Below are positions 1 to 64,000 of a stretch of 64,000 nucleotides of DNA, one piece after another. Both the position numbers and the translations under genes were made by a program. Source of the DNA: Candidatus Bathyarchaeia archaeon (lineage in GTDB: Archaea; Thermoproteota; Bathyarchaeia; Bathyarchaeales; Bathycorpusculaceae); assembly GCA_050015395.1 (NCBI GenBank), contig JBEKBM010000003.1, positions 64,001 to 128,000 on the forward strand, written 5' to 3'. Below the pieces are notes generated by a model, which saw only the letters and a program-made list of their open reading frames with translations, was not told the DNA's origin and ran no database searches. Numbering within the stretch: the first letter of the stretch is position 1; the number at the start of each line of letters is the position of its first letter.

Positions 1-68
1 ACAGGTTTTACTGCGATTTCAGATTTTGCAATCGCCTTCACCGGCGCTTTTTTTTGTTCTTCACTCAT
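1..68 (-). CDS. 5' end of a gene running off the window (MSEEQKKAPVKAIAKSEIAVKP...)
   Basis: ATG at 68 on the - strand, preceded by a GAGGTGA SD; open to the window edge. Confidence 0.6.
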   Translation of the reverse strand, partial: MSEEQKKAPVKAIAKSEIAVKP

Positions 69-206
69 TTTTTTCACCTCGATTAATTTATTATTAGAAT
101 CCTAAGAATACGATAATCAACTGTTGCCTTATTTTTGGATCGACGCAGTCCTCTTTTATGTTGTTGCCGCCGTTTTATTCCGGCGCGGGAAAAGAGACTT
201 TAGGGC

Positions 207-350
207 CTATTCTTTCTGGGCAATCCACGTTTTTATTGCTTCTTCGACAGCTTTGGACAAGTCGCCTTTTTTCCCGCCGAACCTCTCGACCGTTTGTAAT
301 CTGAGCTGCTTTTCCAACTCATTCGGGAGATCCACAGTAATTCGACCCAT
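207..350 (-). CDS. Small ribbon-helix-helix (CopG-like) DNA-binding protein, 47 aa
   Basis: Hand translation MGRITVDLPNELEKQLRLQTVERFGGKKGDLSKAVEEAIKTWIAQKE; GGTGA SD; below the ORF-track cutoff. Confidence 0.75.
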   Translation of the reverse strand: MGRITVDLPNELEKQLRLQTVERFGGKKGDLSKAVEEAIKTWIAQKE

Positions 351-628
351 ATTTAATCACCAACATAGTTTTTTTGTTGTACGGTTCCACGTGTCAAGCG
401 TTCTTCCAATAAGCGAACTGCCGGACTCCGAATTTTATTTTTGTTTGAGCTATCACTTTTCATTCACCTTTTCCGCTTATTGGCTTATCGACATAATCTA
501 CTATGTGCTTACGCACTTATATAGGTATTGGCTCAACCTAATTCTTGCTGAAAGAAGCCAGATGAACCAAACCTCAGAAACTCCAGAAACTCGCCAGCGA
601 GAACCACCAAATGATTTGAATATAATGA

Positions 629-651
629 TGCAGGAGGTGGGATTCGAACCC
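629..651 (-). repeat. tRNA-Leu 3'-end fragment (att-like direct repeat of 2221-2243)
   Basis: TGCAGGAGGTGGGATTCGAACCC vs TGCAGGGGGTGGGATTTGAACCC, 21/23 identical; T-arm plus acceptor 3' strand. Confidence 0.75.
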
Positions 652-976
652 TCACCATGCTGGAGATATCACCCGCAAACCCCTTTTTTTCTGCTTTACC
701 ATGAATTTCAGCTCTCCTCATTTCGCAAGTGAAATCCGGATGCATAAATCAAAGCAGTCACGGATCTCAACGGGAATCCTGAGAAGGCTTTCAAAGGAAC
801 TCGTGGGAAAACTTTGTTGTCCATCTCAAGAAACAAAATCATAAGGGGACATGATAGTTTTTGGAATATGATAACTTACTTTGATGCTTAACGCGGCGCG
901 GTAAAACCCTGATTACTCCTGTATCGACATCTCTTGAAGTGAAGCAAGCCCTCAAAAAGCGGATTAGAAATCCTGT

Positions 977-1930
977 CTACTTTATCCTTTTTGAGCAGTA
1001 TGGACAGATGTTCACGTCATCTCTAACAGTTCGTTTGCAATGTTGGCATACCCTTGTAAAGTGCGGCTGTTGAATATTAGTTGCCGGCCGATTAATGTTC
1101 GAGGGCTGATATGGCTGATAGGGCTGGTTAATCTTTGAGGGTTGATAGGACTGATAGGGCCGATTAATGTTCGAGGGCTGATAGGGCTTATAGGGCTGAT
1201 AAGGCCGATTAATGTTCGAGGGCTGATATGGCTGATAGGGCCGATTAATGTTCGAGGGCGCGTTAGACGTCATTGACGGAGTTGACGGCCTCGGCTCGTA
1301 ACGTGAGGCTTCCTCATATGGTAACGGTTTTTGTCTGCCGCGCATTACGTATACGGCAGTCATAAAAACAGCGAATGCTATCACAACTGCGGTTATGGCG
1401 ATCGCTAGCGGTGACCAAAATCCGCTGCTGCTCACGGTGACGGGGACATACGGGGTGCTAAACCCTGTTGATCCTGTTGATCCTGTGGACCCTGTGGGTG
1501 TCGCTGTGGGTGTCGCTGTGGGTGTTGGAGCTGTCCCTTGGGTGACGGTAAATGTTGCTGTGGCAACGCCTGTGGACCCCGTAGCGGTAATAGTATACGT
1601 GCCGGGAGATACTGACGGAACTGTGAATTCCTCGTATGCAATACCAATTGCACCTCCTGGTGGTGATATCACGTTTGCTGTCCCGACGTTTGTTGTGTCA
1701 AAGGTGATGCTTACTGAGGAGGATGTAAGGAACCCATTTATCGAGGCCATCACCGTCGTGCCTGCAGGACCCGTGGAAGGACTCAACGTTATGGACTGGG
1801 ACTGGGTTTGTGCCTTCGCCATTGGCGTTATTATTACTGCTAAAGTTAATATGCTTAGAAAAAGTAGAATAAGCGTTGCTTTGCTAAACCTTTTCTCCAT
1901 ATCAATAAAACACTTTTGCAATGCAATCAT
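977..1930 (-). CDS. Single-pass membrane protein: signal peptide, Ig-like (IPT/TIG-like) domain, PT/GST linker, TM, PSNINRPYQ repeats, C-terminal zinc ribbon
   Basis: ITLSPSTGPAGTTV motif; hydrophobic TM; CQHC...CPYC at the C-terminus. Confidence 0.8.
   Translation of the reverse strand: MIALQKCFIDMEKRFSKATLILLFLSILTLAVIITPMAKAQTQSQSITLSPSTGPAGTTVMASINGFLTSSSVSITFDTTNVGTANVISPPGGAIGIAYEEFTVPSVSPGTYTITATGSTGVATATFTVTQGTAPTPTATPTATPTGSTGSTGSTGFSTPYVPVTVSSSGFWSPLAIAITAVVIAFAVFMTAVYVMRGRQKPLPYEEASRYEPRPSTPSMTSNAPSNINRPYQPYQPSNINRPYQPYKPYQPSNINRPYQSYQPSKINQPYQPYQPSNINRPATNIQQPHFTRVCQHCKRTVRDDVNICPYCSKRIK
1086..1259 (-). repeat. Intragenic coding repeats, 4 copies of GGCCGATTAATGTTCGAGGGC
   Basis: Copies at 1086, 1158, 1203 and 1239; spacings 72/45/36 are multiples of 3; encode PSNINRP. 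Confidence 0.85.
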
Positions 1931-2217
1931 ACCTCTCCAAAATTATGTTGTCTTCTCGTAGATATAAGATTTGGCACGCTTCGGTGCGTAAAGTTTTTTA
2001 TCTTTTGAGAGCAGGATACGATAATTGGTGTCTTGTTTTTGCGGTGTCTCTTGGGCAGCTGAATTGCTGTGTTGAGATGTGTTGTCTTTTTCTCCGTGGT
2101 GTTGGAGGAGCGACCTAAGAGGCGCTCTGAGCCTTGAGCGAAATTGAGCAAAAAACCGAGCAAAACCATCATCAGACCCCGAGCCGTTGAGCGTAGAAAC
2201 AACCTTTTTGCTTATGT

Positions 2218-2305
2218 TGGTGCAGGGGGTGGGATTTGAACCCACGAACGCCTACGCGATAGGGTCCTAAGCCCTACTCCGTTGACCAGGCTTGGAGACC
2301 CCTGC
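2218..2305 (-). tRNA. tRNA-Leu(TAG), CCA encoded
   Basis: GCAGGGG/CCCCTGC acceptor, TAGGG-CTTAGGA-CCCTA anticodon arm, long variable arm, GTGGG-TTCAAAT-CCCAC T-arm. Confidence 0.95.
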
Positions 2306-2453
2306 AACTTGTTTATGCGAGTTTATTTTGCTTTCAAGACGAGGTAATCTTTGTACTAACTAATTAATATGAAGCTTTTCCTCAGTTCAGTAGATCCGTA
2401 AGTGGGTTAGCTTTGTGTGCTCTACTTCCTACGGGTAGGTGTAGTTATATACG

Positions 2454-2479
2454 TTTTGACGGTACATTTTGACGGTACA
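2454..2479. repeat. Perfect tandem direct repeat (TTTTGACGGTACA)x2
   Basis: Read directly, between the divergent tRNA-Leu and tRNA-Thr genes. Confidence 0.8.
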
Positions 2480-2758
2480 GTTGGGCTGGCGGTAAAGTTT
2501 GAGTGGTTTCTTGGCTTGGATTGCTCGGGCTTATGCAGGTGAACAGTCTTCGGCGTCGTTGAAGGCTTTCAAGCAGCCTTAAGCTGGCTTGCAACTATGC
2601 TTAGCAAGTAAAAAACGTTATAGCCAAGCAGGTGCCAGACACTTTCGGAACTACCGCAGTTGCAAGAGTTAATTGACTTGCAACATTGCTGTTTGCCGCA
2701 GGTTTAACCGTAAGCATTTTATTGCCAAGAAGCAGTTCTTTCACGGGAACACCCTTGA

Positions 2759-2835
2759 GCCTCGGTAGCCTAGCCCGGTGGGGCGTTACCTTGGTAAGGT
2801 AATGGTCGCGGGTCCAAATCCCGCTCGAGGCTCCA
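2759..2835 (+). tRNA. tRNA-Thr(GGT), CCA encoded, atypical T-loop TCCAAAT
   Basis: GCCTCGG/TCGAGGC acceptor, TTACC-TTGGTAA-GGTAA anticodon arm, GCGGG/CCCGC T-stem. Confidence 0.9.
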
Positions 2836-2844
2836 ATTCCACGC

Positions 2845-3069
2845 TTACTTTTCCGTTAATTCACGGAATTCTTCTTTGGTTAAACCCGCCTGCTGTATGA
2901 TTGCGAGCAGGGTGCCTTTCTTTATAGGGTCATGGCGGGGAACGGTGAGTTTGTGTTTTCCATCGGTTAAAAATATGTGGCTTCCTTTTTGACCAACAAC
3001 TTTGAATCCAGCTTTGTTGAGCGCTTTAATGACCTTTTGCCAGGAAGCGGAGGATAGCTTTTCAGACAG
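2845..3069 (-). CDS. hicA: HicA-family mRNA interferase toxin, apparent CTG start
   Basis: Hand translation (M)SEKLSSASWQKVIKALNKAGFKVVGQKGSHIFLTDGKHKLTVPRHDPIKKGTLLAIIQQAGLT...; GSH and VPxH motifs; overlaps the hicB stop; missed by the ORF track. Confidence 0.9.
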   Translation of the reverse strand: MSEKLSSASWQKVIKALNKAGFKVVGQKGSHIFLTDGKHKLTVPRHDPIKKGTLLAIIQQAGLTKEEFRELTEK

Positions 3070-3286
3070 TTATTTCCACTAGCTCTCTTTTTCGCTTAAG
3101 CTGGTCAAGTTCTTCGGGGAACGCTTCCAGATAACCTTCGATGGCTTCTTTTATGTTGGAAAGGGCTTCTTTACGGTTTTCTCCTTGACTGATTGCTCCG
3201 GGAAGTTCCACACATTGTGCAGAGTATCCGCCTTCTGGTTCCTCCCTAAGAATTACTGTAAACTTTCTACCTTTAATTTCCACCAT
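3062..3286 (-). CDS. hicB: HicB-family antitoxin
   Basis: EPEGGYSAQCVELPGAISQGENRKEALSNIKEAI motif; ATG at 3286 with GAGGAG SD. Confidence 0.9.
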   Translation of the reverse strand: MVEIKGRKFTVILREEPEGGYSAQCVELPGAISQGENRKEALSNIKEAIEGYLEAFPEELDQLKRKRELVEITV

Positions 3287-3398
3287 AAATTCTCCTCTTA
3301 TCATAAAAGACATAGTCTAAACGATATAAACTTTGACGCTAAAAAAATAGTATAGCCGCTTCTTGAAAAACAAATTCGGTGTCTGAAGAGAATTGTAT

Positions 3399-3449
3399 GT
3401 TATCTTGGTAAGGTAATGGTCGCGGGTCCAAATCCCGCCGAAGGCTCCA
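3399..3449 (+). repeat. tRNA-Thr 3'-part direct repeat (att-like copy 1)
   Basis: 47/51 identical to 2785-2835 (anticodon arm through CCA). Confidence 0.9.
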
Positions 3450-3488
3450 TCCGCCTGCCTTCCATAATTAACTTGAGTGCAAGCAAAA

Positions 3489-3512
3489 ATGCATATATAT
3501 GCATATGTGCAT
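3489..3512. promoter_or_regulatory. Palindromic operator upstream of vapB (ATGCATATATATGCAT plus an overlapping near-copy)
   Basis: Perfect 16-bp palindrome at 3489-3504 just before the vapB ATG; typical of TA autoregulation. Confidence 0.6.
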
Positions 3513-3522
3513 AAAATCATGT

Positions 3523-3753
3523 ATGACCAAAGTTATATCCCTCTCGAACGAGGCGTACCAAACTCTGAAGGATTCCAAGAAACCTGGGGAGTCTTTTTCA
3601 GATGTTGTTTTAAGGGTCGTTAAAACGAAAAAAAAGAAGTCGCTACTGGAGTTTTCAGGCAAATGGGCAGGCAACGATATAGACGAAGTGTTTGCGCAGA
3701 TAAAGAAAGATAGAGAGCAATCAGCTTCTCGGCAGGTCGACCTGTTCAAGTGA
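3523..3753 (+). CDS. vapB: VapB-type antitoxin (archaeal DUF217/RHH-like)
   Basis: MTKVISLSNEAYQTLKDSKKPGESFSDVVLR; overlaps the PIN gene. Confidence 0.85.
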   Translation: MTKVISLSNEAYQTLKDSKKPGESFSDVVLRVVKTKKKKSLLEFSGKWAGNDIDEVFAQIKKDREQSASRQVDLFK

Positions 3754-4139
3754 TCCTTGACACAGATTTATTGATTGCTTTACTGAAAGGAGAGACAGAA
3801 GCAAATAAAGCAATGGAACGGTTGGATGAGAATGGCAAACGAGTTGCAACTACAATACTCACGGCATATGAACTTTTGAGAGGAGCATACATTTCATCTA
3901 AACCAGAAAAAAACTTGGCTGAGGTTCATGAGTTGCTATCTAACATAGAGGTTTTAGATTTGACGTTGCAAGCGTGCGAAGAAACCTCTAAGATTTATCG
4001 AGACCTCCGGAAAGCTGGCTGCTTGATTGGCGAATTCGACACTTTGATAGCTGCAATAGCGAAAACGCATGCTGAGACACTTATGACAAGAGATGAACAT
4101 TTCACTCTTATTCGAGGAATAAATGTAGAAGAATGGTAA
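3750..4139 (+). CDS. vapC: VapC PIN-domain toxin
   Basis: ILDTD...YELLRG...FDTLIAA...TRDEHF acidic PIN residues. Confidence 0.92.
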   Translation: MILDTDLLIALLKGETEANKAMERLDENGKRVATTILTAYELLRGAYISSKPEKNLAEVHELLSNIEVLDLTLQACEETSKIYRDLRKAGCLIGEFDTLIAAIAKTHAETLMTRDEHFTLIRGINVEEW

Positions 4140-4158
4140 ACGTCGTTTCCTGTTGTTG

Positions 4159-4185
4159 GGTAAGGTAATGTTCGCGGGTCCAAAT
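4159..4185 (+). repeat. tRNA-Thr fragment direct repeat (att-like copy 2)
   Basis: GGTAAGGTAATGTTCGCGGGTCCAAAT, 26/27 identical to the tRNA. Confidence 0.85.
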
Positions 4186-4429
4186 TGAAGTCATTTTTTT
4201 TTAACCAAATTCACCCGTTTTGCCCTGTGAAAACAATAATCCAGACGCTAAATAAAAAAAGCAACTTAAAATAACCCTGACTAAAAGCGTCTACCTATAG
4301 ACCTACCCTGCTATTTGTAGCAAAAAAACAGCACAAAAAGCAACAACCGCAAAAATCGAAACAAAACCCATTCACGTTTCGAAACGTATAAGAGAAAAAC
4401 TCTGTTTCTCAAATAGCGAAGGCTCAACC

Positions 4430-6712
4430 TTGCGAGTAAAACTCAACGTCACCGGTATTGTTCAAGGCGTCGGTTTCCGCCCATTCATCTACCGCTTAGC
4501 CACAAAAAACGGCTTGGCAGGGTACGTTCGCAACAGGGGCGACGCTGGAGTAGAAATCCTCTTGGAAGGAGACGCGCAACGCATCAAGAGTTTTATGCAT
4601 GACTTAACTGAGAAAAAGCCGCCCTTAGCCCAAATTGATGCGGTTAAGTCTACTGAGCTTTCAGGCAAAAATCAACATGACAAATTCACGATTTATAAGA
4701 GTTCTGAGGAAGCGGAGTTTTCAGGCTCAATTATACCGCCGGACATCGCCATATGTAACGAGTGCCTAGCGGAGCTGCGCGACCCAAAAAACCCGCGTTA
4801 CGAATACTTCTTTATCACCTGCACCAATTGCGGGCCACGCTTCACAATCATCGAACGATTGCCCTACGACCGAGAAAACACCACTATGCGGGAGTTTCCC
4901 CTGTGCGGCTTCTGCCAAAAAGAATACAATGACCCAGCAAACAGGCGGTTTCACGCGCAAACCGTGGCTTGTCCAGAATGCGGTCCAAAAGCCTACTTAA
5001 CAACAAGAACTGGCGAACCAATCAAAGCTAAAGACCCAGTACGTGAAGCGGGAAAACTGTTATCCGAAGGCAATGTGCTTGCAATAAAAGGCTATGGCGG
5101 CTTCCACATTGCAGCATCAACCATGCAAGAGAAGCCTCTGGCGGCGCTTCGAACAACGAAGCATAGGCGCGAAAAACCCTTCGCAATCATGACAAAAAGT
5201 CTTGGGGCAGCAAAAAGTTTCGCCGAAGTAAGTTCGAAGGAGCAAGAACTGCTATCTTCCCCTGCACGCCCAATAGTACTGCTAAACAAAAGCGCCAGTT
5301 ACAATCTTTCACCTTTGGTTGCGCCGAACCTGCACAACGTCGGCGTCATGCTGCCCTACACTGGCTTGCACTACATGCTTTTTGACCGTGTTGATGACTT
5401 GGCGTTTGTGATGACAAGCGCCAACCCGCCAAACCAGCCAATCGTGAACGACAACACTGAAGCACTCAAAACATTAGGCAGCACAGTGGATTATTTCCTG
5501 TTTCACAACCGCAACATTGCCCACCGATGCGACGACTCAGTCATGCGCGTTCATGGTAGTCGCCAAGTGTTTCTTAGGCGAAGCCGAGGTTACGCTCCAG
5601 CACCAATCAGGCTCAAAGCTAAATCAAAACGGTGCGTCGTCGGTTTAGGCGGCGAACTAAACAACACAGCCTGCGTATTGCTTGATGACAAAGCCTTCAT
5701 CAGCCAACACATCGGCGACGTAGAAAACGTCGAAACACGAGCTTTCCTTCAAGAAGCCGCAAATCACCTCTACCAGTTAACCAACTGCCATGCCGAAATC
5801 GTGGTTTGCGATTTGCACCCGAAATTCACCACTACTGCTTTAGCCCAAGAGATGGCGGAAGCGGACGGTTCACCGCTGATTCAGGTGCAACATCACCACG
5901 CGCACGCCGCCGCTTTAATGGCAGAGCACAACTTAGAAGAGGCTGTTACTGTTGTTTGCGACGGGTACGGCTACGGCACGGCTGGCGAGGCTTGGGGCGG
6001 CGAAATCTTGTTTTGCACGCGTGAGTCGGCGGAGTTTAAGCGGCTTGGGCATCTGGAACCGCAACCATTGCTTGGTGGAGATGTGGCTAGCCGTTACCCC
6101 TTGCGTGTAGCCGCTGGAATGCTCGCTAAAGCTGGCGTAGAGGTTGAGCCTTGGCTGATGCAGAACAGTGCGCATTTGCCTTTCGGCGAAACTGAAGCCA
6201 ACCTGATTATTGGCCAACTTGCAAAAGGCTTTGGAACGGTTGAAACTACGAGTTGCGGCAGAGTTTTAGACGCGGTTGCTGCCGTTTTAGGCGTATGTTA
6301 CGAGCGCAGTTATGAGGGTGAGCCAGCCATGAAACTGGAATCAGCCGCGGTAAATGGCAAAGATGTTTTGAACCTAAAGCCAATCTTGCATGGAGGCATG
6401 CTGGATACTACGACCATGCTGAGATCAATCTTTGAAAACAAAGAGAACTTATCCATAGGCGATTTAGCTTATTCTGCTCATGCTTACTTGGCAAAAGGTT
6501 TAGCTTCTTTAGCGGTAGAGAAAGCTTTGGTGCTAGGCGTTAGAGACGTTGGCTTTTCGGGTGGCGCTGCCTGCAACCAGATACTTGCTAAAGTCATGCG
6601 TGAGATTGTTGAGGAGGCTGGGCTGTGGTTTCTGGTTCATGAGGCTGTTCCAGCTGGGGACGGGGGAGTTTCGTTCGGTCAGGCAGTTGTAGGTGGATTT
6701 TCACGGTTTTAG
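4430..6712 (+). CDS. hypF: [NiFe]-hydrogenase maturation carbamoyltransferase
   Basis: GIVQGVGFRPF acylphosphatase domain, two CxxC-x18-CxxC zinc fingers, QHHHAH, GDGG. Confidence 0.97.
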   Translation: MRVKLNVTGIVQGVGFRPFIYRLATKNGLAGYVRNRGDAGVEILLEGDAQRIKSFMHDLTEKKPPLAQIDAVKSTELSGKNQHDKFTIYKSSEEAEFSGSIIPPDIAICNECLAELRDPKNPRYEYFFITCTNCGPRFTIIERLPYDRENTTMREFPLCGFCQKEYNDPANRRFHAQTVACPECGPKAYLTTRTGEPIKAKDPVREAGKLLSEGNVLAIKGYGGFHIAASTMQEKPLAALRTTKHRREKPFAIMTKSLGAAKSFAEVSSKEQELLSSPARPIVLLNKSASYNLSPLVAPNLHNVGVMLPYTGLHYMLFDRVDDLAFVMTSANPPNQPIVNDNTEALKTLGSTVDYFLFHNRNIAHRCDDSVMRVHGSRQVFLRRSRGYAPAPIRLKAKSKRCVVGLGGELNNTACVLLDDKAFISQHIGDVENVETRAFLQEAANHLYQLTNCHAEIVVCDLHPKFTTTALAQEMAEADGSPLIQVQHHHAHAAALMAEHNLEEAVTVVCDGYGYGTAGEAWGGEILFCTRESAEFKRLGHLEPQPLLGGDVASRYPLRVAAGMLAKAGVEVEPWLMQNSAHLPFGETEANLIIGQLAKGFGTVETTSCGRVLDAVAAVLGVCYERSYEGEPAMKLESAAVNGKDVLNLKPILHGGMLDTTTMLRSIFENKENLSIGDLAYSAHAYLAKGLASLAVEKALVLGVRDVGFSGGAACNQILAKVMREIVEEAGLWFLVHEAVPAGDGGVSFGQAVVGGFSRF

Positions 6713-6762
6713 ACCAATTTCTTTTTATCGCCGTTCTATGCGTGCTTAATAATTGATAGAGT

Positions 6763-6987
6763 ATGTGTTTAGCAATTCCCGCCAAAGTAATGAATGTTGA
6801 CGGCAGCAAAGCCAACGTGGATTTCGGTCAAGGCGTGCTTCGGGAAGTTAACGTGTCGCTTGTTGAGGCTAAAGTGGGCGATTACGTTCTGGTTCACGCT
6901 GGCTACGCTATTCAAGTTATCGAAGAAAAAGAAGCCTTAGAAACCCTGAGCTTATGGAATAGCATTCTTGAAGCTACCCCACAATAA
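6763..6987 (+). CDS. hypC: Hydrogenase maturation chaperone
   Basis: MCLAIPAKV...GDYVLVHAGYAI. Confidence 0.97.
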   Translation: MCLAIPAKVMNVDGSKANVDFGQGVLREVNVSLVEAKVGDYVLVHAGYAIQVIEEKEALETLSLWNSILEATPQ

Positions 6988-7008
6988 AGCAGCAGGTGAG
7001 CGATAGGC

Positions 7009-8097
7009 ATGGCTGAAAACCTAAAGTTCAGAAACCCCGAACTGGCGCAAAATATAGCGTCAAAAATCAAAAGCTTAGCGCCGAAAGCTGGAAAAATAAA
7101 AATCTGCCACGTCTGCGGAACCCACGAGTGGACAATAACGCATTATGGCTTGCGTAGTCTTTTGCCTGAGAATGTTGAGGTTATTGCTGGTCCAGGATGC
7201 CCCGTTTGCATTGTGCCAGCGGCTGAAATTGATGAAGCTGTACAGTTAGCACAGATGGGCATCGTGGTCACATGTTTCGGTGACGTGTTGCGTGTGCCCG
7301 GTAGCCAAATGTCGCTTTTAGAGGCTAAAGCGGCTGGCGCTGACGTCCGAATTGTATATGCGGTTTCTGACGCGGTTGAAATGGCAAAACATGAGCCCCA
7401 GAAGCAGTTTGCATTTTTCGCGGTCGGTTTCGAAACCACTGCTCCATCAACAGCGGTCGAAGCACTCGGCAACCCGCCAAAAAACCTTAGTTTTCTAGTT
7501 TCTCACCGTTTGATTCCTCCAGCCATGGAGCTGCTGCTCGGTGTGGGCGATTTGCAGATTGACGGTTTCATTGCGCCGGGGCATGTGAGTGCGATTATTG
7601 GTTTGAAGCCTTATGAGTTGTTTCCAAGGGTTTATCGGATGCCAACGGTTGTGGCTGGTTTTGAGCCGATTGACGTGTTGATGGCTATTTACATGATTGT
7701 AAAGCAGCAAAGCGAAGGGACGGCTAAGCTGGAGAATGAGTATCCGCGTGTGGTTAAGCCTGAAGGCAACATAAAGGCGCTGGAAATGATGAATAAAGCG
7801 TTCACTGTCACAGGCGGCAACTGGCGTGGCATCGGCAGGCTTCCAGACTCAGCGTTGCAGTTGCGTGAGTCGCTTGCAGATTACGATGCAAGGTTAAAAT
7901 ATGGTGTCCATGTAGAGCAGGGCAAAGATATACTGCTTGGCTGCGAATGCCACCTAGTAATCATCGGAAAAATCAAGCCCGACGAGTGCCCTATGTTCTT
8001 AAAGGCTTGCACGCCCGAGAAACCCGTCGGCGCATGCATGGTCAGCAACGAAGGCACCTGCAGGGTCTGGGCAAAAAACGTGGCTGCCCAAGGGTAG
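7009..8097 (+). CDS. hypD: Hydrogenase maturation protein
   Basis: VCGTHE, GPGCPVC, GFETT, PGHVS, CMVSNEGTC. Confidence 0.97.
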   Translation: MAENLKFRNPELAQNIASKIKSLAPKAGKIKICHVCGTHEWTITHYGLRSLLPENVEVIAGPGCPVCIVPAAEIDEAVQLAQMGIVVTCFGDVLRVPGSQMSLLEAKAAGADVRIVYAVSDAVEMAKHEPQKQFAFFAVGFETTAPSTAVEALGNPPKNLSFLVSHRLIPPAMELLLGVGDLQIDGFIAPGHVSAIIGLKPYELFPRVYRMPTVVAGFEPIDVLMAIYMIVKQQSEGTAKLENEYPRVVKPEGNIKALEMMNKAFTVTGGNWRGIGRLPDSALQLRESLADYDARLKYGVHVEQGKDILLGCECHLVIIGKIKPDECPMFLKACTPEKPVGACMVSNEGTCRVWAKNVAAQG

Positions 8098-8246
8098 GGC
8101 GAGCCATTGTATGACGATTCATTTACCTTGTGGACAAAAATCCGATTAAACACTTTACTAATTTGTCGAAGTGAGGAACACAAAGGGCTTAGCGCAAGTC
8201 ATAAATCGTTGGGCGCTGAATAGAATAATTGTTCGGGGCATATACA

Positions 8247-9173
8247 ATGAATTATTGGTTTATTGTTCACGGTTTAAAGGCTTATGAGCAACATAATGAT
8301 TTGATCGGCTGTAGATTGAAAAAGCCTGGTGTTCATGAACCTTGGTTCAAACAGTTCTCTGAAATCAAGAAGGGTGATAAGATTGTTTATTATGCAACTG
8401 GAAGCAATGTTATCGTTGGAATTTTTGTTATAGATTCCGACATGAGATATCTTCCTAATGACCCTTACTGGGATGACATGGTTTTTGACATCCGACCAAT
8501 AGAAATGCCTCCAAACGGTTACTACATGGACTTCAAGAAAGCGATCTCCATTGACAAACGAGCCAACTTTGACTTATTTCCTAAGAAGGAAACATGGTAT
8601 TCGTATCTACAGGGTAAGCCATGTAGGAAACTCTCAGAGCATGATTTTTTGATAATGAAAGACTATTTACGAAGAAGCGAATTGTTGGTTAAAATAAATG
8701 ATGTAAAACCGCCTGAAACAAAGAAGCCGAAAGACCTCATTGGAGAAGTGGAAAATAACAAATCATCTTTGCATGATTCATTTATTGATTCTCTGGTTAC
8801 AATCGGCGAGATTTTTGGCTTCGAATCAATAAGAAAGCCGAGCGTTAATGATTTGAGGCCCGAGGGTCAGCCATTCAAAGCTAAAGACAAGGCACTAGAT
8901 CTTGCTTGGAAGATTTTTGGCTTAACGTATGTTCCTTTCGAAGTGCAAGTCCATGGTAGCGTCCCCGATTTGATTTATAGGCTACATATGGTTCATCAAT
9001 GGTCCCTTAAGATTGTAGTTATTGCTGATGAAGAATGGCATGAAGAGATATTAGAAGCTGCGCAAGTGTACCCTTTTGCGGGAAAGCTGGTTTTAATTAA
9101 GCCTAAGGAAATAGAAAGTGCAAAAAGCAATTTTGAGGAATTAAAAAAACTGCGTCAAAAAATATTTGAATAG
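8247..9173 (+). CDS. EVE-domain protein with a C-terminal PD-(D/E)xK-like nuclease domain
   Basis: MNYWF...IKKGDKIVYY...IVGIF...YLQG (EVE); LDLAW...FEVQ nuclease-like motif; AT-rich. Confidence 0.7.
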   Translation: MNYWFIVHGLKAYEQHNDLIGCRLKKPGVHEPWFKQFSEIKKGDKIVYYATGSNVIVGIFVIDSDMRYLPNDPYWDDMVFDIRPIEMPPNGYYMDFKKAISIDKRANFDLFPKKETWYSYLQGKPCRKLSEHDFLIMKDYLRRSELLVKINDVKPPETKKPKDLIGEVENNKSSLHDSFIDSLVTIGEIFGFESIRKPSVNDLRPEGQPFKAKDKALDLAWKIFGLTYVPFEVQVHGSVPDLIYRLHMVHQWSLKIVVIADEEWHEEILEAAQVYPFAGKLVLIKPKEIESAKSNFEELKKLRQKIFE

Positions 9174-9252
9174 GCTTTTTCGAGGCTGATTTTCTTCTTT
9201 ATTTTTTTTGTGTTAGCCATTCAATGTATCTGTCCATGATGAATCAAGAGAT

Positions 9253-10320
9253 TTAGCAGATTCTTGGCACTGGGTCGCCTATGGGTCTTGCGATTATTCT
9301 TTTGCCGCCGACCTCTGTTTGCATGGCGACGCCTTTGAATTGTGTTGTGGCTTCGCCGATTATCTGCGCGTTTTTGCCCTCTTCCGTCTGCTTCAAAAAT
9401 TCCAGTGCTTCCTGCGCCTTCTCGTGAACGATGCCGATTATGTATTTTCCCTCATTTCCAACTTCCAGCGGGTCTAACCCAAGCATATCGCAAGCTGTTT
9501 GCACGTCCTGTCGAATGGGAACTTTGTCTTCATGTGTTAAAATGCCGACTTTTGATTTCTCAGCCCACTCATTAAGCGCATCAGCCAACCCACCTCTAGT
9601 CGGGTCTTTCACTGAGACTACTCCGCCTACCTCGCCCAGTAAGCGTTGCGTCATGCGGTTGAGCGGTCGCACATCCGACTTTATTTCGCTCCCGAAAGTC
9701 AAGCCCTGCTGCGCCGAAAGCACAGCTAACCCGTGGTCGCCGATTGTGCCAGTCAAGATGATTTTATCGCCCGCCACAAGGTTCGAGTCAAGCGTCCAAC
9801 GTGAGGCAACGCTTCGGTATTGCCGAGCCACTTTTATGTCGCTGTCTAAGGCGGGTGTTCTTTTGCCTATGCCTGAAACGTTCATGACCAAGCCGCCTAA
9901 ACTGCCCTTCTCCACCACCTTCGTGTCGCCCGTGACGATGCCGACGCCTGCTTCAATGCAGGTTTCCCGCATACTTACCAAAATCCTTTCTAAATCAGCA
10001 AGCGGCAAGCCTTCCTCCAAAATAAAACCGCAAGCCAACGCGTAAGGCTGCGCGCCCATAGCTGAAATATCATTAACGGTGCCTGAAATTGCCAAGCGCC
10101 CAATGTCACCGCCCGGGAAAAATATGGGTTTAACCGCGTGAGAATCACTCTTAAACACCACATCGCCGATGACTGCGGCGTCATCCATAGCTTCCAATGG
10201 CACCTCAGCATCGTTGCCTAAACCGCCAAAATATTTTACAATATAGTTTTTGACTAGGTTGTGCATGACTGTGCCGCCAGCACCATGCAGCATGGTGATC
10301 TTTTCGTTTTTGCTTGGCAT
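9253..10320 (-). CDS. hypE: Hydrogenase maturation carbamoyl dehydratase
   Basis: HGAGG, DSHAVKPIFFPGGDIG, GDTKVV, DPTRGGL, C-terminal PRIC. Confidence 0.97.
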   Translation of the reverse strand: MPSKNEKITMLHGAGGTVMHNLVKNYIVKYFGGLGNDAEVPLEAMDDAAVIGDVVFKSDSHAVKPIFFPGGDIGRLAISGTVNDISAMGAQPYALACGFILEEGLPLADLERILVSMRETCIEAGVGIVTGDTKVVEKGSLGGLVMNVSGIGKRTPALDSDIKVARQYRSVASRWTLDSNLVAGDKIILTGTIGDHGLAVLSAQQGLTFGSEIKSDVRPLNRMTQRLLGEVGGVVSVKDPTRGGLADALNEWAEKSKVGILTHEDKVPIRQDVQTACDMLGLDPLEVGNEGKYIIGIVHEKAQEALEFLKQTEEGKNAQIIGEATTQFKGVAMQTEVGGKRIIARPIGDPVPRIC

Positions 10321-10462
10321 TCCTTGCTTCCTGCTTAATAGATACAATAGCAAATACTCTGAGAAGTGAAACATAAACAAATCGCCATAGGAAACAGTTT
10401 TTAGTTTAACAAAACTTATTTTTAGCGGCTTCATCCATTATAAAATCTCAGGTGAATAACAA

Positions 10463-10657
10463 GTGACTGTGGCTATCGACGAAGATGAAGTGAAGCTGGT
10501 TCTTGAAAAACTTGACACGGTGAAACTTGAACTTTTACGTTTAAGAGCTATGCTTTTGTCTGAAGAGGAAGCAACTGACGAAGAGAAAAAAGAACTGGTT
10601 AAAGCCAAAAAAGAAATAGAAAAAGGGTCAAAAGTCAAATTAGAGGAATTTTTTTAA
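10463..10657 (+). CDS. Small acidic antitoxin-like protein with no adjacent toxin
   Basis: GGTGA SD; EEEATDEEKKEL...EIEKGSKVKLEE resembles archaeal RelB-like antitoxin C-termini. Confidence 0.55.
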   Translation: MTVAIDEDEVKLVLEKLDTVKLELLRLRAMLLSEEEATDEEKKELVKAKKEIEKGSKVKLEEFF

Positions 10658-10922
10658 AGCTTCTCGGAAAGCATGAAACATTAAATTTTTAATTGATAGG
10701 ACGTGCTTTTCTAGGTTTCGAGCGACTATGTAGAGCCAAGAGCCTTTTTTTGGAAAAACTATAAAAGCTTAAACGTAGTCCAAAAATTATACACCTCGCG
10801 AAACGAAATTCATCCCTCTATCAGGGAACTTAACTAGTCGGTTTAGACTAAAATCTTAGTTGTGATACGGAAAGCCATATAAATTGCTTTTACGTGTTTG
10901 ATTGCGCATCGGAGATATAATA

Positions 10923-11408
10923 ATGCCAAAATGGGGATACTCAATAATCGAAGAAATGCTTGATCCAGAAAAAACAGCGAAAGCAAGCGGTAGAGAACTC
11001 AAAGTATCCCATAAAGCGGCAAGAGAAGTCTGCAAAGCCATCAAAGGCATGATGCTAAACGATGCGAAACAGTATTTGCGGGATGTTGCAGCCAAAAAGA
11101 AGGCTGTTCCCTACATGAGGTACAACAAAAAACTGCCCCATCGCCATGGGCTCATAAATGCCTTTTGTGGACGATACCCAATCAAAGCTTCACAACAAAT
11201 CCTCGACGTCCTAGGATCGGCGCAGTCAAACGCTGAAAATAAAGGTTTAGACGTAGATAGGTTGCGCATAATTCACGCAGCAGCCTACCAAGGCATCAAA
11301 CTAAAACGTTACATGAAAAGAGCGCACGGTAGAGCTTCACCAAAATATGACACTACAACGCACGTCGAAATAGTTCTAGACGAGAAACCCACCCAAGGAG
11401 CACAATAA
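10923..11408 (+). CDS. rpl22: 50S ribosomal protein L22 (uL22)
   Basis: MPKWGYS...GRYPIKA...RAHGRAS. Confidence 0.97.
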   Translation: MPKWGYSIIEEMLDPEKTAKASGRELKVSHKAAREVCKAIKGMMLNDAKQYLRDVAAKKKAVPYMRYNKKLPHRHGLINAFCGRYPIKASQQILDVLGSAQSNAENKGLDVDRLRIIHAAAYQGIKLKRYMKRAHGRASPKYDTTTHVEIVLDEKPTQGAQ

Positions 11409-12137
11409 ATGAGCATAGTCAAACGTTTTATAACAGAATCAATCAAAAGAACAGAAATAGATGAATTTTTACAAAAAAAACTTGACAGAGCCGGATACGG
11501 CGGAGTAAACATTTCCAAAACTCCGCTTGGAACTCATGTTGTAATTTACGCCATGCGTCCAGGTTTAGTCATCGGCAGAGGCGGAGAAACAATAAAAGAA
11601 CTCGCCTCAGCCCTAGAGCAAAACTTCAAAGTTTCCAATCCTCAGATTTCAGTTTCAGAAATCGAAGTTCCAGAATTCAACGCTTACGTGGTCGCGTCAC
11701 GAGTTGCCTCAGCGCTTCAGCGAGGCGTTCACTTTAGGCGCGCAGGTTTTTGGGCATTAAATCAAGTTATGGAAGCAGGCGCACTTGGCGCTGAAATAGT
11801 TATAAGCGGAAAACTTAGCACGGAACGAGCACGTTTTGAAAAGTTCAGAGCTGGCTACTTCCCACGATGCGGAGAGCCAGCTTTAGTGGCTATGAGAAAA
11901 GCTGAAGCTCATGTCCTATTAAAACCAGGCATTATCGGCGTGAGAGTAAAAATTATGCCGCCGGACGCGTATTTCCCTGATAGAATCAAAATTCTCGAGG
12001 CAGCGCCCGAGGAAGAAAAAATAGCTGTTCCAAAGCAAGCACCACTTCAAACTAAAGAAGAGTCTCAGGCAGAGCCAGAAGCAGAAGTACAAGCAACAGA
12101 AATCGCAGACGAACCAAAAGAGGAGGCAAAAAAGTAA
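11409..12137 (+). CDS. rps3: 30S ribosomal protein S3 (uS3)
   Basis: RPGLVIGRGG KH motif; GAEIVISGKL. Confidence 0.97.
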   Translation: MSIVKRFITESIKRTEIDEFLQKKLDRAGYGGVNISKTPLGTHVVIYAMRPGLVIGRGGETIKELASALEQNFKVSNPQISVSEIEVPEFNAYVVASRVASALQRGVHFRRAGFWALNQVMEAGALGAEIVISGKLSTERARFEKFRAGYFPRCGEPALVAMRKAEAHVLLKPGIIGVRVKIMPPDAYFPDRIKILEAAPEEEKIAVPKQAPLQTKEESQAEPEAEVQATEIADEPKEEAKK

Positions 12138-12443
12138 ATGCCAAGAATGCGAATCAAAGAAATCGTCGACATGTCCTCTGAAGATAGAACAAAGAAACTT
12201 GTTGATTTACGCGTTGAACTAGTCCGCCTCAGAACCATGATTAACGCAGGCGGAGCAGTTGAAAACCCAACAAGAGTAAGAGAACTGCGAAAAACAATCG
12301 CTCAAATATTAACAGTGGAAAACGAGAATAAATTGGGAATTAGGAAAGCCTCTGAGGAACCTGAGAAGAAACAAAAGAAAAAAGCAGAGAAACCAGCAAA
12401 GAAGCCTGAGGCTGAAAAAGAAACTGAGGAGACTTCCCAATGA
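12138..12443 (+). CDS. rpl29: 50S ribosomal protein L29 (uL29) with charged tail
   Basis: ENPTRVRELRKTIAQILT; operon position. Confidence 0.95.
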   Translation: MPRMRIKEIVDMSSEDRTKKLVDLRVELVRLRTMINAGGAVENPTRVRELRKTIAQILTVENENKLGIRKASEEPEKKQKKKAEKPAKKPEAEKETEETSQ

Positions 12444-12721
12444 AAGTAACCCCCGATATTATTCGTTATGAGTTTATTGGCGCTGAAGGCAAAGTCGCCA
12501 GAAGCCCTCATGAATGCTACGTTGGCTTAGGCGGCAAAGTCGTTGGCGAAACAAAAAACACTTTCACTTTCCTACGGGAAGGGCAAGCGAAGAGTGTAAT
12601 TAAAGAATCAGCCGTCTTCAACTTTAAGTTTGATGATGGCACAGTTGTAGAGATTGACGGTAAACTTTTAGTCGGCAGATCTGAGGATCGACTTAAAAAA
12701 AGCATTAAGAGGTTATGGTAA
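12440..12721 (+). CDS. rnp1: RNase P protein subunit p29 (Rpp29/POP4)
   Basis: EFIG...GKVVGETKNT...IDGKLLVGRSEDRLK. Confidence 0.93.
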   Translation: MKVTPDIIRYEFIGAEGKVARSPHECYVGLGGKVVGETKNTFTFLREGQAKSVIKESAVFNFKFDDGTVVEIDGKLLVGRSEDRLKKSIKRLW

Positions 12722-13041
12722 TGTCATTATCTTTTAAGCAACCTAAAAAAACATGCGATGACCAAAACTGTCCATTCCATGGGACTCTTGCAATAAGAGG
12801 GCGTGTGCTCGACGGCAGAGTCCACACGGCTAAAATGGATAAAACCGTTATAGTTGACAGAGAATTCTTACAGTTCTCATCGAAATTCCAACGGTACGAA
12901 CGAAGGCACGGTCACATTGCATCCCACAACCCACCATGTATCGATGTTAAAGAAGGCGACAGAGTAAGAATCGCCGAGTGCAGACCAGTCAGCAAAACCG
13001 TTTCTTTTGTTGTGGTTGAAAAATTAGGAGAGGAGAAGTAG
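12715..13041 (+). CDS. rps17: 30S ribosomal protein S17 (uS17)
   Basis: CDDQNCPFHG, KMDKTV, ECRPVSKT. Confidence 0.97.
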   Translation: MVMSLSFKQPKKTCDDQNCPFHGTLAIRGRVLDGRVHTAKMDKTVIVDREFLQFSSKFQRYERRHGHIASHNPPCIDVKEGDRVRIAECRPVSKTVSFVVVEKLGEEK

Positions 13042-13042
13042 A

Positions 13043-13483
13043 ATGGCGGCAAAAGCAAAACAGAGAGCACTTGTAGCAAAAGGAATGCTTTCACACGGAC
13101 AAAAAATTAGCCGTGGTCTTTTATCAGGTTCAGAATTAAAGTGCGCCGATAACACGGGTGCACGAGTACTGCGCTTGATTCAGGCCATGGGTTATAAAGG
13201 TCGACTGCGACGTTACCCATCTGCCACTGTAGGCGATAAAGTAACGGTTTCTGTTAGGCAAGGGTCGCCTGACATGAGGAAAAAGATTTTCCAAGCAGTA
13301 ATTGTTCGTCAAAGAAAAACTTTCAGACGCGTGGATGGTGTTTGGGTTCAGTTTGAAGATAACGCGGCAGTAATCATTACTCCTGATGGTGAAATGAAAG
13401 GTTCAGAAATAAGAGGTCCAGTAGCTAGAGAGGCAGCCGAAAGATGGCCAAGAATTGCAAGTGCCTCCAGCATAATAGTGTAG
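13043..13483 (+). CDS. rpl14: 50S ribosomal protein L14 (uL14)
   Basis: CADNTGA, FEDNAAV, GPVAREAAERWP. Confidence 0.97.
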   Translation: MAAKAKQRALVAKGMLSHGQKISRGLLSGSELKCADNTGARVLRLIQAMGYKGRLRRYPSATVGDKVTVSVRQGSPDMRKKIFQAVIVRQRKTFRRVDGVWVQFEDNAAVIITPDGEMKGSEIRGPVAREAAERWPRIASASSIIV

Positions 13484-13494
13484 GTGCAAAGACG

Positions 13495-14388
13495 ATGCAA
13501 GATACTAAACGAGTAAAAAATCCTGATAAACAACGAAAAAAGCTTTTTAACGCTCCTGCTCACCTGCGCCACAAGCGTATGGCGGCTCCCCTATCAAACG
13601 AGCTCGCTGCTTCAAGAGGCGCAAAAACTCTTCCAGTAAGAAAGGGCGACACAGTTCGCATTCAACGCGGAGACAACAAGGGCTTTGAAGGCAAAGTTTC
13701 ACGCGTTGACACGAAAGAATACCGAATCTACATTGAAGGGTTTACACGTGAAAAGGTTGATGGTACAAACATTTTCCTTCCAGTTCACCCGTCCAAAGTT
13801 GAAATAAGAAATCTCAACCTTGACGATAAATGGCGAAAAGACATCATCCTTGGCAGAAAGAAGGAAATAGAAAAGCCTGAGAAAAAAGAAAAAGAAAAAG
13901 CAAAACCATCAAAGAAAGTTGAAAAGACTCCAGAGCAGCCGCAAGCAAAGGTTGAAGAGATAGAAGAAGAAAAACCTGTTGAAGCACCATCAATTGAAGA
14001 AAAAGCAGCAGCGCCTGAAATTGCAAAAGAAGAAGCACCAGCAGAACAAGTTCCTGAGAAAGTAGCAGAGAAGGCAGTGGAAAAAGCTCCAGCAGCCAAG
14101 AAGCCTGCAGCAAAGAAAGCGCCAGCCAAGAAGCCTGCAGCCAAGAAGCCTGTAGCCAAGAAACCTGCCGCTAAAAAAGTAGCCGCAGCGAAAAAGAAAC
14201 CTGCCAAGGAAGAAGCTCCGGTAGAAGAAGAAAAGGCGCCTGCTAAAAAGGCAGCAAGGCCAAGGACAGCAGCAAAGAAAACAGCTGCATCGAAAGAAGC
14301 ACCAGCAAAAGAGGCGGTAGCCAAGAAAACGGCGCCTAAGCCGCGTGCTAAACGTAAAACCTCTAAAGAAACTGAGGGAGGACAATAA
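13495..14388 (+). CDS. rpl24: 50S ribosomal protein L24 (uL24) with a long Lys/Ala/Pro/Glu-rich extension
   Basis: PDKQRK, VRKGDTV, HPSKVEI; tail with AKKPAAKK repeats. Confidence 0.95.
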   Translation: MQDTKRVKNPDKQRKKLFNAPAHLRHKRMAAPLSNELAASRGAKTLPVRKGDTVRIQRGDNKGFEGKVSRVDTKEYRIYIEGFTREKVDGTNIFLPVHPSKVEIRNLNLDDKWRKDIILGRKKEIEKPEKKEKEKAKPSKKVEKTPEQPQAKVEEIEEEKPVEAPSIEEKAAAPEIAKEEAPAEQVPEKVAEKAVEKAPAAKKPAAKKAPAKKPAAKKPVAKKPAAKKVAAAKKKPAKEEAPVEEEKAPAKKAARPRTAAKKTAASKEAPAKEAVAKKTAPKPRAKRKTSKETEGGQ

Positions 14389-14390
14389 TT

Positions 14391-15155
14391 TTGGGTAAAA
14401 AAGGAAAAACAGCAAGGCTGAAACGTAAGCCAGCTCCAAGGTTCTGGCCAATTCACAGAAAAGATCTGCCATGGATAGTGAAGCCCTCATCTGGTTCTCA
14501 CTCGCTCCAGAGTTGTCTACCATTAACGTTAGTTCTTCGAGACATTCTAGGCATTGCGCAAACAAGGAAAGAAGGCAAATTGATACTTGCTCAAGGCAAA
14601 GTACAGGTTGACGGGAAAGTCAGGAAAAAAGATGATTTTCCAGTCGGCTTGATGGATGTTATCTCCATGCCTGATGCAAACAAGTATTACCGTGTAATGC
14701 CGTCCAATAAGGGGCTGGTTTTAAATCCAATAAGCAAAGAAGAAGCAAACTTCAAACTAGTTCGCGTTGAAGATAAAACCACTGTTAAAAACGGCATGCA
14801 AATCGCACTTCATGACGGCTCAAACATACTCATAAAAGTTGCAGACCCGAAAAAACCATCAGAAGTCACCTACGACACTTTTGATATTCTAAAAATCGCT
14901 TATCCAGAAAAACAAGTAGTTCTTAGCTTGAAAACCAAGGAAGGAAACTTAGCAGTGATTACTGGCGGAAAAAACATCGGCAAACAAGGCAAAATCGTTG
15001 AAATAGAAAAGACTGAGGCTAAAAAACGACGGCAAGCCCTAGTAGTTATAGAAGACGCGAGCGGTGTTCGTTATCAAACAATCTTAGACTTCATCTTTTC
15101 CATAGGTGAAGCTGAACCATTAATAGGTGTACCGGAGGCATCTGCGGTTGTCTGA
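14391..15155 (+). CDS. rps4e: 30S ribosomal protein S4e (eS4)
   Basis: LKRKPAPRFWPI, FPVGLMDVI, GGKNIG. Confidence 0.97.
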   Translation: MGKKGKTARLKRKPAPRFWPIHRKDLPWIVKPSSGSHSLQSCLPLTLVLRDILGIAQTRKEGKLILAQGKVQVDGKVRKKDDFPVGLMDVISMPDANKYYRVMPSNKGLVLNPISKEEANFKLVRVEDKTTVKNGMQIALHDGSNILIKVADPKKPSEVTYDTFDILKIAYPEKQVVLSLKTKEGNLAVITGGKNIGKQGKIVEIEKTEAKKRRQALVVIEDASGVRYQTILDFIFSIGEAEPLIGVPEASAVV

Positions 15156-15690
15156 GGAAGTTGCTTTAGTTAAGAGCTGGGAAGAGCATCCAATGCTCAA
15201 GCCCCGAATTGAAAAAGTTGTGGTGAACCTTAACGTTGGAAAATCAGGTGAGCCGCTTGAAAAAGCTAATAAAGTGCTCAAAGAAATAACGGGTCAGACG
15301 CCGATAAAGAAAAAAGCTAAAAAAACTATCCGTGACTTTGGCATACGTGAAGGAGAATCAATCGCTGTTGTCGTAACACTGCGAAAGCAAAAGGCAATTG
15401 ACTTCCTAAAGAAAGTGTTATCTGTCGTTGATAACAAGATTTCAAAGTCTTCTTTTGATGTGCATGGTAACTTTGCTTTCGGTCTTAAAGAGCACATTGA
15501 AATTCCAGGTGTAAAATATGACCCTGACATAGGCATCTTTGGAATGGATATTTGTGTTTCTGTTAATCGTCCAGGGCAACGAGTGAAAATTCGACGCAAA
15601 GAAAAGCAAGCCATTGGTCGTAAGCACATGTTAACACCTGAAGAATCAATTATCTTCGTCAAACAAACGTTAGGAGTCGAAATCGTTTAA
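15148..15690 (+). CDS. rpl5: 50S ribosomal protein L5 (uL5)
   Basis: KVVVNLNVGKSGE, KYDPDIGIFGMD; TTG start after GGAGG. Confidence 0.96.
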   Translation: MSEEVALVKSWEEHPMLKPRIEKVVVNLNVGKSGEPLEKANKVLKEITGQTPIKKKAKKTIRDFGIREGESIAVVVTLRKQKAIDFLKKVLSVVDNKISKSSFDVHGNFAFGLKEHIEIPGVKYDPDIGIFGMDICVSVNRPGQRVKIRRKEKQAIGRKHMLTPEESIIFVKQTLGVEIV

Positions 15691-15705
15691 ACAGAGGCTG
15701 AATGT

Positions 15706-15870
15706 ATGGGAAAACAACAATTGAAGAAAACACGAAAATACGGCAAAGGTTCACGGCCATGCGTCAGATGCGGCTCTTATGGGCCAGTTATTCGACGGTA
15801 CAATTTATATTTATGTAGGCACTGTTTCAGAGAAGCAGCCCCAAAACTTGGGTTCAAAAAATATGAGTAG
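15706..15870 (+). CDS. rps14: 30S ribosomal protein S14 (uS14, zinc-binding type)
   Basis: Hand translation [54 protein letters not shown]; below the ORF-track cutoff. Confidence 0.96.
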
Positions 15871-15883
15871 GAGCTAAAAAAAC

Positions 15884-16267
15884 ATGGACACTTTAACAAA
15901 TGGATTGATCACCATCGTAAACAATGAAATGCGAAACAAGCGCGAATGCATAATTAGCCCTGCCTCTAAACTTTTGGGGCGAGTCCTACGCATAATGCAA
16001 CTAAACGGTTACATAGGCGAATTCGAGTTTATCGACGATGGACGCTCTGGAAAATTCAAAGTTCAATTATTAGGCAGAATAAACAAGTGTGGACCAATTA
16101 AACCACGCTACCCAGCTAAAGTGGGTGAATTTGAAGATTGGGAAAAGAAGTACTTGCCCTCCAGAGACTTAGGGATAATGGTTGTTTCCACTTCAAAAGG
16201 CGTAATAGCACACAAGGATGCTGAAGAAAAAAACATTGGAGGAAGGCTGTTAGCCTTCGTGTATTAG
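15884..16267 (+). CDS. rps8: 30S ribosomal protein S8 (uS8)
   Basis: [25 protein letters not shown]. Confidence 0.97.
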
Positions 16268-16278
16268 GGGTGTAATTT

Positions 16279-16824
16279 ATGCGGCTTCCAGAAATATCTA
16301 AAACTATTCAGGTTCCTGATAACGTGGACGTCAGCCTAGAAGGCAAAAAAGTCAACGTTAAGGGTGCAAAAGGGTCCTTAACACGCGACTTTTCCTTTGT
16401 TCCAATCGCAATAGAAGGCGAGGGCAAAAATATTCGCGTTTGGGCAAAGTGGCCACGCAAAAAGGAAGCCGCTCTTGTAGGAACAATATACTCGCACATT
16501 CAAAACATGATTACTGGAGTAACAAAAGGCTACTCATATAAACTAAAAATCGTGTTCTCGCATTTCCCAATTTCAGTAAAGATTCAAGACAAATCTGTTT
16601 TGATTGAAAACTTTACTGGAGAACGCAAGGCACGCATAGTAAAAATAATCGGCGATGTCAAAGTGAAAATTGAACCTGAAGACATCATTGTTGAAGGCGT
16701 AAACTTGGAAGATGTAAGCCAAACCGCCGCTAACATTGAACAAGCTACAAGAGTAAGACGCAAAGACCCACGTGTTTTCCTTGACGGCATATACGTATAT
16801 GAAAAAAATGAGGGAGTTGCCTAA
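16279..16824 (+). CDS. rpl6: 50S ribosomal protein L6 (uL6)
   Basis: SHFPI, KDPRVFLDGIY. Confidence 0.97.
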   Translation: MRLPEISKTIQVPDNVDVSLEGKKVNVKGAKGSLTRDFSFVPIAIEGEGKNIRVWAKWPRKKEAALVGTIYSHIQNMITGVTKGYSYKLKIVFSHFPISVKIQDKSVLIENFTGERKARIVKIIGDVKVKIEPEDIIVEGVNLEDVSQTAANIEQATRVRRKDPRVFLDGIYVYEKNEGVA

Positions 16825-17441
16825 TGACCGAAAAGACCGAAAGGACCGAAAAGAAGCCATCATTATCACAAAAAGCACTTAAAGTTAGAGCACGCGCTAA
16901 AAACAAGAAACCAGCATTCGTGAGAGCTGAAAGCTGGAAGTATGATAGGTTCAGCTTAAGTTGGCGGAGACCCAGAGGATTAGATAATAAGATTAGACGA
17001 AAAATCAAGGGTTGGCCAGCTGGCGTAAGCGTTGGTTATAAGGGACCAAAAATCGCCAGAGGCTTGCATCCATCAGGATACAGGGAAGTTTTAGTTTACA
17101 ATGTAAAAGACCTATCCACTGTTGACCCTAATACTCAAGCCGCACGCATAGCGCACACAGTCGGCAAAAGAAAGCGCGCCCTAATTATTGCCGAAGCCAA
17201 AAAACTTAACATTAAAATCTTAAATTTCAAAGCTTCACCAGAAACTGAAAAGAAAGAAGAACAAGCAACCGAGGGCGAAGAGCAGACGGAAGAGCAAAAG
17301 GTCAAGAAAGAAGAGAAAGAATTAGAAGATGTCTTCAAAAACGACACGGCAGTGGAAGCGGAAGATAAAAAGGTCGAGGAAGAAGAGGAGACGCCGAAGA
17401 AAACCGAGCCTAAACCTGAGGAGGAAGAAGAGGAACAATGA
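16824..17441 (+). CDS. rpl32e: 50S ribosomal protein L32e with acidic tail
   Basis: SWRRPRGLDNKIR, RGLHPSG. Confidence 0.96.
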   Translation: MTEKTERTEKKPSLSQKALKVRARAKNKKPAFVRAESWKYDRFSLSWRRPRGLDNKIRRKIKGWPAGVSVGYKGPKIARGLHPSGYREVLVYNVKDLSTVDPNTQAARIAHTVGKRKRALIIAEAKKLNIKILNFKASPETEKKEEQATEGEEQTEEQKVKKEEKELEDVFKNDTAVEAEDKKVEEEEETPKKTEPKPEEEEEEQ

Positions 17442-17893
17442 CAGACCTAAGCAGTCAGAGACGGTTAGCGGCTCAAATCTTAAAGATTGGGCAAAACCGC
17501 GTGTGGATTGATCCTGAACGGATGGATGATGTTGATGGCGCAATTACACGTGAAGAAGTAAGAAAGCTAATTCATGAGAAAATCATCGATTCTCTGCCTG
17601 AGAAAGGCGTAAGCAGATCCAGAGCAAAGATTATCCGAGAGAAAAAGCGTAAGGGCAGGCGTAGCGGTCCCGGCAGCATCACTGGCGCTGGCCATGCTAA
17701 GGTAACTAAGAAAGAGGCATGGATGAAAAAGATCAGGTCTCTGAGGCGCAAGCTTCGCGAGTTGAAGGCAAGCAGAATCATAACTGAAAAAACATACAGC
17801 CAGTATTACAGGATGGCTGGCAGCGGAAGGTTCCAGTCTATGGCTGAACTGGAGCGCAATTTAAAAGCTAATGATTTATGGAGGAAACGTTAA
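17438..17893 (+). CDS. rpl19e: 50S ribosomal protein L19e
   Basis: QRRLAAQIL, RVWIDP, AITREEVR. Confidence 0.97.
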   Translation: MTDLSSQRRLAAQILKIGQNRVWIDPERMDDVDGAITREEVRKLIHEKIIDSLPEKGVSRSRAKIIREKKRKGRRSGPGSITGAGHAKVTKKEAWMKKIRSLRRKLRELKASRIITEKTYSQYYRMAGSGRFQSMAELERNLKANDLWRKR

Positions 17894-17894
17894 G

Positions 17895-18548
17895 ATGGCA
17901 AAAAGCGGCAATTACCGTGTCAAATTAAGACGCAGACGGGAAGGAAAAACTGATTACCAAGCGCGGAAGGCTCTGGTTATTTCTAGAAAGCCTCGGCTTG
18001 TTACTCGAGCATCACTAAAGAATGTTACAGTACAAATAACGATTGCTAAACCGCATGGTGATGAGATTTTAGCTTCAGCCAACAGCCGTGAACTCGTCAA
18101 AAATTACGGTTGGAAGGCTCCAACAGGCAATATTCCCGCAGCCTATCTTACAGGTTTACTTTGCGGTTTAAAGGCGAAAGCTAAAGGCGTTGAACAAGCA
18201 ATCTTGGATATTGGCTTGTTTTCTCCCACCAAAGGCTCAAAAATCTTCGCTATACTGAGCGGGGTTTTGGATGCTGGTGTAGATGTTCCTCACAGCGAAG
18301 AGAAGATTGTTAAGGAACGCATGAAAGGCGAACACATAGTCAAGTACGCTAAAAGCTTAGGCTCTGGGTCTGAAGAGTATACTGCCAAATTCTCAAAGTA
18401 CACAGCGCAGGGTATTGCGCCTGAAAAAATCTCTGAGCACTTCGATAAAGTGAAGGCTGAAATCACAGGCTCATTTAAGGCTGCCAAACCAGCAACTGAA
18501 GCTGCACCAAAAGAAAAGGCAAGTAAGAAAGGTGGAAAGAAAGCATGA
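17895..18548 (+). CDS. rpl18: 50S ribosomal protein L18 (uL18)
   Basis: RRRREGKTDY, PAAYLTGLL. Confidence 0.97.
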   Translation: MAKSGNYRVKLRRRREGKTDYQARKALVISRKPRLVTRASLKNVTVQITIAKPHGDEILASANSRELVKNYGWKAPTGNIPAAYLTGLLCGLKAKAKGVEQAILDIGLFSPTKGSKIFAILSGVLDAGVDVPHSEEKIVKERMKGEHIVKYAKSLGSGSEEYTAKFSKYTAQGIAPEKISEHFDKVKAEITGSFKAAKPATEAAPKEKASKKGGKKA

Positions 18549-19189
18549 GTCGAATGCACAGAGAAAGACAAACTAACTTAGAAACTTGGGTTCCAAAAAC
18601 CCGTTTGGGCAAGATGATTCAGGAAGGCAAAATAACAACCATTGAAGATGTCTTCCTTAGCGGCATAAAAATTTCTGAGCCCCAAATCGTTGACTCGTTA
18701 ATTCCTGATCTTCAAGAAGAAGTCATAAACGTTAACTTAGTACAGAAGCAAACTGATGCTGGCGAAAAATCCCGTTTCAAAGCCATAGTTGCCGTTGGAA
18801 ACAGAGACGGCTACATTGGCTTAGGCTCAGGAAAAGCCAGTCAAGTGCGAAACGCCATTGAGAAAGCTGCTGTGAATGCTCGCCTAAACATTATTCCAGT
18901 AAAACGCGGATGCGGAAGTTGGGAGTGCGGTTGCGGTAAACCTCATTCAGTTCCGTTCCAAGTTGAAGGGAAATGCGGCGGCGTACGAGTGGTTATTGTT
19001 CCGGGACCCAGAGGCTTAGGCTTAGTTTCAAGTGAAGTAGCCAAAGTCATCTTTGGCTTAGCTGGCGTGAAAGACTTGTGGATGAGAAGTTTTGGTTCAA
19101 CACGGACAGTGCCGTCTTACGCGTATGCGATCTTTGATGGTTTACGGAAGACTTATAATTTGATTACTCAAGTGGACTGGGTGAAGTAA
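18545..19189 (+). CDS. rps5: 30S ribosomal protein S5 (uS5)
   Basis: WVPKTRLGK, GCGSWECGCG, PGPRGLGLV. Confidence 0.97.
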   Translation: MSRMHRERQTNLETWVPKTRLGKMIQEGKITTIEDVFLSGIKISEPQIVDSLIPDLQEEVINVNLVQKQTDAGEKSRFKAIVAVGNRDGYIGLGSGKASQVRNAIEKAAVNARLNIIPVKRGCGSWECGCGKPHSVPFQVEGKCGGVRVVIVPGPRGLGLVSSEVAKVIFGLAGVKDLWMRSFGSTRTVPSYAYAIFDGLRKTYNLITQVDWVK

Positions 19190-19190
19190 G

Positions 19191-19679
19191 ATGGCGCAGA
19201 AAACTGAAGAGTGCAAGTGCCTTGTCGTCGTTAAAGTTCGTGGTACAATTAGTGCCCAGCGAGAAACACGAGAAACCCTTGAATTCTTGCATTTACTGCA
19301 TACCAACCATGCAGTACTCATTGATAGCCGACCATCATACAAGGGAATGCTGCAACGCGTAAACAGCTACGTCACATATGGCGAACCCTCAAAAGAAACC
19401 GTTGCCATGATGCTTCAGAAACGCGCAAGGTTAGCAGGCGACAAAAAACTAACAGATGAATACATCAAGAAAGCAGGATACAAATCCATCGATGACCTTG
19501 CAGAAGCCATAGTAAACTGCAAAGTGCAATTCCAGAAACTTCCAGATGTGCAGCCACTATTCAAGTTGCATCCGCCAAGCAAAGGCTACAAGGGCAAAAC
19601 CAAGAAAGGCTTCAAAGCAGGCGGCGAAGCAGGCTACCGCGGAGAAGCAATAAACGAACTAGTAAAACGCATGATTTAA
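19191..19679 (+). CDS. rpl30: 50S ribosomal protein L30 (uL30)
   Basis: VKVRG, LHPPSKG, GYRGEAINEL. Confidence 0.96.
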   Translation: MAQKTEECKCLVVVKVRGTISAQRETRETLEFLHLLHTNHAVLIDSRPSYKGMLQRVNSYVTYGEPSKETVAMMLQKRARLAGDKKLTDEYIKKAGYKSIDDLAEAIVNCKVQFQKLPDVQPLFKLHPPSKGYKGKTKKGFKAGGEAGYRGEAINELVKRMI

Positions 19680-19805
19680 TCTCCCGTTTAAACATAGTTT
19701 TTTTTATTTAGCTTAAATTTTTTAGGTAAATCTTAAATGCAAAGAGCCGACTAGAGAGAATAACTAAGCACGGTGAGAAAATGGATTTAGTTGAGGTTTC
19801 ATTTA

Positions 19806-20360
19806 ATGGCTAAAGCTACAATTATTGCGGAAGGTTGGATTCAAAGCGTTGGGTACCGTGCTTTCGTTAAACGTGTTGCTAGTCAGCTTGGATTAAAGGG
19901 GCTTGTGAGGAATTTGCCTGATGGAATGGTTGAAATTTTTTGTGAAGGCGATTTGCCCAAGATTGACCTGCTTTTGAAAAAGATGGATTATAAGGGCAAA
20001 AAAGACGATGCCTTGAGCGCTTATGTTGAAAACTTGAGCATTTACAGAGAGGGTGAGAAAGGATACGTTGGTCCTTGGAAAGAATACAAGGGATTTGAAA
20101 TTGATTATGGTTTTAACGTTGCTTCGCCTGTAGATCGGGCACTAATTGAGTACTTAGAAAGCGGAACGTTGTATGTTGTTTCTTTAAAAGACGAATTTGC
20201 AATGTATAGAAAAGAAACAAATGATAACTTTGAAACGATGGAAGCAAAATATAGTTCAATTTCTGAAGAGATGAAGAAAATAAATATAACTTTAGAAAAG
20301 CTTGCAGATGCCTACGTAAAAAGACAATCACAAACTGTCTGCGCCTTTGGCTTGAATTAA
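19806..20360 (+). CDS. Acylphosphatase-family protein with a C-terminal helical extension
   Basis: GWIQSVGYRAFV...GLVRNLPDGMVEIFCEG; ~80 extra C-terminal residues. Confidence 0.8.
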   Translation: MAKATIIAEGWIQSVGYRAFVKRVASQLGLKGLVRNLPDGMVEIFCEGDLPKIDLLLKKMDYKGKKDDALSAYVENLSIYREGEKGYVGPWKEYKGFEIDYGFNVASPVDRALIEYLESGTLYVVSLKDEFAMYRKETNDNFETMEAKYSSISEEMKKINITLEKLADAYVKRQSQTVCAFGLN

Positions 20361-20624
20361 AACTGCAAATCTAAAAGCCAGAATTACCATGCTGATTTAG
20401 CGTTTGAACGCTATCGCTTTAGTTCGCTAACTGACTAATTTTGATGCATGAGATAGCTAACTTAATTTTTTTTTTGATTTTTTGATAGTGATAGACTCCG
20501 AGTGCTTGAGTTTTTTGACCGCGGAATTCGCGCGCGCTTAATCCACAGCTAATAAGCCCATCTCCTTAAAAGCAGCCGAGAAAACAATTAAAGGGCGGGC
20601 AACTGAGCCCGATTCTTTTGTTGA

Positions 20625-20666
20625 TGGTGCCGAGGGTGGGACTTGAACCCACGAAGGTCTACGCCA
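20625..20666 (-). repeat. tRNA-Leu(TAA) 3' fragment (distal att-like copy)
   Basis: 39/42 identical to 23700-23741; variable arm, T-arm, acceptor and CCA. Confidence 0.9.
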
Positions 20667-20671
20667 AATGT

Positions 20672-21025
20672 CTAGCCTGTTTTAATAGCAATCGGCTTCT
20701 CGCTTTCTTCAACCTGTTTTTCCATTGCCTTTCTTGAAATAGTCATATCAAGCCTAATCAATTGTTTCACAATGTCGTTAGCTCTGTCAAGCTTGTACAG
20801 CGTTGCTCTTCCGATTTTACGGGTTGCTATCAGAGATCCCGACTGCTCAAGTTCTTTCCAATACTTGAAAAACGTTGCCCTGCTCATAGCGAGATTTTTT
20901 GCCGCCTCATTTTTTGAGTAATCAGAAAGCGGGTTATCTAAGAAGAAATCGATGATTCTTAACGTTGGGCTATCTCCCAAGTATTTGAGCAATAGTGTTT
21001 CATCCGCTTTGTAAGCCGTTCCCAT
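20672..21025 (-). CDS. Winged-helix DNA-binding protein
   Basis: LGDSPTLRIIDFF...SKNEAAKNLAMSRATFFKYWKEL...TRKIGRATLYKL. Confidence 0.8.
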   Translation of the reverse strand: MGTAYKADETLLLKYLGDSPTLRIIDFFLDNPLSDYSKNEAAKNLAMSRATFFKYWKELEQSGSLIATRKIGRATLYKLDRANDIVKQLIRLDMTISRKAMEKQVEESEKPIAIKTG

Positions 21026-21038
21026 ATCAAAACACCTG

Positions 21039-21401
21039 CTAACGGTAACTAAACCTTGCGTCCTTAGGTGTTAAGTCCAACGCGTCGGCGATCATTTCCT
21101 TAACGAGCGGCCTTTTTCTAACTTTTTGAAACTCCTCAGGAGTATACATTAGCAGATCCAACTCTTCAACAAATGACCAATATTCCAGAAGTATCTTTCC
21201 CCGCTCAAGACTGGTTAGACCCATGAAGCTTTTCGAAACAACTATCAAATCGATGTCGCTATCTGTTTTTCTTTTTTGTTTGGCTGTTGAGCCGAAAAGA
21301 AAGACTTTTTCAAGTCCTATTTTTGCATCAACAACTTTCAGAAATTCTTTCAGTTTATCCATTAAGGGCCTGTTGTCGTCAAGCACTAAAGCCTTCGTCA
21401 A
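21039..21401 (-). CDS. Minimal nucleotidyltransferase (MNT) antitoxin
   Basis: FLFGSTAK...DSDIDLIVVS; YTPEEF. Confidence 0.9.
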   Translation of the reverse strand: MTKALVLDDNRPLMDKLKEFLKVVDAKIGLEKVFLFGSTAKQKRKTDSDIDLIVVSKSFMGLTSLERGKILLEYWSFVEELDLLMYTPEEFQKVRKRPLVKEMIADALDLTPKDARFSYR

Positions 21402-21826
21402 GTCCTTTCCTCCTCAATCCTTGCCTTAATAACTTTGATGATGGGCAAAGCTTTTGTCATGAATTCATCCACGACGGCTTTAGTGTAGATATCACTGGGC
21501 AGTTCAAGAGTAGCATCAAAATATCTCGTTTCTCGAACGGCCAATGATAGTTGTCTGAGAAAACGAATTTGCTCTTCGGTTAGTTCGACCTTGTCAGCTA
21601 TTTTCGAATGTAATTCAACCAAATTATGCACCTTAGGAGGAGCCGCTTTCTTCAACACAACGATAGCTGCCTTCAAGGATTTTTCAACAGTCAAATGAAG
21701 CCAGAAAGCTACGACGGGATATGCCTCGCAGCTAATAACTTTCTCCAGCATTCTTAAAGAATCATCCAAATCCTTAAGCCATAATTGAATGTATTCATTA
21801 GAGAATGTGCTAGTTTTTTTTGTCAT
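21398..21826 (-). CDS. HEPN-domain protein (HEPN-MNT toxin-antitoxin module)
   Basis: HLTVEKSLKA, PPKVHNL, TRY; overlaps the MNT start. Confidence 0.88.
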   Translation of the reverse strand: MTKKTSTFSNEYIQLWLKDLDDSLRMLEKVISCEAYPVVAFWLHLTVEKSLKAAIVVLKKAAPPKVHNLVELHSKIADKVELTEEQIRFLRQLSLAVRETRYFDATLELPSDIYTKAVVDEFMTKALPIIKVIKARIEEERT

Positions 21827-21889
21827 TTGACTCTGAGTACAAGATAACTTTCTTACTATTTTGATTTTTCTATCTTCCAAAATTACGGC

Positions 21890-21955
21890 GGTGCCGGGGG
21901 TGGGACTTTTGAACCCACGAAGGCCTGCGCCAGAGGATCTTAAGTCCTCCTCCAT
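21890..21955 (-). repeat. tRNA-Leu(TAA) 3'-exon copy (proximal att-like copy)
   Basis: Identical to 23701-23764 except for a 2-nt insertion in the T-loop. Confidence 0.92.
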
Positions 21956-22180
21956 CTCGATTATGAGAGAGGTATTCTCAAAAAAACTTTAAGCAGAGGA
22001 ATGACTAGGACTGAACAAGCCTTTAGAAAAAGAACTTGGTGAGTATTTATCAGAAAAACGAGGCTGGCCATGGACTCTTACTTGCTTTATTATTAACTCA
22101 TGCAACGAAAGCAATAAAGACAAGATTAAATGAGACGTTTTTCTTCTTTAAGCGTGTGTTATCTATTTGATTTTAATTAA

Positions 22181-23422
22181 CTATTTCAGATTGTGCATCT
22201 TTTTGAAATCATAAATATTCGCTTGGTAATTCCTAGTTTTGAATTTTGCTATTTTTTCAGATATCTTCTCGGTTCCAAAATCCATGAACTTATCTGCAAC
22301 AGCGTAACCTAATCCGGCTAGTAAACCCAACTTGCCAATAGGTCCGGCAGCTACACTACCAATAGCGGCCATCGAAAGAGGAATTCCAACCTGCAAATTT
22401 TTTATTCGGTTAACTATTGTTTTATCGTTCCAGATTGAGTCCAGTATTTCCGAAAAATCTCTAACATTCTCATTTATCAAGTCTGGTTTCCCCACCACAA
22501 TTGCCTCGTTCAATGATTCTTGTACTTTTTTTAGGTCATATGAATCATAATGATACATGATATCCTTGCAGGCGTCAAATCCCATGGGGGCATACGTTAA
22601 CTTGTTTAGGAGAAATTTTCCTATCTCGCACGGAAGCTCTATTTTAGGCTGATAGGGCTTTGGCAATATTTTAGCGTCGATTATGTCGCTGAGCGTGAAG
22701 CTCTGTACGTCGCAAAGAAAGTCACCAATTGGGTTAGTAATGAACATTCGGCATTCGGTAAGCAGAGAATCAGCCTCTTCAGGGTTATCTATCATTAGGT
22801 TCTCAATATCCTCGGCTATGGGAAAGTGACAAGTTTTTAGGGTTACATAAGTGTGATAATCGTCAACTAAAACTTCCTCAAATAAGTGAGATTGATAGAT
22901 GTTTAGCCGCTTAAGCCAATCAAAGTACTTAATTTTACCTATCGAAGTAAAGGATTCATATGCTTTCTTAACCTCTACACGATTGGCCCAGCAAGAAAGC
23001 GGCGCAACCACATACCATGGAGGATTCAACTGCTCAAAAAAAGTATCCAAGTGACTCTTGCCCTCATAAAAAAGCGGATCGTTAATTAGTACAAATTGTA
23101 TTTTGCCGGTTTCCTTGACAAAATCGATTAGTTTCTGGGCTTCCTTTATCTTAAAAAAACTACTTTCATAAACTTCTAATGGCCAAGGTGCGAGTGGCAG
23201 AATAAGGGAACCACAAAAAGGAATTTGAGCCCATACATTGTTGATTTGAGCACTTTCTAGCGAAGTCATTGCCACAGGTTTTTGTAAATTAAAAAAGCGT
23301 TCTCTTGGAGGGTACTTGTCTTTTGTGCCATCGAATTGACCATTTTCTATTCGCTTTACCAACAATCTATTGTAAATGTCCAACTCTTTCTGCTTATATT
23401 CTTCAAGATACTTTCGATCCAA
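22181..23422 (-). CDS. Hypothetical protein, 413 aa, AT-rich cassette cargo with a C-terminal Gly/Ala-rich hydrophobic segment
   Basis: Long ORF filling the interval between two tRNA-Leu repeats; no family recognised. Confidence 0.75.
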   Translation of the reverse strand: MDRKYLEEYKQKELDIYNRLLVKRIENGQFDGTKDKYPPRERFFNLQKPVAMTSLESAQINNVWAQIPFCGSLILPLAPWPLEVYESSFFKIKEAQKLIDFVKETGKIQFVLINDPLFYEGKSHLDTFFEQLNPPWYVVAPLSCWANRVEVKKAYESFTSIGKIKYFDWLKRLNIYQSHLFEEVLVDDYHTYVTLKTCHFPIAEDIENLMIDNPEEADSLLTECRMFITNPIGDFLCDVQSFTLSDIIDAKILPKPYQPKIELPCEIGKFLLNKLTYAPMGFDACKDIMYHYDSYDLKKVQESLNEAIVVGKPDLINENVRDFSEILDSIWNDKTIVNRIKNLQVGIPLSMAAIGSVAAGPIGKLGLLAGLGYAVADKFMDFGTEKISEKIAKFKTRNYQANIYDFKKMHNLK

Positions 23423-23699
23423 AACGCCAACCTGACCTTCTTCTCAAATGTATTGTTCTTTATCCATATTAGGTTTTATAAAATGGTCAAAAAGGAGCTT
23501 ACTCATTCTTTTCTAAAATTTATGGCTTTTTAAGTATATCTGCTACGCTGATATTCAGGGGAAGCGCTATCTCCGACGCTATTTTCAGTTTTCCCCATTA
23601 ACGCAAGAATCGGAAGGGCTGTTTTGCAACATGATTCATGAACTGGGCAGAAGAAAGATCTCAATCTAAGGGATAAACCCAAAACCATTTTTGCCATAG

Positions 23700-23823
23700 T
23701 GGTGCCGGGGGTGGGACTTGAACCCACGAAGGCCTGCGCCAGAGGATCTTAAGTCCTCCTCCATATCTTAGGCAATCAATTTTTTCTGGCTGCCTATTTG
23801 GACCTGGCTCGGGTACCTACTGC
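23700..23823 (-). tRNA. tRNA-Leu(TAA) locus with a 35-nt intron at position 22/23; 5' acceptor strand does not pair (possible pseudogene)
   Basis: GAGGA-CTTAAGA-TCCTC anticodon arm; D-arm TACCCGAGCCAGGTCCAA; intron 23763-23797 folds as a hairpin with a relaxed BHB; spliced length matches tRNA-Leu(TAG). Confidence 0.7.
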
Positions 23824-24081
23824 GTCCGCACCGTTTCATGCAACGATTATGGAGCTTTGGGTTTTGCTTGGAGCCTCGTGCTGAATAGCTGAAATACATC
23901 TGGCCTAGCTTAACCAAAGCCTTTGCTTCCTGTAAGCTGTGAGTTGCAGATGAAACGTCCGCCAAAACCACCCTTCGCTTTACTCCGATCCCTGCCGTAT
24001 CATCCGGAAAAAAGCCTAAAACGCCAAAATAAAAACGTCAACCCAGAAAACCCACCCGTTCAAAACAGGCAGCCACACAAA

Positions 24082-24187
24082 AAAGTCGCAACCCGCAAAG
24101 ATTCAAACCCCAAACCGAAAAAGCAACCCAAAACACAAAAAGCCAAGCCTGAAAGTCGCAACTTTCACCAAACCAAAAGTCGCAACT
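24082..24187. repeat. Three direct repeats of AAAGTCGCAAC in an A/C-rich intergenic tract
   Basis: Copies at 24082, 24152 and 24176. Confidence 0.7.
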
Positions 24188-24418
24188 TAAAAATATCTGG
24201 CAAAAGGAAATCAAAAAACCTCCAAAAATCCTCAAATCCATCGCAGAAGCCTCAAAAAAACGAAAACTGACCCATAAATGAAACCGTCAATTTCCACGCA
24301 ATCATCATTTTCATGAGTAAACTGCTTCAGGGCTAATGCGCGTTTTCTCACTGTTTATGTGCGATACGTTTTATAGTGGGAGTGAAGAAATTCGTTAGTT
24401 AATTGGAGGGGGAAAGAC

Positions 24419-24877
24419 ACGAGCGCAAAATGGCGTAGAAGCACAAAAAACCGTAAATGGCTAGATTTTAACAACCAAGCAGCAAAAAGCAAAAAACAAC
24501 GAATAATTCAACCTGAACATGCTTACCGTCTAAAATCAATATCTGTTCACTCAAGCTTTCGGCCATCTAAAAGCTTTGCTGAACGCAATTTCCAAGAGCA
24601 AAAACCGTTAATCGATATATTCCAAGAAAATAATTATATAACGATTGTAGCGGAAATCGCAGGCTTTAATAAGGAAACCCTCAAAATTCATGTAAAGAAT
24701 CAAAAACTTATCCTCTCGGCGAAGTCGAAAGATCGCAGATACTATAAAAGTTTAAATCTGCCGAAGGTAGTGATTCCAGACGTTATGTACACCAAATTCA
24801 AGAATGGTGTGCTAGAAATAAAGTTAAAAAAAGCTGAAACAGCAATAAATAAAGAAGCTGATCAAAATGCCGCATAA
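24419..24877 (+). CDS. Hsp20/alpha-crystallin small heat-shock protein, apparent ACG start
   Basis: Hand translation (M)SAKWRRS...KPLIDIFQE...IVAEIAGF...FKNGVLEIKLKK; GGAGGGGG SD 6 nt before ACG; overlaps the rpl15 start; missed by the ORF track. Confidence 0.85.
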   Translation, partial: TSAKWRRSTKNRKWLDFNNQAAKSKKQRIIQPEHAYRLKSISVHSSFRPSKSFAERNFQEQKPLIDIFQENNYITIVAEIAGFNKETLKIHVKNQKLILSAKSKDRRYYKSLNLPKVVIPDVMYTKFKNGVLEIKLKKAETAINKEADQNAA

Positions 24878-25292
24878 ATTAAGAAAAATACGGAAATTTA
24901 GAGGTTCAAGGACAGTAGGCTACGGAAGGGTAGGTCAACACCGAGACTCAGGGTCCAAGGGGCATAGGAAAGTTGGACGGCACAAGCACTTATGGAGCTA
25001 TGTTACAACCTATGAACCTGATTATTTCGGTAAAAATGGCTTCACCTCACCCCAAAGTCTTCATCGCCACGAAAACACGATTAACCTCAAAAAGGTAGAA
25101 GAAATAGCACAAACAAGTCAGCAGGAAAATCCTCAAATCGACCTGACAGCCTTAGGCTACACAAAACTTTTAGGCACAGGTAAAGTCACAAAACCTCTAA
25201 CTGTACAAGTGTCATCATACTCAAAATCGGCGGCTGAAAAAATCAAAAAAGCAGGCGGAGAAATCGTAGGTTCCCCAGTCAACGGAGAGTAA
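24867..25292 (+). CDS. rpl15: 50S ribosomal protein L15 (uL15)
   Basis: RGSRTVGYG, YFGKNGF, KLLGTG, AGG. Confidence 0.96.
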   Translation: MPHKLRKIRKFRGSRTVGYGRVGQHRDSGSKGHRKVGRHKHLWSYVTTYEPDYFGKNGFTSPQSLHRHENTINLKKVEEIAQTSQQENPQIDLTALGYTKLLGTGKVTKPLTVQVSSYSKSAAEKIKKAGGEIVGSPVNGE

Positions 25293-25301
25293 AGCTACTA
25301 A

Positions 25302-26735
25302 ATGCCCGGAAGATTCCTTGGTCTCTTCAAACCAATAGGAAGAGTTTTACCCGAAATTAAAAAGCCTGAGCGAAAGGTAAGTTTTAACGAGAAAATCTTC
25401 TGGACTGGGCTTGTCTTAATTATTTATCTTGTTATGGCTCAAATCCCGCTTTACGGTGTTTCAGCATCAGCCCAAAGCTCGTTTAGTTCATTGAGAGTTA
25501 TTTTTGCTTCGAACAATGGAACATTGATGCAGTTGGGTATTGGGCCTATTGTTACGGCTGGTTTGATTTTGCAGTTGCTTGCTGGTTCCTCTATTATTGA
25601 GTGTGATATGTCGAATGCTGAGGATAGAGGATTATTCACTTCTGCAAGTAAAGTGTTCACTATCGTTCTCACTGGTATTCAGGCTGCCGCGTACCTTATA
25701 AGCGGCATGTTCGGTGTGATTTCTGGATCTGCAACGTTAGTTATTTTCTTGGAGCTTCTTAGCGCTGGCGTAATTGTTATGTTAATGGATGAGCTTGTTC
25801 AGAAGGGCTGGGGACTAGGCAGCGGAATTAGCTTGTTTATCATGGCTGGTGTTGCTCAGAGTGTTCTCTGGGATACATTTTCGCCTACTACTGGTCTGTT
25901 TGTGGGTTCTCTTTCAGCTTGGCTAAGCCACGGGCAGACGTTTTTGGCTTGGGCATTTGGGACTGCTTCTGGAGTTTATCCATCTTTGCTCGGGTTCTTT
26001 GCTACTATTGGCGTCTTCTTGGTGGTTATTTATTTGAATGGAATTAGAATTGAGCTTCCAATGAGTTATGCAGGATACAAAGGCTTCAGAAGCAAATATC
26101 CAATTAAACTACTGTACGTTTCTAACCTTCCAGTCATTTTTGCGTCAGCATTGTTCGCAAACGTTTACTTCTTCTCAGAATTGCTATGGAGTTCACAGGG
26201 TCGTCCTCGTCCCGAAACGAATCTTTTATTCCGGATAATAGGTGACTTTAACGTAACAACTTCAGGTACTGGTACTAGTGCTACTACTAGTATCCGACCT
26301 GTAGGCGGGCTTGCTTACTTTACGACTGCGCCAGCTAATATTCAACAAGTTGCGCTTGACCCGTTAAGGGCTGCTTTTTACTTGGGCATTCTTGTGGCTT
26401 TCTGCGCTGTTTTCTCGCTGATTTGGCTTGAGGTTGGTGGTTTAGGTCCCTCAAAAGTTGCCAAGCAGCTAATGGATTCAGGCATGCAGATTCCTGGTTA
26501 CCGCAGGTCAGGAAGACCCATAGAAACTGTCCTTAAACGTTATATACCTGTAGTCACGGTTCTCGGCGGAATCATCGTTGGGCTGGTAGCTGCGGTTGCA
26601 GATTTCTTTGGCACTTTCGGTACGGGCGTAGGCATATTGCTGTCGGTGGGTATTATTTACCAGTATTATGAGTTGTTAATGCAAGAAAGAGCTGCCGAGA
26701 TGTATCCTGCTTTCAGGAGAATCCTTGGAGAGTAG
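25302..26735 (+). CDS. secY: Preprotein translocase subunit SecY
   Basis: GTLMQLGIGPIVTAG, GWGLGSGISLFI, YPIKLLYVSNLP, GMQIPGYR. Confidence 0.98.
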   Translation: MPGRFLGLFKPIGRVLPEIKKPERKVSFNEKIFWTGLVLIIYLVMAQIPLYGVSASAQSSFSSLRVIFASNNGTLMQLGIGPIVTAGLILQLLAGSSIIECDMSNAEDRGLFTSASKVFTIVLTGIQAAAYLISGMFGVISGSATLVIFLELLSAGVIVMLMDELVQKGWGLGSGISLFIMAGVAQSVLWDTFSPTTGLFVGSLSAWLSHGQTFLAWAFGTASGVYPSLLGFFATIGVFLVVIYLNGIRIELPMSYAGYKGFRSKYPIKLLYVSNLPVIFASALFANVYFFSELLWSSQGRPRPETNLLFRIIGDFNVTTSGTGTSATTSIRPVGGLAYFTTAPANIQQVALDPLRAAFYLGILVAFCAVFSLIWLEVGGLGPSKVAKQLMDSGMQIPGYRRSGRPIETVLKRYIPVVTVLGGIIVGLVAAVADFFGTFGTGVGILLSVGIIYQYYELLMQERAAEMYPAFRRILGE

Positions 26736-26978
26736 GCTAAAGCAGGTTTGCTTTAAAAATCTCCTCTTTTTGAGTTAATTTGATTTTAGTCTAAATTCAA
26801 ATTTTTCTTTATTTTGCTTTATTAAAAAGAGGTTTTTTGATTTTTTGTTGCCGTCGGCATAATGCCTCATTAATAAATGATGTCTTTCTTGAAGAGGGGT
26901 ATGGATAATACACGTTAAACCGTTAAAGCTAAGGGACAGCAAGAAGAAGATTCAAGTTATTCTAATTTTTGCCTAATT

Positions 26979-27392
26979 TTATCCTTTTATGGTCCAGCCT
27001 TTTTTGTTCAAGATCTCCTGTACCGCTGGAAGATCGAGGGCGAATTTGGTGTGTTGGCAGTTGCTGGATTGGCAGTAATCGCACCAAACGTTGTCTGGCT
27101 TGAAGTAGACGTCTATTATTCTTCCTGTTGATGTTTTGCTGTGGAGGGTTCTGTCTAGAATTCTGACTCCTTCTTCATTTACGTTAAAGTGCTCTAGGGA
27201 TGGCAGTTTTGGCATGGGCTGTGCAGTGTTTAGTTCTTCAAACCTTTTTCTTATAGCTTCTTTTATGAATTCGGCTCGGCTTTTGTATCCTCTTATGCCG
27301 CGTTTTATGATTGAGTCAATTTCGTCCATTAACTCTTTTGGCAGTCGTACGGTTGTGTAGTCGTCTGAGTTGGTTTCTTCGTTTTGAGGCAT
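26979..27392 (-). CDS. RHH transcription regulator with a C-terminal Zn-binding (CxxC-x4-CxH) domain
   Basis: YTTVRLPKELMDEID...YKSRAEFIKEAIR; WCDYCQSSNCQH; ATG at 27392. Confidence 0.8.
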   Translation of the reverse strand: MPQNEETNSDDYTTVRLPKELMDEIDSIIKRGIRGYKSRAEFIKEAIRKRFEELNTAQPMPKLPSLEHFNVNEEGVRILDRTLHSKTSTGRIIDVYFKPDNVWCDYCQSSNCQHTKFALDLPAVQEILNKKGWTIKG

Positions 27393-27457
27393 GTGACATT
27401 CATGATTCAATGGTGACAACGTGAATTTAAGCGTATTGTTGTTTAACGGTGCAAAGT

Positions 27458-27536
27458 CATTGTCGAGCGATTGAGTGGTTGGTGTCGACAATGCCTAAAT
27501 ATTCGCTAAACTTGTATGTATCAAGCGTGATACAAG
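27458..27536. promoter_or_regulatory. Inverted-repeat operator candidates between the divergent RHH genes
   Basis: CATTGTCGA-N18-TCGACAATG (27458-27493) and TGTATCA-AGCG-TGATACA (27517-27534). Confidence 0.6.
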
Positions 27537-27537
27537 A

Positions 27538-27699
27538 ATGACAGAATATACCACAATAAGGCTTCCTAAAGGCCTCCTAAAACAGGTTGATGACGTAGTT
27601 AAGAATCAAGACTTGGGGTATTCATCAAGGGCAGAGCTTGTCAAAGACGCCGTCAGAACCTACCTAGCAGCATTAAAACAGCCTAAGAGCCCACAATAA
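27538..27699 (+). CDS. Small RHH regulator, 53 aa, paralog of 26979-27392
   Basis: Hand translation MTEYTTIRLPKGLLKQVDDVVKNQDLGYSSRAELVKDAVRTYLAALKQPKSPQ; below the ORF-track cutoff. Confidence 0.85.
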   Translation: MTEYTTIRLPKGLLKQVDDVVKNQDLGYSSRAELVKDAVRTYLAALKQPKSPQ

Positions 27700-27765
27700 A
27701 GCCCCATACATCCTATGTGTTGCTTGTTCATTTTCGCCGCCTCAGAGTGGCGTTGAGCTGATATT

Positions 27766-28002
27766 ATGCATAAAAGAAATTCTCAAAAATTGCAAGAACG
27801 AAAAATCCGCGGTATCATCCTGTGCGGCAGCTTCAACGACAGAAACGTTGGTGAAGCCGTCTCCAAAATGACGCGTGTGGACGTGATGGCGCAGTTGAAT
27901 GAGCCAGTCGAAGTTCACCTTATCCCCGACATTGAGAAAGGCGAAGTCCTGATTGATTCGCGTGGGCAAGGGAGTTTGCAGCGGGGTGGCGAATTTTGTT
28001 AG
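27766..28002 (+). CDS. Hypothetical proviral protein
   Basis: 78-aa ORF co-oriented with the terminase genes. Confidence 0.55.
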   Translation: MHKRNSQKLQERKIRGIILCGSFNDRNVGEAVSKMTRVDVMAQLNEPVEVHLIPDIEKGEVLIDSRGQGSLQRGGEFC

Positions 28003-28048
28003 CTTTTTGTGGTTGGTTTTTTGCACAAATAGTAGGGTATCCCTGTAG

Positions 28049-28450
28049 GTGAGACAGTTGCCTCGTAGGTTAAGTCTTGAGAGACGAGTTAACGCTCGGC
28101 TTAACAAAATGCGCCGCATCCTACATGTTGACACTCAACACACCCGCAAGAAGCTTCTGCTGCAGTTAGAAGACCTGTTTGAAATCTCAAGCAACTATGC
28201 ACGCGGAAAAGTCCAGCGGGTAGTTGACGAAGCAGGAAAAGAGCGCCCCCTAACAATTGCCGAACGCCAGTTTTACGCGCGAATCGCAGCCTACATAGCC
28301 CAGATCATCAATAATCTCGCAAAAGGAATCGACGAACGCCAAATTGACAGAGACCTAGACAAGCTGGAGGCGATGCTGAATAAAACAGCGGCAGCGGTCA
28401 CGGCTATGGCGGATGATAGAGGGTCACCAGGAAAGTCAGAAGGCACCTGA
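28049..28450 (+). CDS. Putative terminase small subunit (assigned by position)
   Basis: Helical 133-aa ORF overlapping the terL start. Confidence 0.5.
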   Translation: MRQLPRRLSLERRVNARLNKMRRILHVDTQHTRKKLLLQLEDLFEISSNYARGKVQRVVDEAGKERPLTIAERQFYARIAAYIAQIINNLAKGIDERQIDRDLDKLEAMLNKTAAAVTAMADDRGSPGKSEGT

Positions 28451-29777
28451 AACAGCTCCCGTGAGCATTACTGTGCCTGAGGATCCTGTTGTTTTCGCGC
28501 GAGAATTTTTTGGATTTCAGGTCAAAGAGTACCAGGCTAGCCTTCTCCGGGACAAGAGCAAACGCGTTGTGGTACGGTGGAGCAGGCAAGCGGGCAAAAC
28601 TACCTGCATTGCTTTGCGGGCGATTTGGTTCGCATGCGCCTACCCGAAAACGTTGACCTTGATTGTGGCTCCTACCCTTCGCCAAAGCATGATCATGTCT
28701 GACCGTATTGGGGATTTTCTAGGTGAGCTTCCCAAAGAGAAGAGATCGGCGCTTGTTGAGAAGTTGCAGCGCACAACCGTCCGCTTCAAAAATGGTAGCC
28801 GAATCATCGCCCTACCCAACAGCCCCCAACTGCTAAGAGGGTATGCAGCTAGCCAAGTCATTACCGATGAAAGTGCATTCTTCAAGGATGACAAGCTTGT
28901 CTTCTACAATGTCCTCTATCCCATGCTTAGCACCACTGACGGAGCCTTGATTGCTTCAAGCACGCCCTGGAGCAAGGACAGCGTCTTCTACCGAATGTGC
29001 CAAGCGCCCGAATTCAGCAAACACACCGTAACCTGCGAAGACGTCGTAAAAAGCGGCCTCACCAAACAAAGCTTCATCGACGAGATGCGGAGTCAACTTC
29101 CGTTTGAGCGCTTTCAACGGGAGTTCATGGCTGAATTCGTGGAAGACGTTGACGCCTGGTTAACTCAGAGCCTCATCGTCAGCTGCATCGACAGCCAACT
29201 GGCACCTTACGATTTTCAAGCTCAGCCTCAGGGCGAATTCTATGCGGGCGTTGACTTTGGAAAAGAACAAGACTTCAGCGTTGTCCTATTGGTCGAGAAG
29301 CAAGGCTCCGTGTTGCGGGTAGTTCATGTCCACCGTTTTCCATTGCATACTGAGTACGCCAGCGTTATCGGGTACATCAAAAGCCTGCAAGACCGTTGGA
29401 GAACAATCAGAGCAGTGTACGGTGACATTACTGGAGTTGGCAACTATATTGTTGAAGATATGGTTCATAGCGGAATCCAAGGCGTAACTGGAGTAGCCTT
29501 CACAGTTCAATCAAAAGAAGAAATGGCTACAATTCTGCGCGAAAAAATGCGAAATACTGAAATCAAAATTCCCTACGTTCCCGCTAGGAAGCTTGAAGAT
29601 ATCGATTTAACGGCTGAATTGAACATTGAAAAATATGAACTTATGAAAACCGGATACTTACGCTTTAGTCACCCAGAAGGCGGACACGACGATGTTTTCT
29701 GGAGCTGCGCTTTAGCTTGTTATGCGGCTCTGCAAGCGCCACTGCCTGGTAAGGGCGCCGTTATGCTACCACACTAG
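28413..29777 (+). CDS. terL: Terminase large subunit
   Basis: Walker A SRQAGKTT, APTLRQS, Walker B VITDESAF, SSTP, nuclease GVDFG...HDDVFWS. Confidence 0.93.
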   Translation: MIEGHQESQKAPETAPVSITVPEDPVVFAREFFGFQVKEYQASLLRDKSKRVVVRWSRQAGKTTCIALRAIWFACAYPKTLTLIVAPTLRQSMIMSDRIGDFLGELPKEKRSALVEKLQRTTVRFKNGSRIIALPNSPQLLRGYAASQVITDESAFFKDDKLVFYNVLYPMLSTTDGALIASSTPWSKDSVFYRMCQAPEFSKHTVTCEDVVKSGLTKQSFIDEMRSQLPFERFQREFMAEFVEDVDAWLTQSLIVSCIDSQLAPYDFQAQPQGEFYAGVDFGKEQDFSVVLLVEKQGSVLRVVHVHRFPLHTEYASVIGYIKSLQDRWRTIRAVYGDITGVGNYIVEDMVHSGIQGVTGVAFTVQSKEEMATILREKMRNTEIKIPYVPARKLEDIDLTAELNIEKYELMKTGYLRFSHPEGGHDDVFWSCALACYAALQAPLPGKGAVMLPH

Positions 29778-29925
29778 GAGTTGGATTGGTTGATTAATCA
29801 AACATTGGGCAAACTCTTGTCTCTATTCATATTTGGAATTAATAATCGTTAAATCCTTTGCCCCCGAAAGTAGCAAGTATTTTATAGTTAAAAGAAGAAT
29901 CAATAAAGGCAAATCGGGGACTAAG

Positions 29926-31071
29926 ATGAGAAAAGATATAATTAAGCAAATTCAAGACTTCCGAGGTTCCAAGGTTATTGTGTATTTTACCGGTGATAGG
30001 CAATTAGCTAATGCCCGTATAGCGGAAGACGCAGTGAGACCATTATACGACCATTTGTTGTCAATAGGGAAGACACCGAAAATTGATTTATATCTTTACA
30101 GTCGAGGGGGCAACGTAAGTGTTCCTTGGCGGATTGTTACCATGTTCAGGGAATTCTGTGATGAGTTATCTGTCATCGTTCCCTACAAGGCTTACAGTGC
30201 TACGACATTAATCTCCCTTGGTGCTGATTCGATCATCATGGGCAAGAAGGCTGAATTGGGTCCCATTGACCCCACGCTTGAGAAATCTTTCTCAGCTGAA
30301 AATGCAGGTCCTCCGGAACAAATCAGTGTAGAAGATGTCAACTCCTTCTTGTCATTTGTAAAAGAAAGAGGTCACATCACTGACCAAGCCGCTTTAGCAC
30401 AAGTCATGTGCTTATTAGCCAATCAGTTAACACCTTTAACGTTGGGAAGTGTAAACCGCACAAATTCACATATTCGCCTTGTCGCAAGAAAGTTGCTAAC
30501 GGCTAGGAAAGAAAAGTTTGAAGAGTCAAAAATAAACTCAATAATCGAAACATTAACAGAAAAAATGTATTCTCACGGTCACGGCATTGGACGAAAAGAA
30601 GCTTTAGAAATTGGTCTGCCCATAAAGATGCCAGAAGAAAACTTAGAAACGGTTATATGGCAGCTTTACCTAGAATATGAACAGTTGCTTAAGCTCAATG
30701 AGCACATCGACCCAATCTTTTCATTACTTGGACAAGAGCAAGTTCACTATGCTGATGTTCCTATCGGTATTATCGAAAGCGAGAACTTACTACATGCTAT
30801 TAAGATACAAATTGATATGAAGAAGAGAAGACAGATACCACCAAGCCCTCAAATAAACTTGAACGTTAATCTGTCGCTGCCACCAGGCATAAGACCTGAA
30901 GAAATTCCCCAACAAGCTCAACAGATTCTTCAACAAATGTTACAGCAAGTTACACAAAGCCTACCGCCTCTTGTGCAAGGGGAAATTATAAGACAATCTC
31001 CAGAAACGGGCATCGAATCGAGAGCTTATGGAGCGCGATGGTTAAAGTATAATAATGAGGATTTAACATGA
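29926..31071 (+). CDS. SDH-type (ClpP/S49-like) serine protease
   Basis: LYLYSRGG, VIVPYKAYSATTLISLGADSIIMGKKAELGPIDP, YSHGHGI. Confidence 0.85.
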   Translation: MRKDIIKQIQDFRGSKVIVYFTGDRQLANARIAEDAVRPLYDHLLSIGKTPKIDLYLYSRGGNVSVPWRIVTMFREFCDELSVIVPYKAYSATTLISLGADSIIMGKKAELGPIDPTLEKSFSAENAGPPEQISVEDVNSFLSFVKERGHITDQAALAQVMCLLANQLTPLTLGSVNRTNSHIRLVARKLLTARKEKFEESKINSIIETLTEKMYSHGHGIGRKEALEIGLPIKMPEENLETVIWQLYLEYEQLLKLNEHIDPIFSLLGQEQVHYADVPIGIIESENLLHAIKIQIDMKKRRQIPPSPQINLNVNLSLPPGIRPEEIPQQAQQILQQMLQQVTQSLPPLVQGEIIRQSPETGIESRAYGARWLKYNNEDLT

Positions 31072-31274
31072 ATAAGAAGGGGATAAAAATGGAAACCAAC
31101 CTAAATATTCTACCCTTTGGTCAAATGGTGATTACAATTAAAAGCAGCAAAATTGTTGCCGGGAAAAGAGACCAGAACGTAGTCTATTCAGAGCCCCGAA
31201 CAACTGAACAAAGCGTTGTAGAGGTTGAGTTAGAGGGCAATTACTCAGCCCCAGAGACAACTGTAGGTTCTTAG
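31068..31274 (+). CDS. Small hypothetical protein coupled to the SDH protease
   Basis: ATGA overlap with the upstream stop. Confidence 0.5.
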   Translation: MNKKGIKMETNLNILPFGQMVITIKSSKIVAGKRDQNVVYSEPRTTEQSVVEVELEGNYSAPETTVGS

Positions 31275-31430
31275 CTTCATTTCTTATTTATCATCACTTC
31301 CAATGGGTCATTGCAGTAAAATATAGCGGTTATGTTACTTAGGTATTTTATACATCATGATCGCTTTTTTCTAACAAACGTGAATTATTACTAGCTTGCT
31401 GACCCTGACGCATTAGCACGCAAAAACTTA

Positions 31431-31619
31431 ATGGAAAAATTAATGGAACACAAATCAGAAACTAAACGCGACAGCAAGAATCTATGGCTACTTAAAACTT
31501 TAGATTGGAAAATTTTACGCTTTTCTGGGTCTGAAACAAACGAAAACGCGGCTAAATGTTCAAACATAGTTGAGTGTGAACTGCTCTTAATAATAGTAAC
31601 AAGGTGTAAACGAACATGA
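31431..31619 (+). pseudogene. Remnant of a DUF559/Vsr-like endonuclease C-terminus
   Basis: RD...LKTLDWKILRFSGSE resembles GWxVLRF; N-terminal part absent. Confidence 0.5.
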
Positions 31620-32947
31620 GTTTTGTTGCCGAAAAAATCAGCGAAAGCTTCCAGAAACTGCAGGCAAGATTAGGCTTTAAGGCTCAGCGGCAGGTGCCGC
31701 CTGACGTTAGCCGTCGTCAGATTGAAGAGGAGGTGCCTCTTAGCTGGAAGAAGGATGAGATGCTCTATGGTTACGTTTCCCGTTATATGCTCAAAGGTTC
31801 AGGCGCAGGCTTCGTTACTCCGCCATACACTGCCTACTGGGACCGCATTTGGGGCGCAACGCCAATAGAGGACTTGCCAAAGTACAAGGACCTATACACG
31901 TTTACTTCGTACATCAAGGCAGCAATCGATGTCACCGTTAATCTCGCCATCAGCAACGGTTTTGAGTTAAACGGCGGAGACGACGGAGTTCGCCAGTGGC
32001 TAACAGATTGGCTTGATGAACAGAACATTCTGCATACGTTGCGCATTGTTGCATCGGATATGCTTGTGTTTGGGAACGCTTTCATAGAAATTTGCCGGGA
32101 CGAAACCAGTGGTAAGGTTACGTGGCTTAAGCCTCTTGACCCCGTTCATATGCGTGTGCGCCGTAATGAGTACGGTGACATTTTTGGGTATATTCAACTG
32201 TTGACTTTTCCGCCTGTTGTTTTTGAGGCTCAGGATATGGTTCATTTCCGTTGGGGCGCTAAAAGCTGGTGGTATGAGAGTAGCTATGGCACGAGTTTGC
32301 TTAGGCCTCTGCTTAAGGTCCAAGCGTTGCTTGATCAGTTGGAAGATGATCTTGCCGTCATAGTGTATAGTTATCCTCCGCCAAGCTGCTACGGAAGACG
32401 CCTTGTGCTTCCACGCATTACAATCCAAGAAATGAACAAACAACTAAGCATAATCAGCCGAGTGGTTATCCATCCAAAATACCGAACAATAGGCTTAGGC
32501 GCCAAACTAATCCGTGAAACCCTTCCTCTAGTAGGCACGCCCTATGTTGAGATGATTGCAGTCATGGCGAAGTATAACCCGTTTGCAGAAAAGGCAGGTA
32601 TGCAAAAAATAGCTGAACAAAAATCAATAGAAAGCGTTTCAGAGGTTTCTAAGGCACTCTCAGAGTTGGGTTTTGACTTGCAACTCTTAGGCAGTGAACG
32701 TTATGTCAAAGAAAAACTCCAAAGTCTAAGCCCTGCACAATTGGACAAGCTTAAAGAATCGTTAATTAAGAATAAGCATCCGCGGTTCAAAAAGGAGTTT
32801 GCAGTTAGTCGGCATCAGCCTTATGGAAAAACATCGGACTATATTCAAAGCATTCAGAACGCTGAAATGCCGAAAATTGCAAAACTCATTAAGCTCGTCG
32901 GGATACTTTCGCAAACGAAAGTTTACTTGTTTTGGAAAGGACAATAA
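31616..32947 (+). CDS. Chimeric ORF: phage portal N-terminal half fused to a GNAT-like acetyltransferase C-terminal half
   Basis: Portal: DMLVFGNAFIEI, LKPLDP, DMVHFR, YGTSLL. GNAT: ISRVVIHPKYRTIGLGAKLI, MAKYNPFAEKAGM. Confidence 0.8.
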   Translation: MSFVAEKISESFQKLQARLGFKAQRQVPPDVSRRQIEEEVPLSWKKDEMLYGYVSRYMLKGSGAGFVTPPYTAYWDRIWGATPIEDLPKYKDLYTFTSYIKAAIDVTVNLAISNGFELNGGDDGVRQWLTDWLDEQNILHTLRIVASDMLVFGNAFIEICRDETSGKVTWLKPLDPVHMRVRRNEYGDIFGYIQLLTFPPVVFEAQDMVHFRWGAKSWWYESSYGTSLLRPLLKVQALLDQLEDDLAVIVYSYPPPSCYGRRLVLPRITIQEMNKQLSIISRVVIHPKYRTIGLGAKLIRETLPLVGTPYVEMIAVMAKYNPFAEKAGMQKIAEQKSIESVSEVSKALSELGFDLQLLGSERYVKEKLQSLSPAQLDKLKESLIKNKHPRFKKEFAVSRHQPYGKTSDYIQSIQNAEMPKIAKLIKLVGILSQTKVYLFWKGQ

Positions 32948-33163
32948 CAAGATATGAAAAAAAGTCGTTATTAAAACCTGTTTCTAATCAATTTTAGTTA
33001 GCATGGTATAGTGTAAATAAGCAGGGTATTGGAAAAAAGTTTGTTTTCTTAAACAATTTGCGCTAAAAAGCAAAAACGGTTATTAACAAGGAAACAAGAT
33101 ACGCATTACAGTTCCAAGAGGAAACTGCGGTGATTGTTAAGAGTAATAGAAGGAGAATGACAT

Positions 33164-34096
33164 ATGAAAGTACTCAATAAAATAGTTATTATCCTTCTGT
33201 TTACGTTGGTAACATTTTCAGCTCTAAGCGTATTTACTGGATCAGTAAACGCTGCTGGAAACCTTAGCTGTCAGGCATCCATTTCAGGCAGGACTTCTGG
33301 CGTTGCACAAGCTACATCATATACATTCACTATAAATAACGTGGGTGAAGCCAATCTTGGAGGTGCAATCGTTACAATACCTTCAGGATACAGTAATGTT
33401 GGAAATATAGTTATAAGTCAAGAACCAACCTCACAAAATTGGACAATAACCAAAGAAAATAGTGATATTCTTCTCTATGGCTCTGCTGAAGGACTAAGCT
33501 CGGGGCAGAGCATCACATTCACTTTTGACGCAACAAATCCTAAACCCTCAGGAAATTACAAATGGATAATCGGCGCTAATGAAAACACGAGTGCAAACGC
33601 CCTTAATGCTCCAGAATTTACGTTAGATATTAGTAATCCGATTATAATCAATTCAATTTTTGCAGCAACTTTAATCTTTTTCATCGCAACTGTTATTGCG
33701 TTCATAAACACGGGATTAAACAGGGTTCTAATCAACTATTTCATAGGGTGGGAACAATACCGAGTCATGCAGAAAGAAATGAACGAATACCGGTCAGAAA
33801 CCATGGCTGCCATGCGAGCTAACGACAAAAAACAAGTTGAAAAACTCAAAAAAAGAGAATCGCAAATAAAAAACATGCAGGCAAAAATGATGAAGCCACA
33901 GATGGTCCAGTTCGGATTCTCTTTTGTTTACATTATTATTTGGTTTCTCGTGTTAACACCCACCTTTGGAGGCACCTCTATGGCTTACTTGCCAGGTTTC
34001 GGCGGTATCCCAGTCCTCTACTGGTACCCCATCGGCTCATTCTTCTTAGGTCTACTTGCATCACGATTAATAGGCATAATGCCGATTGAAACTTGA
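33164..34096 (+). CDS. DUF106/EMC3-TMCO1 (Oxa1 superfamily) insertase with an extra N-terminal secreted beta-rich domain
   Basis: TM, coiled coil (QKEMNEY...QAKMMKPQM), TMs, YWY; conserved position before cmk. Confidence 0.85.
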   Translation: MKVLNKIVIILLFTLVTFSALSVFTGSVNAAGNLSCQASISGRTSGVAQATSYTFTINNVGEANLGGAIVTIPSGYSNVGNIVISQEPTSQNWTITKENSDILLYGSAEGLSSGQSITFTFDATNPKPSGNYKWIIGANENTSANALNAPEFTLDISNPIIINSIFAATLIFFIATVIAFINTGLNRVLINYFIGWEQYRVMQKEMNEYRSETMAAMRANDKKQVEKLKKRESQIKNMQAKMMKPQMVQFGFSFVYIIIWFLVLTPTFGGTSMAYLPGFGGIPVLYWYPIGSFFLGLLASRLIGIMPIET

Positions 34097-34119
34097 CGCA
34101 GAAAACATGGTGGCGCTAA

Positions 34120-34734
34120 ATGGCTAAAAACGCAAAATTATGCTTTGCTGACAAAAAAACAGTAATCTGCATCTCAGGAATGGCTGGAACAGGAAAAAGC
34201 ACTCTATCAAAAAAGCTTGCGGAAAAATACAATCTAAAATGTTATTCAGGTGGCGACGCGCTTAAAGAACTGGCAAAAGCAGAAGGCTATGACGTGTCAC
34301 GTCAAGGCTGGTGGGAGAGCCCTGAAGGCTTAAATTTTCTTAAGGAAAGAGCAAATGACCCTAAATTTGACAAGGCAGTAGATGCTAAGCTGCTTAAATA
34401 TGCGCATCAAGGAAATGTTCTCCTAGATAGTTGGACCATGCCCTGGTTGCTTAAAGAGGGTTTTAAGATCTGGTTGATGGCTTCGATTGAGAAGAGAGCA
34501 GCAAGAGTTGCCGAACGCGATAAAATAACCGTTAATGAAGCATTCAAAGTATTGGAAGAAAAAGAAGCTAGAACAAAAGCAATTTACAAGAAGCTTTACG
34601 GTTTCGTTTTAGGCGAAGATTTTGCACCGTTTGACTTGGTTTTAGATACCGATAATTTGAATGCCGAAGAGGTTTTTGAAGTTCTCTGCAGAGTAATAGG
34701 CAACGTGGTTCTTTCTGTTCCTGAGTCTAACTGA
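34120..34734 (+). CDS. cmk: Cytidylate kinase, archaeal type
   Basis: ISGMAGTGKST, YSGGD, RAARVAERD, FDLVLDT. Confidence 0.9.
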   Translation: MAKNAKLCFADKKTVICISGMAGTGKSTLSKKLAEKYNLKCYSGGDALKELAKAEGYDVSRQGWWESPEGLNFLKERANDPKFDKAVDAKLLKYAHQGNVLLDSWTMPWLLKEGFKIWLMASIEKRAARVAERDKITVNEAFKVLEEKEARTKAIYKKLYGFVLGEDFAPFDLVLDTDNLNAEEVFEVLCRVIGNVVLSVPESN

Positions 34735-34841
34735 GTAAATAGAACTTTCTTCTATAACATAGTTACTGATTGCTTAAAGCCATCAATAACAAATTAGACC
34801 CCTCTTTACAAAGCGCCGTCTGAGAGAGGGGAAGGGAATAA

Positions 34842-35210
34842 GTGAAAGTATTAAATGGTCTGTTCGCGTTTCTATTTGCAGTAGTAATAATCTTTTGCTT
34901 CATAGCCTCATTTCGCCTAATTAACATCCAATCCACAGTCATGTTACTAATTTTCAATGCGCTTTTTATTTCCCTAGCCTTTCAGTTGAACGGTGCGTTT
35001 AACGTGAAACTATGCCTTTTAGCATCAGGCAACATAATAGGTCTCTGTTGGAACTTTATCTTTTACTCTTTCGCCATTACAGGAACCGTTTTTTTCGGTA
35101 AAATCTTCAATATCCTTTATACAGTTTTCTTTCCCTTTCTATGTTCACTTTGGATCGTAGCGTTTTGGTCTCTAAGCTTAACAGTTCTCCATCGTGAGAG
35201 CACAAACTAG
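34842..35210 (+). CDS. Small multi-pass membrane protein
   Basis: About 4 hydrophobic segments; overlaps the GT2 gene. Confidence 0.7.
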   Translation: MKVLNGLFAFLFAVVIIFCFIASFRLINIQSTVMLLIFNALFISLAFQLNGAFNVKLCLLASGNIIGLCWNFIFYSFAITGTVFFGKIFNILYTVFFPFLCSLWIVAFWSLSLTVLHRESTN

Positions 35211-36501
35211 GAGATTCGCTTTGATTTCTGTAGTTTTAGAAATCTTTTTCCTACTTTTAACTGCAGTAATGGTGGCTTACCTTGTTAGGCATTATATTTT
35301 TACCATTACCGTTTTAAGGGGAGCCAACAAAAACAAAAAACCCGCAGCCATTGAGGCTTCAACGTTTGAACCTACGGTTACCATCCTTATTCCAGCACAT
35401 AACGAGGAGAAAGTTATTGGACGATTGCTTCAGCGAATCAGTGAGTTAACCTATCCAAAAGACAAACTGCAAGTAATAGTCATCAATGACGCTTCATCCG
35501 ACCAAACTGGGGCAATAGCAGACGATTACAAAAACAAGTACCCGTTCATAGAAGTGCTGAATCGAGACAAAAGCAACGGCGGCAAAGGAAAAGCATCAGC
35601 TATGAACGATGGCTTTAGCAAATCAACTGGCGAAATAGTGCTTTGTTTCGATGCTGACTATTGCCCTCAGAAAGATATTGTTGAGAAACTTGCCAGAGAA
35701 TTCATTGACCCCAAAGTTGGTGCAGTACAGGGAAGAGTCGTTGTCTTAAATGAACCCGAAAACATAGTTACGCGGTTAGTGGCGCTGGAGCGAATAGGCG
35801 GATACCGCGTTGACCAAGAAGCAAGAGATAATTTAGGCTTAATCGTGCAGTTTGGAGGAACCGTCGGCGGATTTAGGAGCAGTTTGCTAAAAAACCTGCG
35901 TGGTTGGGATGAGACCGTATTGGCAGAAGACACCGATTTAACTTTTCGCATTTACCTCGCAGGCTACAGAATCCCCTATAATATTGATGCAGAATGCTAT
36001 GAGGAAGCAGTTGATAACTGGAAAGCTTATCGCCAACAAAGGTACCGGTGGGCAAAAGGGCACATGCAATGCTTCTTTAAACACTCATGGAACGTTTTGA
36101 AAAGTAAAAACTTGAATGTTAAAGAGAAAATCGATGGTTTATTATTGCTAAATGTTTATTTTATACCTATTCTGGCTTTGTTTTCGATGCTTATTGGTTT
36201 ATATCTGATTCTTTCGGGTTTACAGCTTATAAGCACTTTATGGTTTTTCATTCCAATATCTGTGTACTGTTCTGTAGGTAACTTTGCTCCTTTTTTTGAG
36301 GTTGGAATCGGGATATACTTGGATGGTCGAAAAAGAGCGCAGTGGCTTATTCCTCTTTTGATATTTACTTTCTTTTACAATATACCTATTTGTTTGAAGG
36401 CTTTTCTCGATGTGATGACTTCAAAAATTATGAGGCGAGATGCGAATGTGTGGGTTAAAACATCACACTCGGGTAGTGGAAACTGTTATATTGCAAATTA
36501 A
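35194..36501 (+). CDS. Processive GT2 glycosyltransferase (cellulose synthase/PgaC-like)
   Basis: IPAHNE, NDAS, GKASA, FDAD, AEDTD, QRYRW motifs plus TMs. Confidence 0.92.
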   Translation: MRAQTRRFALISVVLEIFFLLLTAVMVAYLVRHYIFTITVLRGANKNKKPAAIEASTFEPTVTILIPAHNEEKVIGRLLQRISELTYPKDKLQVIVINDASSDQTGAIADDYKNKYPFIEVLNRDKSNGGKGKASAMNDGFSKSTGEIVLCFDADYCPQKDIVEKLAREFIDPKVGAVQGRVVVLNEPENIVTRLVALERIGGYRVDQEARDNLGLIVQFGGTVGGFRSSLLKNLRGWDETVLAEDTDLTFRIYLAGYRIPYNIDAECYEEAVDNWKAYRQQRYRWAKGHMQCFFKHSWNVLKSKNLNVKEKIDGLLLLNVYFIPILALFSMLIGLYLILSGLQLISTLWFFIPISVYCSVGNFAPFFEVGIGIYLDGRKRAQWLIPLLIFTFFYNIPICLKAFLDVMTSKIMRRDANVWVKTSHSGSGNCYIAN

Positions 36502-36519
36502 TAATTAATGTAGATATTA

Positions 36520-36783
36520 ATGATTCAAGATCAGAATTCATTAATTGCTACTCTGATAGCCACAATCGCCATGATAATTGTACTCTTTTTTCTGCCCGCT
36601 CTAATAGAATTAAAAAAACCAAAAGATGCAGGACCAAGACTAATAGACGATAACATCCCAAAAATAAGAATCGGCACCCTAAAAGTCCCCATAACAGACA
36701 TTGAAGAAGAGCAGAAATTTACTTATCAATCAACAACCAAAACTGCAGATTTCCTTTATACTATTCCGAACTTGGAAGTTTAG
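36520..36783 (+). CDS. Small membrane-anchored protein
   Basis: N-terminal TM followed by LPALIELKKPKDAGP. Confidence 0.6.
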   Translation: MIQDQNSLIATLIATIAMIIVLFFLPALIELKKPKDAGPRLIDDNIPKIRIGTLKVPITDIEEEQKFTYQSTTKTADFLYTIPNLEV

Positions 36784-37826
36784 TTTTCATTCTTTTTGAA
36801 TATTAACCCCGCGTTTTTCCACTGGTCCATAGCCAACGATAAATAGCCAGATGGGCTTCCCTGAAGAGAATAGAAAATATAACATAGATAGTTACATTGT
36901 GTGCATTCATGGTAAGCTTCGCGGAGTTCCTTGAATTCTTGACTTTTCCACATCTTGGGCAAATCAAATATTGAACCAGCAAAATTGTGGCTGTGGCACC
37001 CAGCAATTCTGCCTAAATGGTCAACGACTAGGAAGTTACGTAGTGCTTGGCATTTCCATGTTCTCTTATCTTCCTCATAGAAGCTTCGTAAAGCTTTTAG
37101 AAGTTTGTTTGTCATTAGGATTTTCGTATTTTTCTTTTTCATTTCAATTAGGGAATTGCAAAGTTTAACCATGGCTTGCTTATCTGTTATAACGAACTCA
37201 TTGTTTTCTTTGCCAATCCTAAATAGTTGTTTCTCGTCCGCTGCAATGTCATACGAGTAAAGGCAGTACCAGACGGGGATTCCTTTTTTTGTGAAGTAGT
37301 TAGTTATATCAATTATTTCATGTAGGTTTTTTTGTGAAATTGTCGGTGTGACACTAACATTTATTCCCTTATTGTGAAGCTTTTCCACGGTTTCCATTGC
37401 TCTTTTCCATGCGCCAGGTACATTCTTTATTTCATCGTTTTTTGTTTCGTCCAAACTGTCTATTGAAATTGCCACGAAATCTACATTTCGTAGGACATCG
37501 ATTTTTTTGGCAGCCATGCTTCCGTTATCATAAACGGTTGTGACGAAAAGTTTTGAGGCGTAATCAATTATCTCGCCTATGTCCTCTCTAAGAAGCGGCT
37601 CGCCGCCTGATATTACAAGCTCAACTATGCCAAGATTTTTTAGAATATCTAATCCTTTTTTTATGTCAACCGTTGCAAGTTCTCTCTCGTCTTGTTCTTT
37701 CCAGACATTGCAATCTGCACAGCGGTAGTTACATTTTCTTGTAACCAACCATTGAGCATGGTGAGGCTTACCTGGCGCAAGTGAACGTCTTGCGATTGAT
37801 GCTACTTTTTTGATGTCTGTCGTCAA
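36780..37826 (-). CDS. Radical SAM protein with a SPASM/twitch domain
   Basis: CNYRCADC, SGGEPLLR, C-terminal C...GxIxxC...CxxCxxxC. Confidence 0.9.
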   Translation of the reverse strand: MTTDIKKVASIARRSLAPGKPHHAQWLVTRKCNYRCADCNVWKEQDERELATVDIKKGLDILKNLGIVELVISGGEPLLREDIGEIIDYASKLFVTTVYDNGSMAAKKIDVLRNVDFVAISIDSLDETKNDEIKNVPGAWKRAMETVEKLHNKGINVSVTPTISQKNLHEIIDITNYFTKKGIPVWYCLYSYDIAADEKQLFRIGKENNEFVITDKQAMVKLCNSLIEMKKKNTKILMTNKLLKALRSFYEEDKRTWKCQALRNFLVVDHLGRIAGCHSHNFAGSIFDLPKMWKSQEFKELREAYHECTQCNYLCYIFYSLQGSPSGYLSLAMDQWKNAGLIFKKNEN

Positions 37827-38547
37827 ATAAGTGTCACTAGCCGCTTCGTTGAATTTAATACTCTAAACATTGGAACTATAAAAACAATTATCCGAACCTA
37901 AACAACATACTTTTTTGCTTTGCGGTAGCAATGCATCCTTGTTTCTTTGAAATTATTTCATCGTAATTCGCCCAGTCAGCTTTACCCATATTATCTTTTA
38001 GTATTCAATATCGACTGTTTCCTCAAAGTATTCATCTTTAAATTGAATAGCATAACTGAGGTTCATAGGGTTTAAGACGTTTTGTGCCCTAATGTTTTAT
38101 GCAGTAGATTCGCAGGTGCCCTTTGGCAAAAAGGGCTTGTGGTTTTGTTGAAAGTTAACCTTTGGATTTAGGTTTTCTATTGCTCTGGGTTTCAAATGGG
38201 CTTCTTCAATGTCTGTGTGCTCTCTACCTACCTGGTAGGTCACAAAATATATACGTTTTGCATATACGTTTGTATATACGCCGAGCATGTGCCTAAAGCG
38301 TTTAAGCCTAGTGCGAGGTCTTGTAAAGTTAGTGCTCTTAGCCATCGAAAAAAACCTCTTAATACTGAGGGGCTCTTGAGTGAATACTCCGCGTCATCGT
38401 TTCAGCAGGTTTCACGCCCAACTAAGCCTTACTTGCGAACTACTTTTTACGGGGAAAGCCTATAATTCCAGCGAGCGAAACAACTATTCAAGACTGACTA
38501 CTTCTAGTCAGAGAAGCATTTTAGTAATTATTTAGGAGATTCTAATA

Positions 38548-39431
38548 GTGTTAGCTGGTTTCTGGGAGCATGTCAAAGAGTTAAAGCATAGACTTAAAAT
38601 CATTTTCATTGCTCTTATTGCTGCAGCCGCTTTTTTTTGCGCTTTTTCCCTCCAATCCTATCCACATGTTTACAGCTAAGTTTTGGTTGACGGGAATGTA
38701 CTCACCTATTGTGTCTGTTTTTTTGAATTGGATTAGGAATTTTATTGCACCTCGTGGGTTGCAGATCATCAGCTTGGAGATTGGAGCGCCGTTCGAAATC
38801 TATTTCCTAGCGTCAATAATTTTTGGTTTTTTGGTAAGTTCGCCTGTGATAGCGTATGAACTGTACAAGTTTGTTGATCCAGCATTATATCCGCATGAGC
38901 GAAAGTCGGTTTATCCATTTGTTGTGGGATTCACCGGCCTATTCATTGCTGGCGCATTGTTTGGGCTATTTGTTTTGTCACCGTTCATAGTTTATACAGT
39001 GATTTTGTTTTCACAAATTGTAGGTTCGTTGCCTGTTCTCTCAGTCTCGGATTTTTACTCTATGATTCTCACGACGATAGGTTTAACAGGGTTCGGCTTC
39101 ACTATCCCAGAAATTTTTGTTCTGTTAGTCAAGTTTGGTATGGTAAAAACAAGCATGATCGCAAAAAACAGAGTTTGGTTCTACTTCATTCTATACATAG
39201 TCACGGCGATTATTACACCTGATGGCGGACCTCTGGCAGATATTGCTCTTTTCATTCCTATGGTAGTACTTTGGGAAGTTGCTCTGCTTATCGCCAAAAG
39301 ATATGAGAAAGAGCCTCCAACATCACCTTCTGTAAGTGGTTTTGATATGTCAAAAAAAATGCTCATACTGTGGGCAGACAATAGACGATTCTGATGTCTT
39401 TTGTAAACAATGCGGAAAATCCCAACGATAG
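38548..39431 (+). pseudogene. tatC: TatC with a C-terminal zinc ribbon, interrupted by two +1 homopolymer frameshifts
   Basis: FWEHVKELKHRL in one frame, then T8 (38631-38638), core (PALYPHE, AIITPD), then A8 (39352-39359), then KKCSYCG...FCKQCGK. Confidence 0.8.
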
Positions 39432-39579
39432 CCTTTTACGAATGCTTGAAAAGAAAGAAAGTTTTTGTTCAAAATTCGATTTTACATGCGTTTTGCAAGG
39501 AACGGTTTTTAAGAATGGTGTTTCTGGTAATGCTAGAACGGTTTCACTCTTGGTTGAGTGAGCACTGGCGGAGAGAACT

Positions 39580-42500
39580 GTGGCAGATGGCGTTCAAAGC
39601 AATTCAGAAATATTCACCGTAAAAGAAAACGTGCCTTTAGCGCAGCCTCCCGTAACCGCAGAGGAAGTTCTGACTCTGCCAACAGACGAGTTATTATCTC
39701 GTCTTGGAACTTCATCTCAGGGTCTAAGTTCCCAAGAAGCGGAACAAAATCTAAATGTTTATGGCACTAACGAATTAGCTCGAAAGAGGAAACGTTCTGG
39801 TATAGTCAGTTTTCTACTTCACTTTAAAAGCCCCTTGATCATAATACTTTTGTTTGCAGCTGGGTTCGCTGGCGCCACTGGCGATGTTGCAGACTTTACT
39901 ATAATAGTTGCTATTGTTTTAATCAGCGTCATTATTGATCATTATCAAGAATCTAAAGCGGAAAATGCCGCTGAACTTCTCAAAGAAAAGGTCAGTACGA
40001 CGGCCACTGTGCTTCGTGATAAAATTAAGAAAGAGCTTAAACTTTCCCAAATCGTTCCCGGCGACATAATTTACCTCTCAGCTGGAGATATCATCCCTGC
40101 AGATTCAAGAATAATCAGCGCTAAAGATCTTTTCATAAATCAAAGCAGTCTAACAGGTGAATCGTTCCCTGTTGAAAAGACACCCAACAGGTTGGAGTCC
40201 ATAAACTTATCGTCTAGTTCGATTACTGAATGGAACAATTATCTGTTTATGGGCACTTCGGTTGTAAGCGGCAGCTCAACGGCAGTCGTTGCGAGAACTG
40301 GTGGATCTACAGAATACGGAAAAATTGCTAAGAAACTTGTTGCAAAGCCCCCTGAAACAGAATTTGAGCGCGGCGTAAAAGGGTTCAGTTACCTCATCAT
40401 GCAGGTTACGTTCGTATTGGTTATCTTCGTTTTTATTGTGCTTGCCCTGTTTCATCGAGGATTAGTCCAATCGCTTCTATTCTCAGCTGCCCTGGCAGTA
40501 GGGTTGACCCCTGAACTTCTACCGATGATCATTACGATGAACCTTTCCAAGGGAGCTGTAAACATGTCGAAAAAAGGCGTCGTAGTGAAGCACCTGCCTT
40601 CGATTGAAAATTTCGGTAGCATGAACGTTTTGTGCACAGATAAAACAGGTACCCTAACGGAAAATCGCATATCGCTTGTATTGCATGTTGATTCGGAAGG
40701 TAACGATGATGATAAGGTACTTTTGTATTCCTACTTAAACAGTTATTATGAAACCGGGCTGAAAAGTCCTCTTGACGGTGCAATCCTATCTCATCAGGAA
40801 ATTAATGTCGAAAGTTTCCAAAAAATAGATGAAGTTCCATTTGATTTCGTCAGAAGACGTGTTTCTATTGTCGTTGAACAGGAAAGACAAAGATTCTTCA
40901 TAGCAAAAGGTGCTCCAGAAGACATCCTGAAAATTTCAAATTACTGCGAAATAGGCGGTATTATCCAAGATATTAGTGAAGAATTGCGAAAAAAGATTGA
41001 GCAAAAATACTTTGATCTGAGTGCAGAAGGCTTAAGAGCTCTGGGTGTTGCATACAAAAAACTCAGAGAAGACAAAGCCATCTACTCAGTTAATGATGAA
41101 AACGACATGGTGTTTCTTGGCTTCGTTGCTTTTCTTGACCCTCCGAAGGAAACAGCAAAAGAGTCACTGCGGCTTCTCGCCAAAGAAGGAATAGAGCTAA
41201 AGATCTTAACCGGTGACAACGAGCTAGTTACTAGAAAAGTTTGTGAGCAACTTGGCTTCGAGATTAAAGGGGTTGTTCTCGGAAACGACATGATCCAAAT
41301 GCACGATGATGCGTTAGCTCGAGTCGTGGAAGAAGCCAACGTATTCGCACGCGTAACTCCAGCACAAAAAGACCGAATAATTAATTCGTTGAAAAACAAC
41401 GGCCACGTTGTTGGCTTCATGGGCGATGGCATCAACGATGCTCCTTCCCTTAAAACATCTGATGTTGGCGTTTCTGTTAACAACGCAGTAGATGTGGCGA
41501 AGGAGTCTGCCGACATCATACTTCTAGAAAACGACTTGACAGTGCTAGCTGAAGGTGTTATTGAGGGAAGAAAAACTTTTGGTAACACCATGAAATACGT
41601 CATGATGGGTATTAGCTCAAACTTCGGTAACATGTTTAGTGTTGCAGGTGCAGCACTATTTTTGCCCTTCCTGCCAATGCTGTCCATAATGATTTTGTTA
41701 AACAATCTTCTGTACACGATCTCTCAAACTACAATAGCTACAGATAATGTCGATGAAGAATACATTGAGCGCCCCAAAAGATGGGACATTTCCTTCATCA
41801 GAAACTTCATGATAGTGGAAGGCCCAATTAGTTCAATCTTTGATTACGCTACGTTCTTTACAATGTTCTTCATTTTTGGTATTCCGGTAACTGCAGCAGC
41901 AACGGGCATCCCGTTGGCAACAGTTTTTCAGCAACACGAATTCCAAACTGCATGGTTCGTAGAATCGCTTATCTCTCAAACGTTAGTAGTATTTGTCATT
42001 AGGACAAGGGTATCGCCCTTCTGGAAAAGCAGACCTGGCAAGTACTTGGTATTAAGTACCCTCTCAATAGTTGCCGCAGCCCTTATAATACCCTATACAG
42101 CGGTGGGGCGGCTGTTCCATTTTGTACCTCCTCCGCCCCTGTTCTACGTTGCGTTGTTACTGATGATCGTTACCTACCTGGTTCTGGCTGAGATAGTAAA
42201 GAAATGGTTCTACAAACGGCATGCATTCAGAATTGAGCAAGCTTTGATTCCGAAAAGAAAAACCTTCTACCTCAGCAAGAGTGCACGGTTAGTGCAGGAT
42301 GTAGCTGCCGTGGTATGTCTGCGTCAAGAAAACGAAATTTCCCTTGATTCTCTGCTTGAAGATCTATCAAGAAGCTTAAACTATCCTATCGATTCGGATC
42401 TAGTTTACCAAAACCTACAGCATCTTCGCCGTGGAGGATTAATCGATGTGGACTGGCACAACCGAGTAATCAAAAGAAATGCGTCAATCAAAGAATACAT

Positions 42501-42636
42501 TACAAAACAAGTTGTAGCCAGCCAAATGTGGCCATTGATATTTGACGATTGGCTACGCATAAACAGAGCGATTGAAGAAAAATACGGCAAAGCCAACCCT
42601 GACTTCCAAGATCTTTTATCGCCAAGGCAGCATTAA
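39580..42636 (+). CDS. mgtA: Mg2+-transporting P-type ATPase (P3B) with a C-terminal extension
   Basis: TGES, PELLP, DKTGT, PFDFVRRR, KGAPE, GDGINDAP, SSNFGNMFS. Confidence 0.95.
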   Translation: MADGVQSNSEIFTVKENVPLAQPPVTAEEVLTLPTDELLSRLGTSSQGLSSQEAEQNLNVYGTNELARKRKRSGIVSFLLHFKSPLIIILLFAAGFAGATGDVADFTIIVAIVLISVIIDHYQESKAENAAELLKEKVSTTATVLRDKIKKELKLSQIVPGDIIYLSAGDIIPADSRIISAKDLFINQSSLTGESFPVEKTPNRLESINLSSSSITEWNNYLFMGTSVVSGSSTAVVARTGGSTEYGKIAKKLVAKPPETEFERGVKGFSYLIMQVTFVLVIFVFIVLALFHRGLVQSLLFSAALAVGLTPELLPMIITMNLSKGAVNMSKKGVVVKHLPSIENFGSMNVLCTDKTGTLTENRISLVLHVDSEGNDDDKVLLYSYLNSYYETGLKSPLDGAILSHQEINVESFQKIDEVPFDFVRRRVSIVVEQERQRFFIAKGAPEDILKISNYCEIGGIIQDISEELRKKIEQKYFDLSAEGLRALGVAYKKLREDKAIYSVNDENDMVFLGFVAFLDPPKETAKESLRLLAKEGIELKILTGDNELVTRKVCEQLGFEIKGVVLGNDMIQMHDDALARVVEEANVFARVTPAQKDRIINSLKNNGHVVGFMGDGINDAPSLKTSDVGVSVNNAVDVAKESADIILLENDLTVLAEGVIEGRKTFGNTMKYVMMGISSNFGNMFSVAGAALFLPFLPMLSIMILLNNLLYTISQTTIATDNVDEEYIERPKRWDISFIRNFMIVEGPISSIFDYATFFTMFFIFGIPVTAAATGIPLATVFQQHEFQTAWFVESLISQTLVVFVIRTRVSPFWKSRPGKYLVLSTLSIVAAALIIPYTAVGRLFHFVPPPPLFYVALLLMIVTYLVLAEIVKKWFYKRHAFRIEQALIPKRKTFYLSKSARLVQDVAAVVCLRQENEISLDSLLEDLSRSLNYPIDSDLVYQNLQHLRRGGLIDVDWHNRVIKRNASIKEYITKQVVASQMWPLIFDDWLRINRAIEEKYGKANPDFQDLLSPRQH

Positions 42637-43075
42637 ATCTTTTTTCTATTTTGTTTCAAACAGCGGCATCGAAAATCACCGAGAGATACACAGAGACAGA
42701 GACGGAGGGGGGTCTACTTCCTAATTCTCTTTTTCAGTACTGCTCTTAAAGGATATTAAATTTCAAAATTTTGTTAGGTACGATTACACTGTTTTCTTTA
42801 TTCTTGATTAAATGTAATCCAATAAGGAAAACCGTGAGCACAAATACCAGTTCCACTCCAATTAAAAGAACCCGTTGAGTTCAAATGCGGCTTGGCTTAT
42901 TTGCACTTGTATGAGTACAAGATTTTTTACCCAGTCTTCCTGCTTTACTGGTGTTTGCAGTTGCCACTAAGCGGTTTACGAGGCAGTATAACGCGTTAAT
43001 CATCTAAAATGTTGCCCGTTTGTTACAAGTATATTTATCTACTTGCATTCATAATAATTTGTGCTGGTTATTTGC

Positions 43076-43285
43076 TTGACAGATACAACAACAATAAGAG
43101 TTTCAAAGAAAACTGCAGAAGCGCTTGAGCACGTTAGGGAAAAGCTAAACGCGGAAAGCCTTGACGAAGCTATTCAATCACTAATCAAAAAACAACGCAA
43201 AACGATTTTGGAACAAGCCTTCGGTGTAGACCGCGCTAGGATTAAGCCTTTTTCGGAGGGAGACCGCGGTGAAGATCGTAATTGA
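43076..43285 (+). CDS. vapB: VapB-type antitoxin
   Basis: TTTIRVSKKT...SLDEAI...DRGEDR; overlaps the PIN gene. Confidence 0.8.
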   Translation: MTDTTTIRVSKKTAEALEHVREKLNAESLDEAIQSLIKKQRKTILEQAFGVDRARIKPFSEGDRGEDRN

Positions 43286-43673
43286 CTCTTATGCTTGGAT
43301 TGAACTCTTCATCGGAAGCGCAAAAGGCCGCAGAGTCAAAGAAATATTTGAAAGTGCTGATGAAGTTTACACACCTGACACCGCTTTAGCAGAGATTGCC
43401 CGCAAATACATCCGAGAAGGCATCGAAGACAAAATAATCAATGTGCGGTTGGAGCAAATAGTTGGCGCTTCAAATATTGCTTACTTGGATGCTAAGCTAG
43501 CGTTGGAATCAGCCAAGTGCTATATGGAGCTTGCAGATAATGCCCGAAAAAATAAGCTGAATGCACCCAGCCTTTTCGATGCAATCGTATTAGCAACAGG
43601 CAGGTCGCTTGAGGCAAAGATTGTGACTGGAGATGAACATTTCAGGCTCTTAGATGAGACAGTGTGGATTTAG
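43269..43673 (+). CDS. vapC: VapC PIN-domain toxin
   Basis: VIDSYAWIE, LAEI, SLFDAIVLA, VTGDEHF. Confidence 0.92.
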   Translation: MKIVIDSYAWIELFIGSAKGRRVKEIFESADEVYTPDTALAEIARKYIREGIEDKIINVRLEQIVGASNIAYLDAKLALESAKCYMELADNARKNKLNAPSLFDAIVLATGRSLEAKIVTGDEHFRLLDETVWI

Positions 43674-43716
43674 TTCTTTTTTTTTGCAACTGCCGCCAAG
43701 TAGGTTGAGAAGCAGT

Positions 43717-44724
43717 TTAACGCGTTAAAGCAATCCATAGATGGTCTGAGACTGGTCTTGGCAGCATCTCTGCCGTGTTGTCTTTATGCATGAGTATGCG
43801 TTTGTTGGGGTTCGGGTTGAATTCGCCTATGACGTCAGCGTAAATGTGCTCTAGGCTTAAGGCATCGATTATTTTGTTTGCGGCTTCTGGCTCCGCGGCT
43901 ATGAGCAATGCGCCTGAACTAATCAGCTGCATAGGGTCAATTTCATAGTACCTGCAGATTTTGGCGGTTTCTGGCTCAACCATGATTTTTTCTTCAAAAA
44001 CGCGTATGCCTAATCCTGCGGCGTCTGCCATTTCGTGGATGCCGTTTAGTATTCCGCCTTCTGTTGGGTCATGCATCGCGTGGACTCCGCCTGTTCTGTA
44101 AGCCGTTAAGGCGTCTTTTACAACGCTTATTTGGCTGTAGAAGCGTTTGGCGCTCTCAAGTATGGTCGGAGTAAAAACTTTTTTTAGTTGCTCTTCGCGG
44201 TCGGAAGCTAAAATTGCAGTGCCTTCAATTCCAGCGCTCTTTGTTAAAATTAGCTTGTCGCCTGCTTTAGCGCCTGCTACGGTAACGTATTTGCCTTTTT
44301 CTGTTAAGCCCATGATGCAGCCAACAACAATAGGATTAGCTAAACCCGGAGTTGATTCGCAATGTCCTCCAACAATCGCAATGCCAAGCTCCTTGGCGGC
44401 AGCGTTCATTTGGGTGCTTATGGTTTCAACGATTTTGCTGTCAGCGTTCTCTGGCAAAAGCAAGCATGAGAAGAAAAAGGCAGGCTCAACCCCAAACGTA
44501 GCCACATCATTAGCGTTAATGTTGATGGCTTCCCATCCGATCCGTTCAACTGCACCTGTGATTGGATCCATGGAAACGATGGCGTTTTTGTTTCCAACAT
44601 CTAACACTGCACCATCTACTCCAGCAGCAGGACCCAAAACGACCTCGCTACGGTTCGCTCCCAGGTTTTTGAAGACTACTTCTTTTAGGATGTCTATGGG
44701 GATTTTTCCGGGTGGCAGTTTCAT
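43717..44724 (-). CDS. AIR-synthase/PurM-fold family protein (HypE/ThiL-like, function unknown)
   Basis: DPITG, NANDVAT, VGGHCE, MHDPTEGG; lacks the HypE PRIC end. Confidence 0.85.
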   Translation of the reverse strand: MKLPPGKIPIDILKEVVFKNLGANRSEVVLGPAAGVDGAVLDVGNKNAIVSMDPITGAVERIGWEAININANDVATFGVEPAFFFSCLLLPENADSKIVETISTQMNAAAKELGIAIVGGHCESTPGLANPIVVGCIMGLTEKGKYVTVAGAKAGDKLILTKSAGIEGTAILASDREEQLKKVFTPTILESAKRFYSQISVVKDALTAYRTGGVHAMHDPTEGGILNGIHEMADAAGLGIRVFEEKIMVEPETAKICRYYEIDPMQLISSGALLIAAEPEAANKIIDALSLEHIYADVIGEFNPNPNKRILMHKDNTAEMLPRPVSDHLWIALTR

Positions 44725-44728
44725 GATC

Positions 44729-45301
44729 TTATTCTCTGTTAAATCTAGCTTTTAAGTTGTGCAACACACTCTGCTGTGTGGTTTGATTTCTCCAAGCTTC
44801 TGGGAGTCTCTTGCGAAGTATGGTGGCTAATGCAATACCAACTATTCCGCCTACAGCTATCTGCACTATGTTGGCGGGCACTTCGAACGCTGCTGCCCAC
44901 CCTTCTGATAGCCCGAAGAACTCAGCTATGAAATAACCTGTTACCATTTCTGAGCCTGCTATGACCACAGCTATGACGTCTCTTTTCTTGCTTAGTCTGT
45001 TGGATATTAAGCCAGCTATGAGTCCTTCAGCGCCTTTTATGATAAGGGTGAACGGTGCAAAGTAGGCGTATCCGGTAGCCGCATCAGATATTGCAGACCC
45101 AACGCCTCCTGCGAACCCACCGACGATTGGACCAAAAGTGAAGGAGCTGACGAAGATCATGATGTCGCCGAAGTTTAGGTATCCTCTTGTGGCTGGGATG
45201 TAAATCTGCACGAGGGCGGTTGTGACTGCGACAAGGGCTGCCATGACTCCTGCCTGTGCGATTATGAGTGTGGTTCTTTTTTTGTCAGGTTTGGGTTGCA
45301 T
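44729..45301 (-). CDS. ECF transporter S-component
   Basis: AxxxA motif (VMAALV), GYLNFGD, SAISD, APFTLIIKG; about 6 TMs. Confidence 0.88.
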   Translation of the reverse strand: MQPKPDKKRTTLIIAQAGVMAALVAVTTALVQIYIPATRGYLNFGDIMIFVSSFTFGPIVGGFAGGVGSAISDAATGYAYFAPFTLIIKGAEGLIAGLISNRLSKKRDVIAVVIAGSEMVTGYFIAEFFGLSEGWAAAFEVPANIVQIAVGGIVGIALATILRKRLPEAWRNQTTQQSVLHNLKARFNRE

Positions 45302-45330
45302 CTTTTTTCGCCTTGGTATGGTTGTGACTT

Positions 45331-45352
45331 TAGTATAGTTACAGCTATACTA
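45331..45352. promoter_or_regulatory. Perfect 8-6-8 inverted repeat TAGTATAG-TTACAG-CTATACTA, operator candidate
   Basis: Lies between a TATA-like element (~45353-45361, - strand) and the ECF ATG (45301). Confidence 0.65.
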
Positions 45353-45378
45353 TCAAATAAGCGTTACGGAACCAACAA

Positions 45379-46770
45379 TCACAAAAGCAGCTTTATATCG
45401 TCGAATGCTGCCAGAACCTTCCTTCCACGCTCAGTGATTCGGAAGAATTTCTTGCCGTTCTCCTCATAGCCGACCACCAACCCCTTATCTGACAGCTCGT
45501 TAAGATGTTGATAGACAGCAGCGCGCGTCATTATCTTGCCCAATTGCTTCCATAAATCATAACCGTACGTGTCCTTTTCACTGAGAATTTTAAGAATTTT
45601 CTCTTTGGTACTTACTGCAAGCCCTAAGCCTGCGGTTTTCTGTTTTTTCGTCATCGCCTGCAGAACATCGGTCGCTTTTAGCCCGCTTCCCGTGATGAGG
45701 CAGACTACGCTGCTGTCGCTGGAAATTCGGTCAACTTTCAATTTCTGCAATGCTGCCACGGTGGCTGCGCTGGCTGGTTCAGCGAAGACTCCTTCAAGTT
45801 TAGCGACTTGAAGCTCTGCAGCCAAAATATCCGCGTCTGAGACGGTTAAAGCTAAGCCGTTTGATTCTTGAATCGCTTTAATTGCTAATTCGCTTTGTAA
45901 TGGCTCGCCAACAAGAATGGCTAAGGCGCGTGTGGATGGGTTGCAGGATTTTGAAGATGATTGTTCTGTCAGTTCGTTGACTATTGGGGCGCAGCCTTCT
46001 GTCTGGACTCCTGCCATCCGCGGTAACGAGCGGGTTAGCCCTAGTTGTTTGAGTTCTTTGAAGCCTTTCCAAAGAGAATAGATGGTCCCGCCGCTTCCCA
46101 TCGAAACTATAACCCAGTCTGGAACCGCAAACTGTTCATTAATTTCGAACGAAATAGTTTTTTGAGCTTCAACAACCAACGGGTTGAGTTCGGCGGTGGC
46201 TTGGTACCAGCCTGTTTCCTTGGCTAAGGCAGAAGCTTTGCGGATTGAGTCATCCACAATGTCGCCTGATTCCTCGATGACGGCGTCGTAAGCAATCATC
46301 TGCGCCAGTTTTCCAACATCGACAACTTTGGGAACCAAGACGTGGCATATCAACCCTGCTTTTGCGCTGTAGGCAGCTAAAGAAGCGCCCATGTTCCCGT
46401 TAGTGGCGCATACTATTGCCTCAAAGCCTTGGTCAATCGCGTTTGATGTCAAGAAAGCTGCTGCGCGATCTCTGTAAGAGTTTGTGGGGTTGCGGGTTTC
46501 ATCCTTCAAATAGAGATCTTTCAATCCGACGGCTTTAGCAAGCCTTTCAGCCTTATGCAATGGTGTTCCGCCCTCTCCCAAACTGATCATGTGCTTAACT
46601 GGCGGAAGCATCTCTCTGTATCTCCAGAATCCTTGAGTTCCTGAAAGCTTCAATTTTTCACCTTCAGGTAAGTCAGCTATAAATTCGAGTGTACCGCCGC
46701 ATTTTTCACATTTACTTCTCAACGGGTAAACTGGAAACTCTGTGCCGCAGCGAATGCATCGAAGCATCAA
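45379..46770 (-). CDS. Threonine-synthase-like protein (PLP Lys to Arg) fused to a C-terminal PadR-like wHTH
   Basis: SLGEGGTPL, NPTNSYRDR (canonical NPTxSFKDR), EPASA, TGSGLK; tail ILKILSEKDTYGYDLWK...VYQHLNELSDKGLV...FFRITERG. Confidence 0.88.
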   Translation of the reverse strand: MMLRCIRCGTEFPVYPLRSKCEKCGGTLEFIADLPEGEKLKLSGTQGFWRYREMLPPVKHMISLGEGGTPLHKAERLAKAVGLKDLYLKDETRNPTNSYRDRAAAFLTSNAIDQGFEAIVCATNGNMGASLAAYSAKAGLICHVLVPKVVDVGKLAQMIAYDAVIEESGDIVDDSIRKASALAKETGWYQATAELNPLVVEAQKTISFEINEQFAVPDWVIVSMGSGGTIYSLWKGFKELKQLGLTRSLPRMAGVQTEGCAPIVNELTEQSSSKSCNPSTRALAILVGEPLQSELAIKAIQESNGLALTVSDADILAAELQVAKLEGVFAEPASAATVAALQKLKVDRISSDSSVVCLITGSGLKATDVLQAMTKKQKTAGLGLAVSTKEKILKILSEKDTYGYDLWKQLGKIMTRAAVYQHLNELSDKGLVVGYEENGKKFFRITERGRKVLAAFDDIKLLL

Positions 46771-46918
46771 GTTTTATTCCTACTTACTGCATATCGGAAG
46801 AGCCTTTTATGTTATGCCATTTGCCGATTAGTTCTGTTCTTTTGAAGCAAAGCATTTAGAAGAGGAAAATCTAAATGGGAGTTCACTGCAAAATAGATAC
46901 GATTATGAGTGATAATTC

Positions 46919-47296
46919 ATGAGCGTAAGAGAAGACCCAATAAAAATGCATAAAGAAGCTAATTCGCTGATGGAAAACGGCAAATACGTTGAAGCAAGAG
47001 ACATTTTTGTAAAAACAGCTGAACTTTACTATAAAGGGCAGAACTATTTCGGGTCAGCAGAAATGTACTATAAGGCTGGCGAATGCGCCTTTGCCCTCAA
47101 AGAATATGAGAAAGGCGTGGAATTTTTTATGAAGTCCGCTGATATCTCGTTTAATAAGGGATTCGACAGGTACGGCGTTAGCGCGCTTGATTATGCACGA
47201 GACTGCCAAAAAGCCTTAGGCAACACAAAGGAAGTTGAAGAGCTAAGCAAGAAAATTAAAGAAGTCAAAGAAAAACTCGAAAGCTCTGGTTTCTGA
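46919..47296 (+). CDS. TPR/SNAP-like helical repeat protein
   Basis: Repeated A-x-x-Y/F helices (AELYYK, AEMYYKAGECA). Confidence 0.7.
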   Translation: MSVREDPIKMHKEANSLMENGKYVEARDIFVKTAELYYKGQNYFGSAEMYYKAGECAFALKEYEKGVEFFMKSADISFNKGFDRYGVSALDYARDCQKALGNTKEVEELSKKIKEVKEKLESSGF

Positions 47297-47405
47297 GAGC
47301 CCAATTTTTCTTTTTATCCCGAATTCTAGTTTTTTTAACCTTAAGCAATTAAATAAGTAGCGTACGCGTTATTTTCTATTAGCCAAAATTTTTCGGTTTC
47401 AAATC

Positions 47406-47533
47406 ATGCGTGATTATTCAAATCCCTCGCCGAATTGCTTGAAAAAGTCGAAGCGACAAAAAAACGGCTAGAAATCATAGATTTAACCGCAAACTACCTG
47501 AAAACGCTTAATCCAGATAAAAGGCAAATATAA
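47406..47533 (+). pseudogene. N-terminal fragment of an ATP-dependent DNA ligase
   Basis: 47414-47533 reads LFKSLAELLEKVEATKKRLEIIDLTANYLKTL, like archaeal ligase N-termini; start broken and early stop. Confidence 0.6.
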
Positions 47534-47562
47534 CACTAACTAACAACACTTCATTCTGGAGA

Positions 47563-48612
47563 ATGGTTAATGTGGATGAGGCAGAAAAGAAAGCGTTCGC
47601 TAAAGAATTCTACAGTCGCCAAACAATACTAAAAGAACTGGGCGAAAAAGGACAGCGGCAAATAGCCAAATCTAAAGTTGCAATTGTCGGCGCCGGAGGA
47701 TTAGGGACCGTTTCATCACTCTATCTCGCTTTAGCTGGCGTCGGCTACATACGCTTAATCGACCAAGACACCATAGAAACTCATAACCTGCACAGGCAAA
47801 TCCTATACAACACTGACGACTTGCATTATCCAAAGACTGAAGTTGCCGCAAAAAAACTGGAAAAACTCAACCCGCTCATAACCGTTGAAGCAATTCCAGA
47901 AAATGTGAACGCAGGCAACGTTGAACGACTTTTAGATGGTGTCGACTGTGTTGTTGACGGCTTAGATAACATGGTGACTCGTTACCTTGTTAATCGTGCC
48001 TGCGTAAAATTGAAGATTCCGTACGTTTTCGGCGCAGCCATCGGTATTGAAGGCAATCTCTCGGTGTTTGCTCCGCCTGAAACTGGCTGCTTGGAATGTT
48101 TGATGCCTAACCTTTCCGATACGGATTTACTAACGTGTAGTACCCGTGGAGTCCTTGGGGCAACAACTGGAATAATCGGCGCTTTGCAAGCCATGGAAAC
48201 AATAAAACTCTTAGCTGGTATAGGCTCAACTTTAAAGGGTAAACTGCTGGTCTGCGACTTCAGCGACATGGATTTCACCAATATAGACATTTCAAAAAGC
48301 ACCCGCTGTCCAGTCTGTCACGGAGACTTATCTTCAGTAGCTAGCGGTGAACGGCTGGTTTGGCTTTGCGGACGAGACACAGCTAACATTAACCCTGAAA
48401 AACCATTAAAGCTGAACCTTGAGGAGATTTACCCAATGGTGAACAAGCGGTTTAGTGTTAGTTTAAAGTCACGTTTGGCTCTTATGTTTAATTACAAGGG
48501 TTATGAGGTTAGCTTGTTTAACGGTGGACGCATGCTAATCAAGAATGTTGCAAGCGAAAAAGAAGCCTTGAAGGCTTACAGGGAAATAATCAGCACTTTA
48601 AACGCTTCTTAA
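47563..48612 (+). CDS. ThiF/MoeB/HesA (E1-like) adenylyltransferase
   Basis: YSRQ, VGAGGLG, DQD...NLHRQ, DN, CLEC, CPVC. Confidence 0.93.
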   Translation: MVNVDEAEKKAFAKEFYSRQTILKELGEKGQRQIAKSKVAIVGAGGLGTVSSLYLALAGVGYIRLIDQDTIETHNLHRQILYNTDDLHYPKTEVAAKKLEKLNPLITVEAIPENVNAGNVERLLDGVDCVVDGLDNMVTRYLVNRACVKLKIPYVFGAAIGIEGNLSVFAPPETGCLECLMPNLSDTDLLTCSTRGVLGATTGIIGALQAMETIKLLAGIGSTLKGKLLVCDFSDMDFTNIDISKSTRCPVCHGDLSSVASGERLVWLCGRDTANINPEKPLKLNLEEIYPMVNKRFSVSLKSRLALMFNYKGYEVSLFNGGRMLIKNVASEKEALKAYREIISTLNAS

Positions 48613-48813
48613 GTAGCGGTCACTAAGGGTAGGATAGTCTAGTTTTTAGCTAGTCAAAATACGCCTAACAACTAAGTATTGGCAGAGGATAGATAGGGCA
48701 TAATTTTTGTTATTGAATTTCTCTAGCAAATAGTATACCTCTCTTCCCCTCTTTGGCTAACTTCTCAAAAAAGCGTTTGAATCCTCGCTATGAAGTACGT
48801 TTTTTCTCAGCGG

Positions 48814-50160
48814 CTATAGCATTAGGTGAAAGCCCATGCTCAATTCAGCCCACAGCACCAATGATGCTACAGCAACTTCCACTATGGACAATACAGCACC
48901 TACTTTCAGGTATTCTTTAAGGCTAAGGTTGATGCCTTTCCGCCGCATCGTTTCCATCCACATCAGAATAGCCAGTGATCCCAAGGGGAAAAAGTGGGGA
49001 CCCAAGTTGTTCCCAATCACATTGCTGAAAATCAAACGTGTTAATGTTGTTCCAGTTACGGCTGCTTGCTTGATGCTGAGCAAACCTAGAATCGTCATCG
49101 GCCAGTTGTTCATGAAACTCGCCCCGACGGTTACAACCATGCTTGGCGCAAAAACTCCTAGCACGGAGGGAAACTTGCTAGTCGTCTCGAGCGCAGAGGC
49201 TAACAGGTTGGTTATTCCAGCAGTTTCCAATCCCTGGACCACTATGAAAATGCTAAGCATGAACAACAAGATGTCCCAATTTATGTCCCTTGCCAACCCA
49301 GCGAGCCCTTTCCGCTCGCCGTTCACTGAGCCATCGTGCTTCAACGTAAACCAGTAAACCGCCACCAGAAACACCGCGCCGCTGCAAATTACGAGCGAAA
49401 CTGGAACCCTGCTTAAAGAAGTTAAAATGTAGCCTACATCGATTGCTACAAGCGTAGCCATGCTTATCCTCAACAAACTAGGTGAAATCACGGTTTTTCC
49501 TCTGGTTAAAGCATCCGCAGCTTCAACATTGTAAGTCCTTGGTATCCGTTTCCTGAAAAACAGGTAAACCAACAGCAAACTGCTGGCGATTGTTGCCGCT
49601 GCCACGGGACCCATAAAAATTAAGTGGTCGATGAAGGTGTACTTGAAAAAATCGGCGCTCAAGATGTTGATTGGGTTGCTTGTAATCAACGGCATGCCAG
49701 CAGTATCCGCGATTAATCCAGCACTGAAAAGGTATGCAAGCTTACCCTTTGAGTCTATATTCAAGCAAGTCACAATCTCCAACACAATCGGGATTAAAAT
49801 CAAAACTGCGCTGTCATTCGCAAAAAGAACACTCACAGCCGCCGTTAGCAAAGCAACATAGAAGTAAAGCCGCAACCCGCTCCCGCCAGCTAACTTTACT
49901 ACCCGCAACGCAGCCCACCTAAAAAAGCCCATAGCATCCAACGTCACAGACAACGCTACGATTCCGAGAAACGCCAAAGCTGCATCCCAAATGCTCAAGA
50001 AAGACTGTGCAGCCTGCCCCAAACTAACCGTACCAAGCAATAGTGAAGCTGCCGCGCCGATTCCAGCCGCGTAGCCAAGCCGCAAACCATGTGGACGCTT
50101 AATCATCAAAAAGAGCGTTACCACAAAGACAGCTACTGCAGCAACTCCAATGTAATCCAA
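48814..50160 (-). CDS. ArsB/NhaD-family transporter
   Basis: FANDSAVLIL, SNPINI, MNNWP, PLGSLAILMW. Confidence 0.88.
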   Translation of the reverse strand: MDYIGVAAVAVFVVTLFLMIKRPHGLRLGYAAGIGAAASLLLGTVSLGQAAQSFLSIWDAALAFLGIVALSVTLDAMGFFRWAALRVVKLAGGSGLRLYFYVALLTAAVSVLFANDSAVLILIPIVLEIVTCLNIDSKGKLAYLFSAGLIADTAGMPLITSNPINILSADFFKYTFIDHLIFMGPVAAATIASSLLLVYLFFRKRIPRTYNVEAADALTRGKTVISPSLLRISMATLVAIDVGYILTSLSRVPVSLVICSGAVFLVAVYWFTLKHDGSVNGERKGLAGLARDINWDILLFMLSIFIVVQGLETAGITNLLASALETTSKFPSVLGVFAPSMVVTVGASFMNNWPMTILGLLSIKQAAVTGTTLTRLIFSNVIGNNLGPHFFPLGSLAILMWMETMRRKGINLSLKEYLKVGAVLSIVEVAVASLVLWAELSMGFHLML

Positions 50161-50293
50161 GACTAAGCCTCACGTTGTTTTAGCAAGCGATGCTTTCAAG
50201 TATAAAAAATTAGCTTACCAAACAAACAATAACTTGATATAGTCAAGAAAGAAATTGCGCAAAAAAGAAAATTAAAAGATGGAAAAAAGAATT

Positions 50294-51361
50294 TTATTCT
50301 TGCTTCTTCTGCTTTCCAGGCCTAAGTGAGCGTACGGTTACGCCTGTACGCCACATTTCGCTGTTACCCATCGCTTTAAGTTCGTCAGCCAGCTTCTGCC
50401 TGTAATCTGGTGCTTTGCTTCTTTCAAGCACTATGCGTGTTTCTTCGCCTGCAGCCACCAAATCGTACAATGAATCGAACAGCGGTTTGGTTCCGTCGCG
50501 GAAGCGTTCTCTCCATCGTAATGCGCCGATGCGCGCGGTTTCACTGCAGTTGCAGTACATCCAGTCCATGCCGTTCTCATCAACTAAGCGAATTAGGCTT
50601 TGCGTAAGTTCCTCGACAGTTTCGTTGAAAGCTTCGCTTGGGCTGTGCCCACGTTCCCGCAACGTATTATATTGAGCTTCCATTATGCCTGCTAAAGCAC
50701 CCATTAAAACGCCTCTTTCGCCAGTTAGGTCGCTGTACACTTCTTTCTCGAATGTTGTCGGGAATAAGTAGCCTGAACCTATGGCGATGCCGAGGGCTTT
50801 GACGCGGTCTTGAGCTTTACCCGTTGCGTCTTGGTGGACAGCGAAGCTGCAGTTTATGCCGCTTCCATCAACAAAGTTTCTGCGGACACTCGTGCCTGAA
50901 CCTTTTGGCGCGACCAGAATTACATCTATGTCTTTTGGTGGAATGACGCCTGTCTGTTCTTTATACACGATGCTGAATCCATGGCTGAAGTACAGTGCGT
51001 CTCCCGCTTTGAGAGTTTTTTTGATGGTTGGCCAGACTTGTTTTTGCCCTGAGTCAGTTAAAAGGAACAGCTTGATGGTTCCTTTTTTGGCTGCTTCTTC
51101 CATGGGGAAGAGGTTTTCGCCTGGTTTCCAGCCGTCGGCAACTGCCTTATCCCATTCTTTCTTGAAAACGCCGGTGTTTTCTTGTCCTATGATTACTTTT
51201 ATTCCGTTGTCTCGCATGTTTAGTGACTGCGCTTGGCCTTGAATGCCGTAGCCAAGTGAAACAACGACTTCGTCTTTTAGGATTTTTTGGGCTTGCGCCA
51301 CTGTAAACTCTTTACGAGTAATGACGTCTTCTACGACGCCACCGAAATCCATCTTTACCAT
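50294..51361 (-). CDS. ilvC: Ketol-acid reductoisomerase
   Basis: GYGIQGQAQSLNMRD, FSHGF, VAPKGSG, SDLTGERG. Confidence 0.96.
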   Translation of the reverse strand: MVKMDFGGVVEDVITRKEFTVAQAQKILKDEVVVSLGYGIQGQAQSLNMRDNGIKVIIGQENTGVFKKEWDKAVADGWKPGENLFPMEEAAKKGTIKLFLLTDSGQKQVWPTIKKTLKAGDALYFSHGFSIVYKEQTGVIPPKDIDVILVAPKGSGTSVRRNFVDGSGINCSFAVHQDATGKAQDRVKALGIAIGSGYLFPTTFEKEVYSDLTGERGVLMGALAGIMEAQYNTLRERGHSPSEAFNETVEELTQSLIRLVDENGMDWMYCNCSETARIGALRWRERFRDGTKPLFDSLYDLVAAGEETRIVLERSKAPDYRQKLADELKAMGNSEMWRTGVTVRSLRPGKQKKQE

Positions 51362-51597
51362 TTTATTTTTCCTCAAGCCAGACACTTTAGAGGACGCGGT
51401 AATTAAGAATTATCCCTCGAAATTAACTGTAGCTTGCGATTTCCATTAAAGCGTGAGACAAAACACTATGGATAATACATGTTGCTTAGGAAAACAAGCC
51501 TTCATCGTTGAACCCTCCTGCAGAATTCGTGACTAACTATGGCTGTTCCTTAGTCAACAAATACTATTTTGCTATAGTACCTTATGGTGAAAAACAA

Positions 51598-52527
51598 ATG
51601 AGTCAACTATCTAATCCGTTAGAAGTTTTGAAATCACTCTCAGAAGCAACAAGCTTGCTAATCAAGAAAATCTCGCAGTCAGTAGTTAGCGTAAAATCGC
51701 AAATGTCACACGGCACAGGCGTCGTCTTAACCAAAGACGGCTACATCGTCACCTGCAACCATGTTCTAGCAGGATGCAACACACTAAAAATAGGTCAAGA
51801 AGAAAAAACCTTCAACGCAAAAATCGTTGGATCCGACCCGTACAATGACATAGCCTTGCTAAAGGCGGAGAAAGGCGAATTTACACCCATAGAACTGGGC
51901 GATTCAGAAAAACTAAGCGTAGGCCAATACGTTTTGGCACTTGCTAACCCGTTTAATAGAAACCAGTCAACCGCCACCACCGGCATCGTAACTAGCGTAA
52001 ACAGCACTCTTAGAGGCTGGCGTGGAACACAAATGGAAAACATAATCGCAACTGACGCGCAGCTTAATCCAGGCTTCAGCGGCGGACCACTTGTGGATGT
52101 GGAAGGCAGAATCATCGGTATAAACGCGGCTTATGTTTGGCAAAGAGGCATCGCTATTCCAATAAACAAGGTGAAAGCAGTCGCTGACAGGCTAATGACT
52201 GGACGAGTAACTCAGAAAGGTTACCTTGGCATAATCGCTAACACAGTGGCTATTCCCGAGGAAATCGCTGAGCAAGCAGGCTTAGAACAGGAAAGCGGAG
52301 TAATGATTTTCTCCGTTGAACCGGGCTCACCAGCACGCAAAGCAGGCTTAGCCATGGGCGACGTACTAGTAAAATTCAACGGCAAACCCGTCACTGACTT
52401 CTACGACCTACCAAGACTACTCGCTGAAGACGTGATAGATAAAGAAACCAAGCTAACCATCATCCGACGAGAAAACCTAATCGAAGTAACAATTACCCCA
52501 ACCGTTCACGGAGGCGAAGAAGACTGA
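51598..52527 (+). CDS. HtrA/DegP-family serine protease with a PDZ domain, no signal peptide
   Basis: TCNHV, DIALL, NPGFSGGPL triad; GSPARKAGL PDZ. Confidence 0.93.
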   Translation: MSQLSNPLEVLKSLSEATSLLIKKISQSVVSVKSQMSHGTGVVLTKDGYIVTCNHVLAGCNTLKIGQEEKTFNAKIVGSDPYNDIALLKAEKGEFTPIELGDSEKLSVGQYVLALANPFNRNQSTATTGIVTSVNSTLRGWRGTQMENIIATDAQLNPGFSGGPLVDVEGRIIGINAAYVWQRGIAIPINKVKAVADRLMTGRVTQKGYLGIIANTVAIPEEIAEQAGLEQESGVMIFSVEPGSPARKAGLAMGDVLVKFNGKPVTDFYDLPRLLAEDVIDKETKLTIIRRENLIEVTITPTVHGGEED

Positions 52528-52756
52528 TAAACCGTTCCCCATTAGAGCTTGAACCACCCGAACCAATGCGCCCACCGCCACTTCGACGTTCACCTTACCC
52601 GATGCCGCAACTCAGCAATGCAAGCGCTGTTGCTTCAATGGCTCCTTTCCCATCTGTTTTCGATTAACGAAAGGAGCAACCTTTTTTATTTTTTTAATTC
52701 GGCTATGTACTTAACTTATAAGTAAATTCTACCTATCCAATATTAAAGTGGTTTAA

Positions 52757-53152
52757 ATGCACGCTGCGCTTGCTGTCATTATTGGGGTTTTAGTAGCCAT
52801 TGGGGCACTTCTTTTGTTTGCAGCCGTTTTAGGAATAACTTATTATGGGGTAGCTGTTCCACTTGAAGGTTCTCTTGCAGCAACTCTCTTTGTCGTAGCA
52901 TTGATTGTAGCGTTGATTTTTTATGCGGGGGTCAAGGCTCAGTTTAGGCGGGTAAAAACAGGCAAAGAAGCCTTAATCGGTGCCAGAGGCATAGCAACAA
53001 GTGACCTTAAACCTAAAGGTGAAGTCCGCGTTATAGGCGAGTTCTGGGAAGCCACCGCCAAAGATACGACAATAACTGCTGGCCAAGCAGTGGAAGTTGT
53101 AAGCATGGACGGCGTGTATCTTGTAGTTAAGCCAGCCGAGCAAAAAGCTTAA
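52757..53152 (+). CDS. NfeD-like protein (short, OB-fold)
   Basis: TGKEALIG, GEVRVIGEFWEA; adjacent to the SPFH gene. Confidence 0.9.
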   Translation: MHAALAVIIGVLVAIGALLLFAAVLGITYYGVAVPLEGSLAATLFVVALIVALIFYAGVKAQFRRVKTGKEALIGARGIATSDLKPKGEVRVIGEFWEATAKDTTITAGQAVEVVSMDGVYLVVKPAEQKA

Positions 53153-53192
53153 CTCTCCAGAGTGCAGAATACTTATTGAAGGTGTGAATTAA

Positions 53193-54059
53193 ATGTCGGC
53201 AGTTATAGAGGGTACGATTGGGTTCATAGCTTTTGTAGTTGTAATTTTCGTGTTAAGCGGCATTCGAGTGCTAAGAGAATGGGAACGAATGCCTGTACTA
53301 CGATTAGGGCGGTATGTAGGCTTGAAAGGTCCTGGCATCATATACCTCATACCCCTCATCGATCGTGCACCCATGAAAATCTCCACTCGACTAGACACTA
53401 TACAATTCAGGACCGAATCAACCCTCACAAAAGACAACGTTCCCGTAAATGTAGACTCAGTACTATACATGAGACCCGTAGATCTGGAAAAAGCAGTCCT
53501 GCAAGTTGAAAACTACCTCCAAGCCTCGCAGCTGGCGTCACAGACTACGCTTAGAGAAGTCATAGGAAAAGTCAGCCTTAATGAGTTGCTTGCTGAACGC
53601 GAAAAAGTCGGAGCGCGCCTGCGTGAAATTATCGACGAAAAAACTGAGGCATGGGGCATAAAAGTCACAGCCGTCGAAGTCCGAGACGTCATAATACCGA
53701 GTAACCTGCAAGACGCCATGAGCCGCCAAGCGCAGGCTGAACGGGAACGTATGGCAAGAGTAACCTTAGCCACAGCTGAGTTCGAAGCGTCACAAAAAAT
53801 GATTGAAGCAGCAAAAGCGTACGAGGCAAGCCCAACAGGCCTAAGACTTAGGTGGATGAACATACTCTACGAGTTAGGTCAGCAATCACAAACAAACACA
53901 ATCATGTTAGTGCCCGCGGTCATGCCGGAAGCAGGCTGGCCTCCAGTTGGAGTCTACGGCTTCAAAGACCTAACTATGGCACAACAGGAAGTGGCAAAGA
54001 AAAGACCAATGGCAAAAATAGAACCACCGCCACAACAACCCCCTGAACAACCAGAGTAA
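53193..54059 (+). CDS. SPFH/stomatin-family protein
   Basis: LRLGR, GPG, TKDNV, QTTLREVIG, QAQAERER. Confidence 0.95.
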   Translation: MSAVIEGTIGFIAFVVVIFVLSGIRVLREWERMPVLRLGRYVGLKGPGIIYLIPLIDRAPMKISTRLDTIQFRTESTLTKDNVPVNVDSVLYMRPVDLEKAVLQVENYLQASQLASQTTLREVIGKVSLNELLAEREKVGARLREIIDEKTEAWGIKVTAVEVRDVIIPSNLQDAMSRQAQAERERMARVTLATAEFEASQKMIEAAKAYEASPTGLRLRWMNILYELGQQSQTNTIMLVPAVMPEAGWPPVGVYGFKDLTMAQQEVAKKRPMAKIEPPPQQPPEQPE

Positions 54060-54183
54060 ACAAACCTTTTTTCCTTCTTTTTCCTTTTTGTCGGCAAGGC
54101 CCAGAAACGTTAGAACTTATTGAATTTGTAACTGAAAAAGATGAGCTTTTGGCTTGAACGGGAATCAAAAACAAGAAAATCAG

Positions 54184-55221
54184 TTATGTTTGCTTGGTCG
54201 GAGCTGCTTTTACTGCTTTCACAGTGTGCTCCAGCAAAAGTTGAGCCGCTTCTTGGCTAGGCCAGCCGCCTAAACCGCAGTCAGGACCCGTAAAAGTCAT
54301 TCGGTCGCCGTATTTTTCTTTGGCAACTTTGTATCTTTTCATTATCGTTTCTTCTGGCTCAACCAATTGCTCAGCTGAAGGTTTAGCGACGCCTTTCTCA
54401 TAGAGTTCAGCCAAAATGCTGTCAATGTCTGTTCTGGAAACGCCTACTCTGATTTGCTTATCCGCCTTCTCCAGCAAACTTTTAGGAACTGATTCAATGT
54501 TGCTTGGCGAAGCCGCATACTCAAACGATAACACATCAAGGTTTTTAACGCAAAGCAAATCATGCACTCCAGAAGCTGAATGCAAGTGAATCTGCCGTGT
54601 GGCTCCTTGGAAATCAAATGCTTTCTCAAGTACCTCGCAAATCAAGTCAGGTGTGGTTTGGATGTTGTTGAAGCCGAAGCTTGGCTCGTCAATAGAAACT
54701 ACTTTGGTTTCGATGTACTTGTTGTTTAAGAGGGCGTTTTTTGCAAACCGCCTAATTGTCTCCGCAAAACCGTCCAGCACATCAGCGTAAGCTGTTTTTC
54801 CAACCTCATGCAAATACTGCTCCAGAGGACCAAAAACTGAAACGCGCAACTGAATTTTTTTGCCGAATTCTTCGCTGAGGACTTTGGCTTGTTGATTGAT
54901 TAAGTGTACTTCGGGAAAAACTGCTTTGTCTTGGTCAACAACAAAGGAGCCATTCGCCATTGCTAAGTGGATTACATCGCCGACTTGTTTGATCCCATCG
55001 TACTGTTGAGGAAAGTTAACGACATCTAAGCCCGAAGCGACTTTTTTCTTAAATGAATCAAGTACTATTTGGCTGAAATTGCTTTGTAAAAAGTTATCCT
55101 TCGTTATATCCTTGCCTTGGAATATTGCTTCTCTTGCAAGCTGGTACGCCTTGCTAAAGCTTTCTCTTCCAACTCCGAATGGCAACGGGAAACTGCCTAT
55201 GTCGTCAACTAAAGTCTCCAT
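54184..55221 (-). CDS. Cobalamin-independent methionine synthase-like protein (single-domain core type)
   Basis: IGSFP, SIDEP, HLHS, FE, GPDCGL. Confidence 0.8.
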   Translation of the reverse strand: METLVDDIGSFPLPFGVGRESFSKAYQLAREAIFQGKDITKDNFLQSNFSQIVLDSFKKKVASGLDVVNFPQQYDGIKQVGDVIHLAMANGSFVVDQDKAVFPEVHLINQQAKVLSEEFGKKIQLRVSVFGPLEQYLHEVGKTAYADVLDGFAETIRRFAKNALLNNKYIETKVVSIDEPSFGFNNIQTTPDLICEVLEKAFDFQGATRQIHLHSASGVHDLLCVKNLDVLSFEYAASPSNIESVPKSLLEKADKQIRVGVSRTDIDSILAELYEKGVAKPSAEQLVEPEETIMKRYKVAKEKYGDRMTFTGPDCGLGGWPSQEAAQLLLEHTVKAVKAAPTKQT

Positions 55222-55283
55222 AAAGTATTATTGACTCTATAAATTCTATTAAAGCTAACCCTACCCTTAAACCGCTGAAAGGT

Positions 55284-55709
55284 ATGACTCTTATGTCCGA
55301 ATGCATATTCTGCCAGATAATCCGCAAAGAAGCGCCTGCAAGCATAGTTTACGAGGACGCGCAAGTAGTGGCTTTCTTAAGTAACCGACCCGTAAACGTT
55401 GGGCACGTGCTTGTGGCTCCAAAAAAGCATTACGAGAATATTTACGAGATTCCAGAGGAAGAAGCAGCTTACCTGTTCAAGATAGTCAAGAAGATTGCAC
55501 ACGCCGTTAAAACCGCAACAGGCATTGAAGGCATAAGAATTGTACAGAATAATGGTGAAGCGGCTGGGCAAGTGGTTTTTCACTTGCATGTGCATGTTAT
55601 TCCAATGAAACCGTACAGTCAGTTCCGCCATGAAAACGGTTTCAGAGCTATTGAGTTGCTGGATAAGGACGCTGAGAAAATAAAACAGCAATTAATAACC
55701 AAAAATTAG
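55284..55709 (+). CDS. HIT-family hydrolase
   Basis: CIFC, GHVLVAPKKH, AGQVVFHLHVHVIP. Confidence 0.95.
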   Translation: MTLMSECIFCQIIRKEAPASIVYEDAQVVAFLSNRPVNVGHVLVAPKKHYENIYEIPEEEAAYLFKIVKKIAHAVKTATGIEGIRIVQNNGEAAGQVVFHLHVHVIPMKPYSQFRHENGFRAIELLDKDAEKIKQQLITKN

Positions 55710-56120
55710 TTCAGTAAAAGTTCTCAAGGGAAAAGGTCATGTAAACTTTTAAGGGATTTACTCTATCGGGGTTAAAGTTCGTCCGCACGACGAACATGTT
55801 TGGAAACCTATAGCCGATACTAATGCCGAAATAGTGTATTGCTCAAGTAGTGAAAGCTGTCGTACTTTTCTCGATTGGGCAGTAAGCACCAGACCTAATA
55901 AGGCAACCCAAACGGCTAAGCAAAAGCTCCCGGCTTTAGGGTATACTTTTTGATAGGAAAATTCGTCAACAAAATTGACCCTCCTCCCCCTCTTTTTAGA
56001 CCAAGTTCTCATAGCCAAAAAGAGAAGCTCCAGCAGGAAATATCAGCCAAAAACCGTTTTTTCAGGCACAGCTATAAAAGAGGGAAAAACAACATTGCTT
56101 AACATTAAAAGCTGGATAAA

Positions 56121-56466
56121 CATGACTCAACCCCCAAACGAACAAAACAACAATACCCAATCAGCACCCCAAATAGAGAAACTTTTAATCGATGATCCCT
56201 CACACTTCCAGTTCCACGCAGCATACCTTGTTTACTCCGAAACGTTTGACAAGGTAACTGATGCTCAAGCAAAAAAGGAACTGAACCAGAACCTTGAAGA
56301 TTTAAAAGCAAACAAAATAGACTACGAAACATTTTACCTAAACATTTCACATTACAGAAAATTAGACATCCCCCGCCAAGAAAGGTTCTCTATGCAGACT
56401 CAGCGAAAGAAGGATTGGCGCAAGAAAACACAAAGGCAAGAAAGAATAAAAAGACACAAAAAATAA
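56121..56466 (+). CDS. Hypothetical protein with a basic C-terminus
   Basis: ORF starting MTQPPNEQ; coding-like composition. Confidence 0.65.
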
Positions 56467-56838
56467 ATCAGTTTAAAACTCTTTAATTTTAATTTCCCAA
56501 TATTGTTGGATATTTTGGTAAATAAGATTAGGTTTTAGGGCAAGTACAATGCCTGCCGCAATCACCCCGAAACCTTACGGTTTAAAGATTGTAAAGAACA
56601 ATTGTACTATGATTTGGTGAGCAAGTGCAGGAAATGGCTGAGCGAGGCTACAGCACAGTACTAACTGCTACCAAGCAGTCATCCATATTTGTGCAAGGAA
56701 CGAGTACCCGCATGACCGTGCTAACAAATGAAACGTCAATTAACTAACAAAGCGGAAATATGATTCAAACCTTTCTCCATTAAGAGTCATTTATGCGAGT
56801 CGATGCTAATTTGAAGATTCTGAGAAGATAGTTGACCG

Positions 56839-56858
56839 TGTTTAAACATGTTTAAACA
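56839..56858. promoter_or_regulatory. Perfect 20-bp palindrome (TGTTTAAACA)x2 upstream of the CoA operon
   Basis: Read directly; ~75 nt upstream of the ATG at 56932. Confidence 0.55.
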
Positions 56859-56931
56859 GTTCATAGGGAAGTTTTATCTATAAAGCCTATATTTCAACAT
56901 GTTTATAACCTGAAAAATGGAGCAAAATTGA

Positions 56932-57705
56932 ATGCCCAGATTTAGAGCCTTTGATGTTGCCATCATTGCCTTATGTGCGGCCGTGTATGCAGTTATTGGT
57001 TACCTTACAAGTTTCGGTTTAAGCTTTGGCGGAGTTGCTTTTTGGCCTGCGGCATTTGTGCCTGCTATTTTCGCTGTTTTGTTTGGACCTTGGGAAGGCG
57101 GCATTGGAGCTGCGATCGGAATATTCATCCGAGACATTATAGTTATTGGACAGCCTTTACTGAGTTTAACCGTGGGAGTTCCTGCAAATTTTGTGGCGTT
57201 TTTCCTGATAGGCTATTTTGCGCACACAAAGCTTGACAGAAAGAAAACTTTGCTCAGCTTAATCATCGGTATTGGGGTTATTCTTGCGGGCCTTTTGTTG
57301 CCAACCGTGTTTCTTTCAAGTTTATCTGCGGGTTATACCGGATTGTCAACCGAAACCGTCGTTATCCTTTTCAGTGTCGTCATGGCGGTATCCTTAATTC
57401 TGTTTGTAGCTATCGCAAAATATTGGAAGGAATTCAGAAGTTTTGGGGTAGGCTCAATTACTGGAATGGCGGTCGGTGCTATGATAATAGCATTTGGGGT
57501 TTGGGCGTATAGTCAACTGCTCTATGCGCCACATGGGTATTTTACAGCGCCGTTATCAGCGTCTTTGGCGTCGCTTGTCTTCGTTTGGACGTTCGTAACT
57601 GAAATACCCTTTGTGCTTCTGGTCTCGCCTCCCGTTATAAAAGCGTGTCAAGCCGCATTCCCATTTATTAGACAACGCCAAGAAACCAAAGAGAAGGCGA
57701 AATAA
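56932..57705 (+). CDS. ECF-type S-component-like membrane protein (possible pantothenate/pantoate uptake)
   Basis: CAAVYA, AVLFGPWEGGIGAAIG; first gene of the pantoate kinase-PPAT operon. Confidence 0.75.
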   Translation: MPRFRAFDVAIIALCAAVYAVIGYLTSFGLSFGGVAFWPAAFVPAIFAVLFGPWEGGIGAAIGIFIRDIIVIGQPLLSLTVGVPANFVAFFLIGYFAHTKLDRKKTLLSLIIGIGVILAGLLLPTVFLSSLSAGYTGLSTETVVILFSVVMAVSLILFVAIAKYWKEFRSFGVGSITGMAVGAMIIAFGVWAYSQLLYAPHGYFTAPLSASLASLVFVWTFVTEIPFVLLVSPPVIKACQAAFPFIRQRQETKEKAK

Positions 57706-58659
57706 TTGTCTCTAAAAACCGCAAAAGCTTTTGCTCCAGCGGCAATTTCCAGCTTCTTTGAAATCCACGACACCGAAGGCAATAAGCCGATTATTGATTT
57801 GGAAAAAGTGGGCGCCAGAGGCGGAGGATTTGGCCTTCAAAAAGGCGTCCTGACCAAAGTAACCATCAGAGAAGCAGATAAAAGCAGTAGCATCAATGTT
57901 TTCATCAACTCCAAGCCTGCCTTAGAAGCAAAAACAACAAGGAAAGTAATCGAAATTCTTCTGCGCGAAAAAAACGCAAAATACGATGTTACAGTTGAAC
58001 ATCAAATTGAAGTTCCTATCGGAACAGGGTTTGGAACAAGCGCAGGCGGAGCATTAACAACAGGGTTAGCGCTTAAAGAAGCACTAGATTTACCACTAAC
58101 CTACAACCAAATAGGCAAAATCGCGCATGTTGCAGAGATCGAATGCCAAACAGGCTTAGGTACAGTAAGCTCCTTAACATTCACTGGCGGCTGCGTACTA
58201 GTTGTGGAACCAGGAGCGCCAGGTATTTGCCAAATCGACCGCATACCAATAACATCCGACTACATGGTTGTAGCAGGATTTTTCAAATCAAACATCCCCA
58301 AAAAAACAGTACTCACAGACCCTGAAAAAAAGCAGGTGATTAACCGCTACGGCAAGAAAACCTTAGAGGCAATTCTTGCTGAGCCCAGCTTAGAGAATTT
58401 TCTAGATTGCTGCTGGAAGTTTTCTGAAAAAACAGGCTTAGCAACAGAGAACGTTCGACAACTAGTTAAATTGGCAAAGAAGGCTGGTGCAGTCGGTGCA
58501 GCGCAAAACATGATCGGCGAAGCAGTGCACGCGTTGGTGCTTAAAGAAAATGCTAATCAGGTGGCAGAAGCTTTTAAGCAGGTTTTGCCCTCTGAAAAAA
58601 TAATAGTGAGCAAAATTGATTTTCAAGGCGCTAGGCTGGTAGGGCATGAAAAAATATGA
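57706..58659 (+). CDS. Pantoate kinase (GHMP family)
   Basis: AFAPAAISSFF, PIGTGFGTSAG, AHVAEI...TGLG, QNMIGE. Confidence 0.88.
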   Translation: MSLKTAKAFAPAAISSFFEIHDTEGNKPIIDLEKVGARGGGFGLQKGVLTKVTIREADKSSSINVFINSKPALEAKTTRKVIEILLREKNAKYDVTVEHQIEVPIGTGFGTSAGGALTTGLALKEALDLPLTYNQIGKIAHVAEIECQTGLGTVSSLTFTGGCVLVVEPGAPGICQIDRIPITSDYMVVAGFFKSNIPKKTVLTDPEKKQVINRYGKKTLEAILAEPSLENFLDCCWKFSEKTGLATENVRQLVKLAKKAGAVGAAQNMIGEAVHALVLKENANQVAEAFKQVLPSEKIIVSKIDFQGARLVGHEKI

Positions 58660-59131
58660 GAAAGTAGCAGTTGGCGGAACATTTGACAAACTTCATAGAG
58701 GACACAAAGCCCTACTAAGTAAAGCTTTTGAAATTGGCGAAAAAGTTGTAATCGGTTTATCCTCCGACGAATTTGCCTCAAAAATGGGTAAACCGCACAA
58801 AACTGCATCTTACGCCAAGAGGCTAAAGGAATTAGAAGCTTTCTTGGAAAAAAATGGCTTAGCTAAAAGAGCGGAAATAGTTCCACTAAATGATCCTTAT
58901 GGTCTCACTATATCTGGCAAGGACTTAGACGCTTTGGTTGTTAGTAAAGAAACAGAATCGATAACTGATAAAATAAACAAAATCCGAGTTGAAGCAGGGC
59001 TTCCACCATTAAAAATTATATCAATAAGCATGGTTCCAGCGGAAAACTGCAACCCAATCTCCACCACACGGATTAGAAGCGGAGAAATCGACCGAAACGG
59101 TCACTTGCTCAGGAGCACACAAAAAAAGTAA
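58646..59131 (+). CDS. coaD: Phosphopantetheine adenylyltransferase, archaeal/eukaryotic type
   Basis: VGGTFDKLHRGH, DPYG, VVSKET, ISTTRIR. Confidence 0.92.
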   Translation: MKKYEKVAVGGTFDKLHRGHKALLSKAFEIGEKVVIGLSSDEFASKMGKPHKTASYAKRLKELEAFLEKNGLAKRAEIVPLNDPYGLTISGKDLDALVVSKETESITDKINKIRVEAGLPPLKIISISMVPAENCNPISTTRIRSGEIDRNGHLLRSTQKK

Positions 59132-59142
59132 TTGCTTACTTG

Positions 59143-60072
59143 CTATAATATTTCTCCTACAACATTAATTGGTTTACTAATTAACGACGTTAAATCCTCA
59201 AGGTTCTCTTTGCCCACAGTTACCAGAACAACCGTGGCTGGACCAGCAGACTTGTTCAAATCCAACCCTTTCACCTCAGCAAGCTTCAATTGCCTACCAA
59301 CGCCATACGCCATCATCCTAGCCGCATCTGCAATGCCGAAAGTGCCTACAGCTACAATGTCATGGACATATTTTTTCTGAGAAAGTTGAGTTACATTTTT
59401 GAGGTCAGCAATTTCTCCTTTAGCTTCTGCCAAAATCACTTCATCACCAACCTTAGGCTTGCCAACGGCAACTATTAAGTCGCCAGGGCTTGTTTTTCCA
59501 AGCCTTAACTCGTCTTCGTTTGCAAAACCAATTACCGTTAAGCCAGCGCCAGTTTGCACTGTTTCAAAGTTGTCCTCCGTATTTTCCATGATTACCTGGT
59601 TTGGGTCAAGACCGAGGGTTCTGGCTTCTCGTCGAATGCCTTCTAATATCTCGTTGCCTGTTGGTTCCTTCTCTACGCCTAACGTGACTGATAAGAGAAG
59701 AGGAAACGCGCCTGTCGCTATCACATCCATTAAGGCAACCCTTGCCAGAAACTTTCCCAACACACGCCCATCAACTTTGACTTTATCCATTATTTTTGGA
59801 CCAACCGCTCCGGACGAGGTTGAACCTGCCACTATAGCGTGGCCTGTGGGTACTTTCAGGATTGAAACGTCTCCTCTTCGTGTATAAGTTATCTGTGCAG
59901 GCTTCACTTGAAAAACTATGGGACGCAACATTGTGCCAACGTTCTCTACAAGATGCAAGTAAACAGTTAATGCTTGGCGCATGACCTCTGATCGGCTGAG
60001 ACTGTGCTTTTTAGCCAGTTTATCTATGTCTGAAACAACTTTATCGGGTAAGCGAACATTTACGATATCCAT
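59143..60072 (-). CDS. RHH domain fused to an alpha-ribazole kinase (CblS)-like PurM-fold domain
   Basis: VNVRLPD...SRSEVMRQAL; GPKxxD, ARVALMDVIATGA, TEDNFETVQTG, KSAGPAT. Confidence 0.8.
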   Translation of the reverse strand: MDIVNVRLPDKVVSDIDKLAKKHSLSRSEVMRQALTVYLHLVENVGTMLRPIVFQVKPAQITYTRRGDVSILKVPTGHAIVAGSTSSGAVGPKIMDKVKVDGRVLGKFLARVALMDVIATGAFPLLLSVTLGVEKEPTGNEILEGIRREARTLGLDPNQVIMENTEDNFETVQTGAGLTVIGFANEDELRLGKTSPGDLIVAVGKPKVGDEVILAEAKGEIADLKNVTQLSQKKYVHDIVAVGTFGIADAARMMAYGVGRQLKLAEVKGLDLNKSAGPATVVLVTVGKENLEDLTSLISKPINVVGEIL

Positions 60073-60258
60073 CTTTTAACCTCCTGTATTACAATAGTTA
60101 CGCAGTTAATCTTATTTTTTACCATGGAAGAGACCAATTCCAGCTATAAGTGGCATCTGCATTGAGTCGTATGATTAATTAAGTATAACTAATTCTAAAA
60201 AAAATTTTGTTTTAAGGAATTTAGCGCAAATGTTATATGCATCATATGATATCAAAAA

Positions 60259-61227
60259 TTGAGGAATAAAGAATTGAACAAGAAAATACTCACTTTAAGT
60301 CTCATTTTAATATTAGCAATAATGTGCATATCTTCAATGGCAATATTCACTGTTAAGGCTCAAGCGAGTAGCGGCTGGATAACCAGCTACCAAGTCTATG
60401 ATTACAACACAAAGCAACTTCTTATCTCATACGATTCTACCACAGGCCAATTCGAAAACCTCTCCACTGTGTTGCCTAACCAAGCCATTTACGTAACATT
60501 CACGGTCAACGTTTTCACGGCAGGCTCAGGCGATCTTACCCTTCAAACCAGTATGCAAAGGCTTCTATCAGGCGAAATTTGGGCTCTCAACACTCAAAAC
60601 TACACTTTAGGCTCTGAATTCAATCCTAACGCAAACCCAGCACAGTTCACTTGGCTCCAAGGAACTTTCAGTATGACGGTTTACGGCACAGTGCCAAATG
60701 AAGGCTCTCAGGGGCAAGTGTCAGTTAACCTTGTTTCTCTGCTGGGTCCATCCGGCAGCACTCTTCAGCAAATAACAGTATCAGCAACCAGCTCAGCGAT
60801 GGCAACCTTCGAAACACTTTACAACAACAAAGAGGCGAATCTGAAATCGCTTATTTCCTCTGGAGTTGATTCCGGATACACCTCTCTGTTAAGTACCATT
60901 TTGACCCAAGCCCAAGCAGAAGCTGCCGCGGGAGACACCACTGGTGCAACCAACCTACTTAACGCGATCAACACCTCCAATGCGCCCGCAGGCGCCACCA
61001 TGCAAGCATTGTTCCTTCCGCTTATCGTTGTCGTAGCGGTTGTAGCGGTTGTGTTCGCGTTTATGTTCATGAGAATAAGAGGCAGAGTCAGCTATATGCA
61101 GCTCGTCGTTGAAGACCAAATCAAGGACTTAGAAGGCTTAACGTTGAGAGCTTCAAAGATTGATAGAACAATGTCGTCAAATTTGGAGTCGGTTAAGGAT
61201 AGACTGAAAAGATTAGTCGGGATGTGA
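60259..61227 (+). CDS. Secreted single-pass membrane protein with a cytoplasmic coiled-coil tail
   Basis: Signal peptide, Ser/Thr/Asn-rich beta domain, helical segment, TM, ~50-aa heptad tail. Confidence 0.85.
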   Translation: MRNKELNKKILTLSLILILAIMCISSMAIFTVKAQASSGWITSYQVYDYNTKQLLISYDSTTGQFENLSTVLPNQAIYVTFTVNVFTAGSGDLTLQTSMQRLLSGEIWALNTQNYTLGSEFNPNANPAQFTWLQGTFSMTVYGTVPNEGSQGQVSVNLVSLLGPSGSTLQQITVSATSSAMATFETLYNNKEANLKSLISSGVDSGYTSLLSTILTQAQAEAAAGDTTGATNLLNAINTSNAPAGATMQALFLPLIVVVAVVAVVFAFMFMRIRGRVSYMQLVVEDQIKDLEGLTLRASKIDRTMSSNLESVKDRLKRLVGM

Positions 61228-61233
61228 TAACCT

Positions 61234-63921
61234 ACGAGAATCTACCAAAACAGTGTACAATTGATAGGGCTCGGTTCGGCTGGAACTAACATTGTAGAAA
61301 CTTTTTTATCAAGCCAAAAAACTAAGGAGCTGATGGAGAATGACCTTACAAGGCTTTCTCTTTTAGCAATCGACATCGCTGACCCTGAAATCAGAAGTTT
61401 ACAGGAAACCAATGAACAAATACAGAAGTCGATGGTAAAGGCAGGTATCCCAAGCGAAAGAATGCGCCTGATCGCCCAGTCAGTAAAATTCCCAACTGCC
61501 GAGGCAATGTTTGATTTCATCAACCAAAAATACAACGAATACCTTGTAGGCGAAGGGGCAAAACTTAAAAACTTTATTCCTTGGCTACAATCAACAATGG
61601 CTATTCCACCGATGGCTGGCGGCGCAGGCAGAAGAAGAGCCTTAGCAAAAGCAATCTACGCCCTAAACTATTATCAACTTGGAATAATCAAAAACTGCAT
61701 AAACTCATTCAAAGAGCAAGCCCTTTCATCAATAATTACGCCGACAGTGGTTTTGATTTATGGATTAGGCGGTGGCACGGGAAGCGGTATATTCTTTGAT
61801 TTCGCTAGGCACTTGCGAAAAGTTTTAGGCTCCGGTGTACCGATCATAGCCTTTGTTATAACTCCTTGTGGTGGAGATGATCCGCCGGCAAAAGGATGCT
61901 CCGCATTTGTGTCAATGAATGAGCTTTCGCTGTTGTTGAATAAGGATTACAATGACTTTGTCATCCAAACCTACGGTGAATACTATAGAAATCCTTTGAA
62001 TGCTCTAATCTACTTGCCACTATTACCTGCTTTCTCAAAAGTAGGCAACATTGTTAATGCCCGAAAAGAACTGGACGACATGGTTGTGGACATGCTTTAC
62101 ACCTTAATGGACTTTGACTTGGCAGACCTTCTAGGTGGAATCGGCACAGAAGTCGGACTCACCACCAATTCAGCGCACACGTTGGGTATGGTTAAGGTAG
62201 TCTATCCTGTTGAAGAATACATCTCAGCTTATAAGTTGAATTTCGAAGGACTTGAACTTCTACAGGAGCTGAGAAAAGAAAAACTAGATGTCCTCGATGA
62301 AATCGGCAACATCGTAAATGTGGATTATGAAGTAACAAGGGACCTTTTCAAGAATTATCTTGTAAAAACAGGCACTTTTAACGAAGAGCAGTTCGAGGAA
62401 AAACTTGCGACAATCATTAACAGCAATCCACGGCTTGAAGATGACTTAGAATTACATGTTAAAAGCATCGAAATACAGGTTAAAAACTGGTTAAGCGAAA
62501 TCATGAAGTTCCTGTCAACCATAAAGTTAATGGGAAAAACAGGGCCAATCGAAGACGCCATAATAAACCTAACATTGCGCAAAGATGGCTCAAGAAAATT
62601 AGATAATATAGAAGCCTTACTTACCACCCTAACAAAAACACATTTAGAATTCTCTGAAAGAAAGGCAATTATTTTAGATCGGCTTAAACAGTTGATTCCT
62701 AGCTCGCAAGTCTTTACCTTAAGGCAAAAGAAGATTTTGGAGGATTTAGTAAATCTAGCAGAGCTTGCTGAAAAATCCCTCAACATCCTGAAATTCTATG
62801 ACGCAACAAGATACCTAACTGACGCTTTAATAAGGTACTATGAGGTGCTTCCAGAAAGCCAACGCGAACTAGAAGACTTAAAAGACATTCAATCAGAACT
62901 GGCAACAATCTACCTTGTAGTTCAGATGATTCTTAGAACGCCACAAGACGAGTCAAGAATGATCGATGAACACTTAACATACATTAACGAAATAATGGCA
63001 AACCGCATGCAAAAAAGGGGCAATTTCGAAAACGAAGTCATGAGAGTGCAAGAGACAAAGAAACGAAAAGAATTTGATAAGTCAAGATTGGAGATGCAGC
63101 TAAGAAAACTTTTCAACACAAAACGTTATGCTAGAGAACAGCTTTTGGAGCTTGAGCGGGACCTGAAGAGGATAGAGGAAGAAGAATCTTATGCGCTTGA
63201 TAACCTGAACAAAGTTGACAGCACAATTAAACTTTACGAAAAATTAGCAAGGAGATTTGAACTTACGGCTGATTACCGGAAGAGACTAAATAAGATCGTA
63301 GATTTACACAGGGAATATAAAGAAAAGATTGCTGACATTGTCGCGCCTAAGAAATACTATGTGAAGTCAGCTGACCTCACTGAAAGCGAACAACTTAAGA
63401 TAATCTTCAAGATACTCACTGAACAGGAAGAGAGCCTTACAACTGACGTAATATTCAAAGACATACTTGACAAGGACCACTTTAAGGATTACATGAAAAG
63501 TGTAATTAGGACTTTCAAAACGCCAAGCGTCATGGGCTATAAACCAGTTTACAAAACAGATTACCTTTGGGTTACCGTACAAGCACCTCCAAGCCTGTGG
63601 ACAGAAGAAATGTCTCAAGAGATTTACGTTGCATTAGCAGGCTACGTTACCAGCGAAGTGTCAAGAACAATTACCGTTCGTGTAATTGACTCTCGTGATC
63701 CATGGGAAACAAGAGTACTGGTTCTAGGCGGTAGAGGAAAACCTGAAGACATGGAAGCCTACGACGAAATGCAACTACTTTACAACAAATCTAGTGATTT
63801 CGAAAGGCACCTATCCAGATCTTACCTGCTTGAGCACGGAGTTTCCGCTACCGAAATCATTAAAGAAATAAATAACAACAGCAATCACAGCAACAGCAAT
63901 AGCGATCAAAACAAAAAGTAA
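61234..63921 (+). CDS. FtsZ/tubulin-superfamily GTPase with a large helical/coiled-coil insertion; probable ACG start at 61234 (TTG at 61261 is the alternative)
   Basis: IGLGSAGTNI, AID, GGAGRRR, GLGGGTGSG signature, T7-like DFDLADL. Confidence 0.9.
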   Translation, partial: TRIYQNSVQLIGLGSAGTNIVETFLSSQKTKELMENDLTRLSLLAIDIADPEIRSLQETNEQIQKSMVKAGIPSERMRLIAQSVKFPTAEAMFDFINQKYNEYLVGEGAKLKNFIPWLQSTMAIPPMAGGAGRRRALAKAIYALNYYQLGIIKNCINSFKEQALSSIITPTVVLIYGLGGGTGSGIFFDFARHLRKVLGSGVPIIAFVITPCGGDDPPAKGCSAFVSMNELSLLLNKDYNDFVIQTYGEYYRNPLNALIYLPLLPAFSKVGNIVNARKELDDMVVDMLYTLMDFDLADLLGGIGTEVGLTTNSAHTLGMVKVVYPVEEYISAYKLNFEGLELLQELRKEKLDVLDEIGNIVNVDYEVTRDLFKNYLVKTGTFNEEQFEEKLATIINSNPRLEDDLELHVKSIEIQVKNWLSEIMKFLSTIKLMGKTGPIEDAIINLTLRKDGSRKLDNIEALLTTLTKTHLEFSERKAIILDRLKQLIPSSQVFTLRQKKILEDLVNLAELAEKSLNILKFYDATRYLTDALIRYYEVLPESQRELEDLKDIQSELATIYLVVQMILRTPQDESRMIDEHLTYINEIMANRMQKRGNFENEVMRVQETKKRKEFDKSRLEMQLRKLFNTKRYAREQLLELERDLKRIEEEESYALDNLNKVDSTIKLYEKLARRFELTADYRKRLNKIVDLHREYKEKIADIVAPKKYYVKSADLTESEQLKIIFKILTEQEESLTTDVIFKDILDKDHFKDYMKSVIRTFKTPSVMGYKPVYKTDYLWVTVQAPPSLWTEEMSQEIYVALAGYVTSEVSRTITVRVIDSRDPWETRVLVLGGRGKPEDMEAYDEMQLLYNKSSDFERHLSRSYLLEHGVSATEIIKEINNNSNHSNSNSDQNKK

Positions 63922-63936
63922 ACTTTAGGAAGGAGT

Positions 63937-64000
63937 TTACTGCTCCTTCTGCTCTTCCAAATTTTTCATTATGGTCTGCCAGTCTTCCTCTTTTATGAAA
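63937..64000 (-). CDS. 3' end of a gene entering from beyond the window (...FIKEEDWQTIMKNLEEQKEQ*)
   Basis: Open frame to TAA at 63937, convergent with the tubulin-like gene. Confidence 0.5.
   Translation of the reverse strand, partial: FIKEEDWQTIMKNLEEQKEQ

Follow-up and report, generated by a model that had tools for sequence, protein, structure and literature searches.

How do toxin-antitoxin and defence genes come to stand in small cassettes behind tRNA genes, each cassette closed by a copy of a tRNA 3' end and carrying no integrase of its own? The question is raised by a 64,000-nucleotide stretch of DNA, here called the window in its entirety, from a Bathyarchaeia metagenome-assembled genome (G000; 42 contigs, 3.3% contamination). 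The host lineage is mesophilic and lives in peat; it is abundant in soil and peat and uncultured. A preliminary description of the window reported cassette arrays at three different tRNAs. The reading that we favor, at a probability of roughly 0.55, is that SSV-type integrases supplied in trans insert att-carrying cassettes, themselves devoid of an integrase, at tRNA 3' ends, and that integrase-bearing elements decaying in situ contribute to the same picture.

The repeats are observed directly. By BLAST, direct copies of tRNA 3' parts bound every cassette of the window, and the cassette sizes first given were reproduced closely (563, 701-709, 1224, about 1740 and 1566 bp). A genome-wide scan of G000 yielded 51 tRNA fragments. 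Of the 23 intervals bounded by such fragments, a single one holds an integrase-like ORF. Because the BLAST E-values of the repeats against the whole genome range from 1e-6 to 1e-45 and every one of the 14 fragments found on its parent tRNA's contig is directly oriented, these sequence matches are not attributable to chance. Distal copies are shorter than proximal ones in the window, as had been noted, but this is not a general rule, since the fragments of the array on contig C25 measure 32, 53 and 26 nt in order. ARAGORN merged two Ser(CGA) pieces of G000 lying 1014 bp apart into one tRNA gene. The practical warning for annotators is that in genomes of this kind many of the called tRNA genes that look "extra" or contain an intron would be att scars.

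A MAG of 42 contigs with 3.3% contamination could in principle produce such a pattern by misassembly or chance similarity. That explanation is effectively refuted. We used 24 metagenome runs as Logan contigs, in which strand, ends and rare forms are not visible; unitigs of independent runs match the window exactly across the junctions 1838-2247, 2806-3248 and 3410-4500. The same architectures occur in the single-contig genomes G003 and G014, and E-values as low as 1e-45 argue against chance.

The first array has the tRNA-Leu(TAG) gene as its platform (2218..2305, minus strand; tRNA call). Its 1566-bp cassette has no integrase (652..2217, minus strand), encodes at 977-1930 a membrane protein of 317 aa that has PYQPSNINR-like repeats and, at its C terminus, a zinc ribbon, and ends at a diverged copy of about 28-31 nt of the tRNA 3' end, which forms a distal, attR-like boundary (624..651, minus strand). 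The cassette is missing at the orthologous site in G019 and G003. In G019 the precise empty site, which the preliminary description had suggested looking for, is directly seen: the left flank joins the tRNA 3' end at the 624-651 boundary. Contigs joining 541 to 2218 (side 30) were present in three of four runs; they probably derive from co-occurring relatives such as G019 and count only as a presence/absence polymorphism. A back-joint from 2243 to 661 in run X24 (depth 4.6 and 2.4; 9 other letters intervene) is ambiguous, as it could be a circle junction or, equally, a strain with a more tRNA-like distal fragment, and it is given no weight.

The second array starts at tRNA-Thr(GGT) (2759..2835, plus strand; tRNA call). 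Next to the tRNA lies a 563-bp hicAB cassette (2836..3398, minus strand) with hicA at 2845-3069 and hicB at 3062-3313; the Pfam match is strong for HicA_toxin (1.6e-18) and weak for HicB_lk (1e-5). It is followed by a copy of tRNA-Thr positions 27-77 (3399..3449, plus strand) that is identical at 47 of 51 positions and has the acceptor type CGAAGGC, as compared with TCGAGGC in the resident tRNA. The vapBC cassette of 701-709 bp (3450..4150, plus strand) comes next, with vapB at 3499-3753 and vapC at 3750-4139 (VAPB_antitox, 1.6e-16; PIN, 6.9e-20). The oldest boundary of the array is a shortened copy of about tRNA positions 35-61 (4151..4185, plus strand), in which 4159-4185 matches at 26 of 27 positions. 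The hicA stop codon is 9 nt from the tRNA and the vapC stop codon 11-19 nt from its repeat. Cassette sets vary at the orthologous tRNA-Thr of relatives. The order is tRNA-vapBC-hypF in G004 and tRNA-hicAB-vapBC in G000 and G111, whereas G047 has a further 1.26 kb between the tRNA and hicAB. As far as gene order can tell, this is consistent with insertion adjacent to the tRNA, in agreement with the earlier suggestion that the newest cassette stands next to it. vapBC is found in many genomes of the genus at 67-77% nucleotide identity; between G000 and G004 it is 66.5% identical, and the adjoining hypF 91.8%.

The third array does not start from a true tRNA gene, so the count of three tRNAs reduces to two, Leu(TAG) and Thr(GGT), plus an ectopic, 5'-truncated copy of tRNA-Leu(UAA). 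This head copy runs from tRNA position 6 to the 3' end and includes the D-loop intron (23697..23817, minus strand, by BLAST). The region at about 23697-23823 lacks tRNA positions 1-5, its 5' strand is unable to pair with the 3' acceptor strand CCCCGGC, ARAGORN makes no call there, and its Rfam score of 22.8 bits falls below the gathering score of 29. Judged from its sequence, it lacks a complete cloverleaf and is not a functional tRNA gene. The intact tRNA-Leu(UAA), also with a D-loop intron, lies on another contig (C16:43116-43238), and a split or trans-spliced tRNA at 23697-23823 was dropped for that reason. The head copy shows 98% identity with the G004/G095 gene and 93% with G000's own; it looks foreign and sits at a non-tRNA hot spot.

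The first interval behind the head copy, of about 1740 bp (21959..23696, minus strand), contains a 413-aa ORF at 22181-23422 without a Pfam match; its sole DNA-level relative among the matches listed (150 of 243; 120 genomes) is in G014, at 67%. A tRNA-Leu(UAA) copy of 66-68 nt follows (21891..21958, minus strand); it spans the anticodon arm through the 3' end and contains one indel. The 1224-bp interval beyond it (20667..21890, minus strand) encodes a wHTH protein (20672-21025), an MNT nucleotidyltransferase (21039-21401) and a HEPN protein (21398-21826), all by Pfam, and a 42-nt copy of the tRNA 3' part is the distal boundary (20625..20666, minus strand). The wHTH stop codon is 5 nt from its repeat. 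The claim that cargo fills the cassettes almost edge to edge holds for hicA, wHTH and vapC and fails for the Leu(TAG) cassette, whose non-coding edges are 325 bp and 287 bp. In relatives wHTH and MNT/HEPN are found apart, and they reassort without a tRNA fragment between them. Between the conserved genes that flank the ectopic site, G004 and G130 carry inserts that differ, and G003 and G019 have no insert; tRNA fragments were not found at this hot spot in G003, G130 or G004. The cargo of the sub-2-kb cassettes (0.56-1.7 kb in the window) includes toxin-antitoxin and defence genes, and by Pfam three pairs belong to type II toxin-antitoxin systems: HicA with a weak HicB, VapB with PIN, and NTP_transf_2 with HEPN.

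What enzyme might have inserted these cassettes? Six-frame genome searches with PF00589 and PF16795 gave no match inside the window, confirming that neither the cassettes nor the window hold an integrase of these families. Searching for a stand-alone enzyme in G000 brought up six weak PF00589-like matches, all on other contigs, and no homologue of the Thr-type integrase. A tblastn search of the window cassettes with the relatives' integrase found no remnant, only the tRNA-encoded stretch. The notion of an integrase-free system nevertheless failed in the relatives, where integrase-bearing elements are observed at the same att: elements of 4.6-7.1 kb at tRNA-Thr(GGT) carry a split integrase assigned to the SSV ("suicidal") type. 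In the 7.1-kb element of G014 the Int(N) ORF reads through the tRNA and the reading frame of Int(C) starts within the distal fragment; the 4.6-kb element shares this layout, and a tandem pair of elements shows a hybrid int. In these elements the cargo is separated from the tRNA by Int(N). The split Int(N)/Int(C) is absent from the window cassettes and present in the relatives' elements L012, L013 (decayed) and L019. The attP-in-ORF architecture speaks for the SSV-type assignment; against PF16795 (Phage_integr_3) the relatives' integrase scored 22.7 and 19.9 bits with a cut-off of 27, and that of the G014 element had a sub-cut-off E of 1e-4. A result of no integrase in tRNA-Thr elements, from a six-frame PF00589 search of five relatives, was rejected as a false negative, the family being SSV-type, visible by ORF reading and weakly by PF16795. 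The Thr-type Int(C) family was matched in 54 of the 120 genus genomes, and the same protein had given 3 loci in the related-locus search.

Cassette movement is seen for hicAB, of which 14 loci were examined. Homologues stand 1-14 nt behind tRNA-Thr(GGT) at 8 loci, Thr(CGT) at 3 and Thr(TGT) at 1; of the other two, G047 has another cassette between Thr(GGT) and hicAB, and one locus is without a tRNA. ARAGORN was silent in L008 and L009, and full-length BLAST matches to tRNA (93.5-98.9%) were used there instead. The layout recurs: 1-14 nt separate the tRNA from the hicA stop, and beyond the genes a spacer of some 80 bp leads to a GGT-type att copy. At the CGT genes of G003 and G046 and the TGT gene of G020, the anticodon loop of the distal copy is that of GGT, and no more than 27-29 of 52 positions agree with the local tRNA. 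Of the 12 loci analyzed, 3 yielded no distal copy: G055, G089 (within 760 nt) and G130. Cassettes at CGT genes group in one clade (100/99), which is nested, together with those of G000 and G115 (97/93), among the GGT-located ones. The three isoacceptors share the 16-nt 3' end CCCGCTCGAGGCTCCA. Since hicAB stands behind GGT, CGT and TGT genes and keeps a GGT-type att at the latter two, the comparison of these loci shows that the minimal cassette moved between tRNA-Thr genes as a unit with its att site. Such relocation is documented for this one cassette family only.

We infer the acting enzyme, its action in trans and the circular intermediate, and propose the following sequence of events. Each cassette would carry a tRNA-derived att copy at its distal end. 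An SSV-type tyrosine integrase, encoded on other elements of the genus and produced while these are episomal, would join a circular cassette through its att to the tRNA gene's 3' end, restoring the tRNA and leaving a partial tRNA copy behind the cassette. Newcomers would enter adjacent to the tRNA while older att copies and integrase moieties decay, and the toxin-antitoxin and defence cargo would be kept through addiction or selection. We favor insertion in trans because of the tRNA copies, the near-absence of integrases from the intervals, the G019 empty site, the relatives' elements and the hicAB relocation, as well as the vapBC/hypF divergence and a suicidal integrase sufficient in vitro, as passages of PMC7253208 report. 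Counted against it are the lack of a clear circle junction among the Logan contigs, the missing Thr-type integrase homologue in G000, the reassortment of wHTH and MNT/HEPN without an intervening fragment, the decayed Int(C) in relatives' arrays, and distal att copies that are shortened or degenerate, such as 4151-4185 and a 14-nt copy in G019, which are unlikely to be active sites. It also fails to account for the ectopic Leu(UAA) array, which stands where there is no tRNA gene. A wider version is tentative, with odds somewhat against it: a genus-wide, integron-like economy in which sub-2-kb toxin-antitoxin and defence cassettes, each with a tRNA-derived att, are excised as circles and re-inserted at the 3' ends of many tRNAs, acting as attI-like platforms, by SSV-type integrases that transient elements supply in trans. 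Its corollary, that the cassettes are minimal hitchhikers on integrases unable to serve their own trapped elements, is likewise slightly on the doubtful side.

Could the intervals instead be a fossil record, deletion leftovers of integrase-bearing elements trapped once their split int had been inactivated ("gene capture"), in cassettes that never move? Part of the pattern is of this kind, given the relatives' integrase-bearing elements and the decayed Int(C) pieces within the Thr arrays of G013, G106 and G016, from which it follows that decay of such elements contributes; the preliminary description had named remnants of this sort as fatal to its case. The erosion of distal att copies, the want of a cognate integrase in G000 and the long non-coding edges of some cassettes fit as well, and archaeal elements are described in passages of PMC8371274 as losing integrases after integration. 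Yet as a full account it is unlikely. The identical minimal hicAB layout behind three different tRNA-Thr genes speaks against it: as Int(N) lies between tRNA and cargo, independent decay would have had to delete to the same base pairs three times. The window cassettes, moreover, retain no integrase remnant by tblastn.

Less probable still is the spread of cassettes among tRNA loci and among strains by homologous recombination or gene conversion through short homologies after DNA uptake, without a site-specific recombinase. Candidate homologies are provided by the 16-nt 3' end common to the Thr isoacceptors, by the tRNA copies and by core genes in the flanks; the far greater divergence of vapBC than of hypF is what allele replacement between conserved flanks would give, and the variably occupied ectopic site and the modules reassorting without fragments between them point the same way. 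However, 16 nt is probably short for recombination, and the breakpoints coincide precisely with the 3' terminus of the tRNA, where unitigs diverge into three continuations from 2833-2836. An integrase family using exactly the tRNA-Thr att is also abundant in the genus.

If insertion in trans is correct, cassette-type gene shuffling would extend from bacteria (integrons, CIMEs, IMEX) to archaea with another enzyme family and tRNA platforms, "suicidal" integrases would have a use beyond their own elements, and the fast turnover of toxin-antitoxin and defence genes in an uncultured soil and peat lineage would be explained. The idea is directly testable, as the integrase, att and cassette sequences are known and the published in-vitro assay of this integrase class needs enzyme and att only.

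Within the limited literature searched, large integrase-bearing elements and bacterial CIMEs came up, but no earlier account of sub-2-kb cassettes without integrases standing in arrays at tRNAs of archaea. She et al. are said to have described "gene capture" by integrated elements with SSV-type integrases of archaea. The window cassettes resemble SSV-type elements in their att, a tRNA 3' part duplicated as direct repeats, and the relatives' elements at the same att have an integrase gene that spans attP and is split on integration. The cassettes differ in their size of 0.56-1.7 kb, the lack of Int(N)/Int(C), the tandem arrangement and the mesophilic peat host. According to passages of PMC7253208 (Badel et al. 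2020), a suicidal integrase and att suffice in vitro for both integration and excision, and tandem insertions were never observed in the Thermococcales set.

The arrays also recall three bacterial systems by analogy. CIMEs are cis-mobilizable elements that undergo site-specific accretion at ICE/IME att sites. Like them, the window cassettes are att-flanked segments without integrase or excisionase genes, in tandem at a tRNA-type site and presumably reliant on the integrase of a neighbouring or incoming element, here in trans. Unlike CIMEs, the G000 arrays have no cognate integrase-bearing partner, the host is archaeal, the integrase would be SSV-type, and the cassettes are far smaller, single operons. 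IMEX are integrative elements that exploit host Xer recombinases at dif. Their arrays, for which a passage of PMC6563490 cites Das et al. 2013, likewise consist of integrase-free elements in tandem at one site with the recombinase encoded elsewhere; here, however, the site is a tRNA 3' end rather than dif, and the enzyme likely comes from a mobile element rather than being host Xer. Integron cassette arrays, including chromosomal superintegrons, are rich in toxin-antitoxin genes, and a preprint on archaeal integrons reportedly exists. Of the integron likeness in the preliminary description, what stands is the discrete, att-bounded, integrase-less unit: cassettes below 2 kb that each bring a recombination site, probably with the newest closest to the platform, and frequently with toxin-antitoxin cargo. 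By this comparison the tRNA-anchored system is nevertheless not an integron. There is no adjacent intI (no PF00589 match in the window) and no attI, and the boundaries are direct tRNA 3' copies rather than attC sites, which are imperfect, hairpin-forming inverted repeats; moreover, functional tRNA genes, and many of them, take the role of platform.

The window lies on C3, one of the 42 contigs of an archaeal genome of 2.59 Mb (G000), and the metagenome runs containing this stretch come from peat and wetland. ARAGORN and Rfam agree on two tRNA genes in it, tRNA-Leu(TAG) at 2218-2305 (minus strand) and tRNA-Thr(GGT) at 2759-2835 (plus strand). Downstream of tRNA-Thr are a direct copy of its 3' part (3399-3449, matching at 47 of 51 positions) and a second, truncated copy (4151-4185), in an array holding a 563-bp hicA/hicB cassette and a vapB/vapC cassette of about 705 bp (Pfam assignments). 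Downstream of tRNA-Leu(TAG), a diverged 3'-end copy of about 28 nt (624-651) closes a 1566-bp segment that codes for a 317-aa membrane and zinc-ribbon protein. Further on, the 3' part of a Leu(UAA) tRNA occurs three times (42, 66 and 121 nt; 20625-23817), and these copies border two intervals, one with a wHTH gene and an MNT/HEPN pair (Pfam), the other with a 413-aa ORF that has no Pfam match. The cassette sizes and gene-to-repeat distances of the preliminary description proved right, as did the lack of an integrase: six-frame searches of the genome gave six weak matches to PF00589 and two to PF16795, none of them in the window. A MITE-like repeat, about 275 bp long (2387-2660), sits between the two tRNA genes. 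It has at least six more copies in the genome at 93-95% identity (C26, C14, C31, C33, C6 and C1) and further, more diverged ones; the genus relatives G019 and G003 have the site without it, and G019 carries it elsewhere. Within the ribosomal-protein gene cluster, a 15-nt periodic repeat (14059-14342) encodes a lysine/alanine-rich (AAKKP-like) tail.

The array at 20625-23817 had been described as headed by a third tRNA, which must be withdrawn as a tRNA gene. The Leu(UAA) copy starts at tRNA position 6, no pairing is possible between its 5' side and the 3' acceptor strand, it was called by no tRNA finder, and it scores 22.8 bits in Rfam against a gathering score of 29. An intact tRNA-Leu(UAA) with a D-loop intron is located on C16 of the same genome (43116-43238, locus L050), where it heads two cassettes of its own; this gene was missed by ARAGORN and scores 22.8 bits, under the Rfam gathering score. 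With the Leu(UAA) gene of other species (G004 and G095) the window copy shares 98% identity, and with that of G000 just 93%. The array is an ectopic one, an insertion at a non-tRNA site directly downstream of the ribosomal-protein operon. The corresponding site spans 303 bp in G003 and 57 bp in G019 and holds other inserts in G004 and G130, with no tRNA fragment at the site in any of the four. The right edge of the array carries a repeat of some 120 nt (24082-24205) that is multi-copy in relatives (many sites in G087; also G004, G019 and G130) and present as partial copies in G000; it may mark the hot spot.

Empty sites were found in relatives. In G019, the left flank of the window (1-651) joins the 3' end of tRNA-Leu(TAG) exactly, and the 1566-bp segment is therefore a precise insertion; the cassette is missing from G003 too. 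Contigs of three of the four metagenome runs join 541 to 2218, with a depth of 54-60 versus roughly 5-25 within the cassette, and probably derive from co-occurring relatives. At the orthologous tRNA-Thr(GGT), the cassette sets vary: G004 has vapBC alone, then hypF; G002, G115 and G119 have hicAB; G111 has hicAB, then vapBC; G047 has an additional 1.26 kb ahead of hicAB; G010, G013, G014 and G016 have other inserts of 2.3-7 kb; and for G003 and G019 no nearby Thr(GGT) 3' copy is among the matches listed. The cassette order fits entry next to the tRNA, as had been proposed. Between G000 and G004, vapBC is 66.5% identical and the neighbouring hypF 91.8%, so the vapBC cassettes did not just descend together with their flanks. 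Unitigs give three distinct continuations, all from the tRNA-Thr 3' end exactly (2833-2836).

The hicAB cassette was followed through 14 loci. It lies 1-14 nt behind Thr(GGT) in eight, behind Thr(GGT) with another cassette intervening in G047, behind Thr(CGT) in three (G003, G046 and G130), behind Thr(TGT) in one (G020) and away from any nearby tRNA in one (G094). The distal copies of G003, G046 and G020 carry the GGT anticodon loop (TTGGTAA) and match the local tRNA at a mere 27-29 of 52 positions; of the 12 loci analysed, three (G055, G089 and G130) showed no distal copy within 760 nt. A tree of the hicAB region, rooted by midpoint only, puts the three CGT-located cassettes in one clade (100/99) that joins G000 and G115 (97/93) among the GGT-located cassettes, and the TGT-located one stands apart. 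The last 16 nt, CCCGCTCGAGGCTCCA, are common to the GGT, CGT and TGT isoacceptors, which places the exchange there. In SSV-type elements the region coding for Int(N), the tRNA-side half of the split integrase, lies between tRNA and cargo; given this position and the identical minimal hicAB layout at three tRNAs, it was the integrase-less cassette itself that moved, along with its att copy, the repeated tRNA 3' part. In G086 (L041, 1849-2525), hicAB lies between two complete 77-nt tRNA-Thr(GGT) copies rather than a tRNA and a fragment; both were called by ARAGORN, and their 3' 52 nt are identical.

Then, which enzyme could act at these sites? In G014, a 7.1-kb insert at tRNA-Thr (L012) has an Int(N) ORF with a CxxC motif that reads through the tRNA, and at the distal end a 270-aa Int(C) ORF whose frame is open from inside the 45-nt fragment (PF16795 'Archaeal phage integrase', E 1e-4, under the cut-off). 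As cargo the insert carries an ABC-3C-like defence pair (L012 6785-9529) made up of an HNH+CTD10 protein and a DUF2326/CTD10 ATPase. A 4.6-kb element on a separate MAG contig is arranged likewise, Int(N) lying at the tRNA and Int(C) at the fragment, as is typical of SSV-type 'suicidal' integrases. At L018 (19135-20243), where two elements stand in tandem, Int(N), att and the Int(C) of the next element, divergent at 31% to the query, are contiguous on one strand; the result is a hybrid integrase gene such as Badel et al. modelled. The Int(C) query matched 54 of 120 genus genomes at E <=1e-5, some matches being intact ORFs of 300-380 aa, and the same search gave no match in G000. PF00589 fails to detect this family.

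The arrays of the window are part of a genome-wide pattern. When all tRNA genes of G000 were searched against their own genome, 51 tRNA fragments were found outside tRNA genes, with 3' fragments downstream and a few 5' fragments upstream of the tRNA; all 14 that share a contig with their best-matching tRNA are in direct orientation. Stretches bordered by a tRNA or fragment amount to 23 intervals, and Pfam searches covered 30 of the 47 listed ORFs outside the window plus 10 window ORFs. The cargo comprises two hicAB pairs, one vapBC pair, two MNT/HEPN pairs and an NYN protein; an AAA_15/AAA_21 ATPase pair, a TIR protein and an Mrr nuclease; a 994-aa Eco57I/MmeI-type enzyme, an 840-aa UvrD helicase, and HNH and LAGLIDADG proteins; and ordinary-looking genes (radical SAM, PALP enzyme, histidine kinase and others). 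Just one of the 23 intervals contains anything integrase-like, a 470-aa ORF located 16 bp from a tRNA-Asn fragment (PF00589 23.6 bits, under the cut-off). An array on C22 (16649-22616, L051) contains five tRNA-Ser(CGA) fragments and no intact gene, which is on C30; its cargo includes MNT/HEPN, a TIR protein and an Mrr nuclease, and ARAGORN joined two Ser(CGA) pieces 1014 bp apart into a single tRNA gene, taking the 1014 nt between them as an 'intron'. The Thr-TGT, Thr-CGT and Pro-TGG tRNAs have direct 5'-part copies upstream in place of downstream 3' copies (C16:38194-39177, C7:90381-92571 and C5:114755-119106), which suggests a second integrase type aimed at tRNA 5' halves.

The most economical account combines stack-building by SSV-type integrases, decay of trapped elements and movement of cassettes as units. 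SSV-type integrases would start stacks at the 3' ends of tRNAs and lengthen them, elements with an integrase would be trapped and then decay, and integrases acting in trans would move minimal cassettes that keep an att copy, each as a unit and most plausibly in circular form. To mobilisation of cassettes in trans, through putative circles, we assign a probability of about 0.55. Pure decay of integrase-bearing elements is a less probable explanation, though one to be taken seriously. The 'gene capture' idea of She et al. is reportedly just such trapping and decay; G016 has the integrase gene of G014 in two decayed pieces, other Int(C) matches are stop-ridden pieces within Thr arrays (e.g. G013 and G106), several att copies are too eroded for activity, and G000 is without a cognate integrase. 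On the other side stands the hicAB cassette with its GGT-type copies at other Thr tRNAs.

Shuffling by recombination only is rather unlikely. A wHTH gene and a short fragment go together as one unit in the genuine Leu(UAA) arrays of G019, G004, G130 and G087, and MNT/HEPN is found separately (G016, G087 and G020), but the window has wHTH and MNT/HEPN fused, 13 bp apart and lacking an intervening fragment; modules therefore reassort by other routes as well. Homologues of the 317-aa gene in G003, G094, G076 and G078 are not at tRNA-Leu, a further point of counter-evidence; the one in G078 adjoins a Thr(GGT) fragment and an Int(C) gene. Set against shuffling alone are the unitig continuations that start exactly at the tRNA-Thr 3' end. 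That the arrays are an assembly artefact is scarcely credible, with stacks recurring in relatives.

Mobilisation in trans by SSV-type integrases can be compared with known systems. According to PMC7253208, integration needs both a suicidal integrase and att and nothing further, and excision proceeds without a helper; the paper also states that in Thermococcales tandem insertions have never been seen. Tyrosine recombinases are generally known to make arrays of integrated elements (PMC6563490; PMC8371274). As for the term 'integron-like' in the preliminary description, the likeness is one of operation: the system would work much as integron cassettes or bacterial CIMEs do, but it lacks the defining features of an integron.

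Follow-up and report, generated by a model that had tools for sequence, protein, structure and literature searches.

The locus described here raises the question of what a protein recorded as a threonine synthase (ThrC) does when it has lost the PLP Schiff-base lysine of that enzyme and carries a DNA-binding domain at its C-terminus. It lies in the window, a 64-kb stretch of DNA from a member of the Bathyarchaeia, and comprises three genes, all on the minus strand, for the ThrC-like protein, an ECF S-component and a PurM-superfamily enzyme. Our reading is that the 463-aa protein is most probably not a threonine synthase but a vitamin B6-responsive transcription factor, although its ligand and its DNA binding are inferred and no experiment has been done.

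The regulator gene (45379-46770, minus strand), whose open reading frame contains ETRNPTNSYRDRAAAF, encodes a ThrC-like pseudoenzyme with a C-terminal PadR-type wHTH; a start at TTG gives 463 aa, and the ATG one codon on (46767) gives the 462-aa database form. The N-terminus is a four-Cys zinc-ribbon (C5, C8, C21, C24; 46699-46758, minus strand) as in canonical archaeal-type ThrC, with Cys columns conserved in canonical ThrC and fused forms alike. It is followed by a fold-type II PLP domain (residues 62-361; 45688-46587, minus strand; Pfam PALP, 248 bits) in which the ligand-pocket residues are conserved, and the protein matches the solved ThrC 2ZSJ with an E-value of 1.6e-62 over residues 50-370. 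When aligned with the solved threonine synthases 2ZSJ and 2D1F, the protein has Arg100 (codon AGA, 46471-46473, minus strand) where their NPTGSFKDRG motif has the Schiff-base Lys. The MGSGGT loop (residues 224-229; 46084-46101, minus strand) is retained, within VSMGSGGTIY, at the position of the Gly-rich loop that binds the PLP phosphate, and its G225 and G227 are conserved across all groups compared. A flexible linker (residues 375-385; 45616-45648, minus strand), to which pLDDT values below 50 are confined in an AF2 model of mean pLDDT 90.2, joins the sensor to the wHTH (residues 392-454, then a C-terminal helix; 45409-45597, minus strand; PF03551, 43.8 bits against a cut-off of 27). The model shows helices at 383-398, 403-409 and 416-428, a two-strand wing at 432-445 and the C-terminal helix at 447-462; none of the solved chains extends past about residue 370 of the regulator. 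This architecture and the loss of the lysine are computed, not inferred.

Public records name such fusion proteins "threonine synthase", and an NCBIfam model of that name spans the wHTH as well. The regulator scores 209.4 against TIGR00260 (thrC; cut-off 167.1) and 409.8 against the full-length fusion model NF004170 (cut-off 421), and it lacks the Lys of the N-P-T-G-S-F-K-D-R motif that a threonine synthase should have. A separate canonical thrC is present in the source genome (G000:C14; 371.7 bits to TIGR00260), with an intact NPTGSFKDR motif and no wHTH.

ThrC-wHTH fusions were found in Bathyarchaeia, Nitrososphaerota, Asgard and other archaea. The fused forms make up a single clade (SH 99), which supports one origin of the fusion, and this divides into an Arg clade, to which our regulator belongs, and a hydrophobic clade. 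Among the best 150 cluster representatives the lysine is absent from 72 of 76 fused forms against 4 of 72 unfused ones; the other 68 unfused representatives retain it, and three of the four exceptions are fragments. Its replacements in the fused representatives are of 12 different kinds (R16, L18, I16, V6, T5, M4 and others), and Arg occupies the column in 31 sequences of the regulator's own clade. A set of 49 canonical ThrC sequences has 46 columns with conservation of at least 88%, and of these the lysine column alone was systematically altered in 125 fused sequences. A Lys-bearing sub-clade of 11 loci, nested within the Arg clade in a manner resembling reversion, has the same operator and targets, and thus loss of the lysine is not required for the regulatory role.

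The second part of the argument concerns a predicted 22-bp palindromic operator (8-6-8; 45331-45352) which lies 27 nt past the regulator stop codon and ends 29 nt before the start codon (ATG) of the S-component gene. Its arms, TAGTATAG (45331-45338) and CTATACTA (45345-45352), are 100% complementary across a 6-nt spacer, and with up to three mismatches allowed it is unique in the window, shuffles predicting 0.10 matches. A TATA-like element, TTATTTGA (45353-45360, minus strand), whose promoter role is inferred, abuts the 5' end of the operator, and similar A/T blocks adjoin the proximal operator site in related loci. The consensus TAGTATAGTTATAACTATACTA was derived from 19 sites in 14 loci, each just upstream of an S-component gene and beside a TATA-like block. 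In the 2.59-Mb source genome the operator is the top PWM match (28.7 bits), and a second operator-like site (19.9 bits) precedes an unrelated gene of unknown function.

The same motif occurs at genes of B6 synthesis. A PWM trained solely on sites upstream of S-component genes gave its top match upstream of pdxS in both G056 (13 nt away, 22.1 bits) and G082 (17 nt away, 29.6 bits), the next-best matches in those searches scoring 6.1 and 4.1 bits. In both genomes pdxS-pdxT lies on a contig other than that of the regulator. The pdxS-pdxT genes that follow the operator are identified by unambiguous matches to SOR_SNZ (334 bits) and SNO (173 bits). The hydrophobic clade has a palindrome pattern of its own which fits all seven sites seen (four at S-component genes, three at pdxS). 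Three genomes (G002, G010, G034) have their sole exact genome-wide operator match 30-50 nt upstream of an S-component gene, and in two others (G030, G065) all four matches are upstream of S-component-like genes; with at most one mismatch allowed, remote operators were missing from 5 of the 10 genomes tested (G004, G103, G020, G070, G096). The conservation of the operator and its presence at both S-component and pdxST promoters are thus computed results, while the assignment of the palindrome as the binding site of the PadR wHTH regulator is inferred, there being no binding data.

The first gene downstream (44729-45301, minus strand) encodes an ECF S-component of PF07155 (121.8 bits, cut-off 26.7), the family of PdxU and PdxU2(HmpT), both of which are listed members (PMC9997740). 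Its closest solved relative is 4HZU_S (HmpT/PdxU2; E 2.8e-15, with RibU at E 0.0018), and the compound extracted from HmpT was pyridoxamine (PMC4860826). Three of the six residues named as conserved in HmpT are identical (Y120, N140, Q143) and the remaining three differ (E41 to D, H84 to K, Q87 to E). The protein is predicted to import B6 vitamers, transport being inferred across a distant relationship to HmpT; EcfT is present in the source genome, with three PF02361 (EcfT/CbiQ) matches above the cut-off. Of 70 distinct loci, 42 have an S-component next to the regulator (14 of 17 with R, 7 of 11 with K and 21 of the 42 others). In 5 of the 42 hydrophobic-clade loci the regulator has pdxS-pdxT as its divergent neighbour; a further 16 of these 42 have neither target adjoining, four of them with less than 300 nt of upstream flank.

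Searches of the source genome, which is 98.9% complete, found no PdxS/T, no PdxJ and no PF08543 kinase (PdxK/ThiD type) above the cut-off. This gene content is computed; that the organism is a B6 auxotroph is inferred from it. PdxS was missing from 98 of the 121 Bathyarchaeia searched; B6 auxotrophy and the way it is regulated are therefore relevant to the ecology of this lineage, which is abundant in sediments.

These results allow most of an earlier note, made from the sequence alone, to be judged. Its description of a ThrC-like protein with a K to R change, an MGSGGT loop and a fused PadR wHTH was confirmed, as were the perfect palindrome, the ECF S-component and the AIR-synthase-fold gene. 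Of the checks that it had proposed, that for a separate canonical thrC was confirmed and that for conservation showed the palindrome kept across genomes and the loss of lysine tracking the fusion; retention of Lys by orthologs, which it had named as a refutation, is met by the one sub-clade that appears to be a reversion. Its inference was that a one-component sensor, responding to PLP/B6 or to a phospho-metabolite, represses an operon for vitamin uptake and a salvage kinase. Of these two options B6 is supported because related genomes have the operator in common at S-component promoters and at those of pdxS-pdxT, because the S-component is closest to a pyridoxamine importer, because searches of the source genome gave neither de novo B6 genes nor known B6 kinases, and because lysine loss goes with the wHTH fusion; the ligand, DNA binding and repression remain inferred.

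The last gene (43717-44724, minus strand) begins 4 nt after the S-component gene and encodes a PurM-superfamily protein with both AIRS domains (PF00586, 60.2 bits; PF02769, 86.2 bits). HypE, ThiL and SelD were tried as identities and rejected, the scores (109 against 251.6, 97 against 184, and 75 against 125) being below the cut-offs; true copies of all three are encoded elsewhere in the genome (ThiL at 258.9 bits), and ThiT is likewise encoded separately, with a PurM-fold paralog of its own. Pfam finds no PF08543 Phos_pyr_kin (PdxK/PdxY/ThiD2) domain in the protein. The gene is present in 109 of 121 genomes of the class, and none of 20 unlinked copies carries the operator. To our knowledge no hydroxyl kinase has been described in the PurM superfamily. 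That this enzyme is the missing B6-vitamer kinase is plausible but is the weaker part of our proposal, its activity being inferred, and on balance we would not yet favor it; the salvage-kinase role given to it by the earlier note is only weakly supported given the lack of operators at unlinked copies, and the accompanying statement that CblS has a PurM fold was not confirmed.

Taken together, we propose that the module is likely an archaeal functional analogue of bacterial PdxR, i.e., a B6 sensor-repressor, for which there is no experimental evidence. In this model the dimeric ThrC-like domain, which would retain the whole cofactor and substrate pocket without a Schiff base, reversibly senses free PLP or the B6 pool, and the dimer would place two C-terminal wHTH domains on the 22-bp palindrome. 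As this palindrome adjoins the TATA box and spans the region from it to the start of the S-component gene, the liganded regulator would, when B6 is sufficient, occupy the operator and block transcription initiation of the two-gene operon. The S-component (PdxU2/HmpT-like) would import B6 vitamers and the ATP-dependent PurM-fold enzyme may trap them by phosphorylation. Relatives able to make B6 would use the same regulator family to control pdxS-pdxT; as the source genome is an apparent auxotroph, the module here would control uptake and salvage only. PLP as ligand, repression as the sign of control, binding of a dimer to DNA and kinase activity are all inferences. A bolder reading, which is no more than possible, is that B6 homeostasis is managed across the archaea (TACK and Asgard) by a system of parts not linked to B6 before. 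In it a Lys-less sensor of non-covalently bound free PLP would be the archaeal counterpart of PdxR, the PurM-fold protein would be the long-sought alternative B6-vitamer kinase and its ThiT-adjacent paralog a thiamine-salvage kinase; if true, the two enzymes would found a class of vitamin kinases, new to biology, that work alongside ECF importers.

The alternative that survives best, unlikely as we consider it, is that the sensor reads O-phosphohomoserine, threonine or a PLP-amino-acid external aldimine instead of free PLP, which would couple the supply of B6 to amino-acid status. Fused forms keep every pocket column of canonical ThrC except the lysine, and since the whole substrate pocket and not the PLP site alone is conserved, the ligand could be an adduct of PLP with an amino acid, or a metabolite of the threonine pathway. 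PLP enzymes without the lysine are able to hold external aldimines, and several loci of the Arg clade (L035, L037, L038, L040, L049) have a canonical thrC beside the regulator or close to it. However, a search of these neighbouring thrC genes found no operator there, every identified target is a B6 gene (PdxU2-like S-components, pdxST), and adjacency to thrC would be equally expected from an origin by tandem duplication.

A module for thiamine/HMP salvage, in which the S-component imports hydroxymethylpyrimidine and the PurM-fold enzyme is a ThiL-like kinase, is very unlikely. In its favor are the original prediction of HmpT as an HMP carrier, from which the name derives (PMC4860826), the 97 bits of the PurM-fold protein to the ThiL model and the absence of a ThiD-type kinase from the source genome; against it are the same operator upstream of unambiguous pdxS-pdxT, the presence of a true ThiL and of a separate ThiT with its own paralog, and the extraction of pyridoxamine from HmpT. 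There is very little to recommend a bifunctional "trigger enzyme" that combines threonine synthesis with DNA binding: the TIGR00260 score is above its cut-off, the pocket is conserved and a Lys-bearing sub-clade exists, but the lysine is gone from nearly all fused representatives in 12 different ways, Arg cannot form the internal aldimine and the same genome has a canonical thrC with its Lys. Finally, the proximity of the palindrome to the regulator stop codon and the frequency of short repeats in AT-rich spacers might suggest a chance repeat or an RNA hairpin or terminator of the regulator gene, which is very improbable for a motif that is conserved by sequence beyond pairing in 14 loci, recurs at pdxS on other contigs and at S-component genes far from regulator genes, and is the best PWM match in its genome with 0.10 chance matches expected per window.

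No prior description of the ThrC-wHTH family, and no transcriptional regulator of archaeal B6 metabolism, was found in the literature searched. In a 2023 survey PdxR and PdxR2 are the only B6 regulators listed as known and the B6 transporters number three; the survey adds that alternative kinases for B6 are still to be found (PMC9997740). The family would span several archaeal phyla as a B6 regulator and so would fill this gap for them; it also supplies an operator motif ready for use in regulon prediction, points to certain S-components as importers of B6, and nominates the PurM-fold protein as a candidate for the missing kinase. The work also exposes a systematic misannotation as "threonine synthase" which can distort metabolic reconstructions.

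Among known systems the closest parallel is PdxR, in which, as in the archaeal regulator, a PLP-enzyme-like sensor domain is fused to a wHTH, and whose bacterial regulons comprise pdxST, pdxK and the ECF S-component gene pdxU (PMC5320631). MocR regulators are reported to be absent from Archaea (PMC5320631), and membership of MocR/PdxR was ruled out here by Pfam, which finds PALP and a C-terminal PadR; the two are analogous and not homologous. PdxR/MocR proteins carry a GntR wHTH at the N-terminus, joined to an aminotransferase-like domain of fold type I, whereas the archaeal regulator has a C-terminal PadR wHTH and a fold-type II PALP domain. PdxR keeps its lysine, which the ThrC-like sensor lacks. 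RbkR, a riboflavin kinase with a wHTH, likewise reuses an enzyme domain of a vitamin pathway as a sensor controlling synthesis and transport genes, but it is described as a bifunctional kinase/regulator (PMC5397151), whereas the ThrC-like sensor has lost its catalytic residue. ThiR, which combines a ThiN-like domain with a DNA-binding domain, follows the same enzyme-derived design; both RbkR and ThiR differ from the ThrC-wHTH regulator in vitamin, in sensor fold and in the family of the DNA-binding domain. ThrC itself (PDB 2ZSJ, 2D1F, 1UIM) shares the fold, the zinc-ribbon N-terminus and the pocket residues of the regulator, which differs in the Arg at the Schiff-base Lys and in its linker and wHTH. 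As regards the operon, the S-component is of the same Pfam family as HmpT/PdxU2 (PDB 4HZU chain S) from the ECF transporter of Lactobacillus brevis, but is distant from it, archaeal and under a different regulator. The PurM-fold protein has the AIRS and AIRS_C fold of ThiL, HypE and SelD, and its gene directly follows that of a vitamin importer as does cblS with cblT, a pair of transporter and kinase (PMC6167548).

The regulator and its presumptive targets are encoded by three consecutive genes on the minus strand of the window, which corresponds to G000:C3:64001-128000 of a 2.59 Mb genome that is 98.9% complete. The first gene (45379-46770) encodes a 463-aa ThrC-like protein in which Pfam recognizes a PALP domain (residues 62-361, 248 bits) and a PadR domain (residues 392-454, 43.8 bits, cut-off 27). 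It is separated by a 77-nt spacer, holding a perfect 8-6-8 inverted repeat at 45331-45352, from a gene for a 190-aa membrane protein of the ECF S-component type (44729-45301; PF07155, 121.8 bits), and 4 nt after this second gene starts the third, encoding a 335-aa protein with the Pfam domains AIRS and AIRS_C (43717-44724), here termed the PurM-fold protein. The earlier note had described the Arg-containing motif, the Gly-rich loop, the PadR fusion, the 8-6-8 repeat, the S-component and the AIR-synthase-fold gene, and this observation held in full. In public data, proteins nearly identical to the regulator carry the label Candidatus Bathyarchaeia and the name "threonine synthase". Two features flank the module: a divergent gene for a small TPR protein (125 aa, 46919-47296, plus strand) lies upstream of the regulator and is kept in its closest relatives (L044, L048), and just downstream of the operon there are two small overlapping ORFs of 74 and 134 aa (43061-43673, plus strand) which, judged by their translations alone, have the look of a VapB/VapC-type (PIN) toxin-antitoxin pair.

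In the motif NPTNSYRDR of the window protein Arg100 (codon AGA, 46473-46471) is aligned by HMMER on the Schiff-base Lys of NPTGSFKDRG in the solved threonine synthases 2ZSJ and 2D1F, and MGSGGT is aligned on their Gly-rich loop GNAGN. A separate canonical thrC, as the earlier note had expected, is present in the same genome on contig C14, with the motif NPTGSFKDR, without a wHTH and scoring 371.7 bits. It should be noted that the NCBIfam model NF004170 "threonine synthase" (442 positions) itself extends across the wHTH, the window protein scoring 409.8 against a cut-off of 421. To define the family, 1.84 billion cluster representatives were scanned and the best 150 matches were all aligned to the window protein. 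Lys was absent in 72 of the 76 representatives covering both the wHTH and the Lys regions, its place being taken by Arg (16), Leu (18), Ile (16), Val (6), Thr (5), Met (4), Phe (2) and, once each, Ser, Tyr, Ala, Asn and His; the four fused proteins with Lys were P0122, P0124 and two 620-aa proteins of different architecture. Among the unfused representatives Lys was present in 68 of 72, and three of the four exceptions were fragments of Arg-type proteins. By record title the members belong to Bathyarchaeia, Thorarchaeota and Promethearchaeati, Nitrososphaerota, Ca. Terraquivivens, Methanomethylicota and other Thermoproteota.

When 49 canonical ThrC sequences were compared with the fused ones (11 with Lys, 31 with Arg and 83 others), conservation within the canonical set reached 88% or more at 46 columns, and systematic replacement in the fused forms occurred only at the Lys column. 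Replacement of this column alone, with the remaining conserved columns kept, indicates that the cofactor and substrate pocket is under selection and that Schiff-base formation has been selected against. In a FastTree tree built with the Lys column removed all fused forms constitute one clade (126 rows, SH 99), composed of an Arg clade (45 rows: 31 Arg, 11 Lys and one each Phe, Tyr and Ser; SH 99) and a hydrophobic clade (81 rows with Leu, Ile, Met, Val, Thr or Asn; SH 99). The 11 Lys-bearing loci form a single group nested within the Arg clade, and the whole tree requires a minimum of three Lys/non-Lys changes. The simplest reading, and probably the correct one, is a reversion from Arg to Lys, which is not settled given a quick tree from which long Lys-bearing representatives were left out: both the tree and the column analysis omitted Lys cluster representatives above 435 aa (P0122, P0124, P0220, P0224 and others) and those with a failed motif pattern, so that the Lys fusions are represented by the 11 loci, and the recount of all 150 representatives was done by alignment. 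Conservation of the Lys-to-Arg change, which the earlier note proposed to check, was found as a loss of Lys in nearly all fusions, with Arg as one of several substitutes and one Lys-bearing sub-clade. An AlphaFold2 model from 63 sequences (mean pLDDT 90.2) predicts a ThrC-like body, a disordered linker at residues 375-385 (pLDDT below 50) and a wHTH with three helices, a two-strand wing and a C-terminal helix; in the structure alignment no solved chain covered the protein beyond about residue 370.

The inverted repeat is unique in the window even when three mismatches are allowed (0.10 expected). In the Arg and Lys groups the S-component genes are preceded by a conserved 22-bp palindrome (19 sites in 14 loci), with the consensus TAGTATAGTTATAACTATACTA and the near-invariant cores TAG..TTnnAA..CTA; conservation of the palindrome across genomes, a point raised in the earlier note, held, with a different palindrome in the hydrophobic clade. 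At some loci of the Lys group there are two sites, spaced about 27-30 nt apart. A TATA-like A/T block abuts the 5' side of the proximal site and in most loci 1-30 nt separate the end of the site from the predicted start codon. This is the archaeal TATA-to-start region, where a bound protein is inferred to block initiation. No other site in the own genome scores as high with the PWM as the window site (28.7 bits); the second reaches 19.9 bits and the remainder at most 16.2 bits. Autoregulation in the Arg clade finds no support there, no match of at least 10 bits being detected upstream of the regulator gene. The second-best site (G000:C12:41423-41444; L072, about 4424-4445) precedes by 10 nt an unknown ORF of 363 aa in the vicinity of an exosortase (EpsH) gene; the site has no link to B6 and was left as a possible chance match, the alternative being an unexplained extra target.

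The neighbourhood of the regulator was analyzed in 70 distinct loci with flanks searched by tblastn (L102, which has no intact fusion ORF, was excluded, and L083 duplicates L065). A homologous S-component gene adjoins the regulator in 42 of them: downstream on the same strand in 14 of 17 Arg-clade loci, in seven of 11 loci of the Lys sub-clade, and divergently in 21 of 42 loci of the hydrophobic clade. pdxS-pdxT is adjacent at no Arg or Lys locus and lies divergent at five loci of the hydrophobic clade, where its identity is unambiguous (SOR_SNZ 334 bits, SNO 173 bits). Neither target is adjacent at 16 hydrophobic-clade loci, four of which have an upstream flank shorter than 300 nt. In 14 of the 70 loci the PurM-fold gene lies no more than 3.2 kb away, mostly beside the S-component gene; in L108 it was found and the S-component gene was not. 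Apparent S-component/PurM fusions (the "PurM" ORFs of L098 and L100, 486 and 495 aa) were dismissed as an artefact of longest-ORF calling: their N-terminal 150-160 residues have neither TM segments nor a Pfam match, and the S-component has a gene of its own that overlaps in a different frame. In five Nitrososphaerota loci (L098, L100, L103, L104 and L110) a HAD-family hydrolase gene is convergent just downstream of the regulator; PLP phosphatases are among the HAD enzymes, but the arrangement could be no more than conserved gene order.

In two genomes, G056 and G082, an Arg-type regulator and its S-component coexist with pdxS-pdxT on a different contig. When their 6.5-7 kb pdx loci were scanned with a PWM trained on S-component sites only, the best match in both was directly upstream of pdxS: 22.1 bits at 13 nt in G056 (next-best 6.1 bits) and 29.6 bits at 17 nt in G082 (next-best 4.1 bits). 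The palindrome of the hydrophobic clade, TATAWRAG-N6-CYYWTATA, fits all seven spacers examined, four beside S-component genes and three beside pdxS. Remote operators were sought in genomes where no target adjoins the regulator. G002, G010 and G034 each have a single exact match genome-wide, located 30-50 nt before an S-component gene to which the PurM-fold gene is convergent, and in G030 and G065 all four matches to the Arg/Lys-type pattern are directly upstream of S-component-like genes; no remote operator was detected at up to one mismatch in G004, G103, G020, G070 and G096.

The best solved relative of the S-component is 4HZU chain S (E 2.8e-15; RibU, E 0.0018), that is HmpT/PdxU2, which gave pyridoxamine on extraction (PMC4860826). 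Compared with the six HmpT residues named as conserved in that work, the window protein keeps Y120, N140 and Q143 and has D, K and E for E41, H84 and Q87. The own genome possesses EcfT genes; searches of it found no PdxS or PdxT (tblastn; PF01680), no PdxJ and no PF08543 kinase above cut-off. Among the 121 Bathyarchaeia genomes searched, only 23 gave a PdxS match above cut-off, 13 of them in one family (f10), and on this search B6 auxotrophy is probably the rule in Bathyarchaeia. Of 30 genomes with Arg- or Lys-type fusions only G056 and G082 have PdxS, and where PdxS and a hydrophobic-type regulator share a genome they are adjacent (3/3).

The function of the PurM-fold gene is less clear. The protein is not ThiL, HypE or SelD: it reaches none of the three cut-offs, and the genome encodes a true copy of each elsewhere; the only family names retrieved were "AIR synthase family protein", "hydrogenase maturation factor" and "HypE". 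Its closest paralog (33% identity) directly follows a bona fide ThiT gene (TIGR02357, 147 bits, cut-off 108) at G000:C17:59040-60540 (L075:1471-3040; related loci L184-L203). ThiT adjoins the paralog in 15 of 20 paralog loci of other Bathyarchaeia genomes, and in all 13 of those whose paralog is 47% or more identical to that of the own genome; no PF08543 match above 61 bits was found in the own genome or in these 20. The ThiT-linked paralog could possibly be a thiamine-salvage kinase paired with its importer. The window holds a further S-component gene (56932-57705; PF12822 32.8 bits, PF07155 28.5 bits). After it come genes for a GHMP kinase that most resembles archaeal pantoate kinase (121 bits, far under the cut-off) and for PPAT/CoaD (186 bits, cut-off 104), and 56932-59131 (plus strand) is likely to be an operon for uptake and salvage of a CoA precursor. 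Genes for ECF importers are thus found repeatedly in this genome beside one for a predicted or candidate phosphorylating enzyme. A 309-aa ORF (59143-60072, minus strand) is convergent with the presumed CoA-salvage genes and has an N-terminal ribbon-helix-helix (RHH_1, 31.7 bits) and an AIRS N-domain (29 bits), possibly another enzyme-derived regulator with a PurM-like sensor.

In G007, a genome without the fused regulator, a PurM-fold ortholog directly precedes a co-oriented pdxS (C63:2377-4236, minus), which we read as an independent link of the enzyme to B6. Against a kinase, the gene is present in 109 of 121 genomes of the class, and to our knowledge no hydroxyl kinase exists in the PurM superfamily. 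Unlinked copies carried the operator in 0 of 20 genomes (best PWM score at most 10 bits within about 4.5 kb), which excludes universal regulon membership, and no conserved partner was found among their neighbours. Phyletic complementarity between PdxK and the PurM-fold gene was uninformative, since the strong PF08543 matches in the class are ThiD-type proteins of about 450 aa (64 rows, 63 genomes), which coexist with the PurM-fold gene. The salvage-kinase claim of the earlier note is thus only weakly supported, with the importer pairing and G007 for it and the missing operators against it; we lean slightly away from a B6-vitamer kinase, an activity that is purely inferred.

The B6 reading proposed at the outset is the best supported one, while the ligand, repression as the mode of control and the role of the PurM-fold protein remain inferred. 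The ligand might be free PLP, or an adduct using the conserved substrate site. No ThrC-like/PadR regulator or archaeal B6 regulator is described in the literature searched (supplements excluded, e.g., the tables of PMC9997740). Bacterial PdxR regulons comprise pdxST, pdxK and pdxU (PMC5320631), and the predicted archaeal regulon, with PdxU-type S-components and pdxS-pdxT, matches this content, the PurM-fold gene filling the position of pdxK. The ThrC-PadR module likely works as PdxR does, repression and ligand being inferred without experiment, but its domains are unrelated to those of PdxR.
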